The notes beneath the pieces were generated by a model. That model had not been told where the DNA came from and made no database searches. It saw nothing but the letters and a program-made list of their open reading frames with translations. 64,000 bases of DNA from a virus, in the IMG/VR virus record IMGVR_UViG_3300023179_009086, positions 12,607 to 76,606 of that record, one strand, 5' to 3'. This document shows positions 1-64,000 of the stretch, piece by piece; the first letter of the stretch is position 1, and each line of letters begins with the position of its first letter. The translations under genes and the position numbers were made by a program.

Positions 1-360
1 TTCTTTAAAAGAAATAGAAAGATCATCTTCATTATCATGATGTTTTTTACCCAATAATGATCTTGGTATATTTAAAAATGTTTCAGAATAAGAAATTCCA
101 TTTTCTGGAAAAAATTCTTCAATATATTCTTCTTTTTCAGGAGGATTTTCTTCAGAAATATGTTTAATATTTTTTTCTTTTATTTTATTAGAATTTTCAA
201 TTTTAACAAAATTGACTTTATTTTTAAATAATAAATATAATTCTCCATTTTTATTTAAAATAATTTTATCAGAATCCTGACTAGCAACAAGGCCAGAAAT
301 TTCCCATCCGCCGTCTAGAAAGAAAGACGCATATTTACCAACTAAATTTGTGTTTGACAT
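1..360 (-). CDS. Sm/Hfq-like fold protein, 3' end beyond left edge (not in ORF track)
   Basis: ATG at 360 overlaps the upstream stop (TAATG) and the frame is open to position 1. Hand translation MSNTNLVGKYASFFLDGGWEISGLVASQDSDKIILNKNGELYLLFKNKVNFVKI follows the Hfq Sm1/Sm2 pattern, then an acidic tail. Confidence 0.6.
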   Translation of the reverse strand, partial: MSNTNLVGKYASFFLDGGWEISGLVASQDSDKIILNKNGELYLLFKNKVNFVKIENSNKIKEKNIKHISEENPPEKEEYIEEFFPENGISYSETFLNIPRSLLGKKHHDNEDDLSISFKE

Positions 361-959
361 TATATAATCTCCATATTTTTTGCTTTAGAAATTACCAAAA
401 ATTCTATTGAGTCCATTGGTAATTTATAATTTTCAATATACTTTTCTAAAATTTTTAAATCACTAATTTCATCAATTTGATGTTTTTCAAAAATTTCTGG
501 ATAATCTTTTTTAATTATTGAAAGAAATATTTCCAATTTATTTTTATCAGAATTTTTTTGTAAATAAAAAGAATACATTCTTTCAAATTCGTTCATCATT
601 GATGGCATTAAAAATAAATTTGTTCCAGTTACAGATTTATCACCACTTCTAAATTTATAATCAAACATCCAATTAATATAATTATATATTTTATTGATTA
701 CTTTTCCTTTGGCTTCTAATTTTAGAAGAGGTGAAAGATCCTCATAGTTTTCTGGTGCAAATGTCTTAAATAATTTTGCAAAATCACGACTTTCTTTTCC
801 CTTTCCAGGATCATCTTTCCATCTAACAAGTCTAAATCTTACCCCATTTTTTTGTTCATATTTATGACAAAAATACGCCATAAGCGTAATATGATTCCAT
901 TTTGAACGTTCTTTTTCTATCCATTCTGGAATCATTACATAAAATTCTTCTTGGGTCAT
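360..959 (-). CDS. hypothetical phage protein (~199 aa)
   Basis: ORF track gives 360..1025. A better start is ATG at 959 (MTQEEF) with AGGAG 5 nt upstream. No motif recognised. Confidence 0.75.
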   Translation of the reverse strand: MTQEEFYVMIPEWIEKERSKWNHITLMAYFCHKYEQKNGVRFRLVRWKDDPGKGKESRDFAKLFKTFAPENYEDLSPLLKLEAKGKVINKIYNYINWMFDYKFRSGDKSVTGTNLFLMPSMMNEFERMYSFYLQKNSDKNKLEIFLSIIKKDYPEIFEKHQIDEISDLKILEKYIENYKLPMDSIEFLVISKAKNMEII

Positions 960-1051
960 AGAACTCCTTCTGCAGGGATAGCTACAGTTGTAGAAACTTT
1001 TTACTGCATAAGCAAAAATAACCACAGGATGGTAAACGAATTATTTTTTTA

Positions 1052-2581
1052 TTATGTCCATTTAACTGGTTTTCTATCTGGATAAGATAAAATCTCTTTT
1101 TTTGGCATTAAAATTTTAAAAGCAGGCTCACTTTCATAAATTTTAATTCTAGATTCAGAATGATCTTTTAAATACTTACAATTATCATAAAAATCAACAA
1201 TTATTGCTTTCTCTTTTCCTTTTGCTAGTCTAATAACTCTACCTATTCTTTGTAGGGCTCTACCGCTTGACTTTCCTGAGCCAGCCAAAACTAGTGCATC
1301 AAGTTCTGGTATATCTACGCCTTGATCAAAAATTTTTGAGGCAACAAGAACTTCAATTTTTCCATCCTTCATATCTTGAATAGTTTCCAACCTATTTTTT
1401 GTAGATTTTGCGCCATCTAAAAATTTTGCATTGATTCCATCTTCAGATAATAAATCCATAATTTTTTTACCGTGATTAACTCTAACCACTAAAATTAAAA
1501 TTTTCTTGCCTGCAGATAATAATTTTTTTGTTGCTTTTAAAATTAAAGCATTCCTATCATCATTTTCTACAATATATTTTGTATATATTTGAGGATAATT
1601 TGTTCCAACATTTCTTATTACTGGAACATTAAAAAAATGAATTTCTGGAGGAATCAAAAATCCTTTCTTAATTAATTTCGTTGCATTTAAATCATAAATT
1701 TTCTTGCCAGCCACTGCTTCAATCAAGATATCATCTCCAGTATCTCTCCATGGAGTTCCAGATAATAAAAATCTATGTTTAGCAGAAATACTAGCTTTAT
1801 GAATAAATTGTAATGTTTCCGAAGCAGCATATTGGCATTCATCAAAAATAAATAATTGTGCTTCTTCTACTTTTTTTCTAATTTCTAACTTGGTAGACGA
1901 TTTTAAAGATATATTTTTTTCTTCTGTTAAATCATTGTCTTCTATTTTTGCTTCTTTATCAAAGGCTGCGGCAGCAGACCAAATTGTCATAATGGTAATT
2001 TGATGACCTAATTCACAAATTCCACCTCCCACAATTCCACAGGTAATTCCGTATGCACTTTCTATAGTATTTTTCATTTGATAAAGTAATTCAATACCTA
2101 TTACATAAATAACAGTTGGAATATTATATTGCGCTGCCAAGCTAGCTATTATTAGACTTTTTCCACCACCGGTGGCAACACGAATTATTCCAGAACCATT
2201 TTCCTTAGCAGCATCTAGGGCTGCCCTTTGATATTCTCTAATCTCAAATTTAGAAGTATCAAGTATTAGTGGTGGTCCATATTTTAGAATTGGTCTATGG
2301 TCTTCTACAGAATATTGTATTTTTTCTTCATCCAATATTTCTTTAACTCTAGTTAAAAACCCAACTGGAAATTTCTGAGACTGACTAAATAATCTTATTT
2401 TGCCATCCCAACCGCCCATCTTCCCAGAAAGACCATAGCCACCTCGTCCACCAGTCATAAACTGGTATCCAGGGTGGCTATAGCTTAAAGATTCATCTAA
2501 TTTTTGAAAAAGATTTAAACTTAATTGTCCATCAATTTTTATAAAAGTATTGTAAATTTTTAAAGTTAACATAATTTCCAT
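1052..2581 (-). CDS. superfamily 2 DNA helicase, UvsW/XPB-like
   Basis: Walker A ATGGGKS, DECQ, SGT, FDQGVDIP and QRIGRVIR motifs. N-terminal WDGKIRLF segment is typical of UvsW-like phage helicases. Confidence 0.9.
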   Translation of the reverse strand: MEIMLTLKIYNTFIKIDGQLSLNLFQKLDESLSYSHPGYQFMTGGRGGYGLSGKMGGWDGKIRLFSQSQKFPVGFLTRVKEILDEEKIQYSVEDHRPILKYGPPLILDTSKFEIREYQRAALDAAKENGSGIIRVATGGGKSLIIASLAAQYNIPTVIYVIGIELLYQMKNTIESAYGITCGIVGGGICELGHQITIMTIWSAAAAFDKEAKIEDNDLTEEKNISLKSSTKLEIRKKVEEAQLFIFDECQYAASETLQFIHKASISAKHRFLLSGTPWRDTGDDILIEAVAGKKIYDLNATKLIKKGFLIPPEIHFFNVPVIRNVGTNYPQIYTKYIVENDDRNALILKATKKLLSAGKKILILVVRVNHGKKIMDLLSEDGINAKFLDGAKSTKNRLETIQDMKDGKIEVLVASKIFDQGVDIPELDALVLAGSGKSSGRALQRIGRVIRLAKGKEKAIIVDFYDNCKYLKDHSESRIKIYESEPAFKILMPKKEILSYPDRKPVKWT

Positions 2582-2608
2582 TTATTTTTATATTCATATT
2601 CATGATAT

Positions 2609-2637
2609 ATTATAAACAGAAATTAATTTTGTGACAA
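2609..2637 (-). promoter_or_regulatory. sigma70-type promoter TTGTCA-N17-TATAAT
   Basis: Minus strand reads TTGTCA caaaattaatttctgtt TATAAT in the tubulin-helicase intergenic gap; 17-nt spacer counted. Confidence 0.7.
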
Positions 2638-2642
2638 CTATT

Positions 2643-4001
2643 CTAGCGTTTTCTCCTCATATCAATGAGGGAATTTTGAGAACTTCCTGTAACTTGAAGT
2701 CTATTAAAACCAGAATTTTTTCTTTGAATTTTTTTATGAATCTCACTAGCAACATTAGCTACTGCATCATCTTCAAGTGACATACTCATAGCCTTTACTC
2801 TATCTTTTTCTTTTTGAGAAGAAACTGCAGATTGAGCTTTACTTTCTTCTTTTAAAGTTTCTATTCTAGATTTAGGGAGTCCTAATCCAGCAAACCAGCT
2901 ATAGATTTTAACAGAATCTGTTTCAGATTCAACATCATAAATACCCTGAAATATAAAGGCGCCCTTTGTTTGTTCAGAAATCATATGAAAACAATAATTA
3001 ATATTAATGGCTGGAAGTTTATCTAAAACTTCTTTAGAACCAGTAATAATAACTCCACCCACCCTTGTTTGAGTTAAATCAAAACCTTCAGCTAGCATGT
3101 TAGAATTTAAACTATCAATAACTGATTCAGCTAGGGCGGTCTCATTCATATAATCTTCAACTTCAATGACACCATAAACAGAACAATCTCCTGCAGAAAC
3201 AATCTTCCCGAAATCACTTGGATCCAGAGAAGTAAATCTTGATGGTCTAGAAGTTAAATGGTTAAAGACATCAATAGGTTCAACGATAGCTCTATTGGAG
3301 GCCTCCCAGAATTTAGCCTGGGATAGATTTGCATAAATAGCCTCTATTCTAGCATTATCAACAACAACTAAAGAAGCAATAACATTGGCCGAGGAAAGTT
3401 TGGCTAACTTAGAAAGAGTTTCAAGGGAATTCTTTTTAGACTGAGAATCCTCTGTAGCTTTTGGCAATACATAAATAACTCCAACCGGAGTTCCAAACTC
3501 ATATAACATAGGTACCATAGTTTCAACAGAGGAAGATCCAGTTCCTCCGCCACCAGAAACAGCTAGGTAAACCATATTATTGCCTTCAATAATTTTTCTA
3601 GAGAATTCTGTAATCTCATCCAGAGATGAAGCAAAAATCTCTCGACCCAATTCAAGATCTTTTCCGGTTCCGCCAAGAGTTCCGGTTAACAGAAGTTTGT
3701 TATGGGGAAGCACATCAATATATTCAAGATCTTGAGAAGAAGTGTTTATAACTCCAGCATCATAACCTAGCTTGTGAAAAACTTCGGCAATTCTAGAACC
3801 AGCCTGGCCGACACCTATTACGGCCATTTCAATAGCCACACTTCTTTTAGCAACGACTTTTGGCACTTCTTCCTCCACTTTCTTTTCTAATCTTCCTCTA
3901 AGTTTTTGTAAAGTAGCAGCATCTAAAGCAGATTTATTTAATGCAGATGTTAACTTATCATTTTCTTCTTTTATTTCTTCTTTTGTTTTATTTTGTTCCA
4001 T
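2643..4001 (-). CDS. tubulin/FtsZ-superfamily GTPase (phage tubulin, CetZ/TubZ/PhuZ-like)
   Basis: VIGVGQAG (T1), GTGKD, GGGGTGSS (T4 signature), VVDN, LDPSD (T7-like). Probable start ATG 4001 with GAGG upstream (track start 4037). Confidence 0.9.
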   Translation of the reverse strand: MEQNKTKEEIKEENDKLTSALNKSALDAATLQKLRGRLEKKVEEEVPKVVAKRSVAIEMAVIGVGQAGSRIAEVFHKLGYDAGVINTSSQDLEYIDVLPHNKLLLTGTLGGTGKDLELGREIFASSLDEITEFSRKIIEGNNMVYLAVSGGGGTGSSSVETMVPMLYEFGTPVGVIYVLPKATEDSQSKKNSLETLSKLAKLSSANVIASLVVVDNARIEAIYANLSQAKFWEASNRAIVEPIDVFNHLTSRPSRFTSLDPSDFGKIVSAGDCSVYGVIEVEDYMNETALAESVIDSLNSNMLAEGFDLTQTRVGGVIITGSKEVLDKLPAININYCFHMISEQTKGAFIFQGIYDVESETDSVKIYSWFAGLGLPKSRIETLKEESKAQSAVSSQKEKDRVKAMSMSLEDDAVANVASEIHKKIQRKNSGFNRLQVTGSSQNSLIDMRRKR

Positions 4002-4941
4002 AAAAATCCTCACAATATTTATTGATTTGTTCTGCAATTGCAGATGGTTCTATAACTGCAAACGGAATTAAAGAATCAGACTGATTATACCCAGAAACTC
4101 TACATAAGTAGTTTGAATGCTCTTTCATCGGCTCAACATTAGAGGTAATAATATCACATCCAATTTTTTTAGCTTCAAAAAAACACATACCAAGACCCTC
4201 CCTAGTTGAGGGGGCAATAATACAATCTGCTTCAGCATATGCATCATGAATTTCTTGCCTAGAAATTTTTTGACCAATAAAAGTTATTCTTTTATCTTTT
4301 ACTTCCATATTTTTGAGTCCAGAAATAATTAATCTAACTTTTTGAAAAGAAACTAATGAAAAAGAGTTAATAACAGCAGGTGTATTTTTTTGATTAATTT
4401 CAGAATTAGATCCAGGATGATAAAAAGTTATTATATCTTTTTTTTCTTTTTTTATCTTGGAAAAATTAGGACAAAAATCCCAAGTTATTTTTTTTGCATT
4501 TGAAAAATTTTTAAATAGAAAAAATGTTTGATCTGTTAAACAATATACTTCAGAAAATTTTTTATATTTATTTTGATAAAGATCAGTTTTCATTGACCAT
4601 TCGGGCATAGGAATGTCTATTACCTGCACTCCTATCTTAGAAATAGCCTCTACCCAATGAGAATCTTTTATAAAAGTTTCAAACGAAAATATTTTTTTAA
4701 TATTATATTTTTTAATATAAGAAATAAGTTGTAAACTATAAGAAATATCACTATTAAATAATAAAAAATTATTCATTTCACTTTTAAAGTGTCCGGTCCA
4801 TTTATTATTAACATAAATAAAACTTTTCTTAGGAATCATAAAAACTTGATTTCCTAATTGTTCTTGATAAATTTTAAAAGATTCAGCAAGATAATATAAA
4901 CCAGAAATAAATGGATATGTAATTACACCAATATTTTCCAT
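3988..4941 (-). CDS. glycosyltransferase, GT-B/GT4-like
   Basis: C-terminal PSTREGLGMCFFEA (EX7E) motif. Confidence 0.8.
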   Translation of the reverse strand: MENIGVITYPFISGLYYLAESFKIYQEQLGNQVFMIPKKSFIYVNNKWTGHFKSEMNNFLLFNSDISYSLQLISYIKKYNIKKIFSFETFIKDSHWVEAISKIGVQVIDIPMPEWSMKTDLYQNKYKKFSEVYCLTDQTFFLFKNFSNAKKITWDFCPNFSKIKKEKKDIITFYHPGSNSEINQKNTPAVINSFSLVSFQKVRLIISGLKNMEVKDKRITFIGQKISRQEIHDAYAEADCIIAPSTREGLGMCFFEAKKIGCDIITSNVEPMKEHSNYLCRVSGYNQSDSLIPFAVIEPSAIAEQINKYCEDFYGTK

Positions 4942-5636
4942 TATTGTTTCATTCTTTTTATAGAATCTTGTTTAATTTTTTCTACATTAGTTAATAATAA
5001 ATTAAGATTTTTTGGATTAGAAGTCAAAGAAACTTTATTAATAGTATCTCTATGATAAAGATACAATGGATCATGAATATAATTAATTTTATATTTTTCA
5101 ACAATTCTCAACCAAAGATCATAGTCTTCTGCTAAAAGATAACTTTCATTAAAGTTACCAACTTCTTCCAAAATTTTTCTCTTGACCATGACAGATCCGG
5201 AAGCTACAAAGTTATTTTTAATCATATTATCATATGAGATATCTATTTCTTTTTTATAGAAAGGACTAGTAATTGTTATTCTATTAATCCAGAATCTATA
5301 ATTCCCACAGACCATGGCCGCATCATTTTGCATTAAACTATTTAAACTAGCTAGAATTCTTCCTGGTAACATAGCATCATCTGCATCAAGAAAAGCAATA
5401 TACTCTGATGAACTATTTTTGATTCCCAAATTTCTAGCAGCAGCCGGACCTGAATTAGTATCAGTTTTTAAAAAATTAATTCCATATTTCATTGCAATTT
5501 TTTCAGGAGAATCTGAAGAGCAATCATCTATTAAATAGATATTTTTTTTTAAAATACCTTGTTTTAAGCAACTATTTAAAGCTGCTTCTAAATATTTTGT
5601 TTGATTAAAAATTGGAATAATTACATCAACATTCAT
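4941..5636 (-). CDS. glycosyltransferase family 2 (GT-A)
   Basis: VIIPIFN, IDDCSSD, NSGPAAARN, FLDADD and EDYDLWLR motifs. Confidence 0.92.
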   Translation of the reverse strand: MNVDVIIPIFNQTKYLEAALNSCLKQGILKKNIYLIDDCSSDSPEKIAMKYGINFLKTDTNSGPAAARNLGIKNSSSEYIAFLDADDAMLPGRILASLNSLMQNDAAMVCGNYRFWINRITITSPFYKKEIDISYDNMIKNNFVASGSVMVKRKILEEVGNFNESYLLAEDYDLWLRIVEKYKINYIHDPLYLYHRDTINKVSLTSNPKNLNLLLTNVEKIKQDSIKRMKQ

Positions 5637-6537
5637 TTAACAACCATAAATAATAATCTGATAATGTTTCTTTTTTAAAATTGCTAAGAATAAATTCCCT
5701 AGCTCCCAAGGACAAATCTTCCCTTAATTTTTCATCTCTCAAAATTATTTCCGAGGCCCTACTTAATTCTTCAATATTTTTATTTACAATAATTCCTGTC
5801 TGATAATGAATACCCATCATAAAAACCCTAGGATGTGTAACCACTGGTACACCTGCAGCTAATTGCTCTAGTACTGCTTCAGATTTAGTTTCCGACAAGC
5901 TAGTACAGACATATCCTGCGTAACTACTAGCTACCTCTACATGTTCCATGTATCTATATGGAATAGGATATCCTAACAAATCTAGCTTGTCAACAATTTT
6001 TTTTCTTAACTCCAGTGCCGTATTTAAATCTTTTGAGTCATGGGAGGAATTTCCTTTCCATAAAATTTTATGGATTTTTTTTTCTTTAGGAGTCCAAAGG
6101 TCATAATCTGGTCCTGTCATAAATTCTTCAATTCTATAATTTAAATATTTTTTTAATTTATATTTAATTTCTTTATTAACAACTAAGATAAGATCTGGAT
6201 GTATATCTTTACAAAGTTTAATTTCTTTTTTTGGATCAGTTCCGTCAAACAAATTAGGACCCAAAATAATTTTTTTACCTTTTTGTTTTTCTTGTTTGAC
6301 AATAAACAAAAATTCTTCTGTTAAACCGCTCCACCAATGGACGTAATTATTAGTTTTAAAATTATATTCTTTAATATTTTTAATATTAACATTATTAATA
6401 TCAGTTTGTAACTTTGTAAAAATATTAAAATTTACTTTACAAAATTTTGTAAAGTTCCAGCAGCTTATGCCTGGCCCATTAGTAAAATTTCCATATCCAT
6501 AATTAAAAACTAAAAGATTAACATCTTCCATATTCAT
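5626..6537 (-). CDS. glycosyltransferase, GT-B/GT4-like
   Basis: SLSETKSEAVLEQLAAGVPVV (EX7E) followed by TGIIV. Confidence 0.78.
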   Translation of the reverse strand: MNMEDVNLLVFNYGYGNFTNGPGISCWNFTKFCKVNFNIFTKLQTDINNVNIKNIKEYNFKTNNYVHWWSGLTEEFLFIVKQEKQKGKKIILGPNLFDGTDPKKEIKLCKDIHPDLILVVNKEIKYKLKKYLNYRIEEFMTGPDYDLWTPKEKKIHKILWKGNSSHDSKDLNTALELRKKIVDKLDLLGYPIPYRYMEHVEVASSYAGYVCTSLSETKSEAVLEQLAAGVPVVTHPRVFMMGIHYQTGIIVNKNIEELSRASEIILRDEKLREDLSLGAREFILSNFKKETLSDYYLWLLNEC

Positions 6538-6901
6538 CTTCTAATCTAACAACATCATCTAAATGATCAGTTGATGTTTCTATAATTTTAACGTCTTCAT
6601 TTTCTGCATAAAAACGATGAATTAAATTAGCTTCTATATGAAATGAAGAACCTTCTATTAAATGATAATAATTTTCTATATTATTTTTTAATATCATTAA
6701 AGTTAATGAACCAGAATCTATATAAATAGTTTCTTCTTTAATTTTATGAAATTGTTTGGATGTTTTATGTCCTTTTTTTATAAAAAGAATTTTAGAAACA
6801 TATCCGGCTTCTTTACTATGCGCCCAAATAATCTCATAACCCCAAGGTTTTTCTATTTTTATTGTATTAAAATGTTGTTCAGGATAATGATGATAAATCA
6901 T
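6518..6901 (-). CDS. cupin protein, mannose-6-phosphate isomerase type II C-terminal-like
   Basis: KPWGYE, SKQFH..KEET, IHRF and DDVVRLEDEYG match the ManC/PMI cupin pattern. Confidence 0.8.
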   Translation of the reverse strand: MIYHHYPEQHFNTIKIEKPWGYEIIWAHSKEAGYVSKILFIKKGHKTSKQFHKIKEETIYIDSGSLTLMILKNNIENYYHLIEGSSFHIEANLIHRFYAENEDVKIIETSTDHLDDVVRLEDEYGRC

Positions 6902-7850
6902 GTAGATACATCTCTTCTAATAACATTTTCCAATTATATTCTGGTTTCCAACCTAATTTTTTTCTAGCTTTTTCAGCATTTCCAAGTAGATAAGAGACGT
7001 CTGATGGTCTCATAAATTTTTGATCTTGTTCATAAACATCTTCAAATTTTAAATCTGCAATAGTACAAACGTATTTTAACATTTCTTCTATTGTAGCTCC
7101 GGCTCCGGTGGCTATGATAAAATCATCAGGCTCTTCTTGCTGAAGCATTAAGTGCATCGCTTTACAATAATCCTTGGCATGACCTTCATCTCTGAAAGCA
7201 TTTAAATTTCCCATTTTTATTTTTTGTTCTTTTCCTACTTTTATTTTTGCAATACCACTAGTAATTTTTCTAGTGGCAAAATCAAAACCCCTTCTAGGAG
7301 AGCTGTGATTGTGAAGAATACCATTACAAGCAAATAAATTATAAGACTTTCTATAATTAATTACTGACCAGTAAGCTGCTAATTTTGAAATAGCATAAGG
7401 TGACATAGGATTCATTATATTTGTTTCTATAAAACCATTTTCAGGACAAATAGATGATCCAAATAACTCTGAAGTAGAAGCTTGATAGTATCTTGTATAT
7501 GGAGAAATATTTCTAATTAATTCTAATTGATTAATTACCGCTTCTCCATTAATACGAAAAGAATATGTTGGTTCTATAAAAGACTGACCTACATGAGACA
7601 TTGCTGCAAGATTATACCACTCATGTGGTTTGTAATGATGCAAAATTCTGCAAATAAAAGTAGAATCAGTAATATCACCAATTAATAATTTAAAATTATT
7701 ATTATCAATAATTTGATTTAAATTATCTAATTCGTTTTTTGTACTTATTCTTCTAGTAATTCCTATAACTTTATAACCTAAAGATATAAGATGTTCTGAT
7801 AAATAAGATCCATCTTGTCCGGCAACACCAGTTATTACTGCTATTAACAT
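6879..7850 (-). CDS. gmd: GDP-mannose 4,6-dehydratase
   Basis: ITGVAGQDGSYL, NLAAMSHV, QASTSELFG, SPYAISK, TRKIT and GNL..FRD.G motifs. Confidence 0.95.
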   Translation of the reverse strand: MLIAVITGVAGQDGSYLSEHLISLGYKVIGITRRISTKNELDNLNQIIDNNNFKLLIGDITDSTFICRILHHYKPHEWYNLAAMSHVGQSFIEPTYSFRINGEAVINQLELIRNISPYTRYYQASTSELFGSSICPENGFIETNIMNPMSPYAISKLAAYWSVINYRKSYNLFACNGILHNHSSPRRGFDFATRKITSGIAKIKVGKEQKIKMGNLNAFRDEGHAKDYCKAMHLMLQQEEPDDFIIATGAGATIEEMLKYVCTIADLKFEDVYEQDQKFMRPSDVSYLLGNAEKARKKLGWKPEYNWKMLLEEMYLHDLSSLS

Positions 7851-7883
7851 ATTTTTCTCTATTTTATTTTACTTAAAAATTAT

Positions 7884-7917
7884 AAAAAAAGCAGCTAGTT
7901 CAAATTAGCTGCTTTTT
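7884..7917 (-). terminator. intrinsic terminator after the endonuclease-like gene (possibly bidirectional)
   Basis: GCAGCTA...TAGCTGC stem flanked by A7 (a U7 tail on the minus strand) and T5. Confidence 0.8.
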
Positions 7918-7925
7918 AAAAATTA

Positions 7926-9509
7926 TTAAATTATTTTTTTATACAATCTTTGTCCAGCATCATATATTTTTGTCCATTTTAATTCTTCTGCATATTCTTT
8001 TTCAGATAAACATCTGGAATCCATATTTGCTCTACAAGCAAGTCGATTATATGTTGCTTTATTATCGGTCCATTTCCAACTCAAAATATCATGATCCTTT
8101 TTAAATCCATGTTGGAGAAGAAAGCTTCCAACTCCATATCTAAGATCTACCCAATAATGAATTTCATTATATTTGCCAAATAATTTTTTTTCAAGATATG
8201 ATAAGAGTTTGGAAAAGCCTCCAACAACTACTGTATTTAGTGCTGATGAGAGTCTTTCTATTATCAATTTCTTTCCTACAACTCTATATGAGAGACAAGT
8301 CAAAATTTCATTATTATATTTTAAACATATATTTTTATATTTTCCACTTCCAGGTCCCATTAGATGGGTTCTTTCATAAAATGCTGATGCATCAGCAGAA
8401 TTAATAATTTCTATTTTTGTTTTTCTTGCAAAAATTTTATTAGAAGTTTTTCCCAAAGAATTATCAACTATTGATTTAATTATATCAATCTTTGTCTCTA
8501 TTTCATCAGATCTAAATTGAAAAATTCTAAAATTAAATAATTCATATTTTTCTCTCATAGAAAAATGATAATTCTTATTTTTAACTACATTATCTGAATG
8601 CCAATATAAACCATCGGCATTCAGATAATGTGATTCAGAAAGTTTAAAATCAGGTCTATAATTAATAATATCTTTATCTATTTCATTTATTTTTTTATTC
8701 CATTTTTGAATTCCAAAGGTATTTTCTATAATTTTTTCTATATTAGTTTTTGAAAAAATAAAATTAGAAATAAAATTATTAATATCTTCATCTGTATAAT
8801 TTTCTTTATTTCTAATCCAATGACTAAACCAATATAGTGAAATATTAAATGTTTTAGAGAATTCAATTTTAGAATAAAATTTACCTTTATAATTTACTCC
8901 ATATTTTTCCGCATATTTTTTTTTAGATTTATTTGCAATTTCTTTATTCATAGCAGGAGCAATTGCACCATATTTTTGGATATTTGTTTCTTCTACTTTT
9001 TTTCTAATTTCAGGAAGAGACATTACCCATTCAACGCCATATTTCTTTAAATAAGTTTCTTTTTGCTTTGAAATTGCTAGATCTGATGCAGAAGCATGTT
9101 CAACACCATATCTTTCTAAAGATGTTTGTTTAAACTTTTCTTTTATTTCTTCACTTTGTAGTGGACTGTTTACCCCATATGAATCAAAAAGAGATTTTTC
9201 TTGTTTTTGTTTAAACTCATCAATCTGCATTGCATTTTCTGAGCCATACTTTTCTTTCATAGTTGATTTTAATTTTAAAATTCTAGTTTCATCTACTTTT
9301 TTAGCATTTTCTTTAGATCTTTTTAAATTAAATTTTTTTACATATTTGGCAATAACATTGATAGATGAATCAACTTCTTCAGCAATTTCTTTTAGAGTTT
9401 TATTTTCAATTATATACTTCTCTTCAAGCCAATGCTTATCTCTATAAGGTGGACTATAGTTTTTACCAAATCTAAAAGTTTCTAGTCTTCTATCTTTTTT
9501 CTCTTCCAT
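7926..9509 (-). mobile_element. free-standing homing-endonuclease-like gene (HTH + KYG repeats + Vsr/EDxHD-like nuclease + C-terminal GNAT/Mom-like domain)
   Basis: N-terminal HTH-like helices, ~6 repeats of K..YGV...., PDF...DGLYWHS nuclease motif and ARK...F....HL.G...VVGGFSKLL domain. Sits between glmS and gmd with its own terminator. Confidence 0.7.
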
Positions 9510-9559
9510 AGGAGTGCCCCCTTAGGATAATTATATCCTTCCTGCAGGAAAGTACCACT

Positions 9560-11395
9560 TTATTCTATGGTGAGGCTCTTAGCCAGATTAATCGGTCTAT
9601 CTACGGAGCAACCTCGCAAATCGGCAAGGTGTAGTGAGATAAGCTGTCCTACAATTAAGAAAGTAATTGTATTAAGAATTTTATTTTCATTAGATGGGAT
9701 AATTATACTATAATTAACTGAATTAATAAAATCTTGTGGACAACCTTCTTCAAAAATACCGATAACCTGACCATTGCGACTAGTTATTTCTTTAATATTT
9801 GCCATCATTTTGGTTCCGAGAATATTATTCTCAACCAAAGCAATAGTAGGTCTAATATTATTAATTAATGCTAATGGACCGTGCTTTAGCTCAGACCCAG
9901 AATATCCTTCGGCATGAATATAACTTATCTCTTTTATTTTTAAAGCATATTCTCTAGCTATAGGTTCAAGTTTATCTCTACCAATAATTAACATTGAATC
10001 AATATTTTTATAATTATTAAAAATATCTCTAATATCATTAGATTTTAATAAAATTTTTGAAATCTTATCTGGAAGCAAATATAATTCATTTATAATTGAA
10101 ATATAATTTTCAGGAGACATGGTTCCCTTTGAACCAAGTAGGGCTGCAAGAAGAATCATATTAATTATTTGATTGGTAACAGATTTGGTAGCAGCAACAG
10201 ATGCTTCTTTACCAGATCTAATATAAATTCCACAATCTACCATTCTTGAAATAGTAGATGAAACTACATTTACTATACCAATAATAGTTGAGTTTTTCTT
10301 TTTAAAGTTATTTATACATCCTATTGTATCTGCTGTTTCACCAGATTGAGATACACAAATTAATGATGTTTTATCATCTGCAATAATATCATAATATTGC
10401 AGTTCTCCAGCAGAAATTGCTTTGGATTTAATTTTAGCCATAGATTCCATAGCATATGCGCCAATTTGAGATGCATAAAAAGCAGAACCACATCCAGTAA
10501 AAATAAACTCTTGAGTTTTTAAAATTTTAAAAAGATGTGATTCAATACCGCCTAGTTTTATTAACTCTAATAATGGATTTACTCTACCGGCTAGCGTAGT
10601 TCTAATATATTCTGGTTGTTCAAAAATTTCTTTTTCTAAAAAATATTTATATTTATCTTTAGTATAAATTGAATTTACTGAAGATAATTCTTCAAAAGAA
10701 AATGTAGAATCTTTTCCAGAAAAATGTTTAATAATAATATTTTTTTTATGTTCTAAAATAGCATATTTATTATTTTCTAAAACTACTGTTTTTTTAACAA
10801 AATATGGCAAAGAAGGTATATCTGAAGATATATAAAATACATCAGAATCAATTCCAATACAAAGTGGAGAACCTAATCTTGCTAAAAATAATTTTCCTGG
10901 ATTATCTAAATGAGCCATGACAAATGCATAGGCACCTTTTAATTCAGAAAAAACAATGTTTAAAGCTTCTTCAATATTGGAAGTTTTTTCATGCCAATAT
11001 TGTATTAAATTTGGAATAACTTCTGTATCAGTTTCTGAATAAAAGGAATATCCATTAGAAATTAAAAAACTTTTAATTTCAGTATAATTTTCTATAATTC
11101 CATTATGAACAACTGAAATTTTTTTATTATTTGATAAATGAGGATGAGCATTTGCTTCTGTAATGCCTCCATGAGAGGCCCATCTATCATGCCCAAATCC
11201 TATAAAGGAATCACCAGTATCAATATGATCCGGTAGTTTTTCTGGATGACCAACAGATTTGATGATGTCAAATCTATTAGAATAGACTACACTAATACCA
11301 CAACTATCATATCCTCTGTAAGAAATATTTGATAACATTTCTTTTAATTCAGAGTAGTAATTATTTTTACCTATTATACCTACTATACCACACAT
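9560..11395 (-). CDS. glmS: glutamine--fructose-6-phosphate aminotransferase
   Basis: N-terminal MCGIVG nucleophile Cys, RGYDSCG, RWASHG, HNGIIEN, SETDTEV, SQSGETAD, ELKHGPLAL, NLAKS; 611 aa. Confidence 0.96.
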   Translation of the reverse strand: MCGIVGIIGKNNYYSELKEMLSNISYRGYDSCGISVVYSNRFDIIKSVGHPEKLPDHIDTGDSFIGFGHDRWASHGGITEANAHPHLSNNKKISVVHNGIIENYTEIKSFLISNGYSFYSETDTEVIPNLIQYWHEKTSNIEEALNIVFSELKGAYAFVMAHLDNPGKLFLARLGSPLCIGIDSDVFYISSDIPSLPYFVKKTVVLENNKYAILEHKKNIIIKHFSGKDSTFSFEELSSVNSIYTKDKYKYFLEKEIFEQPEYIRTTLAGRVNPLLELIKLGGIESHLFKILKTQEFIFTGCGSAFYASQIGAYAMESMAKIKSKAISAGELQYYDIIADDKTSLICVSQSGETADTIGCINNFKKKNSTIIGIVNVVSSTISRMVDCGIYIRSGKEASVAATKSVTNQIINMILLAALLGSKGTMSPENYISIINELYLLPDKISKILLKSNDIRDIFNNYKNIDSMLIIGRDKLEPIAREYALKIKEISYIHAEGYSGSELKHGPLALINNIRPTIALVENNILGTKMMANIKEITSRNGQVIGIFEEGCPQDFINSVNYSIIIPSNENKILNTITFLIVGQLISLHLADLRGCSVDRPINLAKSLTIE

Positions 11396-11572
11396 GTTAT
11401 ATATTAAAATATTAATATTTTTTATAATAATTTTTTAATTCTATTTTTAAAAATTTTATTAAAAAATATTTAAGTAAAATTTTTATTTTATATATCTGCT
11501 AATAAAAATTTAATTTTTTAAATAAATAATAAAATATAAAATTTAATACAACATTTACTACAATATTTTATA

Positions 11573-12364
11573 TTAATCTTTCCTCATTTTATTTCTTTCT
11601 GATACACACCCAGATAAAACTTCACATGGAATATTTAAATTTTTCATTTGTTCCAATAAAGCACTAGTATCTTTGGGAAAGCAATGACCCCCATAACTAA
11701 GACTTTTATCTGGACCTGGAACAGTTGTATGCATTGGATTTATCCATCCATTTTTTAACATAAGATTTTTTGTTTTGTTAAAATTAATATTTAGCTCATT
11801 ACATAATAAATAAAATTCATTAAATATTTGTACTTTTATTGCATAAAAAGTATTACAAAAAATCTTCATTGATTCAGATTCATGTGATGTACATATAGAT
11901 ATTTCTGCATTAGGATAATATTTTTGATAAAGAGAAATAATATTTTGATGTTTAATATTATTAAAACCAATAACTATATGTTTTTGATTATGAAAATCAT
12001 CAAATGCTGTTCTTTCTGTTAAAAATTCTGGATTATGAACAATTTTAATATTGTATTTTTTTTCTAAAATATGACATGTTCCTGGCAAAACTGTTGATTT
12101 AATTACAACTAAACCAGAAAAATTATTTTCTTTAAGTAAATTTAAATTTTCTTCTATAGCAGAAAGATCATATCCATGTCCATTTTTATATGGAGTGGGA
12201 AGGCAAAAAAATATAATATTAGAATTTATTATAGAATTAATCGATCCAATATTTTGATATTTATCATAAATATTTATTTTTAAACCATTATTATAAAATG
12301 ATTTATTTAAAGCAGATCCGACAAATCCATTACCTATCTGTGATATTATCATTTTAAAATTCAC
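11573..12364 (-). CDS. ugd: UDP-glucose/GDP-mannose dehydrogenase family, short viral form lacking the C-terminal domain
   Basis: GNGFVG, CLPTP, IKSTV.PGT, HNPEFL and YGGHCFPKD (catalytic Cys); only 263 aa. Confidence 0.85.
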   Translation of the reverse strand: MNFKMIISQIGNGFVGSALNKSFYNNGLKINIYDKYQNIGSINSIINSNIIFFCLPTPYKNGHGYDLSAIEENLNLLKENNFSGLVVIKSTVLPGTCHILEKKYNIKIVHNPEFLTERTAFDDFHNQKHIVIGFNNIKHQNIISLYQKYYPNAEISICTSHESESMKIFCNTFYAIKVQIFNEFYLLCNELNINFNKTKNLMLKNGWINPMHTTVPGPDKSLSYGGHCFPKDTSALLEQMKNLNIPCEVLSGCVSERNKMRKD

Positions 12365-13005
12365 TTAACACAATAAATTACAAAAGAACCATTTTCAATA
12401 AATTCAGTATCAATTATTTTAAAATTTAAACTATTTAATATTTTTAAACAATTTTCATGAGATGGTCTATATCCCTCAAAACTTCCTGAATTTTTATTTG
12501 TTTCTGATATTTTTTTATTAAAATGTAATATAGATATTCCATTATCTTTTTGAATTCTATATATTTCAGATAAAGTTAAAGTTAAATATTCTAAAGTTGG
12601 AATATGTTGAAGAACATGAAAAGAGTAAATTATATCAAAAAAGTTATCTTTAAAATTTATTTTTTCAACTTCAGATAAATTTAAAAAAATATCCTCATTT
12701 AAACAGTGCTCTTTACAAAATTTTATCATATTTTCAGATATATCTGTACCATAAAATTTTGCTTCTTTTCTTTTTGAAAAAAACTTTAATATTCTTCCAA
12801 CTCCACAGCCAAAATCTAATATTTTATAACCATTTATATTATTTGTATGTTTTAAAATTATATTATCTATAACACTAATAACAATAGTCTCGTCAAAAGA
12901 AGAAATTCCAGTATTTTTACTTTTTAAAGTAGAAACTCTTTCGTATTTTGCTTCGTCTATAGTATCTACATTCCAAAATTTTTTTATTTTTTCTGAATCA
13001 TTCAT
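12361..13005 (-). CDS. class I SAM-dependent methyltransferase
   Basis: ILDFGCGVGR, GTDISENMI, FDIIYSFHVLQH. Confidence 0.9.
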   Translation of the reverse strand: MNDSEKIKKFWNVDTIDEAKYERVSTLKSKNTGISSFDETIVISVIDNIILKHTNNINGYKILDFGCGVGRILKFFSKRKEAKFYGTDISENMIKFCKEHCLNEDIFLNLSEVEKINFKDNFFDIIYSFHVLQHIPTLEYLTLTLSEIYRIQKDNGISILHFNKKISETNKNSGSFEGYRPSHENCLKILNSLNFKIIDTEFIENGSFVIYCVK

Positions 13006-13011
13006 AACTAC

Positions 13012-13716
13012 CTACTTATTAACTTGCTTATCAATATAATTAATATTATACTTTATATTAATAAAATTAGAAATTTTATTTAATTCATTTTTGTTATTTA
13101 TAAAATTTAAAAAATTTACTTCTAAATATTGATATTTATTCAAACTAAACCTATTTAAAGACCATTGATTTAATACTTCATTTGCATACCAATAAAATTT
13201 ATTAAAATCTGATAAATTATTCCATTCTATTGTATTTTTGTTATTGATAAATTTATCATATGGCTCAAATAATGAATTTTTCCATAATTCATTATAATAT
13301 TTTTTATATTTTAAATCATTATATTCTAAAGATCTTTTTTGTAATCTTAAATTAAAAGATTTTGCAATATCAGTATTATTTCTATTTATTTTTAAAATTT
13401 TAAAATTATAATTAGAATTTATTAAAAAAGGTAAAAAATATCTGCCTAATTTATGATCTGTGATAAAAATATTTTCTTTATTAGAAAAATTTATTAATTT
13501 ATTTTTTAAATATTTATCACATAAATTATAATATTCTTTGTTATTTTTTTCTTGATTTTTTATCTCACTAACAGGAATATCCGACCATGGTTCATGTGCT
13601 ACGATATTGTTATCATTGATATGAATAAAATCTTTTGAATAATTAGATTCACCAAATATATATGATAAATATCCAGTTCCACATCTTCCAGATGAATATG
13701 TAAAAATTATATTCAT
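13012..13716 (-). CDS. sulfotransferase-like protein
   Basis: N-terminal SSGRCGT (5'-PSB-like loop), HEP, and INRNNTDIAKS (3'-PB R..S-like). Start 13716 makes an ATGA overlap with the upstream stop. Confidence 0.6.
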   Translation of the reverse strand: MNIIFTYSSGRCGTGYLSYIFGESNYSKDFIHINDNNIVAHEPWSDIPVSEIKNQEKNNKEYYNLCDKYLKNKLINFSNKENIFITDHKLGRYFLPFLINSNYNFKILKINRNNTDIAKSFNLRLQKRSLEYNDLKYKKYYNELWKNSLFEPYDKFINNKNTIEWNNLSDFNKFYWYANEVLNQWSLNRFSLNKYQYLEVNFLNFINNKNELNKISNFINIKYNINYIDKQVNK

Positions 13717-14627
13717 TTTCTTGACATCTTTAAACAATGTTCAAAAAATATTTCATAACTTAAAATTGTTTTATTCCATGAATATTCTTTTACACTATTT
13801 ATACAATTATTGGATAAATTTTCAAAATTTAATTTTTTTATAATATTAATTTTATTAATTAAATCTTCTATATTTCTTTCAAATAAAAAACCATTATATC
13901 CGTCTTTTATTAAATATTTTGACCATCCAACTTTTGTGCTCAAAACTGGTATACCACACGCCAATGCTTCCAAAACTGGCATTGGACCACCCTCTGATTT
14001 TGAAGCACATATTAGAACAGATCCTTGATTATAAAAACTTGGCATTGCAGAGTTATCTATCTGCATATCTCTAGATTGAGTTAATAGTTTCAAATCTTTT
14101 AATTTACTAAAAGTTGGAAATATAATATCACTATATCCTTTTATATCTCCATGATTGTTTTTGCTTGTATTTCCAGCCCATAAAAATATATTATTAAAAT
14201 TTAATTTTTTACTTTTAAAAAAAATATTTGGATCATATCCAGTTTGTGTCAAAAAAACTTTACTTGAATTTAGATCATTTTTTAAAGCAATTGATGGAAC
14301 ACCAATGGCAATGTATTTATTACAAAAGTTTATAATATCTTTTTCAGACATACACCTCTTTTGCCAAGAGTTATAACTATGTATTCCTACACATATTTTG
14401 TTATTTGTAAAATTTCTAATATTATTTGGTCCAACTTTATGTATATTTCCCCAGTAAAACCAAAAAACTAAATCATAATTATTAAAATCTAATATAATTT
14501 TTTTATTAAGAATATCTTCTTCATAAACTAACTCATAATTAAATTTTTTAGAAAATTTAATAATATTTTTAGCTATTATATCGTAAGCCCAGTCTTTAGT
14601 GTCTGCTACTATAAGTATTTTATTCAT
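13713..14627 (-). CDS. glycosyltransferase, GT4-like
   Basis: SKSEGGPMPVLEALACGIPVLST. Confidence 0.88.
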   Translation of the reverse strand: MNKILIVADTKDWAYDIIAKNIIKFSKKFNYELVYEEDILNKKIILDFNNYDLVFWFYWGNIHKVGPNNIRNFTNNKICVGIHSYNSWQKRCMSEKDIINFCNKYIAIGVPSIALKNDLNSSKVFLTQTGYDPNIFFKSKKLNFNNIFLWAGNTSKNNHGDIKGYSDIIFPTFSKLKDLKLLTQSRDMQIDNSAMPSFYNQGSVLICASKSEGGPMPVLEALACGIPVLSTKVGWSKYLIKDGYNGFLFERNIEDLINKINIIKKLNFENLSNNCINSVKEYSWNKTILSYEIFFEHCLKMSRK

Positions 14628-15750
14628 ATTTTTTTATAAAATTATAATAATCTAAGTTTTTATTTTTTTCTAATAAATTAATATTTTCAAAAAATATATT
14701 AGAATAGTTTTTTTTCAAAATACCATTTGTTCCTAATTTTATTAAATTATTTGTTGCTTCAAAATTATTAAGATATAAAAGTTTTTTTGTTTCTTGTGAT
14801 GCAAAAAGATTTTTATTTCCAAAATTATTATAAGCAATTACTGGTTTTTTCAAAAACATTGATTCTCTGATAGACCTTGACAAAGACTCCATCTTACAGC
14901 AATGTAGTATGCAGTCCATAGATTTTATATAAAAATTTGCATCAGGAACTAATCCTGTAATATTTACATAGTTTTGAATATTTAAATTCAAACAATTATT
15001 TTTAATAGTTTGAATATATTCTTTATCTCCATCTCCTATAAAATATAATTTTCTAGGAAAAACAATATAGTTGTGTTTTTTTTCAATAGATTTAAAAATG
15101 TCAATTGCATCAAAAGGATTTTTAGATGGTTGAATTCTCCCTATAACTCCTATAGAAAATTCACTATTTGGTATATTAAAATTTTTCTTTCTAAATTCTT
15201 TATAATCAAAATTATTTAATTCTAAATAACGTTTTAAGTTTAATGGTGGATGCAAATAAATAAATTTATTTTTTATTTTTAAATCTATATCTTTGTTTTT
15301 ATTATATGTTAATGATAAATGATGATTTAAAGTTTCTTTTGAATTAAAAATAAAAAAATCAACATTTAAATTATCATTTAATGGAGATAAAACATGAATA
15401 GAATTTTTTCCTGGAACATAAATATTTATATTTTTTTTATTTTTTAGTTCTTGTTTTATTTCATCATTTAATATTCTATATTGTAATATAAAAAAAAGAT
15501 CAGTATTTTTTATATTTTCTAATAAAATATTTTTTGAATAAAATTCTTCTGTAAAAACTTCATTTGTTAAAATATTAAATCTTTTTGAAAAAATATCAAA
15601 ATTAATAAAATCTTTAAATATATTATTATTTTCTATATCAAAATTAATCCAAGTATTATAATTTTTATTTTTAAAATATAAATATAATTCTATCATTGAT
15701 GTTTCTGCGCCACCAATGCCAGCTGGTGGTCTTATAATTCCTATTTTCAT
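14620..15750 (-). CDS. glycosyltransferase, GT4-like
   Basis: GGAET, IGRIQPSKN, MESLSRSIRESM. Confidence 0.88.
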   Translation of the reverse strand: MKIGIIRPPAGIGGAETSMIELYLYFKNKNYNTWINFDIENNNIFKDFINFDIFSKRFNILTNEVFTEEFYSKNILLENIKNTDLFFILQYRILNDEIKQELKNKKNINIYVPGKNSIHVLSPLNDNLNVDFFIFNSKETLNHHLSLTYNKNKDIDLKIKNKFIYLHPPLNLKRYLELNNFDYKEFRKKNFNIPNSEFSIGVIGRIQPSKNPFDAIDIFKSIEKKHNYIVFPRKLYFIGDGDKEYIQTIKNNCLNLNIQNYVNITGLVPDANFYIKSMDCILHCCKMESLSRSIRESMFLKKPVIAYNNFGNKNLFASQETKKLLYLNNFEATNNLIKLGTNGILKKNYSNIFFENINLLEKNKNLDYYNFIKKYE

Positions 15751-15764
15751 GTTTTTCTCTTATT

Positions 15765-16637
15765 TTATTTTTTTAAAAAATTTAAAAAATTTTTAGATTG
15801 CTTTTTCCATGTCCAATTTTTTACTATTTCATTTTGAAATAAAATTCCATTTAAATTTAAATCAATATTATTATTTATAATATTGTTAACTTTTAAATTA
15901 AAATCATTTTCTGATATAATAATATTATCTTTTAAATTTTTGTTTTTAAATAATTCAGAAACATTTCCAACATTTGTTGATATTACATTTCTTCCACAAG
16001 CTGATGCTTCTAGCACTGGATTTGGAGTTCCCTCTGATGAGCTATAGCATATTAAAGTTCCTATTTTATTGTAAAAATCTACCATTTGGTTTTCATCAAA
16101 CAAATCTTTATTTGTAGCTGTTATTAGTTTTGCATTTTTATTTTTTAAAATTATATTTTTAATAATTTCAAACCTTTTTTCTTTTCTATCAGAATTACCT
16201 ACAAATCCAAAAATATTTTTATATTCATTTGGATTTGTATATTTTTTATATATTTTTTCATCCACACCAAATGGTGTATAATAAAATGAATTATAATATT
16301 TTTTATACTCTTCTAGTAAATGAATATTTGATACACTAAATTTTTTATGTTTTAATAAAATTTCTTTAATATTTATTGGTCTATTTTTTTCATGGCTACT
16401 TATTGTAGTTATTAAATTTAAATCTTTATTTATTAAATAAGGTTCAATAATTTTATAGATTGGCCAATTTAATAAATAAATTATATCAAAATTTTTTAAA
16501 TTAAAATTTTTAACTTCATTAAAATGAATAATTTCTGCATTTAAATTTAAATGTTTTTTTAAATTCATAGCCCTTTTATATAAGGCCCATTTATAACTAT
16601 CTACTATAAATAAATATTTTAAATTATTTGTTTCCAT
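15765..16637 (-). CDS. glycosyltransferase, GT4-like
   Basis: SSSEGTPNPVLEASACG; paralog-like to 13713..14627. Confidence 0.88.
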   Translation of the reverse strand: METNNLKYLFIVDSYKWALYKRAMNLKKHLNLNAEIIHFNEVKNFNLKNFDIIYLLNWPIYKIIEPYLINKDLNLITTISSHEKNRPINIKEILLKHKKFSVSNIHLLEEYKKYYNSFYYTPFGVDEKIYKKYTNPNEYKNIFGFVGNSDRKEKRFEIIKNIILKNKNAKLITATNKDLFDENQMVDFYNKIGTLICYSSSEGTPNPVLEASACGRNVISTNVGNVSELFKNKNLKDNIIISENDFNLKVNNIINNNIDLNLNGILFQNEIVKNWTWKKQSKNFLNFLKK

Positions 16638-17530
16638 TTTTCTATATATGTTTTAATATTAAAATATTTAATAGCTGTTTCTCTACCAGCATTTGAAATT
16701 TGATCATAAAGCGTTTTATTAGATAATAATAAATTAACTGCCTTTATCATACTATTTGGATCATTTGCAATTAAACTATTTACTTTATCTTTAAAATAAA
16801 ATGGTGTATCATAATTTGAGGTTGTAATTATTGGCAAACCACACATCATGGCTTCGCCTCTAGATCTTGGAACTGCACTATGCAATGCTGTATTTAGATA
16901 TCCAGAGTATGAATTATAAATATCAACTAATTTTGGATATGGAAATGTTCCAATATTAGATGGTATTCCTTCATTGCCATGACCAATTACGTCACAAATT
17001 TTAGTCTGATCATTAACAAGTTTCCAATTAGAATATCCTAAAAATTCCCCTCTTTGTTTAAATAAACTATATGATGATAATATTCTTTTATTTTTAATTA
17101 TATTTAATAGTTTAAATTCATTTGGATCAAAACCATGAACTATGTGATAGTGTTTTTTGGCTGGCATTTGTTTTTTAAATTTGTCCATAGATACTTTTGA
17201 ATTCCAGACAACAATTTTACACCAATCTGGAATTTTAAATGGAGTATGTGTTTGAACTACTGCTATTGGTTTTGCGCCATTTTTTACAAATGGATAATAA
17301 TCTTCATGTTTTATTCCAGATCTAATCATTATAACATCAGGAGATATATCTTTTAAATTATCTTTTGTTATAAAATTGACATTATCTTGTTTTGGCCTTC
17401 CCAATGATTCATGCGTATGCAATTCATTATTTACTCCCATACAATAAAATGTTGCATTATTTTTAAAAAATTCATATTGATGACCACCATGTACTAGGAA
17501 GTCTAAAACTTTAGGATATGATTTCATCAA
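16619..17530 (-). CDS. glycosyltransferase, GT-B (GT4/CgeB-like)
   Basis: VPRSRGEAMMCGLPII and AGRETA C-terminal motifs. Confidence 0.82.
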   Translation of the reverse strand: MMKSYPKVLDFLVHGGHQYEFFKNNATFYCMGVNNELHTHESLGRPKQDNVNFITKDNLKDISPDVIMIRSGIKHEDYYPFVKNGAKPIAVVQTHTPFKIPDWCKIVVWNSKVSMDKFKKQMPAKKHYHIVHGFDPNEFKLLNIIKNKRILSSYSLFKQRGEFLGYSNWKLVNDQTKICDVIGHGNEGIPSNIGTFPYPKLVDIYNSYSGYLNTALHSAVPRSRGEAMMCGLPIITTSNYDTPFYFKDKVNSLIANDPNSMIKAVNLLLSNKTLYDQISNAGRETAIKYFNIKTYIEKWKQII

Positions 17531-18548
17531 TTGTTTTCTCTATAATATTTGAGACATTTTTTATTGAAAAATCATTAAATAAATTAGATTTTTTTATTTT
17601 ATTATTAAATACAAATCTTAATCTTTCTTTTAAAGATTCAATATTTGGTTTTGCCCATTTTTGATCACTAGAGTATAGTTTATTCCATTCCATTCCAGTT
17701 ACTGGAACAATTTTATGATTAATATAATAAATGTTTTCTTTTAAAAAATCAGTAATACCACCGTATTTTGTTGTAATAATTGGATTACCAAAAAATGCTG
17801 CCTCATGAATGGGCATACCCCAGCCCTCTCCATAGTGTGGTAGAACAAAACAATCACTATAATTATGCAAAGAATAAATATTACTTTCAGATAAATAATC
17901 TGATATTAAAAAAACTTTTGCTTTACTATTATAGTATTTTTTTATTTTTTGTATTTGCTCTATTATATCTGAAACTTTTAAATTAGAAATTAAATTAATT
18001 TTTAAAATTAAAACAACTTCTTCTCCATATTTAAATTCATCAAAATAAGCATTTAATAATTCATTATAACCTTTTCTTGGTTGCCATTGAAAAATAGAAT
18101 AAAATTTATAATAATTTGGATTTAAAAAATATTTAGATAAAGTATTTTTTAATTTAATATTTTCCGTATTTAAATTAGCAAGAGATGGAGTTGGAATTAT
18201 TTTAATGGGATTTTTGTACCCAGCCTTAAGACAAACCTCCTTTACCAATTCACATGGAGCCCAAATTTCGTCAGAATCAATAATACTTTTCGACCATTTC
18301 TCTGGTAAAGAATCAGTTTCCCAATAAAAATAAATAATTCGATATTTTCCAGATCTATCAGCTGGATAGGGTGGATGATTTAAAAAGAATTCTATATCAT
18401 ATTTTAAATTATGATCATATGAAATAATATCATGAATAATTTTATAATCAATTTTATGATTTAAAATTTCTTGAAATGATTTTTTAAAAGCCTCTGTAGC
18501 CATTCCATATCCAGAATTGCTTTTAACTCCATTAAAAATTATATTCAT
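17511..18548 (-). CDS. glycosyltransferase, GT4-like
   Basis: SGYG, YWETD, QPRKG, GEGWGMPIHEA. Confidence 0.9.
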   Translation of the reverse strand: MNIIFNGVKSNSGYGMATEAFKKSFQEILNHKIDYKIIHDIISYDHNLKYDIEFFLNHPPYPADRSGKYRIIYFYWETDSLPEKWSKSIIDSDEIWAPCELVKEVCLKAGYKNPIKIIPTPSLANLNTENIKLKNTLSKYFLNPNYYKFYSIFQWQPRKGYNELLNAYFDEFKYGEEVVLILKINLISNLKVSDIIEQIQKIKKYYNSKAKVFLISDYLSESNIYSLHNYSDCFVLPHYGEGWGMPIHEAAFFGNPIITTKYGGITDFLKENIYYINHKIVPVTGMEWNKLYSSDQKWAKPNIESLKERLRFVFNNKIKKSNLFNDFSIKNVSNIIEKTIDEIIS

Positions 18549-19921
18549 ATTATTATTCCATCAATAATTTTCATTTTATTATCAATATTAATTTCTATTG
18601 GTTTTTTAAAATCTTGAATAATTCTTTTAAAAAATATATTTGCAATATTTTCTGCATTATATTCTTTTGATTTTAAAACATTTTTATAATTATAGTTATA
18701 GTTATCATTAATAAATAATTTAATTTTATTAAAATCATAATTTATTTTATCAAATGTTAAAGAAATTGTATCTTTTAAAAGATCTGGTATTCCACCAACT
18801 TCGGTACTTAAAATAGGCAGGCCTGATGCTAATGCTTCTAAGATAACATTTGGAACACCTTCCATTTCTGAGGTTAATAGTAAGCAATCAATTTTCTTAT
18901 AAAAATCTAAAGCATTCTGCCATCCCAACATAGTAACATTTTTTCCTTTAGAATATGAAATTACTTCTAATTTTAATGGTCCATCACCAGCTATATATAA
19001 AGGTAAATTTAATTTTTCAGCTAGATCTATAGCTAATAATGGATTTTTTTCTTTAGAAAGTCTTCCTATAAAACCTAGATTTTTAATTTTAGTTGTTTTT
19101 CTGGAAAAATTAAATTTATTAAAATCTAATGGTGGAGGACAAATAATTTGTTCTTCAACATTAATATTTTTACCAACAAGAGTGGAGGTTTTAAAAACTA
19201 CATCTATATTTTCTCTTTTTTCTATTAAAGACATAGCATCTGGCCATACAAAATCACTATGATAAATTTCATAAATTTTAATAGAAGGATTTAATTTTTT
19301 ATATGATAATAAATCATTATATAATTTTTTACTATTATAAAAAATTATTTGTTCATAACTATTTAAATTTAAAAATTGAAATAAATTATTTAAATAATTT
19401 TTTATTTTAATATTTTTTGAAAATGTTGAATTTTTAATTTTATTATCAGAATTAATTAATAAATCAATAGGTAAATATGAAGGAACAAATTTTAATAAAT
19501 TTTCTAAATAAACTTCTGCGCCACCATATAATTGATATGGAATAATAAAACATATTTTAGCATATAAATCTATATATTCTTCTTTTTGTTTTGAAATAAT
19601 TAATCTATTTATAATAATTTTTCCAATAGATCCTTTATTTTTTTCAATTAAAATTTCATCAGGCTCTTGGGGTAAAGAGCAATGTATTTTTTTTACATTA
19701 AAAATATTAGAATCAATTATTTCTTTTATATTTTTTAATAAAATTTTATTTTTAAAAAATGAAATATTTAAAAAACTATCTCCAGATTGTTTTTTGCAAA
19801 TTAATTCAATAATAAAATTATTACTTAAATTACTTACTGGAAGTTTAATTTTGTAATTAGAAAAAATTTCTATAGGAAAATTATATAAATTTTTATTAAA
19901 CTGTGAATCAAAAAGTTTCAT
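18545..19921 (-). CDS. glycosyltransferase, GT4-like, with ~115-aa N-terminal extension
   Basis: YGGAE, IGRLSKEKN, SEMEGVPNVILEALASG. Confidence 0.9.
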   Translation of the reverse strand: MKLFDSQFNKNLYNFPIEIFSNYKIKLPVSNLSNNFIIELICKKQSGDSFLNISFFKNKILLKNIKEIIDSNIFNVKKIHCSLPQEPDEILIEKNKGSIGKIIINRLIISKQKEEYIDLYAKICFIIPYQLYGGAEVYLENLLKFVPSYLPIDLLINSDNKIKNSTFSKNIKIKNYLNNLFQFLNLNSYEQIIFYNSKKLYNDLLSYKKLNPSIKIYEIYHSDFVWPDAMSLIEKRENIDVVFKTSTLVGKNINVEEQIICPPPLDFNKFNFSRKTTKIKNLGFIGRLSKEKNPLLAIDLAEKLNLPLYIAGDGPLKLEVISYSKGKNVTMLGWQNALDFYKKIDCLLLTSEMEGVPNVILEALASGLPILSTEVGGIPDLLKDTISLTFDKINYDFNKIKLFINDNYNYNYKNVLKSKEYNAENIANIFFKRIIQDFKKPIEINIDNKMKIIDGIII

Positions 19922-21003
19922 TTTATTAAATTTTCAATTTGTTTTGCAACACTATTCCAATTATATGTTTCTTTTAATATTTCATTATTTAAAAATAATT
20001 TTTGAAATAAATTATTATAATTTTTATAAGCATTAATCATTTCTTGTGCTAAATGATTTACATCGGGCATATAAATTTTTGCACCTTTATTCACTCTCCA
20101 ATATTGATATTTTTCATCAGCTTCTACTTGTTTTACATCAATTAATAAAGAATTTTTATCATTTAAAAAATCTAATTGTCCGGTGCATCTAGGGGCAATA
20201 ATAATTTTATTTAAAAACAAACCTTCTAATAAAGGTAAACCAAATCCTTCTGATGATGAAGCACTAACTACAGCATCACAAACATTATAAAGTGGTACAA
20301 TATCATCAAGAGTATCAATAACAACTTCAACCGTTGGAAGATTTTTACCAAATTTTTTTTGAGCGTTCATTAATTGTTCTAAAAAATAACATTCAAATTT
20401 ATGTTTTGGTTTATTAAGATTAGTTTTTATAACTAAACATACATCATCATCTTCTTTAAAAGCAGAATAATAAGCTTCTAAAATTAAATTTATATTTTTT
20501 CTATAATGTGGTATTGAAATATTTAGAAATTTAAATTTTTTATTATTTTTTAATAAAAATTTATTCTTGTTATTAAGTATAGATAAATCTATACCATGTG
20601 GTATAGTAATACATTTTTTAGAATCCCATCCGTTAGCTATAAAATTTTCTCTAGTCCAATTGCTAGATGGAAAAACATAATCAATATGTTTTAATTCTGA
20701 TATCCATTCTTTAGGTAAAATAGAAGATTCATAATTATAAATTGCTGCTTTTACTTTAGATTTTTTATTAAATCTTGTATTAAAATTTACGGGTAGAGTA
20801 TAAGCAATATCAAGATCTGGAGATGGATGCCATTTTTCCAAATCTTTAATTAAATTATCAGGTATTAATTCTCTTCCGTTAATTGATTTTAAATATAAAT
20901 TATTGCCTCTATTTTTAAAAGCAGTAAGTAACCCTCTCATAGTTACCGCCCAACTATGAGAGGTTCCAAGCATAGTTTCAGACCTTATATTTAAAAAATT
21001 CAT
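19918..21003 (-). CDS. glycosyltransferase, GT4-like
   Basis: IPHGID, HYRKN, SEGFGLPLLEG; paralog-like to 17511..18548. Confidence 0.9.
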   Translation of the reverse strand: MNFLNIRSETMLGTSHSWAVTMRGLLTAFKNRGNNLYLKSINGRELIPDNLIKDLEKWHPSPDLDIAYTLPVNFNTRFNKKSKVKAAIYNYESSILPKEWISELKHIDYVFPSSNWTRENFIANGWDSKKCITIPHGIDLSILNNKNKFLLKNNKKFKFLNISIPHYRKNINLILEAYYSAFKEDDDVCLVIKTNLNKPKHKFECYFLEQLMNAQKKFGKNLPTVEVVIDTLDDIVPLYNVCDAVVSASSSEGFGLPLLEGLFLNKIIIAPRCTGQLDFLNDKNSLLIDVKQVEADEKYQYWRVNKGAKIYMPDVNHLAQEMINAYKNYNNLFQKLFLNNEILKETYNWNSVAKQIENLIK

Positions 21004-21009
21004 AAGGTA

Positions 21010-21016
21010 ATTATAC
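21010..21016 (-). promoter_or_regulatory. putative GTATAAT -10-type promoter heading the glycan island
   Basis: GTATAAT lies 6 nt before the ATG at 21003. GTAWAAT recurs at 7866-7872, 48921-48927, 56599-56605 and 60419-60425. Confidence 0.5.
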
Positions 21017-21030
21017 TAAAAATATTTAAT

Positions 21031-24000
21031 TTAAGCCGAGAAACTACAAGGAAATGGACCTTCAATAAAAACGCCAGTAGAAGTTGAGCCAGTAATAAAG
21101 AAGCAATCATCAGATTCTGATAAAATTACTTCTGGAACGCATTTACCAAGTCCAATTCTAGAAAGATCATTAATATTAATTGTTAAATCATTATTTTTAA
21201 ATCCAGATTTTTTCAAATAAACACCCAGATTTAAAACTGTTCTATTTTCAGTAATAACAGAGTCATATAGTATATTTTTTGTTTGTAATGTTAAAATTCC
21301 AGTAGATGGATCTAAAGTTGATCCTACTTTAAAAATAACTCCAGTTGTAATATCATAATAAATAATATTTAAAGATATTGAGTTTGTAATATTAAACGAA
21401 TTAAGCTCATCAGTTTCTGATGTTAAAAGAAAAGCCTTATAATATCCTGGCAAATGACCAGGAACTGAAAGCATACTTTTGATTGCATCTGTAACATCAA
21501 AACCAATGGTATCTGTTGCAATACCAGATATTGGTGCCAAAGATGAGATAATAGAAGTATTTGTAGATAAAATTAAATCCAAATACTTTGATAAATTATT
21601 TGCATTAATATTTTCATAAGGAATTAATTTAAAATTAGAACTTGTAATATTAAAATCTTGAGATGCAATAAAGTTAATTGTTGCTGATATAACTTCGGTT
21701 TTTGAATTTAAATTTAAAGGAAAATTAAAAGATAATTCATTTAATTTTGGTCCAGCATATCCAATTAAAATTTCAGAAGATGTAATTTCATTTGATACTT
21801 CCTCTTCATATGCTATGATAAAATCATTTGATAAAAAGTAAGTTTTATAAATATAAGAAGAAGAAGTTGTAACACCAGACGCTTCAGTTTTAAATATTAA
21901 ATTAGCAGCACCTTCACCAGGATTGGTAGAAAGTAATTCTCCAATTTTTATATATTCTTGTTCAAGAACTAATGAATTATTATTTTGATAATAGTAATAG
22001 GCAGTAGTAATATCATTAATTCTTCTTATTCTAAAATTAATGCTTTCATCCTCATCTTCTGGTGCAGGAATACTGTAATCAAATGCATAAATTTCAGAAG
22101 AACCATCATTGACAGAGCCGCTCCAGAAAATCTCTACACCATCTCCATTCCCAGACTGCCTCCATCCCAACTTTAAAACCGAGGTTCCACTATATTCATT
22201 ATTCATAGTAACTTGCATATAAGTCTGGATACTTCCTAATAATAATTTTGATGGGTCCCAGGAATTTCTTTTTCCAGTAAAAGAAATTGTAAAATCTCCT
22301 GTTAAATCTGGTTCAGCAATAGGTCTGGTTAATGTTGAATAAGTTGAGGTAGAGGTATTAACATTAATTTCAAAAGAAGAATATGTGGTATAATTATTAA
22401 TTGTAGTATTTCCATCATTAGAATATGATGGCCAAGAAGAAAATCCAGAAGAATATATTTCTGGATAAGAAGAGTTTAAAATAATATCATTACTAGAATA
22501 TGAAACCTCTGTCTCTGTAGTATAGCCATCTGCCGCATATCCATCGACTAAGGCATCTACATAAAGACTGGAAATTGCTTTTGATATTTTAACCCTTCCT
22601 AGTGATAAATCTGTAACACTACCTGAATCGTTGCAGCCGACTAATGTACCATCTGAATATCTCATGGCAGGATATCCTGCTGCAGTATTACAAGTTCCAT
22701 TATAAGATTTTATAAAAGATTCATAAATATTAATTGAACAATCATCAATAGATCCCGGTGGTAGTGGTAATAAAACATTAACATATTCAAAATCACCATG
22801 ATGAGGTACTCCTGGTGCGGAAAGAATATCACCATTAGGTATATATAAATCATTTGGTAAAACTTTTTGATTTTTAATAACTGGTGATTCACTTAATTCA
22901 TTAAAACAAACTTCATTTTCACATAAACAATTTTCTGTTTTAACTTCTAAAACAGCTTGTTCTACAAATCTTCTTAAATCAATAACATTTAATAAATTAT
23001 TAGAAAATAAATTCCCAGCAGATGTAATGGTCCAGTTTTTAAAATCTGCTGGTATATTAACTAATAAATTATTATCAGCAAAAGTATTAACTTCTGTACC
23101 AGAATAAACTATAAGATCAAAAGCAGAGGAACCAATAAAACTTACTGAATTACCATCTAGAGTTGTAACTAAAGCAGAGGCATTTAATCCAGTAAAAGAA
23201 ATTTCTGATATAAAATATTCTCCAGCATCACTTTCAGTTTCTGGAATAACAATTTTATCACCAGCTCTAATAATTCTTGTAGTCTCTTGGGAAATTACAC
23301 TAAAAGAAATAGCGTTAGTAGAGGTAGTGCAAACTCCAGTGTTAGCTATATCTTCAAAAATTAAAGGATAATTATTAACAGAATCAATATTAGAAAGTCC
23401 AATCTCTAAAACTGTAAATTCTTCTGGAATGGAAAAATTGATATACCCATCAATTGCATCCTCTATAATTGAAATATCGCTGCCATCAATTGATCCATCA
23501 TTATTTACATCTGATTTATAAAAATTAATTAAATCAATACTTCCATTTAATATTAAATTTTGAGTTACAGACGAGGTATAAGTATTTCCTGCTAATTCTA
23601 GTACAGAATTAAGGTCCTGATAAGTAATCTTTCCATCGGAATTTAAATCTGCAACATTTTGAACTGAACAAGAAATTGATGAAATTTTATATTGAGATCC
23701 ACAATTGCAACTGGTATCTGGAATAAAAATTCTATTTAAAATTGCTTTAGTTTTAATATCATTAGAAGGATTTATAAAATAAATTTTATCTGGAGTTATT
23801 TGTCCAACATAAGAAAATGTTCCAGAAATATCAGCTGGAGATCTATCATTATTATCTACAACATAACCTAAAATATTTGGATTTAAATCTAAAATAGAAT
23901 TTAATTCACTTTCTAATAGAATAGTAACACTATAAGAATCTAAAATTCTTGTAAAAGTATAATTTCCAGTTCTTGGATGAGCAATTGGTGTAGTAAATTT

Positions 24001-25527
24001 TTCAGATCTATCTAGAATAATATAATTTTTTTCTCCATTTATATTTTTTAATTCTATATCTTTTAATGTAAATGGAATTAAATTATTTCCTATATATTCT
24101 ATATAACTTGGAACTTCAAATTGAACTCCATCCTCAGAGAAAATTTTTCCACTAGCTATTTCTATTGTAGAAGTATGAAGTTCAAACCATAAACTTCTAT
24201 CGGAATCATCAACATATTTATTATTAACTATATCAAATTCTGTAAATAAAGTAGTTTTTAAATCATATTCTTCTTGAATGGTCAGGGCTTGACCATTCTG
24301 TTCTTTTTTATAAGCTTTATCATACCCCTGATACAATCTAATTGTACCTGTTGAGGTGTCTCCAACTCTTTTTATAATAAAACAATAATAAGAGTCTATT
24401 TCAAGGGATGGTTCTAAATTTGGATTTGCAATAAGTGTTGATGAGAAATCAAAATTAACAATAGTAGGAGTTTCTCCTAATTTTATACCCATTGAAATAA
24501 AATCATTATAAGAATAAGATGTCTCAACTAAAGATATTGCTTCTGGGTCAAAATTTATAAGATTTTCTGGAATAGCATCGGTAATACAGTTAGCAGCAGT
24601 AGTTAATTTGTGAATAGAAATAACTAAATTTCCAGAAAATTCTGAAGAAATAGAGGTATCAAGACCCATTAATAAAGATATATTTTGTAAACCATTTGTT
24701 TTGGCTAAAAACTTTTGACCATAAGCAGTAGCAGAACTTTCTCCGGCAGAAAATAATAATATTTCTGCAGGATCTGTTTCATAATAAATTTCACTTGTTG
24801 AAAAAGTTTCATCAAGTGCCTCTGAAAAAATATCTAACAAAGATAGTTCTTCAGAATAAGTTATAAAATTATTTAAATAAAAATTAGGACTTTCTATTTG
24901 AGAAATAGAAAGGGATTTTGGAAAAACTTCTATTGCATCAGATTCATAAATTAAAAGATCAATATTTTGTGATGATAAATAATCATAAGAACTAACAGAA
25001 TTATTGTAAAAAGAACTTCCTAATCCACCACTTAAGTTGTTAAAATATATAGCATATATATATTTATAATAATTAGAAGTTATTTTTTTTAAAGAATCTT
25101 CAAAATTTAAATATTCAGTAACAATTTCACCTCTAGAATCTAGTGGATTATATCTTGATCCTAGAATTATAATTTTTACTGGATAATTATTTTTAATAGT
25201 AGCATTCTTAAGTTCAAAAATAATTCTTTTTCCATATTCAGCATCAGAAGGCTGTCTGTCTAAATAGATTGGTTTACCATCAAATTTTCCGGCACTAATT
25301 ACAAACTTTGAAATATTTTCAGCATAAAAACCTGGATTACTTAATGTAAGAAGTATGCGATTTTCAATTGGATTATCTTTTACTAAACCACTGCCATGAG
25401 CAGAAGCCATATGATTAGATGTTAAACCCCTTAAATGGTTTTGCTCCTGATCTAAATCTGCTTCTGATAACTTTTGTCCATCAAAAAAGTTAACTCTTGG
25501 CACAATTGTTATATTACTTGTTGACAT
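21031..25527 (-). CDS. baseplate/tail-fibre-associated protein with dockerin-like domain
   Basis: N-terminal RVNFFDGQKL...DLDQEQ resembles fibre-attachment segments of contractile tails; duplicated DxNxDG Ca-loops. Start ATG 25527 has GGAGAG upstream. Confidence 0.65.
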   Translation of the reverse strand: MSTSNITIVPRVNFFDGQKLSEADLDQEQNHLRGLTSNHMASAHGSGLVKDNPIENRILLTLSNPGFYAENISKFVISAGKFDGKPIYLDRQPSDAEYGKRIIFELKNATIKNNYPVKIIILGSRYNPLDSRGEIVTEYLNFEDSLKKITSNYYKYIYAIYFNNLSGGLGSSFYNNSVSSYDYLSSQNIDLLIYESDAIEVFPKSLSISQIESPNFYLNNFITYSEELSLLDIFSEALDETFSTSEIYYETDPAEILLFSAGESSATAYGQKFLAKTNGLQNISLLMGLDTSISSEFSGNLVISIHKLTTAANCITDAIPENLINFDPEAISLVETSYSYNDFISMGIKLGETPTIVNFDFSSTLIANPNLEPSLEIDSYYCFIIKRVGDTSTGTIRLYQGYDKAYKKEQNGQALTIQEEYDLKTTLFTEFDIVNNKYVDDSDRSLWFELHTSTIEIASGKIFSEDGVQFEVPSYIEYIGNNLIPFTLKDIELKNINGEKNYIILDRSEKFTTPIAHPRTGNYTFTRILDSYSVTILLESELNSILDLNPNILGYVVDNNDRSPADISGTFSYVGQITPDKIYFINPSNDIKTKAILNRIFIPDTSCNCGSQYKISSISCSVQNVADLNSDGKITYQDLNSVLELAGNTYTSSVTQNLILNGSIDLINFYKSDVNNDGSIDGSDISIIEDAIDGYINFSIPEEFTVLEIGLSNIDSVNNYPLIFEDIANTGVCTTSTNAISFSVISQETTRIIRAGDKIVIPETESDAGEYFISEISFTGLNASALVTTLDGNSVSFIGSSAFDLIVYSGTEVNTFADNNLLVNIPADFKNWTITSAGNLFSNNLLNVIDLRRFVEQAVLEVKTENCLCENEVCFNELSESPVIKNQKVLPNDLYIPNGDILSAPGVPHHGDFEYVNVLLPLPPGSIDDCSINIYESFIKSYNGTCNTAAGYPAMRYSDGTLVGCNDSGSVTDLSLGRVKISKAISSLYVDALVDGYAADGYTTETEVSYSSNDIILNSSYPEIYSSGFSSWPSYSNDGNTTINNYTTYSSFEINVNTSTSTYSTLTRPIAEPDLTGDFTISFTGKRNSWDPSKLLLGSIQTYMQVTMNNEYSGTSVLKLGWRQSGNGDGVEIFWSGSVNDGSSEIYAFDYSIPAPEDEDESINFRIRRINDITTAYYYYQNNNSLVLEQEYIKIGELLSTNPGEGAANLIFKTEASGVTTSSSYIYKTYFLSNDFIIAYEEEVSNEITSSEILIGYAGPKLNELSFNFPLNLNSKTEVISATINFIASQDFNITSSNFKLIPYENINANNLSKYLDLILSTNTSIISSLAPISGIATDTIGFDVTDAIKSMLSVPGHLPGYYKAFLLTSETDELNSFNITNSISLNIIYYDITTGVIFKVGSTLDPSTGILTLQTKNILYDSVITENRTVLNLGVYLKKSGFKNNDLTININDLSRIGLGKCVPEVILSESDDCFFITGSTSTGVFIEGPFPCSFSA

Positions 25528-25585
25528 TAACTCTCCATAGTTTTTCAATAAGATTTTTATTTATTAATAGACTAAATAATTGATA

Positions 25586-28500
25586 TTAGCACGCCTTTCT
25601 TTTAAATTTTACAAGAACGTTAGTATGAGATGGCTTTAATCTATTAACTAAATATACAATTAAATCTTCTATTTCACTAGAGTTAATTTTACCAAAATCA
25701 TCAACAACCTCTATATCAAACTCATAAATACCCCTGATTAAATCTGTTATAGTAACATAATTATTGTTATTTTCAAATATTTCAAAATCATTAATATAAG
25801 ATGTATATAGATCCTCCTTTACTGGAAGTATAGTATTTAAATTAGCACTATAATTTAAATCTAAATAATTTCCAGAAGAATCTTTTATTTGTAATCTATC
25901 ATTTTTACTAATTCTAAAATTATCAATTCTAGATAAACAAGAATTAAATCCATCATATCTAGAACCTATATAAATTTGTTCCAGAGAATCTGTAATAGAA
26001 ATTATTCCATTTAAAACAGAGCTAGAATTAGTTAATCCATCTATAGCTAATTTTAGATAATCATTTCCTGTATTTATCTTCCATGCCGCAGATACTTTAT
26101 GCCAAGAATTTGAGATCCAATCAATAGGTTGATAAACAAAAGATTCAAAATATTTATTAGATATTTTAAAATATATTTTTTGATTTTCAAAATATATTTG
26201 AATTCTAGATTCATTTGAAGATTTTTCAAAATATTTTACAATAACTGGATCATTACTTATTAATTTAGTTTTTAGATAAATAATTTTTCCATCTTTTTTA
26301 AGAGTAGCACCACTAGCAAAATTATTAAAAACTCCAGTTCCACCTTCTAGTCTACCAGAAATTTTAGATCTAAAAATTTCATCATATCTATTAGTTTCAT
26401 AAATTAAAGAATCTTTTTTCTGAGGAAGGGTAATTGAAATAATTTTTTCTGCAGAAGTTGGTAGTTCAATAATACTAGTAGAAGATGGTGTAATAAAAGC
26501 AGTTTTTACATTATATGAATCAAAAATTACTCTTCTTTTATTATCTGTATCAGAAGATAATAATGGACTAATCCAAAATTCTATTGTTCCAATATTTTTA
26601 TCAAAAATATTAGGAGCACTATAAAAAATTGGATTAGTATTATAAAATTTACCAGAATACTTAAAATTATTATTTACGCTATTATAGCCAACAATTAATT
26701 CATTATTGCTTGCATATTTTGCTTCATTAAATAAAGGACCGCCTTCGGCTCTATGAGCTTCTACATAAGTTTCATTAGCAATACTATCAGTATAACCTAA
26801 TTTTTTCATTTCTGAAATAAATTTAATTTTATTATTTATAAAATTAGATAATAATTCTAAATCATTAGCATTTAATTTATATTTAAAATTATCTTTTGTA
26901 TTTAAAAATATTTTATTTCTAAGTCTTCTAATTTGCAAATCAAATGGATCATCAAAATGTGATAAGAAAATTGTTTGTTCATCAAGACAAGGTTTTTTAT
27001 TTGAAATATATTCTTCAGTAATATTTCTTGCAAAAGTACTGGCAGATTGATAACTTCTTATATCTCCAGACATTTCTGTAATAATTTTTACCTCATCTAA
27101 TAATCCACCTAATTTTTTATTACCTAAAATATCAGAACCTAAGAATATTTTTTCTCCAACTCTAGGTAATTTAATTTTTAAATAAGATGGATATTCAAAA
27201 AGATAACTACCAGATGGTAGCTTATACTCTACTTGGCCATTACTACCATAAGTGGTAATGTAGAATACACCATTAGAATATTTATAAATTTCTGCATAAT
27301 CTCCATTATTATTTTCATCTGTAATATTATCAGATTCAAAAATTGAAAATACTAATGGTTCATAATCAATATCTATAAGTTTAAAGTTACCACTAACTTT
27401 AGTTATCTTAGTGTAAAAATTAATTAATTGATATATTTTATTATCAACTATAGAAAGATATTCAGAAGCAAATCCTTCTGAAGTTTCTCCTTCAATATAC
27501 AAATAATTATCATCTGAATAACCATCTTTACAGTAATTAATATTATCTGATTCAAACTTAATAGAAATTAATCTTCCATAATTTAAAATTTGATAAATTG
27601 AACTTGTATCTAGATTATTGTTAATTTCAAATGAAAAAATATTTTCATTTAGCGATCCAGAAGGTATAGTATCATCTAGTAAAATTCTTTTAATTTTAAC
27701 AGATTTTAAATCTATTGGTTTTGACATATTGGTAATAAAACCAGAAACTTCATTTAAATATTCTGGACCTAAAATACTATTACTTGAATAATTTATTTTT
27801 TCAGAAATTTTAGATTTGTTTAAACCAAAATTTTCAATCCAAATATCAAGATCTGATACCTCAATAGAAGGTACCCAATTACAATCTATATCTTGATATA
27901 AAAAGTCTATATTTCCATTGTTTAAATTAATTCTATATTTTGGATTAATAACATTATTTTCTACAATAGAAATTAAATTATTATCAACCGTATAAAGTAC
28001 TCCACCAAGCTCCGTTGTAACTTTCTGGCAGTCTGTTTGATAAATTTCAAACTTAGTGGAAGAAAAAATAGTATTAAGTTGATTTCCAAAAATATTTGGT
28101 GGGCGATAAAATTCTATATTTGTAGCAGATGTTGTAAAATAATATGGTGTTAAATTTTCAATATCTAATAAATAAATAGTCTTATTATCTACAGAACCAA
28201 TAACAAAAGCTTTATTATTTAGTTCAGAAGCTAAATTACCATTTTTAATAATAATTGTTTTTCCAATATCATCATTAGTAAAGGAAGATGATAAGGAATA
28301 AAGATAATTTTCTCCAGCTAAAATTTGACCATCATTATATACTTCATAATAAGAAATTTTAGTTTCAGAAAAATCTTGAATTACATCTCTAGCAATATCT
28401 CCAACTTTTGCGTCTCTCCAGGGTGAAAGATATCCGCCAAATCTATATAATGATGGAGTTTCTTTGCCATCGATAAAAAGGTGCATTTCATCTTGTTGAT

Positions 28501-31500
28501 ATTCTGTATTAATTCTCCAGGAGGCTCCAATGTGATGAAATTCTCCAGGTAAAAAATCTTTAATGTTGGAAGAAATATTGTAAAAATTTTTATCTTTTTT
28601 AAATAAAGAATCATAAATTCTAAAATTTAAATATCCATAAAAATCTTTATATATAGAAATTCTATTTTGATATAAATCTTCTCCAGAATCAAAAATATAT
28701 CTTTCCAGATCAGAAACAAGCACAAGTGTATCAATATCAGATCCGGATTCCATATATCCATAAGCATCAAGATATCCATCTGCTTTATTATAAAATTTAA
28801 AATCAATTAAGTTAGTTTGAATTAATAACTTATCAGTATCTTCTAAATTTGTATCAATTTTACTAGAATTTAAATTTAATTCAATATAATCTATATCAAT
28901 AGATATTTGATTATAAAGATCAATAAAATTATCTGAAACTATATCTTTATCATTAAATTTAATATAAATACCATTTTCTATAATATTATCACAATTATAA
29001 GTATACTGATTAAAGGTAGAATATTTAATTCTTGAAATAATATTATTTTTGTAATAAATTGTAATTAAATTATCATATTTATTTATTACAACTTGTAAAT
29101 TATAAAAATTATTATCTGCCCAATTAAATGGAATTAAGTCTAAAATATCTTTAGAAATACCATCTATAATTGCTAAGTATTTTTGACTTGAACTAGCTGC
29201 AAGTGAAATTTTAATATCTTTATTTCCATCAAAGATTTCTGTAATTGTTGTTCCTATTAAATTACCAGTAATATTTCCTGAGAATTTTCCAGAGTTTGAT
29301 CCAATGATATTGGAATCAAAATCTAAAACTTTAAAAGAAATTTCATATTGTAAATCTTGAATGCAATTTAATGGCAAATAAAGATAACTATTGGAATCTT
29401 CAATATTATTAATTCTATAAACATTTGATATTAAAGATGTATTAAAGTTTCCAACTTTTTTCCAATTATTAATATTATGTTCTGTTCCACCAATAATTGT
29501 ATTAATTAAATCACTTCCAAAATTATAAATTGATTTCCATCCACCATTTTCTAATAAAGATTGTCCGCAAAATCTATATTTTGCATCACAAGAATCTATT
29601 GGACATTCTGAATCATCCAACATAGATTTTGCATATGAAAATCCACCATCTGTGGTAATTTTGCCTTCAATATAATCTTTTAATTCTATTGATTCATATT
29701 CAATATTATAACCATCAAGTGCGTATCCATCTGGACCAATAGATACTATAGATTGATTTGGAATAACTGATTTTATTTTCCAGCTTCCAACATTATTTTC
29801 ATCTACTTTACAATTTTCATCAAACCAAATATATATTGATTTATTATCAGTATTTATATCTGGTATACCATAAACATTTTTGCTATCTTTATTTAATGTA
29901 AAAATAAAATTATTAGGATTACTTTTTCCAGAACCAATATAAATATTGCTTAAACTTAATCCTTCTTCAATTAAATAATTAAATTTAGAAATATTTATTT
30001 TATTTTTTACAACAGGATCTAAACATCCAATAAATATTTTATTATTTAAATCAGAAATTCCATCAATTTCGGAATTTAAATTATATTCTGAATTAAACCA
30101 AGAATTTAAATTTAAGAAATCAAATAATTCAGAATATTGTCCTGCAGACAATAAATCAGAATAAGCAATATTAAAATTATAATTATTTATTTTTAAATTA
30201 ACTTGATTTAATATAGGCTGTCTAAAAATATCTAAATTTAATTCTTCAGATGTAAAATTTACCAAAATTGGTCTAGGATCAAAGTTATATAAATATTCTG
30301 AATTAAATTTTTCTCTAATAATAGAAATAACTGGAGTTAATATAATTCCATTTCCACTTGGTCTAGTTGAATTAATTACTTCACTACCAAGCTGGGTAAT
30401 ATATTGTTGATTATCCGGGATCCTATTAACATAAAATCCATAAATATTTCCATCATCCGGGATAAAATCTATTTCATTTTCATTTATATCAATAAAAGAT
30501 ATTATTGAATAAACTCTACCATCTTCTAAAACATATTTACAGCCATTAATTTTATCATTAAGAATATTAAATTTTTCAGATAAATATGAAATATTTATTT
30601 CTTCTGTTAATGTTATTTTAATTTTATTAAAATTTTCATCTCTAAATAATTCTAAAGAAGAAATATCATCATATGTAATACAGTTACAATTTTTTATAAT
30701 ATATGGACCATCAAAATTGGGTGTCTCATTTTGAGAAATATTTTCATCTTTTATTTTTAAAATATAAATTTTATCTGTTTCAGAATTTATAATTGGAGAT
30801 AAAGCGCCAGCTATTAAAAGTACTTTATTTTCATCTCCTACTGAAAATACAAATGGACTGGAGTAATAAGATAAGAATATTTCCAAACCATCGCCTAGGA
30901 AGCCCCTGGACGACACTGGGAGGCCAGATATAAAACCACCCATACCAAGGGTGGACAACCTCTCTGCTAGCATCCCAGAGTCATTTCTGTAGAAACTAGA
31001 AAGGGAAGCGGATGATCCGGTAAGGGTTGCTGAAAATGAGATGGAGTGTTTTGAAAATTTAGAAGAATTTAATCTATCATGATATTTTGTAATTCCAAAA
31101 GGACCTATTTTTTCTTCATTTTCAATATATTGGTAATTGTAAAGAGATAAATTATTTCCCGTCCAATCAGTGATACCATACCTATCATCTGACATAAATA
31201 ATTCAAAATTTTGATCTTTAAAAATATTAGAATTAAATTTTAAATTAAAATAAATTTCAGCCATTTTTGAAAAATCAAAAGTAAGATTAGCATCATTATT
31301 GATTCCATGCCAATCATTTCTAATCCAACAGCTAAAAGTACCTTCATCTAAATTTATTCCCGTCTTTGCCGGAGTTGTAATAACAACATCATTATCAATT
31401 AAAACTCCAGAATCAAATTTTCCAGATTCAAATTTTAAAATTCCATTATATTCTATATTTCCGGGATTTAATAAATCTCTTCCCAAAATCCATGATCCAA

Positions 31501-34500
31501 AAAATGATTCTGAAATTTCTGGAGTCTGTTCTGTAAATTTTTGAATTAAATTTTCAAAAGAAGAAATTACAGGACCTCGAGAAAATGCTTCAAGAGTACC
31601 TTGTAATGCTTTTCTGTAAATTTCTCTATCAGTATTTTGTAAAAATTTTGTAAAAAATGGAATTTTAGTTAATAATCCAAAATTATTTTTTAGCGAATCT
31701 CTTAAAGCACCATATTTATAAGTAACATAATATGTTTCAGATTCTAAAATAGAATTATTAATTTGCCAATTAATTTCATTATCACCATATTCATATGAAA
31801 CAACTAGATTATCTGTAGTTGCTGTATAATTATAATAAATTGAACCAGAAGTATACCATGTTGCTAATCTTGTGCCTGGTAATGGAATAAAATCATTTAA
31901 ATAAGTAATTTGAATTAAATCATAATTATTAATTAAACATTCTTCTGAAATATTAATATTAACATTAGATCCTACTTCTGTTATATTAATTTCATTAACA
32001 ATTTTAGCCACACCAATAGTAGGTAATATATATCCAGAAATATCCGGAAGGTTAGAAACAGTTGTTTCTCCGGTAAATATATCATAACTTAAAATTTTAA
32101 ATTTTAAACCAATACTATCTTTTACATAATCATTTAATAAATTAATATTTAAATCAACATCTAAATAAATTAAACTTTCAGTATTTAAATCTTCAACATT
32201 ATAAATTTCTGTATTAAATTTTAAACCATCTAAAGTTTGATCTGATATTTCTAAATTTAAAGTTAAATTTTTAATACTATAAATAAATCCAAAATTTTCT
32301 TTTGGAATAGAAAAAGTATAACCAAAATTATTTTTTGCTTTAAAATTTTTATTATTTTTTAAATCCAAATAGTTATTAATAATATTAAAACTAGGTAAAT
32401 ATAAATTTTTACCATTATCAACAATAGATTCTAAGGCATCAGATTTAGAACTTGCTTTTTCTCGATAATTAAAATTTAAAGAATTAGAACCAAAAATAGA
32501 ACTTAATTCATATAATCCATAAAATAAAGTAGGGGTTAATCTTGTATAAATTAAATAATCTTCTGTAATTATATTTGTTTCTATTTCATTATTATTAAAA
32601 TCTAAAACGGTAGTTTCATTTGGCAATTCAAAACAAGAATTTAAATTTTTAATATAAATACCATTATTTATAGAAGTTTTATCAGTTAAATAAAAATAAT
32701 CTTTATCTGAAGAAACTTTCTTTCTATAAATACCATTACATGTAATAATATTAACATTATCCGATATTATTTTAGCATGTTCGTAAGAAGCATAACCTAA
32801 ATCTATATCATAATTTAAACCTACAGAAACATGTATAATTCCATTATTATAATCAACAATATAATCGCCAATATTTTGTAAATTAGCTAAAGCTATTGTA
32901 TTTATAGATAAATTTTCTTGATTTTTAATTAATTTAGATTTAGTAGAAGAATAAAATTCATTATCTGTAAAAAAATATTTTTCATTAATAAAGTTTTTTT
33001 CATTTAAAATTAATGATGAATCAACAAAAGTTCCAATTGCATCATTTTTTTGATTTAAAATATTTTTATTATTTAATTGTATTGAAAGGCAATATATTCC
33101 AATATAATATTCTTGATTTAAAATGGGTAAATCAGAAGAACTTGTTAAAGCAAAAGAATTTATATTTTCATTACCATCTGGATCTGCAAAAAATTTAATA
33201 TTCATATTTTGAACTTCACCATTGATATCTTTTAAAAGATATTCAGAGGAGTTCAAATTAATTAAATGAGAAGGAATAGGTGGACTAATAATAATATTAT
33301 TAAGACTTAAATTATTTGTTATTTTAAATTTAAAAATAGAATTTAAAAATTTAAAATAAGGAAATATTTTTTCATTTTGTATTTTATCAAAATTTGGAAT
33401 ACTGTTATTTATAGAAGAAAATTTTGGAGGATTTAAACCAGAAAATGTTATTTCATTTTTATAAAATGAAATAGGCTGATAAGTTTCTCCAGTTGTCTGA
33501 TTATATACAGAAAATACTTTAGTAATTGGTGCATTCTTTGTTTTTAAAGTATAAGTTGATAATAAATTTGATTCAACTTGTTCATTTAAAACTTCAATAT
33601 GTATTTCTGGTTTATAATCAATATTTTCAACAAATTGTTGTTGATAACTAAAAGATATTGTTGCAATATTTTGCTGCAAAGATCTCCCAGAAGTTGCAAC
33701 AAAATCATTATTATCAGTATAATAATCTAAATCTTTAGTATAAGTTTTTCTATAGAAATAATTAACATAGTATTGATAACTACTAGTTCCAAAAAGATTT
33801 TTATCTCCAAAAACAATTACTTCTCCAGTTTGATAATTGACAGTATATTCACCAGATGAAGATGGTAATTTGGAAGTATTAAATGGAATTTCATATAAAA
33901 ATATATTTCCATCTATACCATTAATTGAAAGATCTCCTATAGTTCCAAGTTCTCCAGATTCATTTGTAATTGGTGCATTTTTTAAAAAAAATCTTGTTGA
34001 TTCTTGTGGAATTGATTCATAAGAAACTTTTTCAATATTATAAACTAAAATAGAATCTATATTAATTTTTTCAGAAAAATCTTTATACAAATAAGAAATT
34101 TTAATTAAATCACCAGGAGATGGAAGAATAAACCCAGATGATTCAGATAATAAAATTTGATTAGAATTTAAAGAATTATAAGAAAAAGCTCTTTTTGGAT
34201 CATATCTATTATCTTTAATAGAATAATTTAATTTTTCAATATTATAAATATATTCAGTTTGTTCACATAAAGCTGTTGCTTCTTTAATTATTGATAAACT
34301 TTCTAATTTAATAATATTATTTTTTTCTAATGTTAATAAATATCCTGAAATATTTGTATTTAAATTACTAAAAATAATTTCTTCTGAATAAAATTCTTGT
34401 TGTAATGAAATTGGATAATCTGAAACAATTTTTTGAGATAATATTTTAGAATTAGAATTAAAATATAATTCCTTAAAAATTAAATTCCGACCGGCCGGGA

Positions 34501-35065
34501 ACTTTGAGATAGATTCAACCATATAAGCATTTTCATGTGCCAATCGATCTTTAGCACCTGCACCCCTAATTCTGAATTCATCCTCTACTCTTACAGAAAT
34601 ATAGTTATCAGAAAGAGCTTCACCAATATGTTTTTCTACTTGATAAAGCTCTTCTGCTCCCACAGATAAAATATTTTTAAGATTAGAACCATCTAGATTA
34701 TAAGTCTTTGGTAGATTCAAAAAAATTCTATCTCTGATTGGATTATAAGAATCTGAACCTACAAAGTAGATAGATCTACTGATATCATCATTAGCCAACT
34801 GGTCGCCATCTTCAGCTAAAAATTTAATCTGATCTGTGTCTTTTAAAGTTAATAAATAAAGATTTCCAGAAACTTGTGGATTAGTTGTTAATAATATAGA
34901 AGTATCAGAAACAAATACATTTAATATTTTTATAGCATCTTCTAGTCCAACGGAAGAGTTTACTTCAAAGTTATCTACAGTAATTAATGTAGATAATTTT
35001 TTATTAAAACCTATTTCTAATTGGGTAGATGATATTACCTGTAATGTATTTGGTCTTAAAGCCAT
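25586..35065 (-). CDS. giant baseplate wedge protein (gpI/gp7-like) with Ig-like and LamG/concanavalin-like domains
   Basis: Follows gpJ. YRKALQG...RGP segment and C-terminal LKPSHT motif of gpI-like proteins. LamG motifs GTIEFW, WHKVSAAW, IYIGS, IDNFRIS. Confidence 0.7.
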   Translation of the reverse strand: MALRPNTLQVISSTQLEIGFNKKLSTLITVDNFEVNSSVGLEDAIKILNVFVSDTSILLTTNPQVSGNLYLLTLKDTDQIKFLAEDGDQLANDDISRSIYFVGSDSYNPIRDRIFLNLPKTYNLDGSNLKNILSVGAEELYQVEKHIGEALSDNYISVRVEDEFRIRGAGAKDRLAHENAYMVESISKFPAGRNLIFKELYFNSNSKILSQKIVSDYPISLQQEFYSEEIIFSNLNTNISGYLLTLEKNNIIKLESLSIIKEATALCEQTEYIYNIEKLNYSIKDNRYDPKRAFSYNSLNSNQILLSESSGFILPSPGDLIKISYLYKDFSEKINIDSILVYNIEKVSYESIPQESTRFFLKNAPITNESGELGTIGDLSINGIDGNIFLYEIPFNTSKLPSSSGEYTVNYQTGEVIVFGDKNLFGTSSYQYYVNYFYRKTYTKDLDYYTDNNDFVATSGRSLQQNIATISFSYQQQFVENIDYKPEIHIEVLNEQVESNLLSTYTLKTKNAPITKVFSVYNQTTGETYQPISFYKNEITFSGLNPPKFSSINNSIPNFDKIQNEKIFPYFKFLNSIFKFKITNNLSLNNIIISPPIPSHLINLNSSEYLLKDINGEVQNMNIKFFADPDGNENINSFALTSSSDLPILNQEYYIGIYCLSIQLNNKNILNQKNDAIGTFVDSSLILNEKNFINEKYFFTDNEFYSSTKSKLIKNQENLSINTIALANLQNIGDYIVDYNNGIIHVSVGLNYDIDLGYASYEHAKIISDNVNIITCNGIYRKKVSSDKDYFYLTDKTSINNGIYIKNLNSCFELPNETTVLDFNNNEIETNIITEDYLIYTRLTPTLFYGLYELSSIFGSNSLNFNYREKASSKSDALESIVDNGKNLYLPSFNIINNYLDLKNNKNFKAKNNFGYTFSIPKENFGFIYSIKNLTLNLEISDQTLDGLKFNTEIYNVEDLNTESLIYLDVDLNINLLNDYVKDSIGLKFKILSYDIFTGETTVSNLPDISGYILPTIGVAKIVNEINITEVGSNVNINISEECLINNYDLIQITYLNDFIPLPGTRLATWYTSGSIYYNYTATTDNLVVSYEYGDNEINWQINNSILESETYYVTYKYGALRDSLKNNFGLLTKIPFFTKFLQNTDREIYRKALQGTLEAFSRGPVISSFENLIQKFTEQTPEISESFFGSWILGRDLLNPGNIEYNGILKFESGKFDSGVLIDNDVVITTPAKTGINLDEGTFSCWIRNDWHGINNDANLTFDFSKMAEIYFNLKFNSNIFKDQNFELFMSDDRYGITDWTGNNLSLYNYQYIENEEKIGPFGITKYHDRLNSSKFSKHSISFSATLTGSSASLSSFYRNDSGMLAERLSTLGMGGFISGLPVSSRGFLGDGLEIFLSYYSSPFVFSVGDENKVLLIAGALSPIINSETDKIYILKIKDENISQNETPNFDGPYIIKNCNCITYDDISSLELFRDENFNKIKITLTEEINISYLSEKFNILNDKINGCKYVLEDGRVYSIISFIDINENEIDFIPDDGNIYGFYVNRIPDNQQYITQLGSEVINSTRPSGNGIILTPVISIIREKFNSEYLYNFDPRPILVNFTSEELNLDIFRQPILNQVNLKINNYNFNIAYSDLLSAGQYSELFDFLNLNSWFNSEYNLNSEIDGISDLNNKIFIGCLDPVVKNKINISKFNYLIEEGLSLSNIYIGSGKSNPNNFIFTLNKDSKNVYGIPDINTDNKSIYIWFDENCKVDENNVGSWKIKSVIPNQSIVSIGPDGYALDGYNIEYESIELKDYIEGKITTDGGFSYAKSMLDDSECPIDSCDAKYRFCGQSLLENGGWKSIYNFGSDLINTIIGGTEHNINNWKKVGNFNTSLISNVYRINNIEDSNSYLYLPLNCIQDLQYEISFKVLDFDSNIIGSNSGKFSGNITGNLIGTTITEIFDGNKDIKISLAASSSQKYLAIIDGISKDILDLIPFNWADNNFYNLQVVINKYDNLITIYYKNNIISRIKYSTFNQYTYNCDNIIENGIYIKFNDKDIVSDNFIDLYNQISIDIDYIELNLNSSKIDTNLEDTDKLLIQTNLIDFKFYNKADGYLDAYGYMESGSDIDTLVLVSDLERYIFDSGEDLYQNRISIYKDFYGYLNFRIYDSLFKKDKNFYNISSNIKDFLPGEFHHIGASWRINTEYQQDEMHLFIDGKETPSLYRFGGYLSPWRDAKVGDIARDVIQDFSETKISYYEVYNDGQILAGENYLYSLSSSFTNDDIGKTIIIKNGNLASELNNKAFVIGSVDNKTIYLLDIENLTPYYFTTSATNIEFYRPPNIFGNQLNTIFSSTKFEIYQTDCQKVTTELGGVLYTVDNNLISIVENNVINPKYRINLNNGNIDFLYQDIDCNWVPSIEVSDLDIWIENFGLNKSKISEKINYSSNSILGPEYLNEVSGFITNMSKPIDLKSVKIKRILLDDTIPSGSLNENIFSFEINNNLDTSSIYQILNYGRLISIKFESDNINYCKDGYSDDNYLYIEGETSEGFASEYLSIVDNKIYQLINFYTKITKVSGNFKLIDIDYEPLVFSIFESDNITDENNNGDYAEIYKYSNGVFYITTYGSNGQVEYKLPSGSYLFEYPSYLKIKLPRVGEKIFLGSDILGNKKLGGLLDEVKIITEMSGDIRSYQSASTFARNITEEYISNKKPCLDEQTIFLSHFDDPFDLQIRRLRNKIFLNTKDNFKYKLNANDLELLSNFINNKIKFISEMKKLGYTDSIANETYVEAHRAEGGPLFNEAKYASNNELIVGYNSVNNNFKYSGKFYNTNPIFYSAPNIFDKNIGTIEFWISPLLSSDTDNKRRVIFDSYNVKTAFITPSSTSIIELPTSAEKIISITLPQKKDSLIYETNRYDEIFRSKISGRLEGGTGVFNNFASGATLKKDGKIIYLKTKLISNDPVIVKYFEKSSNESRIQIYFENQKIYFKISNKYFESFVYQPIDWISNSWHKVSAAWKINTGNDYLKLAIDGLTNSSSVLNGIISITDSLEQIYIGSRYDGFNSCLSRIDNFRISKNDRLQIKDSSGNYLDLNYSANLNTILPVKEDLYTSYINDFEIFENNNNYVTITDLIRGIYEFDIEVVDDFGKINSSEIEDLIVYLVNRLKPSHTNVLVKFKRKAC

Positions 35066-35072
35066 TTTTGCC

Positions 35073-38000
35073 CTAATTAATTCTAAATTTATCTTTTGAA
35101 ACTGCGTTTATAATAATTGTACCAGGAATAATAGTCTGATTCTCTAAGGCATAAATAAAAGCTTTTCTTCCAGTTTCACCAGACTTATTAAATAAAGAAA
35201 TATTAACTGAATCTACGCCTCTTACTCCTGCGGCAATAGAAGAAACATCAGAATAATCAACTCTTGATCCTAGCGAATTAGTAGTTAATAAACCAGTAAT
35301 TGCTGTAATAACATTTTGTTCTATAGAAGTTGCTTCTGTTAAAAAATCATCATTTATTAAAATAGTTCCAGATACATCTACTGATATTGCAAAAGCCTCT
35401 TTTACTAAAACATCTGCAGTAATTGGTCTAGAAGCCTCAACTGCTTGGGTTGCATCAATAACAAGTCTATTTAAATTATATGTAATTTGCAATCTTTCTC
35501 CATTTTTTGGAGCCAAAAATGAATAATCAACATTATAATTTGTAAAAGAAATTGGCTGAGTAAAGGCTGTAGCTTCAAGCGTTCCTTTTAAAATTCCAGA
35601 TGCATTTTTAAAACCATTTAAAATTGATATAGAGTTAATTCTTCCAAAAATATTATTTGTAATTTTTACTCCAGAAGTTCTAGCATAAATATCTTCTTGC
35701 TCATTGGTATTAAAAATTTGACAAGATACGATAATGGTATCGCCAGAGTTAAATGAAATAGGATTATTAGAATGAGATGGTATAGAAAATTTTAAAGATG
35801 ATAACAAAGAATCTTTAGAAGATCTATTTTGATCATATAAATTATTTAATAATCCATAACCGTGAATATCCAAATCATAAGAAACGCCACCTGATAAGTA
35901 AGAAGCTTTATCTATTTTTGCAATACCATATGTATCTGGAATTGAAGATATATTTAATTTTGATGATAAAGCATTTGTAATGTCAATAATATTACCATTA
36001 GTATTAATTCCAGATATTTCTAAATTATATCTATTAAAAGAAATGCCTTGTACTTTTATTTTTCCTGGATTAGTGATCGAAGAAAATACAAATCTTAACT
36101 GAGCCGGACCATATCTAAATACAGAAGATGGTATTGAATTAATAAAATTAAAATCAATTGGTTGATTTAAAATATCTATAGTTCCACCAATGCTGATTAA
36201 TGTATTGGCATTGGCAATAGATTGAATAGGCAAATTAACTAAATCTGTTTGAGAAATTAAAAAGTCTATTTTAGAAACATAAGAAACATAAATAGGTGAT
36301 TGGTTTGCAAATAAACTATCGACTAAAGTATTAATACCCTGAGCGTCTCTAGCCTGCTCACTTGGAAGAGTAATTATATTATTGGAAAAAGTTCCATCGG
36401 TCCCTTCAAAGTTATATAATTCTATTTTATTATAGAAAACTTCAACAGCCTCACCGGCAGAGCCCATAGAATCTGTAGGTAGAATAATTTTTTTCCCAAT
36501 AATACTACCATTATTTAATGTTGTATTATATAATTCTAAACTATCAGAAGATCTTCTAATAGAAATTACATTATTAATTGTTTCATTAAGAACTGATAAA
36601 TCTACACCAAAACTTTCTACTCCATTTACTGTAATAATTGATATTATTGAGTTTATAGAAGATTCAGTCCAAATAGAAGCAATAGAAGTAATATTATTTA
36701 ATATTTCAACTTGATACTCTAAAGCGTCATTACTTAATGTAATTAAAGATTCTTCTTTAAAGATACCATTAGGAGTAGTCCAATCTATAACATCATTACT
36801 AGATCTTGTTTTATAAACAGATATATTGTCATATCCTGCAAAATCAACGGCAGGATCAAAATATTTTCTCCAAATATAATTAACAGAAATTACATCAGAT
36901 GGAGTAGGTAGTTGTCTACCAGAAATTGTAATTTGTCCGTCCATATTAAGACCAGTTTTTTCATCAAAATTTTGATCAGAAATAATATAAACTTCACCAG
37001 TAGTTAAATTTTGTACTCGGCTAACTCTAATAACTGGTTTGTGAATAAGATTTATAATATTTCTATTAGTTTTATTAACAAATGAAGCTTCATTAGTTTC
37101 TGAAATATCTAAATAAACATATTCTAAATTATTTATATCTGTAAAATTTAAAGAATCAATACTATTAATTGTACCTTTAGAAATTGATTCTCCAAGAACT
37201 TTTTTAGATCCAGAGATAAAATGAATTTTATCATAACCAAATGGACTTCCGCCAACACTATCTGAGACATCTTTTATTAGTTCAAAATTTCCAATTGTTT
37301 CACCATATTGGTTAATATATTTTTGAACTAGCTCTCCAGATTGACTACCTGTAATTGAAATTACATTGCTGACCGGTTGAAGTGGTAAATTATTATTTTT
37401 TAAAGCTAAAAATCTTCTTTCTTCTATTGTTCTAGTTAAATCTTGATTTTGTTGTCCAAGAACATAGTCATTTTCCTCTCGAGTGGGATCTCCTTTTCCA
37501 GATAGATCTGTAAAAATATATGATTCAGAAATTGATTCAGTTTTAGTTCCAAGAACATAAATATCTACTTTTCCACCATTTCCTGAATTTAAAATTCTAG
37601 TTCCACCGTCAGAAGTTGCTATAGTTTCAGTTCCATCTCTTAACATAAGAGAGCTTCCTGGTTCCACTACAATAGCATCTTGAATTCCATTCAATGATAA
37701 AACTGCATTTCTATAACCAGCACTAGTTCCAATATTTGCCCCACTGAATATAGACAAAATTCTAGATCTAAATCCATCATCTCCTTCGCGATTTTGACCG
37801 CCAGAAAATGAAGATAGATTTGTTACAACTAATCCATTAAGATTGACATCCAAAGAAATCATTTGAAGGGAAGAGATATTTCCGGCAGTACCAATTCTTG
37901 TACATTGAACTGGAACTTCCAAAGCATAATTAGCAGTTATACCAGCTAAATTTAAAGATTTTTTTAATCTATTAGCATTAGCACTCAACCTGCCCTTATC

Positions 38001-38384
38001 TCCAACGGACATGGAATAATTTCCAAGAGTTTTATAAGTTAGACCATTTCTAGAAGTTGCTGTAGTACCAGTTGGAATTGGAATATCTGAAGATAAATTA
38101 TTTGTACAAATAACAATAAATCCAGAAGCTGGAGATCCAGTTTTTCTACCTATACCAAAATTACTAGCCAATAAATCTAAATCTTGACCAGAAGAAGATG
38201 CTAAAGATTGTTTTTGAGATACAACGTTTAAAACATTGTAAAATCTAGCAATTTGGTCAGCTGGAAGATCAATAAAAAGATCTCTAGAAACACTTCCAGG
38301 CTTGGTATCTAAATTTGGTTGGCTAATTTTAAGCCTTTCAATCATAGAATTTACGATATCACTAAAACCTCTAGAACTAGCCAT
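35073..38384 (-). CDS. baseplate J / gp6-like wedge protein
   Basis: PGSVSRDL, GQDLDLLASNFGIGRK, VQC...GTAGN, GGQNREGDDGFRSR, G.VDIYV, GVDSV. Confidence 0.9.
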   Translation of the reverse strand: MASSRGFSDIVNSMIERLKISQPNLDTKPGSVSRDLFIDLPADQIARFYNVLNVVSQKQSLASSSGQDLDLLASNFGIGRKTGSPASGFIVICTNNLSSDIPIPTGTTATSRNGLTYKTLGNYSMSVGDKGRLSANANRLKKSLNLAGITANYALEVPVQCTRIGTAGNISSLQMISLDVNLNGLVVTNLSSFSGGQNREGDDGFRSRILSIFSGANIGTSAGYRNAVLSLNGIQDAIVVEPGSSLMLRDGTETIATSDGGTRILNSGNGGKVDIYVLGTKTESISESYIFTDLSGKGDPTREENDYVLGQQNQDLTRTIEERRFLALKNNNLPLQPVSNVISITGSQSGELVQKYINQYGETIGNFELIKDVSDSVGGSPFGYDKIHFISGSKKVLGESISKGTINSIDSLNFTDINNLEYVYLDISETNEASFVNKTNRNIINLIHKPVIRVSRVQNLTTGEVYIISDQNFDEKTGLNMDGQITISGRQLPTPSDVISVNYIWRKYFDPAVDFAGYDNISVYKTRSSNDVIDWTTPNGIFKEESLITLSNDALEYQVEILNNITSIASIWTESSINSIISIITVNGVESFGVDLSVLNETINNVISIRRSSDSLELYNTTLNNGSIIGKKIILPTDSMGSAGEAVEVFYNKIELYNFEGTDGTFSNNIITLPSEQARDAQGINTLVDSLFANQSPIYVSYVSKIDFLISQTDLVNLPIQSIANANTLISIGGTIDILNQPIDFNFINSIPSSVFRYGPAQLRFVFSSITNPGKIKVQGISFNRYNLEISGINTNGNIIDITNALSSKLNISSIPDTYGIAKIDKASYLSGGVSYDLDIHGYGLLNNLYDQNRSSKDSLLSSLKFSIPSHSNNPISFNSGDTIIVSCQIFNTNEQEDIYARTSGVKITNNIFGRINSISILNGFKNASGILKGTLEATAFTQPISFTNYNVDYSFLAPKNGERLQITYNLNRLVIDATQAVEASRPITADVLVKEAFAISVDVSGTILINDDFLTEATSIEQNVITAITGLLTTNSLGSRVDYSDVSSIAAGVRGVDSVNISLFNKSGETGRKAFIYALENQTIIPGTIIINAVSKDKFRIN

Positions 38385-38394
38385 AAAATACCTC

Positions 38395-38823
38395 TTACAT
38401 TAACCTAATAGTAATATTATCAAAAACTTCTGTCAATTGCTGGGTTAGAACAGATATTCTTAAATTATATAATCTTGGATCTACATTATCTCTTAAAACA
38501 CCAATATCTAAAACAGAGACTATAACTTCTGCCGGAGATAAAGTTTGAGATCTTGCTTGTCTTTTCTGCATAGCAATTAGTCCGTTTATTGCAGATAAAG
38601 CAGTATTTTTTATTTCTGCTTCTGTTAATTTAAAATCTGTAGATCCAATTTCTATTTGTCCCAATCCACTGCCATATCCTGGATGATACTTATTATCACC
38701 ATAAGCAGTTAATAAAATTTTAATAATATCTTGTCTTAATTTTTGATTTCCAGAGACCGTAACAATATATCCAGAATTATCTATCTGCAAATCACCTTTA
38801 AAAATTTTTAAATCAAATGACAT
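38395..38823 (-). CDS. gp25/gpW-like sheath initiator
   Basis: 142 aa, LRQDIIKILLT..G...HPGYGS; sits directly before gpJ. Confidence 0.85.
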   Translation of the reverse strand: MSFDLKIFKGDLQIDNSGYIVTVSGNQKLRQDIIKILLTAYGDNKYHPGYGSGLGQIEIGSTDFKLTEAEIKNTALSAINGLIAMQKRQARSQTLSPAEVIVSVLDIGVLRDNVDPRLYNLRISVLTQQLTEVFDNITIRLM

Positions 38824-38888
38824 TTTTCAACCTAATTATCTATAGAAAAATAATAGATAAATATAGGTAAAATTATGCATTTAATTAT

Positions 38889-40925
38889 TTACCCCACCAA
38901 TAGTTCGACAAATAACTTATATACTGAATAAACTCTTTCTGTTAAAACATTAACAGCTTCTCCAATAGGAATTTCTGAAATTTGTCTTTTTCTTTCATCA
39001 TCAAAAGTATCAGGATTAACTTGAAGATACATCATATCTATTTGAGATTTAGTCATTAAAGAAATTAAATATTTTTCTTCAATTGTGAGCATAGCAATAA
39101 TTATTGCAATTAAATCGACAATTCCAACACCACTTCTGATTCCAATTATTACTTCTAAATCTTTAGCAACCCCACTTCCAACTGAGTTTTCAGTTTTTGC
39201 TTTTCTATCTTCTTGCTCAATTCTTTGATTGATATATTTTCTTGGAACTTGAACTAAATTTACCAAAGAAGACATAAGATAAGAATCAGGTATAGAGGAA
39301 TTGCGATTAATATCAGTTTGAAGATTAAGAGAATCTTGTTCAGAATCTTTAGTACCAAGCAATAACATTATAGAATCTTCAATAAGAGCATAATTATTTA
39401 AAATAACTCTTTCTTTAGAGAGTTCTCTATCAACTACTGGAACTGCTGATAGAACTGAAGATTTTGGATCATAGCAACTTCCAAAAAGACCTTTACCGGT
39501 TCTTCTTTGCGTTACAGAGATTTGTTCTATATTTTTTTTAGTACTTTCAGCTAAAGCTTCTAGTGTATCTAGCATTCTAATAATTAATAATGATTCTAAA
39601 TAACCTAAAAGCTCTCCAGAAACACTTGTTTGAGCTATTTGTTTACTATTATCTTCTCCTATTAAATAAGGTATGGCACTATCTTCGTAGGCTTTAGTTC
39701 CGGAAATAACATCTGTCCTTATTCTAATAATAGTTTCTAGCAAACTAGACTTTAAATAATTTCCATTAACTATTCTTTTTGTTATTGGTAAAAATGGTTC
39801 TGCAACAATTTTGTTTGAATCATTAATACATTTTGAAATTCTTCCATCTTTAACTAATGGAAAAAGTAATGAAGAATAACTATATATATTTTTTTCAATA
39901 TTATTTAAAGAAAGATCACTAGGTTCTTTTAAAATTAAATCATTATAAAGTTTATTTATATCATTAGAGTTTAAGAAATTAGAGGAATCTTCACTTATGT
40001 ACGCATAATAAATAAATAATAAATATCCAGTATAATTTGCTTTAAAAGTTTCTTGATTATTATCATAAAATTCTTTTGGGGTCTTAATAGACCAAGAAAT
40101 AGGATCTCCTCCACTTCTATCTTTTTGATAGATTTCCTCTACTTTTTGCAATAAATTTTTTCCATCTTCTATTTTTTTAGATAATAATGCTGATATATAA
40201 TTATTATATTTAGTTTCTAAATTTTGTATTACATCTTCGGAATTTTGATCGGCTTCTATTAGTTGATTAAGTATGTCTGAAAAAGTTTGTATTTCTGTAA
40301 CTGCTTCTTCAGAAAAATTTCTTTCTTTTCTTAAAAAATCTGCTGAACTTATATTAGTATCAACAAGATTAAAATGTGAAATTCCAGCGTTGCATCCAAT
40401 AGTGCTAAAAGCTTGTCTTATATCTAAATAAGAAGTATAAATATTTTCAGCATTAACTTTATTAGTTTGTAATATACCATTGCTATCAACTATTGATAAA
40501 GTTATTCCTTTAGTATCTTCATCTATATCTTCCCAAGATGGAAGCCCTAACATTCTAAAAAAAGCATTTTGATAACTTTCTAATGGCGTTGATTCATTAG
40601 ATATTTCTTCAAAAATGGTGCTTATTCCATCTGGATTATTAATTGTTGATGTAATAGCTTCAAAAATACTAGATGGTAAATAACTAGATCTTGTATCTTC
40701 AATTGATTTAATAAATGTATCAAATTCTGTATTAATTAAACTAAAAGCATATTTATAAAAATTTTTATTAGAATTATCTTGTTCATCTATATCTACGAAA
40801 GTCTCTGAAACATTAGCCTGAGCTTCTTTTAATATATTTATAAAACTAGATTCTTCTGATCCAAAAAGAAGATTGTTATCAGAAATAATTCCTATAATTT
40901 TATCAATATTTGCTTGAGAAGACAT
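38889..40925 (-). CDS. hypothetical virion protein (helical, with a C-terminal hydrophobic helix)
   Basis: Position within the baseplate module; TAATG-coupled to the upstream gene; GVGIVDLIAIIIAMLTI. Confidence 0.55.
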   Translation of the reverse strand: MSSQANIDKIIGIISDNNLLFGSEESSFINILKEAQANVSETFVDIDEQDNSNKNFYKYAFSLINTEFDTFIKSIEDTRSSYLPSSIFEAITSTINNPDGISTIFEEISNESTPLESYQNAFFRMLGLPSWEDIDEDTKGITLSIVDSNGILQTNKVNAENIYTSYLDIRQAFSTIGCNAGISHFNLVDTNISSADFLRKERNFSEEAVTEIQTFSDILNQLIEADQNSEDVIQNLETKYNNYISALLSKKIEDGKNLLQKVEEIYQKDRSGGDPISWSIKTPKEFYDNNQETFKANYTGYLLFIYYAYISEDSSNFLNSNDINKLYNDLILKEPSDLSLNNIEKNIYSYSSLLFPLVKDGRISKCINDSNKIVAEPFLPITKRIVNGNYLKSSLLETIIRIRTDVISGTKAYEDSAIPYLIGEDNSKQIAQTSVSGELLGYLESLLIIRMLDTLEALAESTKKNIEQISVTQRRTGKGLFGSCYDPKSSVLSAVPVVDRELSKERVILNNYALIEDSIMLLLGTKDSEQDSLNLQTDINRNSSIPDSYLMSSLVNLVQVPRKYINQRIEQEDRKAKTENSVGSGVAKDLEVIIGIRSGVGIVDLIAIIIAMLTIEEKYLISLMTKSQIDMMYLQVNPDTFDDERKRQISEIPIGEAVNVLTERVYSVYKLFVELLVG

Positions 40926-43900
40926 TAATTTACCATATCTGTAAAAGCTACTTGAGGATTTAGACTTGGAGTTCCATTACCAGAATCATCTGTAGAATCA
41001 ACAAATTGATTGCCAGTAAATAATACAGTTAAAATTCTATCAACTTTGACTAAAGCTCCCGGTGGAAAGATTTCTGGCGAAATAGTGGTAGCTGTAGCAT
41101 CGGGAATACAATCTGAAGAATCTCCAGTAGTAGTAGTTGTAATAACAGTAGAAATACCCCTATCTGTTACGGCCTGAACTATTACATTGCAAATACTTGC
41201 TTTAATGGTAACTTTACCAGGAGTCTTAGAAGTTATTTTGGCAGTATAAATAGATCCATTTTTTGCCCATAAAAGATCTTGATTTTTATCTATTTTCTCA
41301 ATACTAGCACCAGTAGCAGTAGTATCTGAAACAATTGTAATCGCAATTTTTTCTCTAGCATCTAAAGAATCAATGATTTCATCATCATATGAATCTCTAG
41401 GTATGATTTGAATGGTAGCGGAATCTCCAGCTTTTATAGTTACCGAATCACCGATTCCAGAAGCATATTCCATGGCGCCAGTAATGGTAGGCATGGTAGA
41501 TACGGCACCGTCTGTTACAACTTCTGTAACAATATTGGATGGATCAATATATCCTTCTAAATCAGTTTCATCAGTATCTTCAATTAATTTAAAAGTAGTA
41601 TTTAATGGATTAATAACAAACTTACAAGAATCGTCAATTGCTTTATTTGTACAATCAACCAAATTAGTATAAGCTGACATTACACTTTCCACAGATATAG
41701 TACTTGGAATATCTCCAACTGCTAATTTTTCTCTTATCTTAACAACAATACCTTTTTCTCCAACAAAGAAGTCTATAAAATCTGTGACACAATTAAGATA
41801 TGGTCTAACTATGTCTCCTCCAAAATCTGAGTTAAATCCTGGAAGATCTAATAATAATTCATTGGTTTGAGAAGCACCACAAGCGGCAGCAATATCATCC
41901 GCTACTTGTCTTAAATCAACAAAGTAAATTTGTGGAAAATTATAGACATCAATAGTATTAATAGCATATTGAAAGTCATCATTTTCTGCCCAATTTCCAT
42001 TAGCAAAATCATAAATACCATAGTCAAGATATGGGAAGTTAAATAATTCTGGATTATCAATTAAAACAGTAGGATCTATAGTATTTAAAAGATTTTCTAA
42101 ATAAATTTTAAATTTAGAAGCTCCACCTACTCCTACATAATCATCGGATAATTCTGTAAAGGGGTTTCCAGATAAAAATAAATCATCATTTAACTTTCTA
42201 TAATTCAAATACAATGTATAAGGATCAGTAGTACTACCATCACCGCTGATGGCAATTGGTTTTTTAGATCCAAATATACCAGGATCTTTTTCTATCCAAG
42301 AAACAGAACCATTTAATAATAAAAAGATATCTACGGAAATTCCTTCAAAGAATCCAGCATTGGCTTGCATTTTCAAAATAGCGTCACCAAGTTCTTCGCG
42401 ATATCCTTGGTTAAAGACTCCAGAACTTGAATTACCTCCTTGAGCACAATAATTTAGTAAATCGTCTACCATCCGGCTCTTAAATAAACCTCCTTTTTGT
42501 TCATAAGAAGCCGTTTTTCTAATAACTTGTCTTTCTTCTCTATCAAATTTTTGAGTTTCTGCGGCTGGAAAATTAATCATTTTTGCAAAAATATTATCAA
42601 CTACTGGATATTTAATTCCATTAATTTCATCAAATCTAATTGATAATCCATTTTCTTCTATAAAATAAACGTTAAATTTTTCATCTACAATGGCAAAAGA
42701 TGGTATTCCTCCAAAAGTTTTTGTCACAGTGGTGGTAGTAGTAATTGGTTCATATGTAATTGGATCAATTGTAGATTCAATAACTTCTATATCTGCCACC
42801 AGTGGTTTTGCTTTATAGGTATAAGTTCCATTAGATCCAGTTCCAGCATATTCGATAAAATCGGAAAATCCATCAATGGGGCTAATTAACTTTATATTTT
42901 CTTGATTAATTGTTGATCCGGTATGAATTTCTAGGGAATTGCCATTTTTACTCAACATAGCTGGAGGAGAATCTAATGTAAATAAATCATCTATAATTTT
43001 TTTCTTAAAGAAAATTCCAATAATGCCCCAGGCATAATCACTAGTTAAACCAGCTGATTTAAATTGGAATTCTACAAATCTAGGATCATTTTTTCGATCT
43101 AAAGTAGCCGTACCAAATGAGAATCTTTTTTTAGATTTAGTGCAAGAAATTCCAAAAGAACCATCAAAGGTTCCGCCATTAAATCTTAACTTTCCATAAT
43201 TTATATTATCTATAAATCCATCACCATCTTGATCGCCTGAAAAATATCCACCTTCTAAAACTACTTTATTTTCATTTGTTTGAGAATCAATAAGATCAGG
43301 AAGTGGATTTCCTGCATATCCGGTGTTGTTTGGAACAACAATATAGGTACCATTATTAATGGCTTCAGAAACTTTATATAAAACATTGTTGACAGGATTA
43401 CCAGCCCCATCTTCTGGTGGATTATTATAATCAACATCTATAATTTGTTCTGGATCATTATTTTCAGAATCAGGTGTATTTCCATTTTCACCAGTTCTTT
43501 CTACTGAAAGGTTGGTATAGTCTTGTGCCAATGGAATCATAGCATCTGGAACAATAAAACCTCTTGGAGCAACCCTGCCAACAATTAATCCTGCTAACAT
43601 TGAAGGATCGATACAAGCGGGTTCATCTTCATCTTGGGTGATCTGGCATGGGAAGGAAAAAACCAGTTGAAGTAGCTCTAGTATTAATCCTAAAATTTGA
43701 ACTATTGGTTCAATAACTTGCAAATCAGCTTCAATAGTTAAAAGATGTTCATTTAATACTAATTCTAAATTTTTAATTGATTCAAAATCTCTTCTTCTGA
43801 CAGCTATATCTAGTGCTGTTATAGTTTCATTAATAGCAACAATAATTCCTAAAATTTTTTGAATAACACAAAGTAATAACTCTAATATATGCAATAAAAT

Positions 43901-46900
43901 TGTTAAAAACAATACTGGCATAGAGATTTGTGGAAGCAATAAAATTAAATCAAATAAACAAGCAAATAATCGAATTACTGCAAAAGCTAATTTTACAGGA
44001 TTTAATAAAGCACAAATAACGTCAATAATACAAAAAATAACTTTAATAGGAATATAAAGAATTTTTAAAAATTTTAATTGAGCAGAAATTTCTGCTGTTA
44101 AATGAAATGATAAATCACAAACACTTTTTAAAGCCTCTTTAGCTGTAAGGGATTTATCATATATAACTGGACCAACTTTAAGTTTAGCTTTATCAATAAT
44201 ATCATCTAAAGATTTTTTAGATTGTTTATCTATAGAACTTTTTGCTTTATCAAAAAATTTTTCAATATCTTGACCTGCAGTTGGATCTAAAACTCTTTCA
44301 GCTTTTAATCTATTTCTATTTGAATTTGTAATAATAAATTTAGCACAATCTGATCCAGAAAAATTTAAATTATAAACTGAGGGCTCTAAAATAACACTAT
44401 AAATATAAAATTCTCCATCTCTTTTAATAAAATTTGAACTAGTTCTATAACCACCTAATTCAAATTTTGAATCCTTATCTCCACCTTTTACTTTTACAAT
44501 TATCTCTAGAGGTGAGGAGCCTAGTTTTATATTTGAAAAATTATTTTGAAAATATTCTGTTTTATCAAATTTTGTAGTAATACTATAAATTTCTGGAACT
44601 TTAGCTTCAATTACATGAGTTTGCTCTATAAATGTTGATACTATAATAAAAAGTTGATTATCAGATGATTTAGATATAAAACCAGAATCATATTCAAATG
44701 ATTCAGGTAAATAAGTATAGTATTGATTTAAAGAATTTATAGAAGTAGACCTTCCACTAGGACCTATATTTGCATCTAGTACAGAATCTACTATTCCGGA
44801 TAAACTATAATTTGCACTAGATAAAGCATCAGTTAATGCAGATGCTTGCCTCATTAGTGAATTTACTTGCTCTACAGCGGCAGTGATTTGAGCAGCAGTA
44901 GCATTAGCATCATTTATTAAAAATTGAAGATTATCTGTAGCATTATTTAAATCAAGAATAGAATTATTTGATGAAGTTGCTAATGCAATAGCTGCATCAG
45001 AAGAGTTATCAGGATTACTTAGTACTTCTTGATTTCTACTGGAAATATTTGAAACTTTTGAACTTGTTTCTGTTAAAATAGATTCTGCAGATTTTACAGC
45101 ACTATCTCTATTTTGAATTACATCTAAAGTATTAGAATTTACAACAATTACATTTTCTTCAAGAAATCCATCTTTTTTAATTTCATCAGATAAAAAAGCA
45201 CCAAAAATTTTATTAGAACTTTCAGGTAGAATGGTAGATTCTAAATTTCCAAAGGTAATTTCTAAATTAATTGGTTTAATTTTAATAGGAGATACAAATT
45301 TAATATACAAATCAGAAGAAGAATTTCCACCAATTATTGATCTATATATTGCACCACTACTATTTGATTTATCTGAAGAATCAGATTTATTTACATATCC
45401 ATATTTTTGGTAGTATGTTAAACCACTAGAATCAATAATTGGAAGAATTAAAGATGCACTATTTTGTTTAAAATTACTAAAATAAGTTTCTATTCTTCTA
45501 GCTTCTAAATTTTTAATTTTAACTACTTGAATATCATTTGATGTAGTTATTTCATAATCTGATGAGTTAAGAGTTTTTGAAACTTTTGTATATAATTCAG
45601 AACCATAAATAGAATTATATTCATAATCATCTATGCTAATAGATACATCTGAATATCCATTTAGATTTAATGAAGATATACCCCTGAAATAAGCACAGGC
45701 AATATTACTAGAAAGATAAGTTATTTTTCCAACCAAATTTTTAGTGATTTCTTCAGAACCTATATAAAATTGATAACAATCTTTATAATATTTTTTATCT
45801 TTTTTTGGTGCATTAAATATAATAAAAAGATGATCAAGTGTATCCTGAACAGATATTTTTTCATTTCTAATTTCGTTCAGTCTTGATTCGGAAATCATAC
45901 GAGATGGAATTGCTTTTTTAATTTTAAAATTAATACTATCTTTTTCTGTTTTATTTGCATTTGCAATATTAGAAATATCAAAATTACAAATACAATCTTT
46001 TTGATTATCTGATTTAGCAATTAATCCAAGAATATATGGAGGATTAATAAAAGCTCGTCTATCTGGATCATCTGATCCAAGTTGAAGAACAGCGGCCGAA
46101 GAATATTTATCAGACTCTGAAAACAAAATTGTAGAATCAGAAGTAAAAATTTCATTTGAAAAAATTAAATAAGCTTTACTTGATGTTATAGGTCCATCAA
46201 TTAAAGCTCTAACATTATATGGGCCGGATTCTATAGGTCCGGGAATAGAAATTTCAGCAAAGTTAGATAAAATATTTTTAGAAAAATTTTGGTCTCCAAA
46301 AGACCATATTATTTTTTTATTAGAATAATAAGTTTCTCCATAAATGTTGATAGAAATAACATCTTCTTTTAATCCAAAAGTTTCAACTAATGCTTTACTT
46401 TTTAAAGCTAGATAAGCAAAAATATTATTTTTGTTTTGAGATGTAAAAATATTAGAAGTACATCCAATTTTTATTTTAGCACTATTTCCACTAAATAATA
46501 GTGGAATAGAGTCGGGACCATTATTATTAATAGAAGTAAAAGTTAAATCTTTAGTTACTCCTTTTGGTTTATAATAAATGGAATTAAATGAACCAAAATT
46601 AACTTTATCAGAACTTTTTCTAGGTAAAGTTGCAGAGGTTGCACTATCAAGAGATATATAAACAACAATATCTTTATTTGTTTCTTTATTTTTAGTTTTT
46701 TTAACTTTAAGATAAACTGGAAATTCTCCCAGGTTAGTTGTCAACTCTGACCATTTTTTATTAATATTTATTATAACCGAATTAGAAGTAGCTATAAAAC
46801 CTGGATCCAATTTATTGGCAATTGTTTTATCTCCAGTGCCCCCTACTACTAGAAGTGCCTCTTCTGCGCTTTCTAAATTTTCACCAATAATTTCAATAGA

Positions 46901-48913
46901 TATTTCATCATTAGTTCTAAGCGGGTTACCTCCAAGATATCCATTTGGACTAATAGAGGTAATTTTTGCCTCTCCTAGGGAAATATTTATATTTGGTCCA
47001 GGAAGTCTTACGAATTGTCCGGTTGTATCATCAATTATATATGTAGCAAAACAAATTTTATTTGTAGTATCAGATAAATCAAAATATTGTTCTGTATCAG
47101 TAGATGGAATAGTATTGTCAGTTTTAAAATATTTTTTTAATTTATTTATTCCAGAAGATGAAAGTTTTAAAATCAAATCTTTTGGATCTATTCCAGAATC
47201 AACTGTAGAATCAAGTGAAATTAATTCTATCCAATGTTCTGGAATAACTGTATCAATATCTTTTGGAATAGTAATTTCATTTGAATAATTAAAAGAAGAA
47301 GTAGAATCTGGGGCGCTAAGTAAAAAACGAGGATAGTTACCAGACATAATATATCTAGTATGCTCTTGTTGTGTTGAGTAGAATAAAACTTCTCTACTAT
47401 CAATAATTTGATTATTTTCTCTATCTGTAATTACAATTTCTGGTCTATTTATAGAAGATAAAATTGTATCAACAGAAGTTACTCCATATTTGCTTGTATT
47501 ATTTTCAAAAAGAGGAATAGTTTTATATTTTTTATATAAATTATTAACTTCTTCTTTTATATTTTGTGTAGTACTAAAATATAAAGGTTTATAATCTAAT
47601 GGAATTGTAGCAATCTCAATTGGTTGAGAATAATTTATTTCTAAATTTTTATCTAAACTTTTATTGTTATTATCTTGAATATTGTTATTTGCAGCATTAG
47701 ATTTTATTAAAGGTGCTAAATAATATTTTAATTTAAATTGATTTAAATTATTTATAGAATTTTGTAAATAGATAGAATCTAATCCAGTATAAATAATTTC
47801 TTCATCAATTTGACTACCGGAATTTTCTGGGTAAGAAATTTCACCATCTTTCAGAGTAAGAGATGGTAGCTGATTATATTTCAATACTAGTGGACAATAC
47901 TCATAAGTTGAGTCATTTTTTGTTAAAATTTCAAGAATATAAAATAAAGATTCTTTAATACCATTATCTTCTCTAGTAGTAAAATTACTATAATATTCAG
48001 CAGAATCTCTACCAGAGAGGTCTGGCATTTTGATATAAAAATTAGAATTAAAAAATGTGTAATATCCACATAATTGTAATTTATCATCTGCTTCTGCAAT
48101 TAGAACCTCTTCTCCAATTCTATAGAGTGGAAAAATTTCTAAAATTGCAACAGAAATAATATTTTGAATTTCAATTGATGTAAAATTATTTGGATTTTGA
48201 TTTAATTCATTTAATTTTTTATATATATCTAAAAATTTTATATTAAAATTGCCTACAAAAGTTCCGGGTCCGGCTTTGGCTTCTTCATTAACAAGGCTTA
48301 ATACAGAATATATATCTAAAATTGACTCAAATGGAATAAATTGAAAAGAAGCAAATGGAGAAATATTTTTATCTCTAAAATTTTTTTGTATATTTTCACT
48401 ATAAACTGTTTGAAGATCTGAAGCAGTACTTTGACTAAAAACTGTACTTAAAATAAATTCTGGAACGCCATCTTTTTCATAGAAATTTTTGCTAGAACCT
48501 AAAAATTTTGAAATCTCATAAAAAGTTCTATTTAAAGCAATTTTAAGATCAGATAATTGTTTATATCCTGCAAATGAAACATCTTTTCCTAAAGCAGAAT
48601 CTTTTAATAAATATTTTGCAATAATTTTTTCTTTTATAGCTGTTACTTTTGCATCATAAGATGTAGTATCTTTTTTCTTAAAATTATAGTTAGAATTATT
48701 GGTATTAACCTGTACAATTGCTCCACCAGATAGTGGAATAGCGTCTGCAGTATTAGATGGAATAATAACTTTAGAATATGCAGTAAGAAAGGATTTGGTA
48801 CCTTCTAAATCTGGACTAGTTGGATCACAGTTTACTTGAACAGCAATTTGATCTTCATTAGTATTAATTTCTCCAATGACAAGAGAAGTTATTGATATTG
48901 GTGTATTACTCAT
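40925..48913 (-). CDS. 2662-aa baseplate-associated protein with IPT/Ig-like segments, coiled coil and long hydrophobic helical block
   Basis: Long ORF following the spike gene. AKITSISP...IIGENL (IPT-like), Ala/Ser coiled coil, ~140-aa Leu/Ile/Val/Cys block, C-terminal Ig-like segment. Confidence 0.6.
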   Translation of the reverse strand: MSNTPISITSLVIGEINTNEDQIAVQVNCDPTSPDLEGTKSFLTAYSKVIIPSNTADAIPLSGGAIVQVNTNNSNYNFKKKDTTSYDAKVTAIKEKIIAKYLLKDSALGKDVSFAGYKQLSDLKIALNRTFYEISKFLGSSKNFYEKDGVPEFILSTVFSQSTASDLQTVYSENIQKNFRDKNISPFASFQFIPFESILDIYSVLSLVNEEAKAGPGTFVGNFNIKFLDIYKKLNELNQNPNNFTSIEIQNIISVAILEIFPLYRIGEEVLIAEADDKLQLCGYYTFFNSNFYIKMPDLSGRDSAEYYSNFTTREDNGIKESLFYILEILTKNDSTYEYCPLVLKYNQLPSLTLKDGEISYPENSGSQIDEEIIYTGLDSIYLQNSINNLNQFKLKYYLAPLIKSNAANNNIQDNNNKSLDKNLEINYSQPIEIATIPLDYKPLYFSTTQNIKEEVNNLYKKYKTIPLFENNTSKYGVTSVDTILSSINRPEIVITDRENNQIIDSREVLFYSTQQEHTRYIMSGNYPRFLLSAPDSTSSFNYSNEITIPKDIDTVIPEHWIELISLDSTVDSGIDPKDLILKLSSSGINKLKKYFKTDNTIPSTDTEQYFDLSDTTNKICFATYIIDDTTGQFVRLPGPNINISLGEAKITSISPNGYLGGNPLRTNDEISIEIIGENLESAEEALLVVGGTGDKTIANKLDPGFIATSNSVIININKKWSELTTNLGEFPVYLKVKKTKNKETNKDIVVYISLDSATSATLPRKSSDKVNFGSFNSIYYKPKGVTKDLTFTSINNNGPDSIPLLFSGNSAKIKIGCTSNIFTSQNKNNIFAYLALKSKALVETFGLKEDVISINIYGETYYSNKKIIWSFGDQNFSKNILSNFAEISIPGPIESGPYNVRALIDGPITSSKAYLIFSNEIFTSDSTILFSESDKYSSAAVLQLGSDDPDRRAFINPPYILGLIAKSDNQKDCICNFDISNIANANKTEKDSINFKIKKAIPSRMISESRLNEIRNEKISVQDTLDHLFIIFNAPKKDKKYYKDCYQFYIGSEEITKNLVGKITYLSSNIACAYFRGISSLNLNGYSDVSISIDDYEYNSIYGSELYTKVSKTLNSSDYEITTSNDIQVVKIKNLEARRIETYFSNFKQNSASLILPIIDSSGLTYYQKYGYVNKSDSSDKSNSSGAIYRSIIGGNSSSDLYIKFVSPIKIKPINLEITFGNLESTILPESSNKIFGAFLSDEIKKDGFLEENVIVVNSNTLDVIQNRDSAVKSAESILTETSSKVSNISSRNQEVLSNPDNSSDAAIALATSSNNSILDLNNATDNLQFLINDANATAAQITAAVEQVNSLMRQASALTDALSSANYSLSGIVDSVLDANIGPSGRSTSINSLNQYYTYLPESFEYDSGFISKSSDNQLFIIVSTFIEQTHVIEAKVPEIYSITTKFDKTEYFQNNFSNIKLGSSPLEIIVKVKGGDKDSKFELGGYRTSSNFIKRDGEFYIYSVILEPSVYNLNFSGSDCAKFIITNSNRNRLKAERVLDPTAGQDIEKFFDKAKSSIDKQSKKSLDDIIDKAKLKVGPVIYDKSLTAKEALKSVCDLSFHLTAEISAQLKFLKILYIPIKVIFCIIDVICALLNPVKLAFAVIRLFACLFDLILLLPQISMPVLFLTILLHILELLLCVIQKILGIIVAINETITALDIAVRRRDFESIKNLELVLNEHLLTIEADLQVIEPIVQILGLILELLQLVFSFPCQITQDEDEPACIDPSMLAGLIVGRVAPRGFIVPDAMIPLAQDYTNLSVERTGENGNTPDSENNDPEQIIDVDYNNPPEDGAGNPVNNVLYKVSEAINNGTYIVVPNNTGYAGNPLPDLIDSQTNENKVVLEGGYFSGDQDGDGFIDNINYGKLRFNGGTFDGSFGISCTKSKKRFSFGTATLDRKNDPRFVEFQFKSAGLTSDYAWGIIGIFFKKKIIDDLFTLDSPPAMLSKNGNSLEIHTGSTINQENIKLISPIDGFSDFIEYAGTGSNGTYTYKAKPLVADIEVIESTIDPITYEPITTTTTVTKTFGGIPSFAIVDEKFNVYFIEENGLSIRFDEINGIKYPVVDNIFAKMINFPAAETQKFDREERQVIRKTASYEQKGGLFKSRMVDDLLNYCAQGGNSSSGVFNQGYREELGDAILKMQANAGFFEGISVDIFLLLNGSVSWIEKDPGIFGSKKPIAISGDGSTTDPYTLYLNYRKLNDDLFLSGNPFTELSDDYVGVGGASKFKIYLENLLNTIDPTVLIDNPELFNFPYLDYGIYDFANGNWAENDDFQYAINTIDVYNFPQIYFVDLRQVADDIAAACGASQTNELLLDLPGFNSDFGGDIVRPYLNCVTDFIDFFVGEKGIVVKIREKLAVGDIPSTISVESVMSAYTNLVDCTNKAIDDSCKFVINPLNTTFKLIEDTDETDLEGYIDPSNIVTEVVTDGAVSTMPTITGAMEYASGIGDSVTIKAGDSATIQIIPRDSYDDEIIDSLDAREKIAITIVSDTTATGASIEKIDKNQDLLWAKNGSIYTAKITSKTPGKVTIKASICNVIVQAVTDRGISTVITTTTTGDSSDCIPDATATTISPEIFPPGALVKVDRILTVLFTGNQFVDSTDDSGNGTPSLNPQVAFTDMVN

Positions 48914-48944
48914 AGAATTTATTTTACTTTTTTAAATAAATATT

Positions 48945-51383
48945 TTAAGTTAATTGCGTTGTTAAATCAACAATTTCTGCAGCAACTTCCGCAACTCTTT
49001 CTGCATCAGTTGGATTACCAGAAGTATTATTAGCTGTATTGGTAGGTGTTCCAGCATCTTTTGGAACTCTACTCTTTTCAAGAACTTTGACTCCCCCCAT
49101 ACCTCCATTTAAAATAATGCCATTTCTAGATTGAAGAGTTATTGATCCAGCATTATTTATCATCATAGGAGTATTATTTTTCATACCAGAAATTACAATT
49201 CCTTTTTCACTAATAGAGATTATAAAATCTGAATCAATGGCTTCCGGATTATCACCAGAATTACCCTCCTCTTCATCCATAAGTCCTTTATTTGTTAAAT
49301 TTACTCTTAAATCTAATCTACCGGGATTCCAAGTTCCATCACTAGAATGTCCCCCAATATTAAACATGGTATCACCATCAGTTTGTACAGATAAGCTTCT
49401 ACCTTTTTTATCTTTACCAAACCACATAACTGCACCACCTTGGGTATCAAGTGTAATGCTTTTTCCATCGGCTGCGTCAGATCCAATAGAAGTCTCTAAA
49501 GATCCTTCTAAATTTATATTTGCGCTAACTCCACTATAAGATGGATCTGATTCCGACTGATCTAAATCACTATTAGAATAGACTGGAAGATCTGAATATA
49601 TTTTCCCACCAAAAACAAATGAGCCACCTGGATTAATAATAGGATCTTGAGGATCTATTAGAACTGTTCCATAAGCTTTTTGGTATTCTTTTTGGCTAGG
49701 ATTGGAGAGAGAGCCTTCAAATCTAGCGCTTGATTTTTCAAAAGTTTCAGAAACAGCCATACCAATTGTTGCGACACCAGACAAAACAGAGCTTACAAGA
49801 GGTGGTGGATTTACAGATGTAATGTAATTTGCCAAAAGCATTTCGCAGGCAGCATACATATTATGATATTTAGTAGTATTAACCCTAATTTTTAAACCAT
49901 TAACATCTGATTTTCCAAAATAACCATTTGAATTTGAAAATTCTATGCCAGAATATCTAGTGGTATTTAATCCCTTGACTGATAATGCTAAAGCCGCTGG
50001 ATCACCACTAGAGGGCGGAAAAATAATTTTTCCATCATTATCTCTTAATGTAACTGGAATTTTCTCCAAAGAACTTGGTTGCGCAAATCCATTAGTAATC
50101 TGGGGAGTATAGTTGTCTGGATCTTTCATAAAATAAGTTTCATCTACATACATAACATTACCATATCTAGATGATTTTGGAATATTAACTTTTAAAACCC
50201 CTTCTTTATCAAGAATTACTCTTGTATTATTTGAAGAAATAAAATCTTCTTTAATATTTGTATGAGTATTTAATTGAAAATGATAACCAATTCCTCTGCT
50301 AAAATTATTTTTTATTTTAATAAAAGCAGGGTTGTTATCCTCAATAACTTGATAAGAATCTCTTGAATTTTTAAAATCATCAAATAAAGTAACTCCATAG
50401 TTAATATTAATTGGACTATAATTATTTTCTTCAGATAATAAATTTCCAGAAATTACTTGCAATAATTGATCTGGTGCCATGTAAAAAAGATTATAAAGAT
50501 TTCTACTTTCATAAAATCTTCCCAGCTCTACACTATCGTAAGCACTATCTGGATTATTTGTTAAATTTAAAATTTGCTTTTCATTTTCAAAACCAATAAA
50601 TTTAGCCTTTTCAGTTACTTGATTAATTATTTTTTTATAAAATGTTAATGGAACATTTCTTGGATTATTCATAATTTTAGCATCATAGGCTTTTGCCGGA
50701 TAGAGTAATCCAATTTTATTTTCAGTATTTAAATCTGGACGAGTAACCGCATACATATTAGAATTTGATTTAATTTGATCTGATTCATTTTTTGATTTCT
50801 GATGATATTCTCCAGAAAAGCTTCTAGAAGCAGCAGAAATTATTTGTGAATAATGAGAAATATTATTTAAAAATGTAGAAGAATTTAAAGTTTCAATAGA
50901 AATTCCATTTCCATTATTTTCTAATAATTCTATTGTTCCACTTTGTCCTTTATAGGCTTTAAATAATAATTTTTGATTAATCAAACTTCTTAATAAAATA
51001 TCTCCGGGTTCAACTTCATAGTTTCCATCAATCATGACACCTTGTTCTGTATTAGGCAAAGGTTCTGACATACTTTCATGATTTTGTTGAGCAGGATTGA
51101 AAATTCCTTTAATAATCTGAGTGTGATTTGTAGATCCAGGAAAAACTCTAATAGCAAGAGCTTTAGATCCAGTTTGAGGTTTATAAAATAAACCAAATTG
51201 TCCACCAGTTATGGATCCTAATTCTGTATCAAGAATTTCACTTGGAGCCGAAGTATGTTTTGCAACTATAGTTCCATTACTTGATATTTCTTTGATAATT
51301 ACCTCTTGAGGAATCATGGAGGTAAGATTTTCAAAAATATCGTTTCTAACGGCGTTTATAATTCCTTGAATTATTTTACTCAT
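48945..51383 (-). CDS. baseplate central spike, gp5/gpV-like
   Basis: N-terminal OB-like GLFYKPQTGSKAL, EPGDILL, C-terminal beta-helix-like Gly/Ser/Thr strands; follows the hub gene. Confidence 0.65.
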   Translation of the reverse strand: MSKIIQGIINAVRNDIFENLTSMIPQEVIIKEISSNGTIVAKHTSAPSEILDTELGSITGGQFGLFYKPQTGSKALAIRVFPGSTNHTQIIKGIFNPAQQNHESMSEPLPNTEQGVMIDGNYEVEPGDILLRSLINQKLLFKAYKGQSGTIELLENNGNGISIETLNSSTFLNNISHYSQIISAASRSFSGEYHQKSKNESDQIKSNSNMYAVTRPDLNTENKIGLLYPAKAYDAKIMNNPRNVPLTFYKKIINQVTEKAKFIGFENEKQILNLTNNPDSAYDSVELGRFYESRNLYNLFYMAPDQLLQVISGNLLSEENNYSPININYGVTLFDDFKNSRDSYQVIEDNNPAFIKIKNNFSRGIGYHFQLNTHTNIKEDFISSNNTRVILDKEGVLKVNIPKSSRYGNVMYVDETYFMKDPDNYTPQITNGFAQPSSLEKIPVTLRDNDGKIIFPPSSGDPAALALSVKGLNTTRYSGIEFSNSNGYFGKSDVNGLKIRVNTTKYHNMYAACEMLLANYITSVNPPPLVSSVLSGVATIGMAVSETFEKSSARFEGSLSNPSQKEYQKAYGTVLIDPQDPIINPGGSFVFGGKIYSDLPVYSNSDLDQSESDPSYSGVSANINLEGSLETSIGSDAADGKSITLDTQGGAVMWFGKDKKGRSLSVQTDGDTMFNIGGHSSDGTWNPGRLDLRVNLTNKGLMDEEEGNSGDNPEAIDSDFIISISEKGIVISGMKNNTPMMINNAGSITLQSRNGIILNGGMGGVKVLEKSRVPKDAGTPTNTANNTSGNPTDAERVAEVAAEIVDLTTQLT

Positions 51384-51384
51384 T

Positions 51385-54300
51385 TTACGACCTCGGAATA
51401 ATCTTGGCAGGAATGGTGATTACCCCTACTTCAATAATATTATGATATTTTGACAACCAATCATCTAGTCTATCACGAATATCTATCCAAGATCTTTGTC
51501 TTGGTCCATCCTTTGGAAAAATATCATAAATAGAACTTGAACTACCATTTACTCCTAAATTAACCTGGGAATTTAGGGCTCCAAAAAGTTTTCTATCTAG
51601 ACAAAGAATTTTACCAACATTGGTATCTTTTTTCTTATTAATAACAGAGATCTGCTCAATAATTTTTTCGGATGGAATTGGATAAGCAATCCTAGAATTA
51701 GGCAAAGACATTGGCTGAGAAGTATATCTATCGGTAATAGAAGCTCCAACCCCGTTTCCAGTTAGTCCAACTTTATTTCCAAGTGAACCTAAAGATCCAG
51801 ATAAATTAATACTTAAATTAGAAATATTATTTAAATTAGAAGAAGTTACTTGAATTGGATTTTCAAAAATAGATCTAACAGCACTTAAAGCCCTGGCTGC
51901 ATACTGAGAACCTTCTTCATCATTTTCTTCTTTTATAAAAGCTCTTAATAAAAGATATCTTTCTCCAGATAAATATCCAGTAGATAATTGAGACATCATT
52001 TCTGTAAATCTAGGATTATTATTACCATAAGATAATAAATCTATCCCTGGGCTAGAACTTTCACCTCCAGAAATTATACTTGGAATTAGAAGAGTGCATT
52101 CTGGAGATAATGGAATATAATTATCATCAGATCGACTAGAGCGATAAGTTAGAAAAGTGCTATCACTTTTCCCTAAAGTTTGTTGACCAAAAATATCCAT
52201 AGGATTAGGAAGATAAACACCGGGTGGTCTTCCATATTTTATAGATAAGTTTGTTGTAAAATCTGCAGAACTATAACTAAAAATATGACCGACAGAAGTT
52301 ATATAATAAAGTAAATTTTTAGAAGGTATATAAACTGTATCTCCGGCTTGATAAAATTCATTTCCTATAATAGTCAAGTTTCCAGAGTTTACTTCTGCGC
52401 CGGCCAAAATAAGCTCTAAAACTGCAAAGGGTTTACCCATAGTTTCAGAATCTGTAATAAATGGAATATTTAGTGATTCAACTTTGTAACCATATTGTCT
52501 CCAAAGATCAAAATCTGTAGCTCCAGCCCAAAGTAATTTACCGTCTGTTTGACTAGCTAATTCTCCAGTTAAATTTAAAGGAGTATCTCCTATAACATCG
52601 CATCTTGTAAATTGTGGTGAATTTTCTGAAAATGTAGCAGAAATAATTTGATCATCATAAACTATAAATCTTTTGCCAGATCCATATCCTAAAATATTAA
52701 CTGTATCATCTTCAATTAAATAATCAAATGGAGTAGACTGATAAGTATCTCCTGTAATAACATCTATTGTAGTTTGAATAACATCAGAGGTTCTTTCTAG
52801 AACCTCTTGAGCTCCACTTAAAATATTTGAAAGTCCAGAAGTTCCTTGGACAGCAGGAGTTTCTAAATTAAGAACATTACCCTCATTAGTAAGAATTCCG
52901 ATAGCTTCTTCTAATTCTTGTTTTCTTTGTAAACTTGATTTTAAAAGTCTAACATAAGAATCTCTTGTAGAAATAGTTATTTCTAATTCTCTAATTAAAT
53001 TATTAATTTTTGCAGAAGAAGTTGTTACTTGATCTTCTGAAAGTTGATTTTCTGCTTTTAAATTTTCAGAAAATAAAAGATCTTTATCTTCAAATTTATC
53101 TTTAGCATAAAGACCAGAAGCAGGATCTCTACCAGTTAATTTTTTAAATTCATTTCTTATTTTATTGAGATTATCAGTAGTTGCAACACTTTTAGCAACA
53201 GGGTCTCCGTAACCAAAAATTGCATTTTGAAGATCTTCAACTAAAGTTTGAGAAGCTATAGCAATAGCATCAAATTCTCCTAATAAAGTTTCGGTATCTC
53301 CATCCATAATTTTAACATCATCTGTTAAAGATACTTTCAAAGAGATGCCTCTATTTAAACTATTAGATAAAGAAGTTTGGGCTCCAATACTATCAAATTT
53401 AAAATTAGTTGACTCATTTGCTGTATAACTATTAGTTTTAATACTAGCTACTGGATCTTCTCCGCTGGAAAAAGTCACTCCAAAAAATGACATAGAAGAA
53501 TCAGTAATAGTAGTTGATTCTGCAAATGCTTCTACAGAAGTGGTATATTTTAAACTAGGAATTAAACTAGAATCTGGAAATCTGCCTAGCAAAAGGGCTA
53601 CTAAAACAATTCTAACATTTGAATAATATATATTTTCATATAAAACTTTTTCTCTAGTTTTTAAAGAAGAAGTAATAAAATCAGGAATAATATCTTTTCC
53701 AGTAATTTTTTTATATCTTACTAAATCTCTTAGCAATGTCAAAGGAGTTTTATTCCATTGCGGGGGTCGCAACTCTAGGTGACCCTGGGAATTACAAAAA
53801 AATTCCATATGAATATGTTTTGCAGCAGAAACACAAAGTTCATAAATACCTTCATATTCTCCGTCAAACTTTTTATATTGTGAATTATTCATACCCAATA
53901 TAAAAGGTCTAATATCAGCAGTATCATATTGATCAGAAATAATTAAATAATTATTATCTCTATTTAATCTTACATCTTCAATTCTTCTTAAAGCTCCAAC
54001 TTTAGACATAGTTCTTACAATTTCTTCATGCTCATCTTTAGTAGCGCCCAAAAAAAGTGGTGCAGAATTTTGAGGATCAAAAAGAGTTCCAAATAAAGAA
54101 CTGGAAGATAATTGCTCTGCAGAGTTAATAGCATTATTTACACTTAATACATCACCAAGTCTAGAATTTAAGGAAGCAGTAATAGAATTAACTTCTGCTT
54201 TTAAAGCAGCAATTATAGGAGTATTTGGAGTATTTTGTTTTAGTTTTAAAATTTGTTCATTTAATTTTGCTTTTCTATTAGATAAAACTTTAATTTCATT

Positions 54301-56592
54301 ATTTAATTCTTGTTTTCTGCCCTGTAAAGATAATATTTCTAAAGTTGCAGAATTTTGAGTAAATAATCTATATGGTTTAAAATTTCCATAAATTTTATTT
54401 TGTTTTCTAATAGAATCTAGATATCCAGTTAAAGGATCATTGGATCCAAGAGTTGCTGTATACCTTGAAGATTTATTGCCTGCCTCAAAAGATTGTTCAA
54501 TAAATCTAAGCAAATTATATGGCTCTCCAGCCACTAATGTAGAAATGATATTAGCAACATCTAAATTATTTACTGGATTTTTAACTGCACTTGGAGCATA
54601 ATATTGAGTATATTGAGCTAATTCTGCAGAGCTTTTACCACCAACTGTGTTGAAATTAGCGGTAGCGGAAATGATTCCAGTTTTCCATCTATAAACAAAA
54701 CCATCTGCATGCTGCATAATTTTTTGACCATCTAATGATCCAATACCATTAAACTGTCCTTGATAAATATTTGAAGAATTTGCATTACTTCCAGCTAAAA
54801 GCCCGCTATTATATGATAATAAATTGGTGTCTAATAAATATTTATTTTCATCCAATAATTCAATATTTTCATAGTCAACACTAAAAGTATCATTTACCTT
54901 AAGTTTATAAGGTGTTAGTGGATCTTCTAAGATCCCGCTTACATCAGATAAAATAGGCTCTGATGGGACTCGACTCCAAGATAACCATCCCATGTTATCT
55001 TTAACCGAGACTCTCAAGGAAGTAGCTCCATTTGAATATGACTCTGTAGAATTTTCTACATAACCACAAAATACTTGAATCATTCCAAGAGAATTATCTT
55101 GTTCTCTTCTTAATTTTTTATAATCTTCATAAGAAACTTGTTGATTAGTGTATAATTGATATTCTGCTTTAAAAACACTTTCACTAATTGAATATTCTGA
55201 TTCATCAGTTAATAAATCATCTTCAATACCTTTATGAGATTGTCTAAATCTATTTCCTCTTATAAAAAAATGAACGGTATCAGAAGGATTAATAATTGGT
55301 TTTCCTAAATAAAAAACTCTTAAAGATTTTCTAATATAATCTATATCAATTGATGAATCTAAAATATCAGTTCCACTAAGCAAAGTTCCAGCGCCAATTA
55401 AAGTTACGCCATCCACTGCGGGCTTGGTAATGCCATTGGCAGAAGACATAAATCCATTAGAAGCTAAATCTGAAAAAAGACCAAGGGTGCCACGAAGAGC
55501 TTCTTCTATGGCTATCTCGATATCATCATCCGTTATTCTTCCAATTCCATATGGAAACTCTAAAGTAAAAGAACCACCAGCTGGAGTAGATCCTGTGCTA
55601 TTATCGCAGATAAAATCTGTAAAATTAGTGATTTCTATAACACCAGTTCCAGGTCCAGTAAGATAATAATCTATACTATTTGGATCTACAATCCATGTAG
55701 TTAAATTTGTATCTTGAGAAAAAGCATTTCTTTTTATTATTTCTATAATCTCTGAATTTCTTGCATCACCAGTAGAGCTATAACTATAGTAGTCCGCAAG
55801 TGATGAAAAATATTGATTAAATTCAAAAGAACTACTATTTGAAGCAAATGGATCATTAATACCCGCAGTTATTTCTGAATTATATTCAGCTTTAAAAAAT
55901 TCTAATTTAGAATTTAAAATTGTTTTAGCTTCAAAAGAAGAAAGAGAGGAAATAAATTCTTTATTTGATTGAACAAAAATTGTTTCTTTTTTAAGAAAAC
56001 CATTGTTATCAACTTTTAAATCAGAAGAAACTAAAGATTTAGATTCTTCAGAATTTGAAACTGGTTGATTTAACCATTCTTCTAATTTAGCATTGGCATA
56101 TTCATCTGCATTTTTATAATTTAATTTTCCCAAAAATTGAGAAGTAAAAGAATTTGGATTAGAAGTTAAAAATGAGCTTTGTCTCATCATAGATGAGAGT
56201 AAATTTAAACTATAAGTTCCAGTTTTTGTATAAAAAGTTTCAAATTTAGTTAAACTTTCATATGACCTAATTTGTTGAACTTTATAAGCAAAAAGAGCTT
56301 TGGTTGCTCTTAATAGCATTCTTTCGGTTTTTTCCATAAACCGAACATCATTAGCTGCCGAAAAAGTTGAAAAAGCTTTTTTCTTTACAAGAATTACTGC
56401 CTCTGGTGACATTGAGGTAATATTTCTAAATTTTGGACTAGAAGATTTTAAAATATTATCTTCTAGATATAAGGAAACACCTGTTTCTACTAGCCCTGGG
56501 CCAGAAATATAAACTGGATTTCCAGTGGTGATATCTTTTCTAACTCTTTGTAAGGTTTGGGCTGTTTTTTTTAATAAATCATTAAAACTCAT
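51385..56592 (-). CDS. baseplate hub, gp27/gpD-like, with large insertions
   Basis: FCGYV...LRVSVKD, EFFCNSQGHLELRPP, GNLTIIGN...AGDTV...YYITSVGH...FTTNL. Confidence 0.75.
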   Translation of the reverse strand: MSFNDLLKKTAQTLQRVRKDITTGNPVYISGPGLVETGVSLYLEDNILKSSSPKFRNITSMSPEAVILVKKKAFSTFSAANDVRFMEKTERMLLRATKALFAYKVQQIRSYESLTKFETFYTKTGTYSLNLLSSMMRQSSFLTSNPNSFTSQFLGKLNYKNADEYANAKLEEWLNQPVSNSEESKSLVSSDLKVDNNGFLKKETIFVQSNKEFISSLSSFEAKTILNSKLEFFKAEYNSEITAGINDPFASNSSSFEFNQYFSSLADYYSYSSTGDARNSEIIEIIKRNAFSQDTNLTTWIVDPNSIDYYLTGPGTGVIEITNFTDFICDNSTGSTPAGGSFTLEFPYGIGRITDDDIEIAIEEALRGTLGLFSDLASNGFMSSANGITKPAVDGVTLIGAGTLLSGTDILDSSIDIDYIRKSLRVFYLGKPIINPSDTVHFFIRGNRFRQSHKGIEDDLLTDESEYSISESVFKAEYQLYTNQQVSYEDYKKLRREQDNSLGMIQVFCGYVENSTESYSNGATSLRVSVKDNMGWLSWSRVPSEPILSDVSGILEDPLTPYKLKVNDTFSVDYENIELLDENKYLLDTNLLSYNSGLLAGSNANSSNIYQGQFNGIGSLDGQKIMQHADGFVYRWKTGIISATANFNTVGGKSSAELAQYTQYYAPSAVKNPVNNLDVANIISTLVAGEPYNLLRFIEQSFEAGNKSSRYTATLGSNDPLTGYLDSIRKQNKIYGNFKPYRLFTQNSATLEILSLQGRKQELNNEIKVLSNRKAKLNEQILKLKQNTPNTPIIAALKAEVNSITASLNSRLGDVLSVNNAINSAEQLSSSSLFGTLFDPQNSAPLFLGATKDEHEEIVRTMSKVGALRRIEDVRLNRDNNYLIISDQYDTADIRPFILGMNNSQYKKFDGEYEGIYELCVSAAKHIHMEFFCNSQGHLELRPPQWNKTPLTLLRDLVRYKKITGKDIIPDFITSSLKTREKVLYENIYYSNVRIVLVALLLGRFPDSSLIPSLKYTTSVEAFAESTTITDSSMSFFGVTFSSGEDPVASIKTNSYTANESTNFKFDSIGAQTSLSNSLNRGISLKVSLTDDVKIMDGDTETLLGEFDAIAIASQTLVEDLQNAIFGYGDPVAKSVATTDNLNKIRNEFKKLTGRDPASGLYAKDKFEDKDLLFSENLKAENQLSEDQVTTSSAKINNLIRELEITISTRDSYVRLLKSSLQRKQELEEAIGILTNEGNVLNLETPAVQGTSGLSNILSGAQEVLERTSDVIQTTIDVITGDTYQSTPFDYLIEDDTVNILGYGSGKRFIVYDDQIISATFSENSPQFTRCDVIGDTPLNLTGELASQTDGKLLWAGATDFDLWRQYGYKVESLNIPFITDSETMGKPFAVLELILAGAEVNSGNLTIIGNEFYQAGDTVYIPSKNLLYYITSVGHIFSYSSADFTTNLSIKYGRPPGVYLPNPMDIFGQQTLGKSDSTFLTYRSSRSDDNYIPLSPECTLLIPSIISGGESSSPGIDLLSYGNNNPRFTEMMSQLSTGYLSGERYLLLRAFIKEENDEEGSQYAARALSAVRSIFENPIQVTSSNLNNISNLSINLSGSLGSLGNKVGLTGNGVGASITDRYTSQPMSLPNSRIAYPIPSEKIIEQISVINKKKDTNVGKILCLDRKLFGALNSQVNLGVNGSSSSIYDIFPKDGPRQRSWIDIRDRLDDWLSKYHNIIEVGVITIPAKIIPRS

Positions 56593-56605
56593 AGCAGGAT
56601 TATAC

Positions 56606-57673
56606 CTATCCAGTAATAAGTTTTCTTCTAGAAATAGAGTTATTTGTTGTTGAAATTTCTGGGTCTAAAAATTCAGATTTTTGTTCTCTAGTTCCGGTAA
56701 AAATTCCAGAATTTTCATTTCTATAAAAATTATCATAATCATTTTGCTGCCAGGCTTCTGCACCCTCTACCGGCTCTAATGGAAAGGAAAGTCTATTAAT
56801 TCCAGGGTAGGTTCCTTTGGATACCCAAGGTCCTTGTGATTTTTCTGTTTTTCCATTGGCATCCAAGGGATTTCTATGCCATGGCATAAAGTTATTTCTT
56901 TCTCCATATTTTCTGGTAACTTTAAAAGAAAAATTATAATCAAAAAGTCCTGGAGTATCTCCAGATTCATTAAAACCGAATGAAGTAAAAAAACCTCTAT
57001 AAAAAACTCCATCGTGATACATTTGAATATTAGTGGCAAAAGCAGCTAAAGTTGGAATGGAAGGTGCCAAGGCCGGTGTATAATCGGAGCCTCCATTTTG
57101 AACTAAGTCAGAAAAAACACTGACGGCACTGGAAAGACCATTAATAGTCCCAGAGATAGCTCCACCAGTTAAAATGGTATCAGCAATAGTTAATCCTAAA
57201 GCCGTTGTGTTTTCTACGCTACTAGTTTCTTGAGCACCGGTAATAGCCTGATCTAGAGCTTCTTGTGCTAATCTACGATCTCTTTCTTCTAAAATTTTAG
57301 GAAAATGTAGTTGTTCATGTCTATATATTGAATATAAAACATTAATACCCTCAATGCCAGAAGATCCTGTTGTTCCATTGATTTCTAAAGAGGTTAAAGT
57401 CTCTCCCCAATATTGGACTGAGTAACCACCTTTTGTTAAAGTATCTTTTATATTTTTTTGTTCTGTAGTTCTAATTTGAGATGGATTGATATATAATTTT
57501 TTTTTATCCCAATAAACTCCATCTGTTTTTTGAGATCCATTTTGAGCACCATTTAATTGAAGTGAGTTATTATTAAAAACAGATGGAAATCCAGAAACTG
57601 GAGAAACATCTCTAGTTAAAGAGTCCATGCTTAATGGTAAATAAAATATAATTGTTTCTCTTTTTGATTTCAT
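56606..57673 (-). CDS. tail tube initiator (gp48/gp54/gpU-like)
   Basis: YINPSQI, TKGG..QYWGE...INGTTG, YRGFF..F...E....FDYNFSF; located between tape measure and hub. Confidence 0.7.
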   Translation of the reverse strand: MKSKRETIIFYLPLSMDSLTRDVSPVSGFPSVFNNNSLQLNGAQNGSQKTDGVYWDKKKLYINPSQIRTTEQKNIKDTLTKGGYSVQYWGETLTSLEINGTTGSSGIEGINVLYSIYRHEQLHFPKILEERDRRLAQEALDQAITGAQETSSVENTTALGLTIADTILTGGAISGTINGLSSAVSVFSDLVQNGGSDYTPALAPSIPTLAAFATNIQMYHDGVFYRGFFTSFGFNESGDTPGLFDYNFSFKVTRKYGERNNFMPWHRNPLDANGKTEKSQGPWVSKGTYPGINRLSFPLEPVEGAEAWQQNDYDNFYRNENSGIFTGTREQKSEFLDPEISTTNNSISRRKLITG

Positions 57674-57710
57674 AATTAATCAAACTTTATTACTATAAAA
57701 TATTTATTTT

Positions 57711-59525
57711 TTATTGACCACTTCCAGGGCCTGTATTTACATTTAACCCAGCAGTTGGTCCGGAAAGAAGTTCTTTTGCATCTGCAGACAAATCAAAAAT
57801 AAAAGTTTGTGGACCTTTAAAAACTTCAGATAAAGCTGTTTTTAAAGCATCTATTAAAGGTCTATTTTCATTAATTAAATCTTTATTTTTTTCACTGTTA
57901 TTTTCTGGTGATGTTAATTCTTTATTTTTACCCAATAAATCTTTAAAATAATTTGATATTTGATCAAAATATTTTTCAGCAAGTTCTTTTGACAAATTAG
58001 TAGAGTTAATAGCTTCAGAGGCTGTATTTACTACCATTTCGGTACCTCCTTCTGCAAGGTACGCCTCATTAGCTGCAATTTCTCGAAAAAATTCTGCAAC
58101 ATTTCTATTAAAAGTAAACATTTCTGCAGTTAAAGATCCTATGGAAATATTTAATTTTTCCATTTCATCTTTACTAGCTTCTCTACCCTCTATTTCTTTG
58201 GATAATTGCTCTGCTAATTCTTTTTGACCTTGAGTATCTCCCATGGCTTTAGCTTGATCTATTTTGGATAATAAATCTAAAACTGCATCTTGAGTTCCAA
58301 CATCATTAATACCATATTGAGATAACATCTGGCCTTGCATATAAAATTGATTTTGGAGTTCTGGAGATTTAGAAGCTTGCTCTAAAGTAATAATATTTCC
58401 ACCTGTTAAAGAAGCAATGGTATCTTTCATTTGTTTAGCCATCTCTATAGCCATAGCTCCTTGTTCTCCAGTGGCTTCCGCTTGTCTTAAGTTTTGCCTC
58501 ATCTCAATAGAAGTACCAAGAACGCCACCGGCAGTAGCTCCACCGCCACCTCTAATCTGCGTTAGGTATGCTAAACCGTAATTTTGAGAAAGATTACCTA
58601 ATGAGCTTACTAATGATTGTGTAGCATCATTTGCTGTATTAATTCCTAGACCAACATCTTTCATTGTTTTTGCAAAATTTTCTAAAATAGGTCTACCGAA
58701 ATCTACCGACATCCCCATTTTTTGAAAATTTCTAGTTGCCGATTCTAGAGTAGAAGCTACGGTTCTAAAGTTAATTCCGGTTTCAGAAGAAACCGCAGAA
58801 AAACCAGCCATAGCTTCTGTAGCAGCCTGCACACTCATTCCCTGGTCATTAATAAGTGATTCAAAATATCTAGATGATTCGCCAGCGCTAATACCTGCCG
58901 CACTAGCTTGTGCAGTAGCCACTGTATATAAATCCAATTCACCATAAGCTGTAGACACAGTTTTAGTCAAAGTTTGTATATTAAGATTTGTATTTTTTGC
59001 TGAATCTAAAAAATTTTGTAGTTCTTGAGTTGAAATATAAGCTGCTCTTGAGAAATCTGTTAGAGCCTGTTTTGGAATTGAATCAGTCATAGCTCTTGCG
59101 GATTCAATACCCATTCCAAAAGACTTAGTTAAATTAAACATATTTTCATCAACTTCTCTAATTGGTTTAGAGAATGAATCAAAAAAATTAATAGTATCCC
59201 TAGTTCCTTCACCTAAAACTTTTGATAATTCACCCGAAATATTTCCAAGACTCTTTAAAAAAGTTCCTATACCACTACCTACACCTCCTATACCTGTTGA
59301 AAATTTTGCTGCGGTCTCACCTGCACTGCTAAAAGCATTTGATAATAAAGTTGCAGCAGATGTTAAATCATCAAATCCAGAAGTTCCAGTTTTTAAACCA
59401 TTACCTAAAGATTGGATTGCCTTATTAATATTTGTAATGCCAGCAAGCGCATTATCGGTGGTTTTTGTTAATTCTTTTACTGCTTTGTCAGTTTGTAGTA
59501 TTTCACTTTCAAATTGTGATCCCAT
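57711..59525 (-). CDS. tape measure protein
   Basis: Ala/Gly/Ser/Thr-rich helical 604-aa protein directly after the chaperone pair (TAATG overlap). Confidence 0.8.
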   Translation of the reverse strand: MGSQFESEILQTDKAVKELTKTTDNALAGITNINKAIQSLGNGLKTGTSGFDDLTSAATLLSNAFSSAGETAAKFSTGIGGVGSGIGTFLKSLGNISGELSKVLGEGTRDTINFFDSFSKPIREVDENMFNLTKSFGMGIESARAMTDSIPKQALTDFSRAAYISTQELQNFLDSAKNTNLNIQTLTKTVSTAYGELDLYTVATAQASAAGISAGESSRYFESLINDQGMSVQAATEAMAGFSAVSSETGINFRTVASTLESATRNFQKMGMSVDFGRPILENFAKTMKDVGLGINTANDATQSLVSSLGNLSQNYGLAYLTQIRGGGGATAGGVLGTSIEMRQNLRQAEATGEQGAMAIEMAKQMKDTIASLTGGNIITLEQASKSPELQNQFYMQGQMLSQYGINDVGTQDAVLDLLSKIDQAKAMGDTQGQKELAEQLSKEIEGREASKDEMEKLNISIGSLTAEMFTFNRNVAEFFREIAANEAYLAEGGTEMVVNTASEAINSTNLSKELAEKYFDQISNYFKDLLGKNKELTSPENNSEKNKDLINENRPLIDALKTALSEVFKGPQTFIFDLSADAKELLSGPTAGLNVNTGPGSGQ

Positions 59526-59953
59526 TAAAAATTATCCCTATTTATTTTTAGAATTCCAGAAAGTTCTTTAGGTAACCTAATATCTCTAGCCCCTTTTCTT
59601 TCTATAATATCATCAGAAAGATTAGCAGATAAATTTTCTTTTAAATAATTAACTTTTAAAAAGTCTTTATTCTTAATCATTTTATCAAACTCTTGATTAT
59701 TCATAAATCTATTATCTTTTTTAGCTTCTCTAGCAGATTTAATTTTTGAAACAGCTTCAGGATTTATAAAAGAAGCAATATATTCAGAAAAATTTAAATT
59801 TATTTCAAATTCTTCCTCAAAATCTTTTCCTATCATAAAACCATACCAAGCTAATTGGGCCAAATTAATTGACTTAATTCTTTCATCATCAATTGGACAG
59901 GACCAATGCTTGCAGAGGGCCCAGAGAATTCTTGACTCTGGACCCTCTGTTAT
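59525..59953 (-). CDS. tail assembly chaperone C-terminal (T) frame, reached by -1 frameshift
   Basis: The -1 frame is open from 59953 (ITEGPESRILWALCKHW...) into the track ORF 59525..59863, whose TTG start has no SD. Confidence 0.85.
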   Translation of the reverse strand: MTEGPESRILWALCKHWSCPIDDERIKSINLAQLAWYGFMIGKDFEEEFEINLNFSEYIASFINPEAVSKIKSAREAKKDNRFMNNQEFDKMIKNKDFLKVNYLKENLSANLSDDIIERKGARDIRLPKELSGILKINRDNF

Positions 59954-59959
59954 TTTTTT
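59913..59959 (-). promoter_or_regulatory. programmed -1 ribosomal frameshift signal (A AAA AAA + 14-bp stem-loop)
   Basis: GTA AAA AAA TAA is followed by CAGAGGGUCCAGAG-9 nt-CUCUGGGCCCUCUG. Confidence 0.85.
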
Positions 59960-60399
59960 ACTTCGTCAATCTCAATTTGAGAATTTGATTCTTCTAAAAG
60001 TTCTTCATAATTTTTAAATAATTTATTTACAACAGATAATTGTAAATTTTTAATAACAGATATTTTTTTATCATATATATCCAAATATTCTTCTGATTCC
60101 TCAGCAAGGTCTTCTAAAGGTGTTCCGTTAACTTTATCAATGGCAAAGGCTATTGATATAATTTTTGCATTAAGAAGTCTAAGGTCATCTGGTAACTTTA
60201 TTACTTTTGCAACCATAATTTTTTGATCTTCTGCAGTAAGGCTTTTCATTAAAAAACTACAATCACCACAGATAACATTTTTTTCTACTCTTCCTAAAAA
60301 AATAAGATCTTTTAAAGTTTTAATACTCATTTTTTTTTCTTCTTTTTTTTGTTCAATATTTTCTTTTTTAGAATCTAATGAAACAGATGTTTTTGACAT
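59950..60399 (-). CDS. tail assembly chaperone (G)
   Basis: 149 aa between tube and tape measure; GGAGAG SD; ends at the slippery site. Confidence 0.85.
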   Translation of the reverse strand: MSKTSVSLDSKKENIEQKKEEKKMSIKTLKDLIFLGRVEKNVICGDCSFLMKSLTAEDQKIMVAKVIKLPDDLRLLNAKIISIAFAIDKVNGTPLEDLAEESEEYLDIYDKKISVIKNLQLSVVNKLFKNYEELLEESNSQIEIDEVKK

Positions 60400-60426
60400 T
60401 TAAAACTCTCCAAAATAGATTATACT

Positions 60427-60464
60427 AAAAAAAAAACCCGTTACCAAATTTTGGTAACGGGTTT
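60427..60464 (-). terminator. intrinsic terminator after sheath-tube
   Basis: AAACCCGTTACCAA / TTGGTAACGGGTTT inverted repeat with an A10 run (U-tract on the minus strand). Confidence 0.88.
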
Positions 60465-60485
60465 AAATTTGATCTTTTTATTTTA

Positions 60486-61124
60486 TTAGAATGCCGACTT
60501 AATAAGACCTGGGAAGTCCAAGCTTCCTCTGTAGGTACCGTAATCTGCGGCTTGCTCAATAGCGTCAATCTGACGACCTTCTGAGCCAAGATCTCTACCG
60601 CCACCGACACCCTGACTGCTGGCGACTGGTGCGCCATTTCTTTCGGTGCTAATAGATTCTGCAGTAATGCTAGCATCTTCTGTAATGGTGTAATCATTAG
60701 TGGAATAAGTCTTACCTAATGAACCAAACCAACAATTGTGATAAGTAGTTACTATTGATCCACCCTCTTCTTCTGTACCCGTAAATCTATCAATAACTAC
60801 AATATCAAAAGGAATTCTTTGAGAGTGAATATTTCTAAACCCTCTGGCCATAGACTCTGGTAATGAAAGTCCATCAAATACAATTCTATTAACAGTTAAA
60901 TCTATTGTTGTTGGACCCTGTGGTACTGCCTCAATTACTCCATCTGTTCCAACTTCACTAATTCTTTTAATTGGTCTTTGTTGTCTTTCTTGGAAACTTT
61001 GAATGGCACCAACTGGTTGATTGTTTACATAAACAATAATCTGGGTGCTTAATCCAGTTCTTGTTTTTGCACCAGTTACTGCTTCAGAATCAAATAATGT
61101 TCCTGTATATGGATAAGATGCCAT
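60486..61124 (-). CDS. tail tube protein (gp19-like)
   Basis: 212 aa after the sheath; VGAIQSF...EVG...EAVP...LTVNR, PFDI, YHNCWF; AAGGAG SD. Confidence 0.85.
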   Translation of the reverse strand: MASYPYTGTLFDSEAVTGAKTRTGLSTQIIVYVNNQPVGAIQSFQERQQRPIKRISEVGTDGVIEAVPQGPTTIDLTVNRIVFDGLSLPESMARGFRNIHSQRIPFDIVVIDRFTGTEEEGGSIVTTYHNCWFGSLGKTYSTNDYTITEDASITAESISTERNGAPVASSQGVGGGRDLGSEGRQIDAIEQAADYGTYRGSLDFPGLIKSAF

Positions 61125-61137
61125 TTGAAATTACTCC

Positions 61138-64000: not shown

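Follow-up and report, generated by a model that had tools for sequence, protein, structure and literature searches.

Short glycosylation sequons are ordered words of three to five residues, such as N-x-S/T, the bacterial D/E-x-N-x-S/T and the Bacteroidetes D-S/T-A/I/L/V/M/T; they are residue-specific, come and go rapidly in surface loops, and are read by one transferase. The acceptors in these words are Asn, Ser and Thr; DGY, the tripeptide considered here, would extend the set by both a novel word and a novel acceptor residue. Known enzymes of tyrosine O-glycosylation are membrane oligosaccharyltransferases, in S-layers, and GT-A toxins. Chlorovirus capsid glycosylation and the Megavirinae fibril clusters are comparable in that a large virus encodes soluble enzymes of its own for making and adding sugars that presumably coat the particle, but these are eukaryotic viruses with other acceptor sites, and the match of the enzyme described below to chlorovirus B736L is weak.

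Tyrosine-linked sugar is established for S-layers (Paenibacillus alvei SpaA, Thermoanaerobacter), where the glycan, on a lipid carrier, is exported and transferred by a membrane O-oligosaccharyltransferase; the review of these systems gives no sequence motif around the modified tyrosines (PMC2943079). This was the precedent cited in a preliminary description of the locus. It resembles the present case in the proposed sugar-tyrosine linkage and in the surface-array protein, but no part of that pathway turned up in the 20 open reading frames of the island described below. In mycobacteriophages, phage-encoded glycosyltransferases modify virions, with glycans at the C-termini of capsid and tail-tube subunits (Freeman et al. 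2023, cited in PMC12619734). As summarized there, soluble phage glycosyltransferases lie beside structural genes and modification is cytoplasmic, before or during assembly, which is the arrangement that would apply here; in contrast, that summary describes no DGY-type sequon or tyrosine linkage, and the candidates here are distal tail proteins known from sequence only.

The window (64,000 nucleotides) comes from a lake jumbo phage. It carries DGY in the two proteins that follow baseplate J and in the outer N-terminal domain of the sheath, and the clade that has the motif is a large one of uncultured jumbo phages of ~300-450 kb. Literature searches for a 'DGY motif', or for DGY with phage tail fibres, found no description. 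DGY is a real surface tag of outer tail proteins, new to the literature, that may mark where sugar is attached to tyrosine.

DGY sites in two distal tail proteins and the sheath

All nine DGY copies reported earlier in a 1505-aa protein, a 3159-aa protein and the sheath are present in the contexts claimed, and their outermost codons define the span 22522-63639. A tenth DGY of the window is inside a glycosyltransferase (13713-14627). The carriers are as follows.

21031..25548, minus strand: 1505-aa distal tail protein, second of the DGY-rich pair (open reading frame and 89 orthologues); DGY at residues 700 (AIDGY), 1002 and 1007 (VDGYAADGY)
25586..35065, minus strand: 3159-aa baseplate-distal giant protein, first of the DGY-rich pair (open reading frame and 90 homologues); DGY at residues 1779 and 1784 (PDGYALDGY), 2096 (ADGYLDAYGY) and 2514 (KDGY)
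61138..63999, minus strand: tail sheath, 5' end cut by the contig end (phrog_2839, E 3e-18); CVDGYT twice, at residues 62 and 112 of the TTG-started frame

Composition gives 1.28 DGY for the three proteins, so the earlier estimate of about one was correct. For nine copies the nominal P is 8e-6, or 0.065 after Bonferroni correction over 8000 tripeptides, in a three-protein set picked post hoc and with two tandem pairs that are non-independent events. Shuffles yield some tripeptide equally extreme in 1.3% of cases, a first-order Markov model expects 3.1 DGY (P 0.005), and when all structural proteins of the window are counted, the nine copies compare with 2.66 expected and DGY ranks ninth among tripeptides. 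The DG dipeptide alone is ~1.8x enriched in the three proteins. From the window alone, the statistical case for an excess is borderline. The window's remaining giant tail proteins (2662, 1735, 1103, 812 and 678 aa) have zero DGY and, summed over six genomes, contain 2 against 7.2 expected; either they are internal, or DGY is not a general surface mark.

A motif acting at the DNA level is ruled out. The glycine codons of the window sites include GGG, GGA, GGC and GGT, out-of-frame GAYGGNTAY is limited to two occurrences on the coding strand and one on the opposite strand, and array units differ by synonymous codons. With synonymous codons varying in this way, DGY appears to be under selection at the level of the protein.

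The following features belong to the 1505-aa protein, whose true start is probably 7 codons inside the frame because database copies have 1498 aa.

23443..23451, minus strand: DGY700 (EDAIDGYINF)
23452..23655, minus strand: dockerin-like double calcium-loop module, residues ~632-699 (DLNSDGKITYQD ... DVNNDGSIDGSD plus helix)
22522..22545, minus strand: tandem DGY-x2-DGY at 1002/1007 (VDALVDGYAADGY), followed by a Ser/Thr-rich stretch

Its 89 orthologues (37-100% identity) average 2.6 DGY against 0.33 expected for each, and the three sites are kept in 71-76 of them. At DGY700 the aspartate is present in 74, the glycine in all 89 and the tyrosine in 71; tyrosine is found at 1002 in 75/89 and at 1007 in 74/89. 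The tandem pair falls within segment 992-1028, modelled with pLDDT <50. The dockerin-like module ends right at DGY700. It scores 19.6 bits with Pfam Dockerin_1, under the 22.9 cut-off, EF-hand_5 matches too, and PF00404 is precomputed on ~20 orthologues; its AlphaFold2 helices have pLDDT >90, and a Foldseek search with the fragment matched the double-dockerin structure 8x39 and nothing other than dockerin. Like type I dockerins and EF-hands, the module has two DxDxDG-type loops with flanking helices, and D-G belongs to the loop signature. Unlike them, the other eight window sites have no DxDxDG context, and DGY is not itself part of a 12-residue DxDxDG loop in the window: DGY700 comes after both loops (DLNSDGKITYQD, DVNNDGSIDGSD) and follows the second helix. 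It stands directly after helix 689-699 (model residues 90-100) with pLDDT >90. As modelled, DGY700 caps the dockerin-like helix and is plainly a structural site.

The 3159-aa gene comes after the baseplate J-like gene (35073-38384). Its features are these.

29708..29731, minus strand: tandem DGY at 1779/1784 (PDGYALDGY)
28754..28783, minus strand: ADGYLDAYGY, residues 2095-2104, degenerate remnant of a variable (DGYx)n array
28196..28843, minus strand: ConA/LamG-like lectin jelly-roll domain, limits approximate, with the array in its first loop
27518..27526, minus strand: DGY2514 (YCKDGYSDD)

The 90 homologues hold 548 DGY against 54.6 expected, some of them in (DGYx)n arrays, and the sites recur in relatives G001-G005; a search for a cultured relative found none. 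Among 59 homologues, DGY is present at site 1779 in 22, at 1784 in 7, in the ADGYLDAYGY column in 43 and at site 2514 in 19, with a gap in 39 others and doubling (DGYxDGY) in some relatives. All lie in modelled loops: 1772-1795 (pLDDT <50) for the tandem pair, the stretch between two strands (pLDDT <50) for the array and one of pLDDT ~60 for site 2514. The domain that bears the array has the consensus NRFSIYKDG.GYLNFRI ... HHIAASW ... DEMHLFIDG among homologues, most of which carry a precomputed PF13385 assignment (Pfam makes no call on the window protein itself), and in Foldseek it matches two lectin jelly rolls at probability 1.0, the Emp47p carbohydrate-recognition domain and the lectin domain of Vibrio cholerae sialidase. 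The model places it in the ConA/LamG-like lectin fold. The arrays are not collagen-like Gly-X-Y repeats: they are mostly of period 4 (DGYx), run to ~7 units at most and mix periods 3 and 4.

The preliminary description had expected DGY to occupy loops and not buried positions. In monomer models of the two large proteins, not assembled tails, this is so for 6/7 sites, which are in predicted loops of pLDDT ~60 or less, and not for DGY700, at a helix end with pLDDT >90. In the family alignment, the sequence flanking isolated DGY has a gap fraction of 0.48, compared with 0.20 around other tyrosines (P 3e-32). Most DGY sites are predicted to sit in indel-rich, low-confidence variable loops. Many precede strand-like residues.

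In the sheath, the frame is open up to base 63999 and the conserved sequence SAPAERWT lies upstream of 63822, so the TTG at 63822 is not the start and the residue numbers 62 and 112 are arbitrary; the limits 61138-63822 are corrected accordingly. Cultured relatives of the sheath are remote matches only.

63631..63639, minus strand: sheath DGY site 1 (PCVDGYTVA)
63481..63489, minus strand: sheath DGY site 2 (GDYLCVDGYTSVEI)

Site 1 is DGY only down to ~70% identity, with DGF, DGV, DGL, DAY and DSY beyond, which suggests that the position calls for a hydrophobic strand residue and not for tyrosine in particular. Site 2 is DGY in most relatives down to 52% identity; it may resemble a transthyretin-like 'GY' strand, and Pfam has no match to a transthyretin-like domain there. 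Shorter, 641-aa sheaths lack the inserted site-2 domain; within their N-terminal 35 residues they carry 2-3 DGY instead. The same N-terminal stretch forms an inter-subunit arm in other sheaths and would be buried.

Enrichment, specificity and turnover across relatives

Across ~170 homologues of the pair, DGY is enriched 9-17x, and it stands at ~1.2x in proteins outside the virion, which settles in the affirmative the comparison of structural and non-structural proteins proposed earlier. In 69 non-identical loci with GC of 27-48%, the first protein has 401 DGY against 44.8 expected and the second 260 against 15.6, and the downstream enzymes have 11 against 9.7. With relatives included, the excess is by sequence count far beyond chance (P below 1e-200 in independent sequences). 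A post hoc choice of three proteins, or composition, almost certainly does not explain it: the window-only excess does shrink to 9 against 2.66 or 3.1, with non-independent tandem pairs, but orthologous sites are kept down to 37% identity, and the orthologue, homologue, column-gain and G008 counts refute chance.

The same bias is seen along whole genomes. Outside the structural block of G005 (332 kb), DGY occurs 16 times against 13.1 expected. G006 (301 kb) has 32 against 3.5 in the tail block, 11 against 1.1 in the fibre block and 3 against 4.2 in the first 120 kb. In G008, which belongs to a third clade, no tripeptide outranks DGY (27 against 2.4, P 3e-19), and its copies are distributed among 17 structural proteins that are unrelated to one another. 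Tail proteins of the G009 clade, 13.4 kaa of sequence, lack DGY altogether, on a contig that ends inside the 3159-aa homologue; a longer contig of this clade was looked for and none was found. A wider baseplate-J search only recovered the same family.

The enrichment is specific to the word. DGY reaches 11x, against 1.3 for DGF, 0.9 for DGW, 0.7 for NGY, 0.4 for EGY, 0.6 for DAY and 0.5 for DSY, and none of the five alternative orderings of the three residues shows enrichment. Conserved sites lose the motif whole, in an all-or-none manner, with Y to F in 1/31 partial losses. Gains are as distinctive: DGY is found in 81 distinct alignment columns, and when 3402 tripeptides are ranked by independent gains it heads the list, with 2.12 columns for each occurrence expected (median 0.55, 99th percentile 1.07), and 37 of 53 isolated columns have it in just 1-2 sequences. 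By these counts DGY behaves as known sequons do, as an ordered, residue-specific word that appears over-represented in its target proteins only.

The neighbouring glycosyltransferase and glycan island

Two features directly downstream of the pair bear on what might read such a word.

19918..21003, minus strand: 361-aa GT4-type glycosyltransferase, directly downstream of the pair, candidate motif reader (Pfam Glycos_transf_1)
3988..19921, minus strand: rest of the glycan-building island, with GT1 and GT2 transferases, GDP-mannose dehydratase, GlmS-like protein, UDP-glucose dehydrogenase and methyltransferase (Pfam)

The 361-aa protein matches PF00534 at 40 bits against a cut-off of 26.4, and its EX7E motif (E253-E261) and an R-K pair are conserved, EX7E throughout 45 orthologues. 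From its GT-B C-terminal domain and EX7E it is classed by sequence as a GT4 retaining glycosyltransferase, apparently an active enzyme. The nearest solved sequence is chlorovirus B736L (3oy2, E 3e-5, C-terminal half of the GT-B fold only), and matches in cultured phages are weak, to Streptomyces-phage glycosyltransferases. Orthologues (E 1e-43 to 1e-205) are found no more than 1-4 genes away from the pair in 52/54 informative loci; no relative without the gene was found among the 54, as contig ends truncate the remaining two loci. Another five contigs, low in DGY or atypical, stop short of the GT4 slot. Since this synteny is universal in the family, presence of the GT4 cannot discriminate.

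In both clades examined, the pair is followed by a glycan island, whose enzyme content differs between them. In the window, Pfam assigns to the 20 open reading frames at 360-21003 only soluble GT1/GT2 transferases, sugar-nucleotide enzymes, a methyltransferase, tubulin and a helicase, and no oligosaccharyltransferase, flippase or polymerase family. An S-layer-type pathway was rejected: its membrane O-oligosaccharyltransferase, lipid-carrier initiating enzyme and exporter are absent from these 20 frames.

Candidate readings of the tripeptide

So, is DGY a sequon? Specificity of order and residue, loss of the whole motif, new gains and unrelated carriers favour a motif that is read by another factor. 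To that extent the preliminary proposal of acceptor sites or a docking motif is partly supported, with strict specificity, all-or-none loss, repeated gains and the 17 unrelated G008 proteins behind it; it does not extend to DGY700 and sheath site 1, which look structural. We tentatively favour a genuine short linear motif, under protein-level selection, that the phage GT4 may read as a tyrosine-glycosylation site.

By this mechanism, DGY would be shown on flexible loops and short (DGYx)n arrays, and a soluble phage enzyme would recognise it in the cytoplasm of the infected cell. The leading candidate, the 361-aa GT4 with its strict synteny, would put a first sugar on the tyrosine hydroxyl, both acceptor and glycan being putative. 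The variable downstream transferases and sugar-tailoring enzymes would then extend the first sugar, and the outcome would be a strain-specific glycan coat at the tail periphery. The full form of the proposal, that DGY is the sequon of a previously undescribed cytoplasmic tyrosine O-glycosylation in which a soluble GT4 initiates a glycan, variable between strains, on loops of outer tail, baseplate and fibre proteins throughout an aquatic huge-phage clade, is possible, and we hold it with somewhat more reserve.

Tyrosine glycosylation fits every computational test made of the sequences, and several observations nevertheless weigh against it. To our knowledge, no GT4 or other GT-B enzyme glycosylates tyrosine. 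Proteins outside the virion show no avoidance of DGY, and the other giant tail proteins are DGY-poor (the 2 against 7.2 of six genomes). Some sites are plainly structural, namely DGY700 and the sheath site 1 that takes Phe, Val or Leu, and the three DGY of short sheaths are in the N-terminal 35 residues, which would be buried if they form the arm seen in other sheaths. The targets of the island might also be Ser/Thr-rich stretches, other proteins or the host.

DGY loops might instead do the binding themselves, as Asp-Gly-Tyr loops on lectin-like domains, rich in tyrosine and aspartate and either antibody-CDR-like or calcium-assisted, for host surface glycans; these would be loops whose number and length follow host range and to which the sugar genes are linked only through the theme of the host surface. 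We regard this as unlikely. The main array is in a loop of a ConA/LamG-like jelly roll, its length differs among relatives (2 to 7 units), the carriers are the most distal tail proteins, and the second protein has dockerin-like calcium modules, with one of its DGY in G006 falling inside a calcium loop, DVDGDGYITTND. A binding site is local, yet isolated DGY occurs in 53 columns and in 17 unrelated G008 proteins; residue order counts beyond composition, as reordered D, G and Y show no excess, and there is no use of Phe, Trp, Asn or Glu as substitutes.

The tripeptide may also be intrinsic to the fold, a D-G beta-turn or helix C-cap after which Tyr starts a strand or packs, in a beta-rich architecture that needs no reader. 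DGY700 (after a helix, Gly 89/89), the Phe, Val and Leu accepted at sheath site 1, the ~1.8x DG dipeptide and the strand-like residues after many sites are what a turn would give. However, a turn predicts an excess of NGY, DGF, DGW, DGV and DGI, found at 0.7-1.5x against 11x for DGY; other giant tail proteins of these phages, just as rich in beta structure, are depleted; and the sites are in indel-rich, low-confidence loops, not conserved core turns. We consider this improbable.

About equally improbable is a docking tag for a decoration, assembly or chaperone protein, or another modification such as tyrosine sulfation or phosphorylation, with the glycosyltransferases as bystanders. The features of a reader acting in trans (specificity, order, all-or-none loss, the spread in G008) are predicted by acceptor-site and docking options alike, and three paralogous fibre-like proteins of G006 all have DGY at residue 14 of one shared N-terminal module, a placement that would suit an attachment piece. 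But no candidate binding partner was found, the 241-aa protein encoded at 13012-13737, considered for sulfation, has no match in Pfam or NCBIfam, and the sole enzyme universally syntenic with the pair is a glycosyltransferase.

Were a phage enzyme to recognise DGY, this would be the first description of a short sequon at which phage particles are modified, and one of few tyrosine-directed cases; with GT4 as the enzyme, it would bring a new acceptor word, a new pairing of enzyme and residue and a new kind of phage surface coat. A DGY loop and the 361-aa GT4 form a testable substrate-enzyme pair that can be expressed without phage culture. Even without an enzyme as reader, the repeated gain of one tripeptide in surface loops of unrelated virion proteins needs explaining. 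If a phage enzyme does recognise the word, a three-letter marker would predict the outward-facing proteins of uncultured huge phages from sequence, and it would explain why 17-40 kb of soluble sugar enzymes lie next to their tail genes.

DGY counts in the window and in related tail modules

The window covers the final 64 kb of an IMG/VR contig, 76.6 kb long, that is estimated to represent 23% of its genome, and the source is thus a jumbo phage of ~330 kb. Every gene is on the minus strand, in the following order of transcription:

Contractile sheath (minus), phrog_2839, first
Several giant proteins (minus)
Baseplate J-like protein (minus), PF04865 and phrog_6
25586-35065 (minus), 3159-aa protein, first of the DGY-rich pair
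21031-25548 (minus), 1505-aa protein, second of the pair
Glycosyltransferases and sugar-nucleotide enzymes (minus), an island of ~17 kb
Tubulin and UvsW-like helicase (minus), last

The sheath frame is open as far as the contig end, covering 63823-63999 (minus) beyond the supposed TTG start, and the sequence encoded there, …VLDVVDSSAPAERWT, is conserved in three related phages (G001, G002 and G005). The contig end thus cuts off the 5' part of the sheath gene, and the residue numbering of the sheath is arbitrary. At the thresholds applied, neither Pfam nor NCBIfam gave a match for a 241-aa island protein (13012-13737, minus).

All nine copies of Asp-Gly-Tyr (DGY) reported in the preliminary description, from the sheath and the DGY-rich pair, were found at their positions, and its rough estimate that composition predicts about one agrees with the computed expectation of 1.28. 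The nominal P value of 8e-6 becomes 0.065 once corrected over 8000 tripeptides, 1.3% of shuffles yield some tripeptide equally extreme, and the Markov-1 expectation is 3.1. Over all structural proteins of the window, DGY ranks ninth (9 observed, 2.66 expected), and the other giant proteins (2662, 1735, 1103, 812 and 678 aa) have none. Taken alone, the window data make a weak case for enrichment.

A sheath search returned 70 related loci, and tail modules were taken from five relatives (G001-G005, sheath identity 53-89%). All five 1505-aa orthologues carry DGY at the same three places, and the 3159-aa orthologues have 4-7 copies each, including tandem arrays such as VDGYSDGYSDGYDDGYDGY where the window protein reads ADGYLDAYGY. 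Across six genomes, the other large tail proteins combined have 2 copies versus 7.2 expected. Database orthologues of the 1505-aa protein (n = 89) average 2.6 copies versus 0.33 expected, with the tyrosine of each DGY site retained in 71-76 of the 89. For the 3159-aa protein, 90 homologues with identities as low as ~25% contain 548 versus 54.6 expected. A pattern search added 79 further loci (GC 27-48%), with 401 copies in the first protein of the pair (44.8 expected) and 260 in the second (15.6 expected). Upstream baseplate proteins have 63 (16.1 expected) and downstream enzymes 11 (9.7 expected), these totals being taken over 69 non-identical loci. The motif is almost certainly real.

The longest array seen, DGYDGYDGYDGYDGYFGYDGYDGY, occupies residues ~2040-2076 of a protein in locus L133 (IMGVR_UViG_3300037488_001895). 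Its period is 3, not 4, and codons differ in each unit.

Specificity and distribution among virion proteins

In distant homologues DGY is enriched 11-fold and its single-residue neighbours are not (DGF 1.3, DGW 0.9, NGY 0.7, EGY 0.4, DAY 0.6, DSY 0.5). Shared ancestry was discounted by counting the distinct alignment columns where each tripeptide begins. DGY begins in 81 columns and is first among 3402 tripeptides, at 2.12 columns per expected occurrence (median 0.55, 99th percentile 1.07); the other five orders of D, G and Y reach 0.29-0.63. Of 53 isolated DGY columns, 37 are present in just one or two sequences, a pattern in the alignments that points to repeated recent gains. Where a conserved site is lost, D, G and Y disappear as a unit, and Tyr is seldom replaced by Phe. 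Synonymous codons vary at the window sites and between units of one array, which indicates selection on the peptide rather than on the DNA. The same variation rules out recent slippage as the source.

Enrichment is limited to virion proteins. Outside the structural block, the 99%-complete genome G005 has 16 copies versus 13.1 expected. The more distant 301-kb genome G006 (sheath 40% identical) has 32 in its tail block (3.5 expected), 11 in a second block with collagen-like fibre proteins (1.1 expected) and 3 in its first 120 kb (4.2 expected). In G008, which represents a third clade, the 48.6-kb structural region has 27 copies of DGY versus 2.4 expected (P 3e-19) in 17 different proteins, and no other tripeptide there comes near this enrichment; DGF (3 versus 3.6) and NGY (1 versus 2.2) are not enriched.

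Unlike in the window, DGY in the G008 contig (L191-L193) is not restricted to two proteins. The carriers, mostly unannotated and upstream of the sheath, are presumably neck, whisker, fibre or head proteins. Three adjacent G006 paralogues of 490, 725 and 397 aa (L206:10440-15759, minus) have a common N-terminal module, MAL.SP...FNSDGYE..VKDG, whose DGY lies at residue 14, and two nearby collagen-like fibre proteins both have DGY at residue 41. In genome G011, a 154-aa protein (L289:5587-6051, minus) immediately follows the big tail protein and has DGY at residues 46, 54 and 57; beyond that big protein the genes of this phage are arranged differently. The sister clade G009 (sheath 45% identical) has zero copies in 13.4 kaa of tail proteins versus 2.1 expected, on a 43.8-kb contig (L188-L190) that ends before the region of the glycosyltransferase slot; sheath site 2 there is KGY.

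Structural context of the sites

AF2 models of residues 1740-2620 of the 3159-aa protein and 600-1100 of the 1505-aa protein both have a mean pLDDT of 76. All four sites in the former fall in predicted inter-strand loops (pLDDT <50 to ~60), and the array loop is part of a ConA/LamG-like lectin jelly roll. DGY1002 and DGY1007 of the 1505-aa protein lie in a predicted segment with pLDDT <50, followed by a Ser/Thr-rich stretch. Family-wide, the flanking gap fraction is 0.48 for isolated DGY sites versus 0.20 for other tyrosines. That DGY marks intrinsic binding loops is a doubtful reading, and a turn intrinsic to the fold is still less probable. For the latter, DGY700, which the model places with high confidence immediately behind the second helix of a dockerin-like module (double calcium loop), and sheath site 1 (63631-63639, minus), where relatives have Phe, Val or Leu in place of Tyr, do look structural, so the copies need not all share one role. 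The unrelated DGY proteins of G008 are hard to explain by one fold or one binding site.

The dockerin-like module, with two calcium loops, is encoded at 23452-23655 (minus). The sheath evidence is mixed: at site 2 (63481-63489, minus) DGY is conserved down to 52% identity, and the shorter sheaths of another clade instead have two or three copies within the first 35 residues.

A linked glycosyltransferase and candidate roles

GT1-type islands occur ~40 kb downstream of the sheath in all five close relatives; the same slot in G006 holds a different island (GT4, GT2, GT11 and pyruvyl transferases). An orthologue of the 361-aa enzyme lies one to four genes from the DGY-rich pair in 52 of the 54 loci long enough to show it, and contig ends interrupt the remaining two. 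Its EX7E motif and Arg-Lys pair are conserved, NCBIfam assigns it to generic GT4, and a chlorovirus glycosyltransferase is its closest match among solved sequences. A Pfam scan of 20 island ORFs found no oligosaccharyltransferase or exporter.

This GT4 (19918-21003, minus) behaves as a core tail-module gene rather than an accessory one, keeping EX7E at 30-78% identity across clades of GC 27-48%. The slot it holds is the usual place of a tail-fibre chaperone gene.

Our literature search found no paper on the motif, and a review of S-layers does not describe the residues around glycosylated tyrosines (PMC2943079). DGY has the properties of a word that some other factor reads. A docking tag or another modification is an unlikely version of this, and a glycosyltransferase is the sole candidate reader with universal linkage. 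We therefore take tyrosine glycosylation, tentatively, as the single most likely mechanism for DGY.
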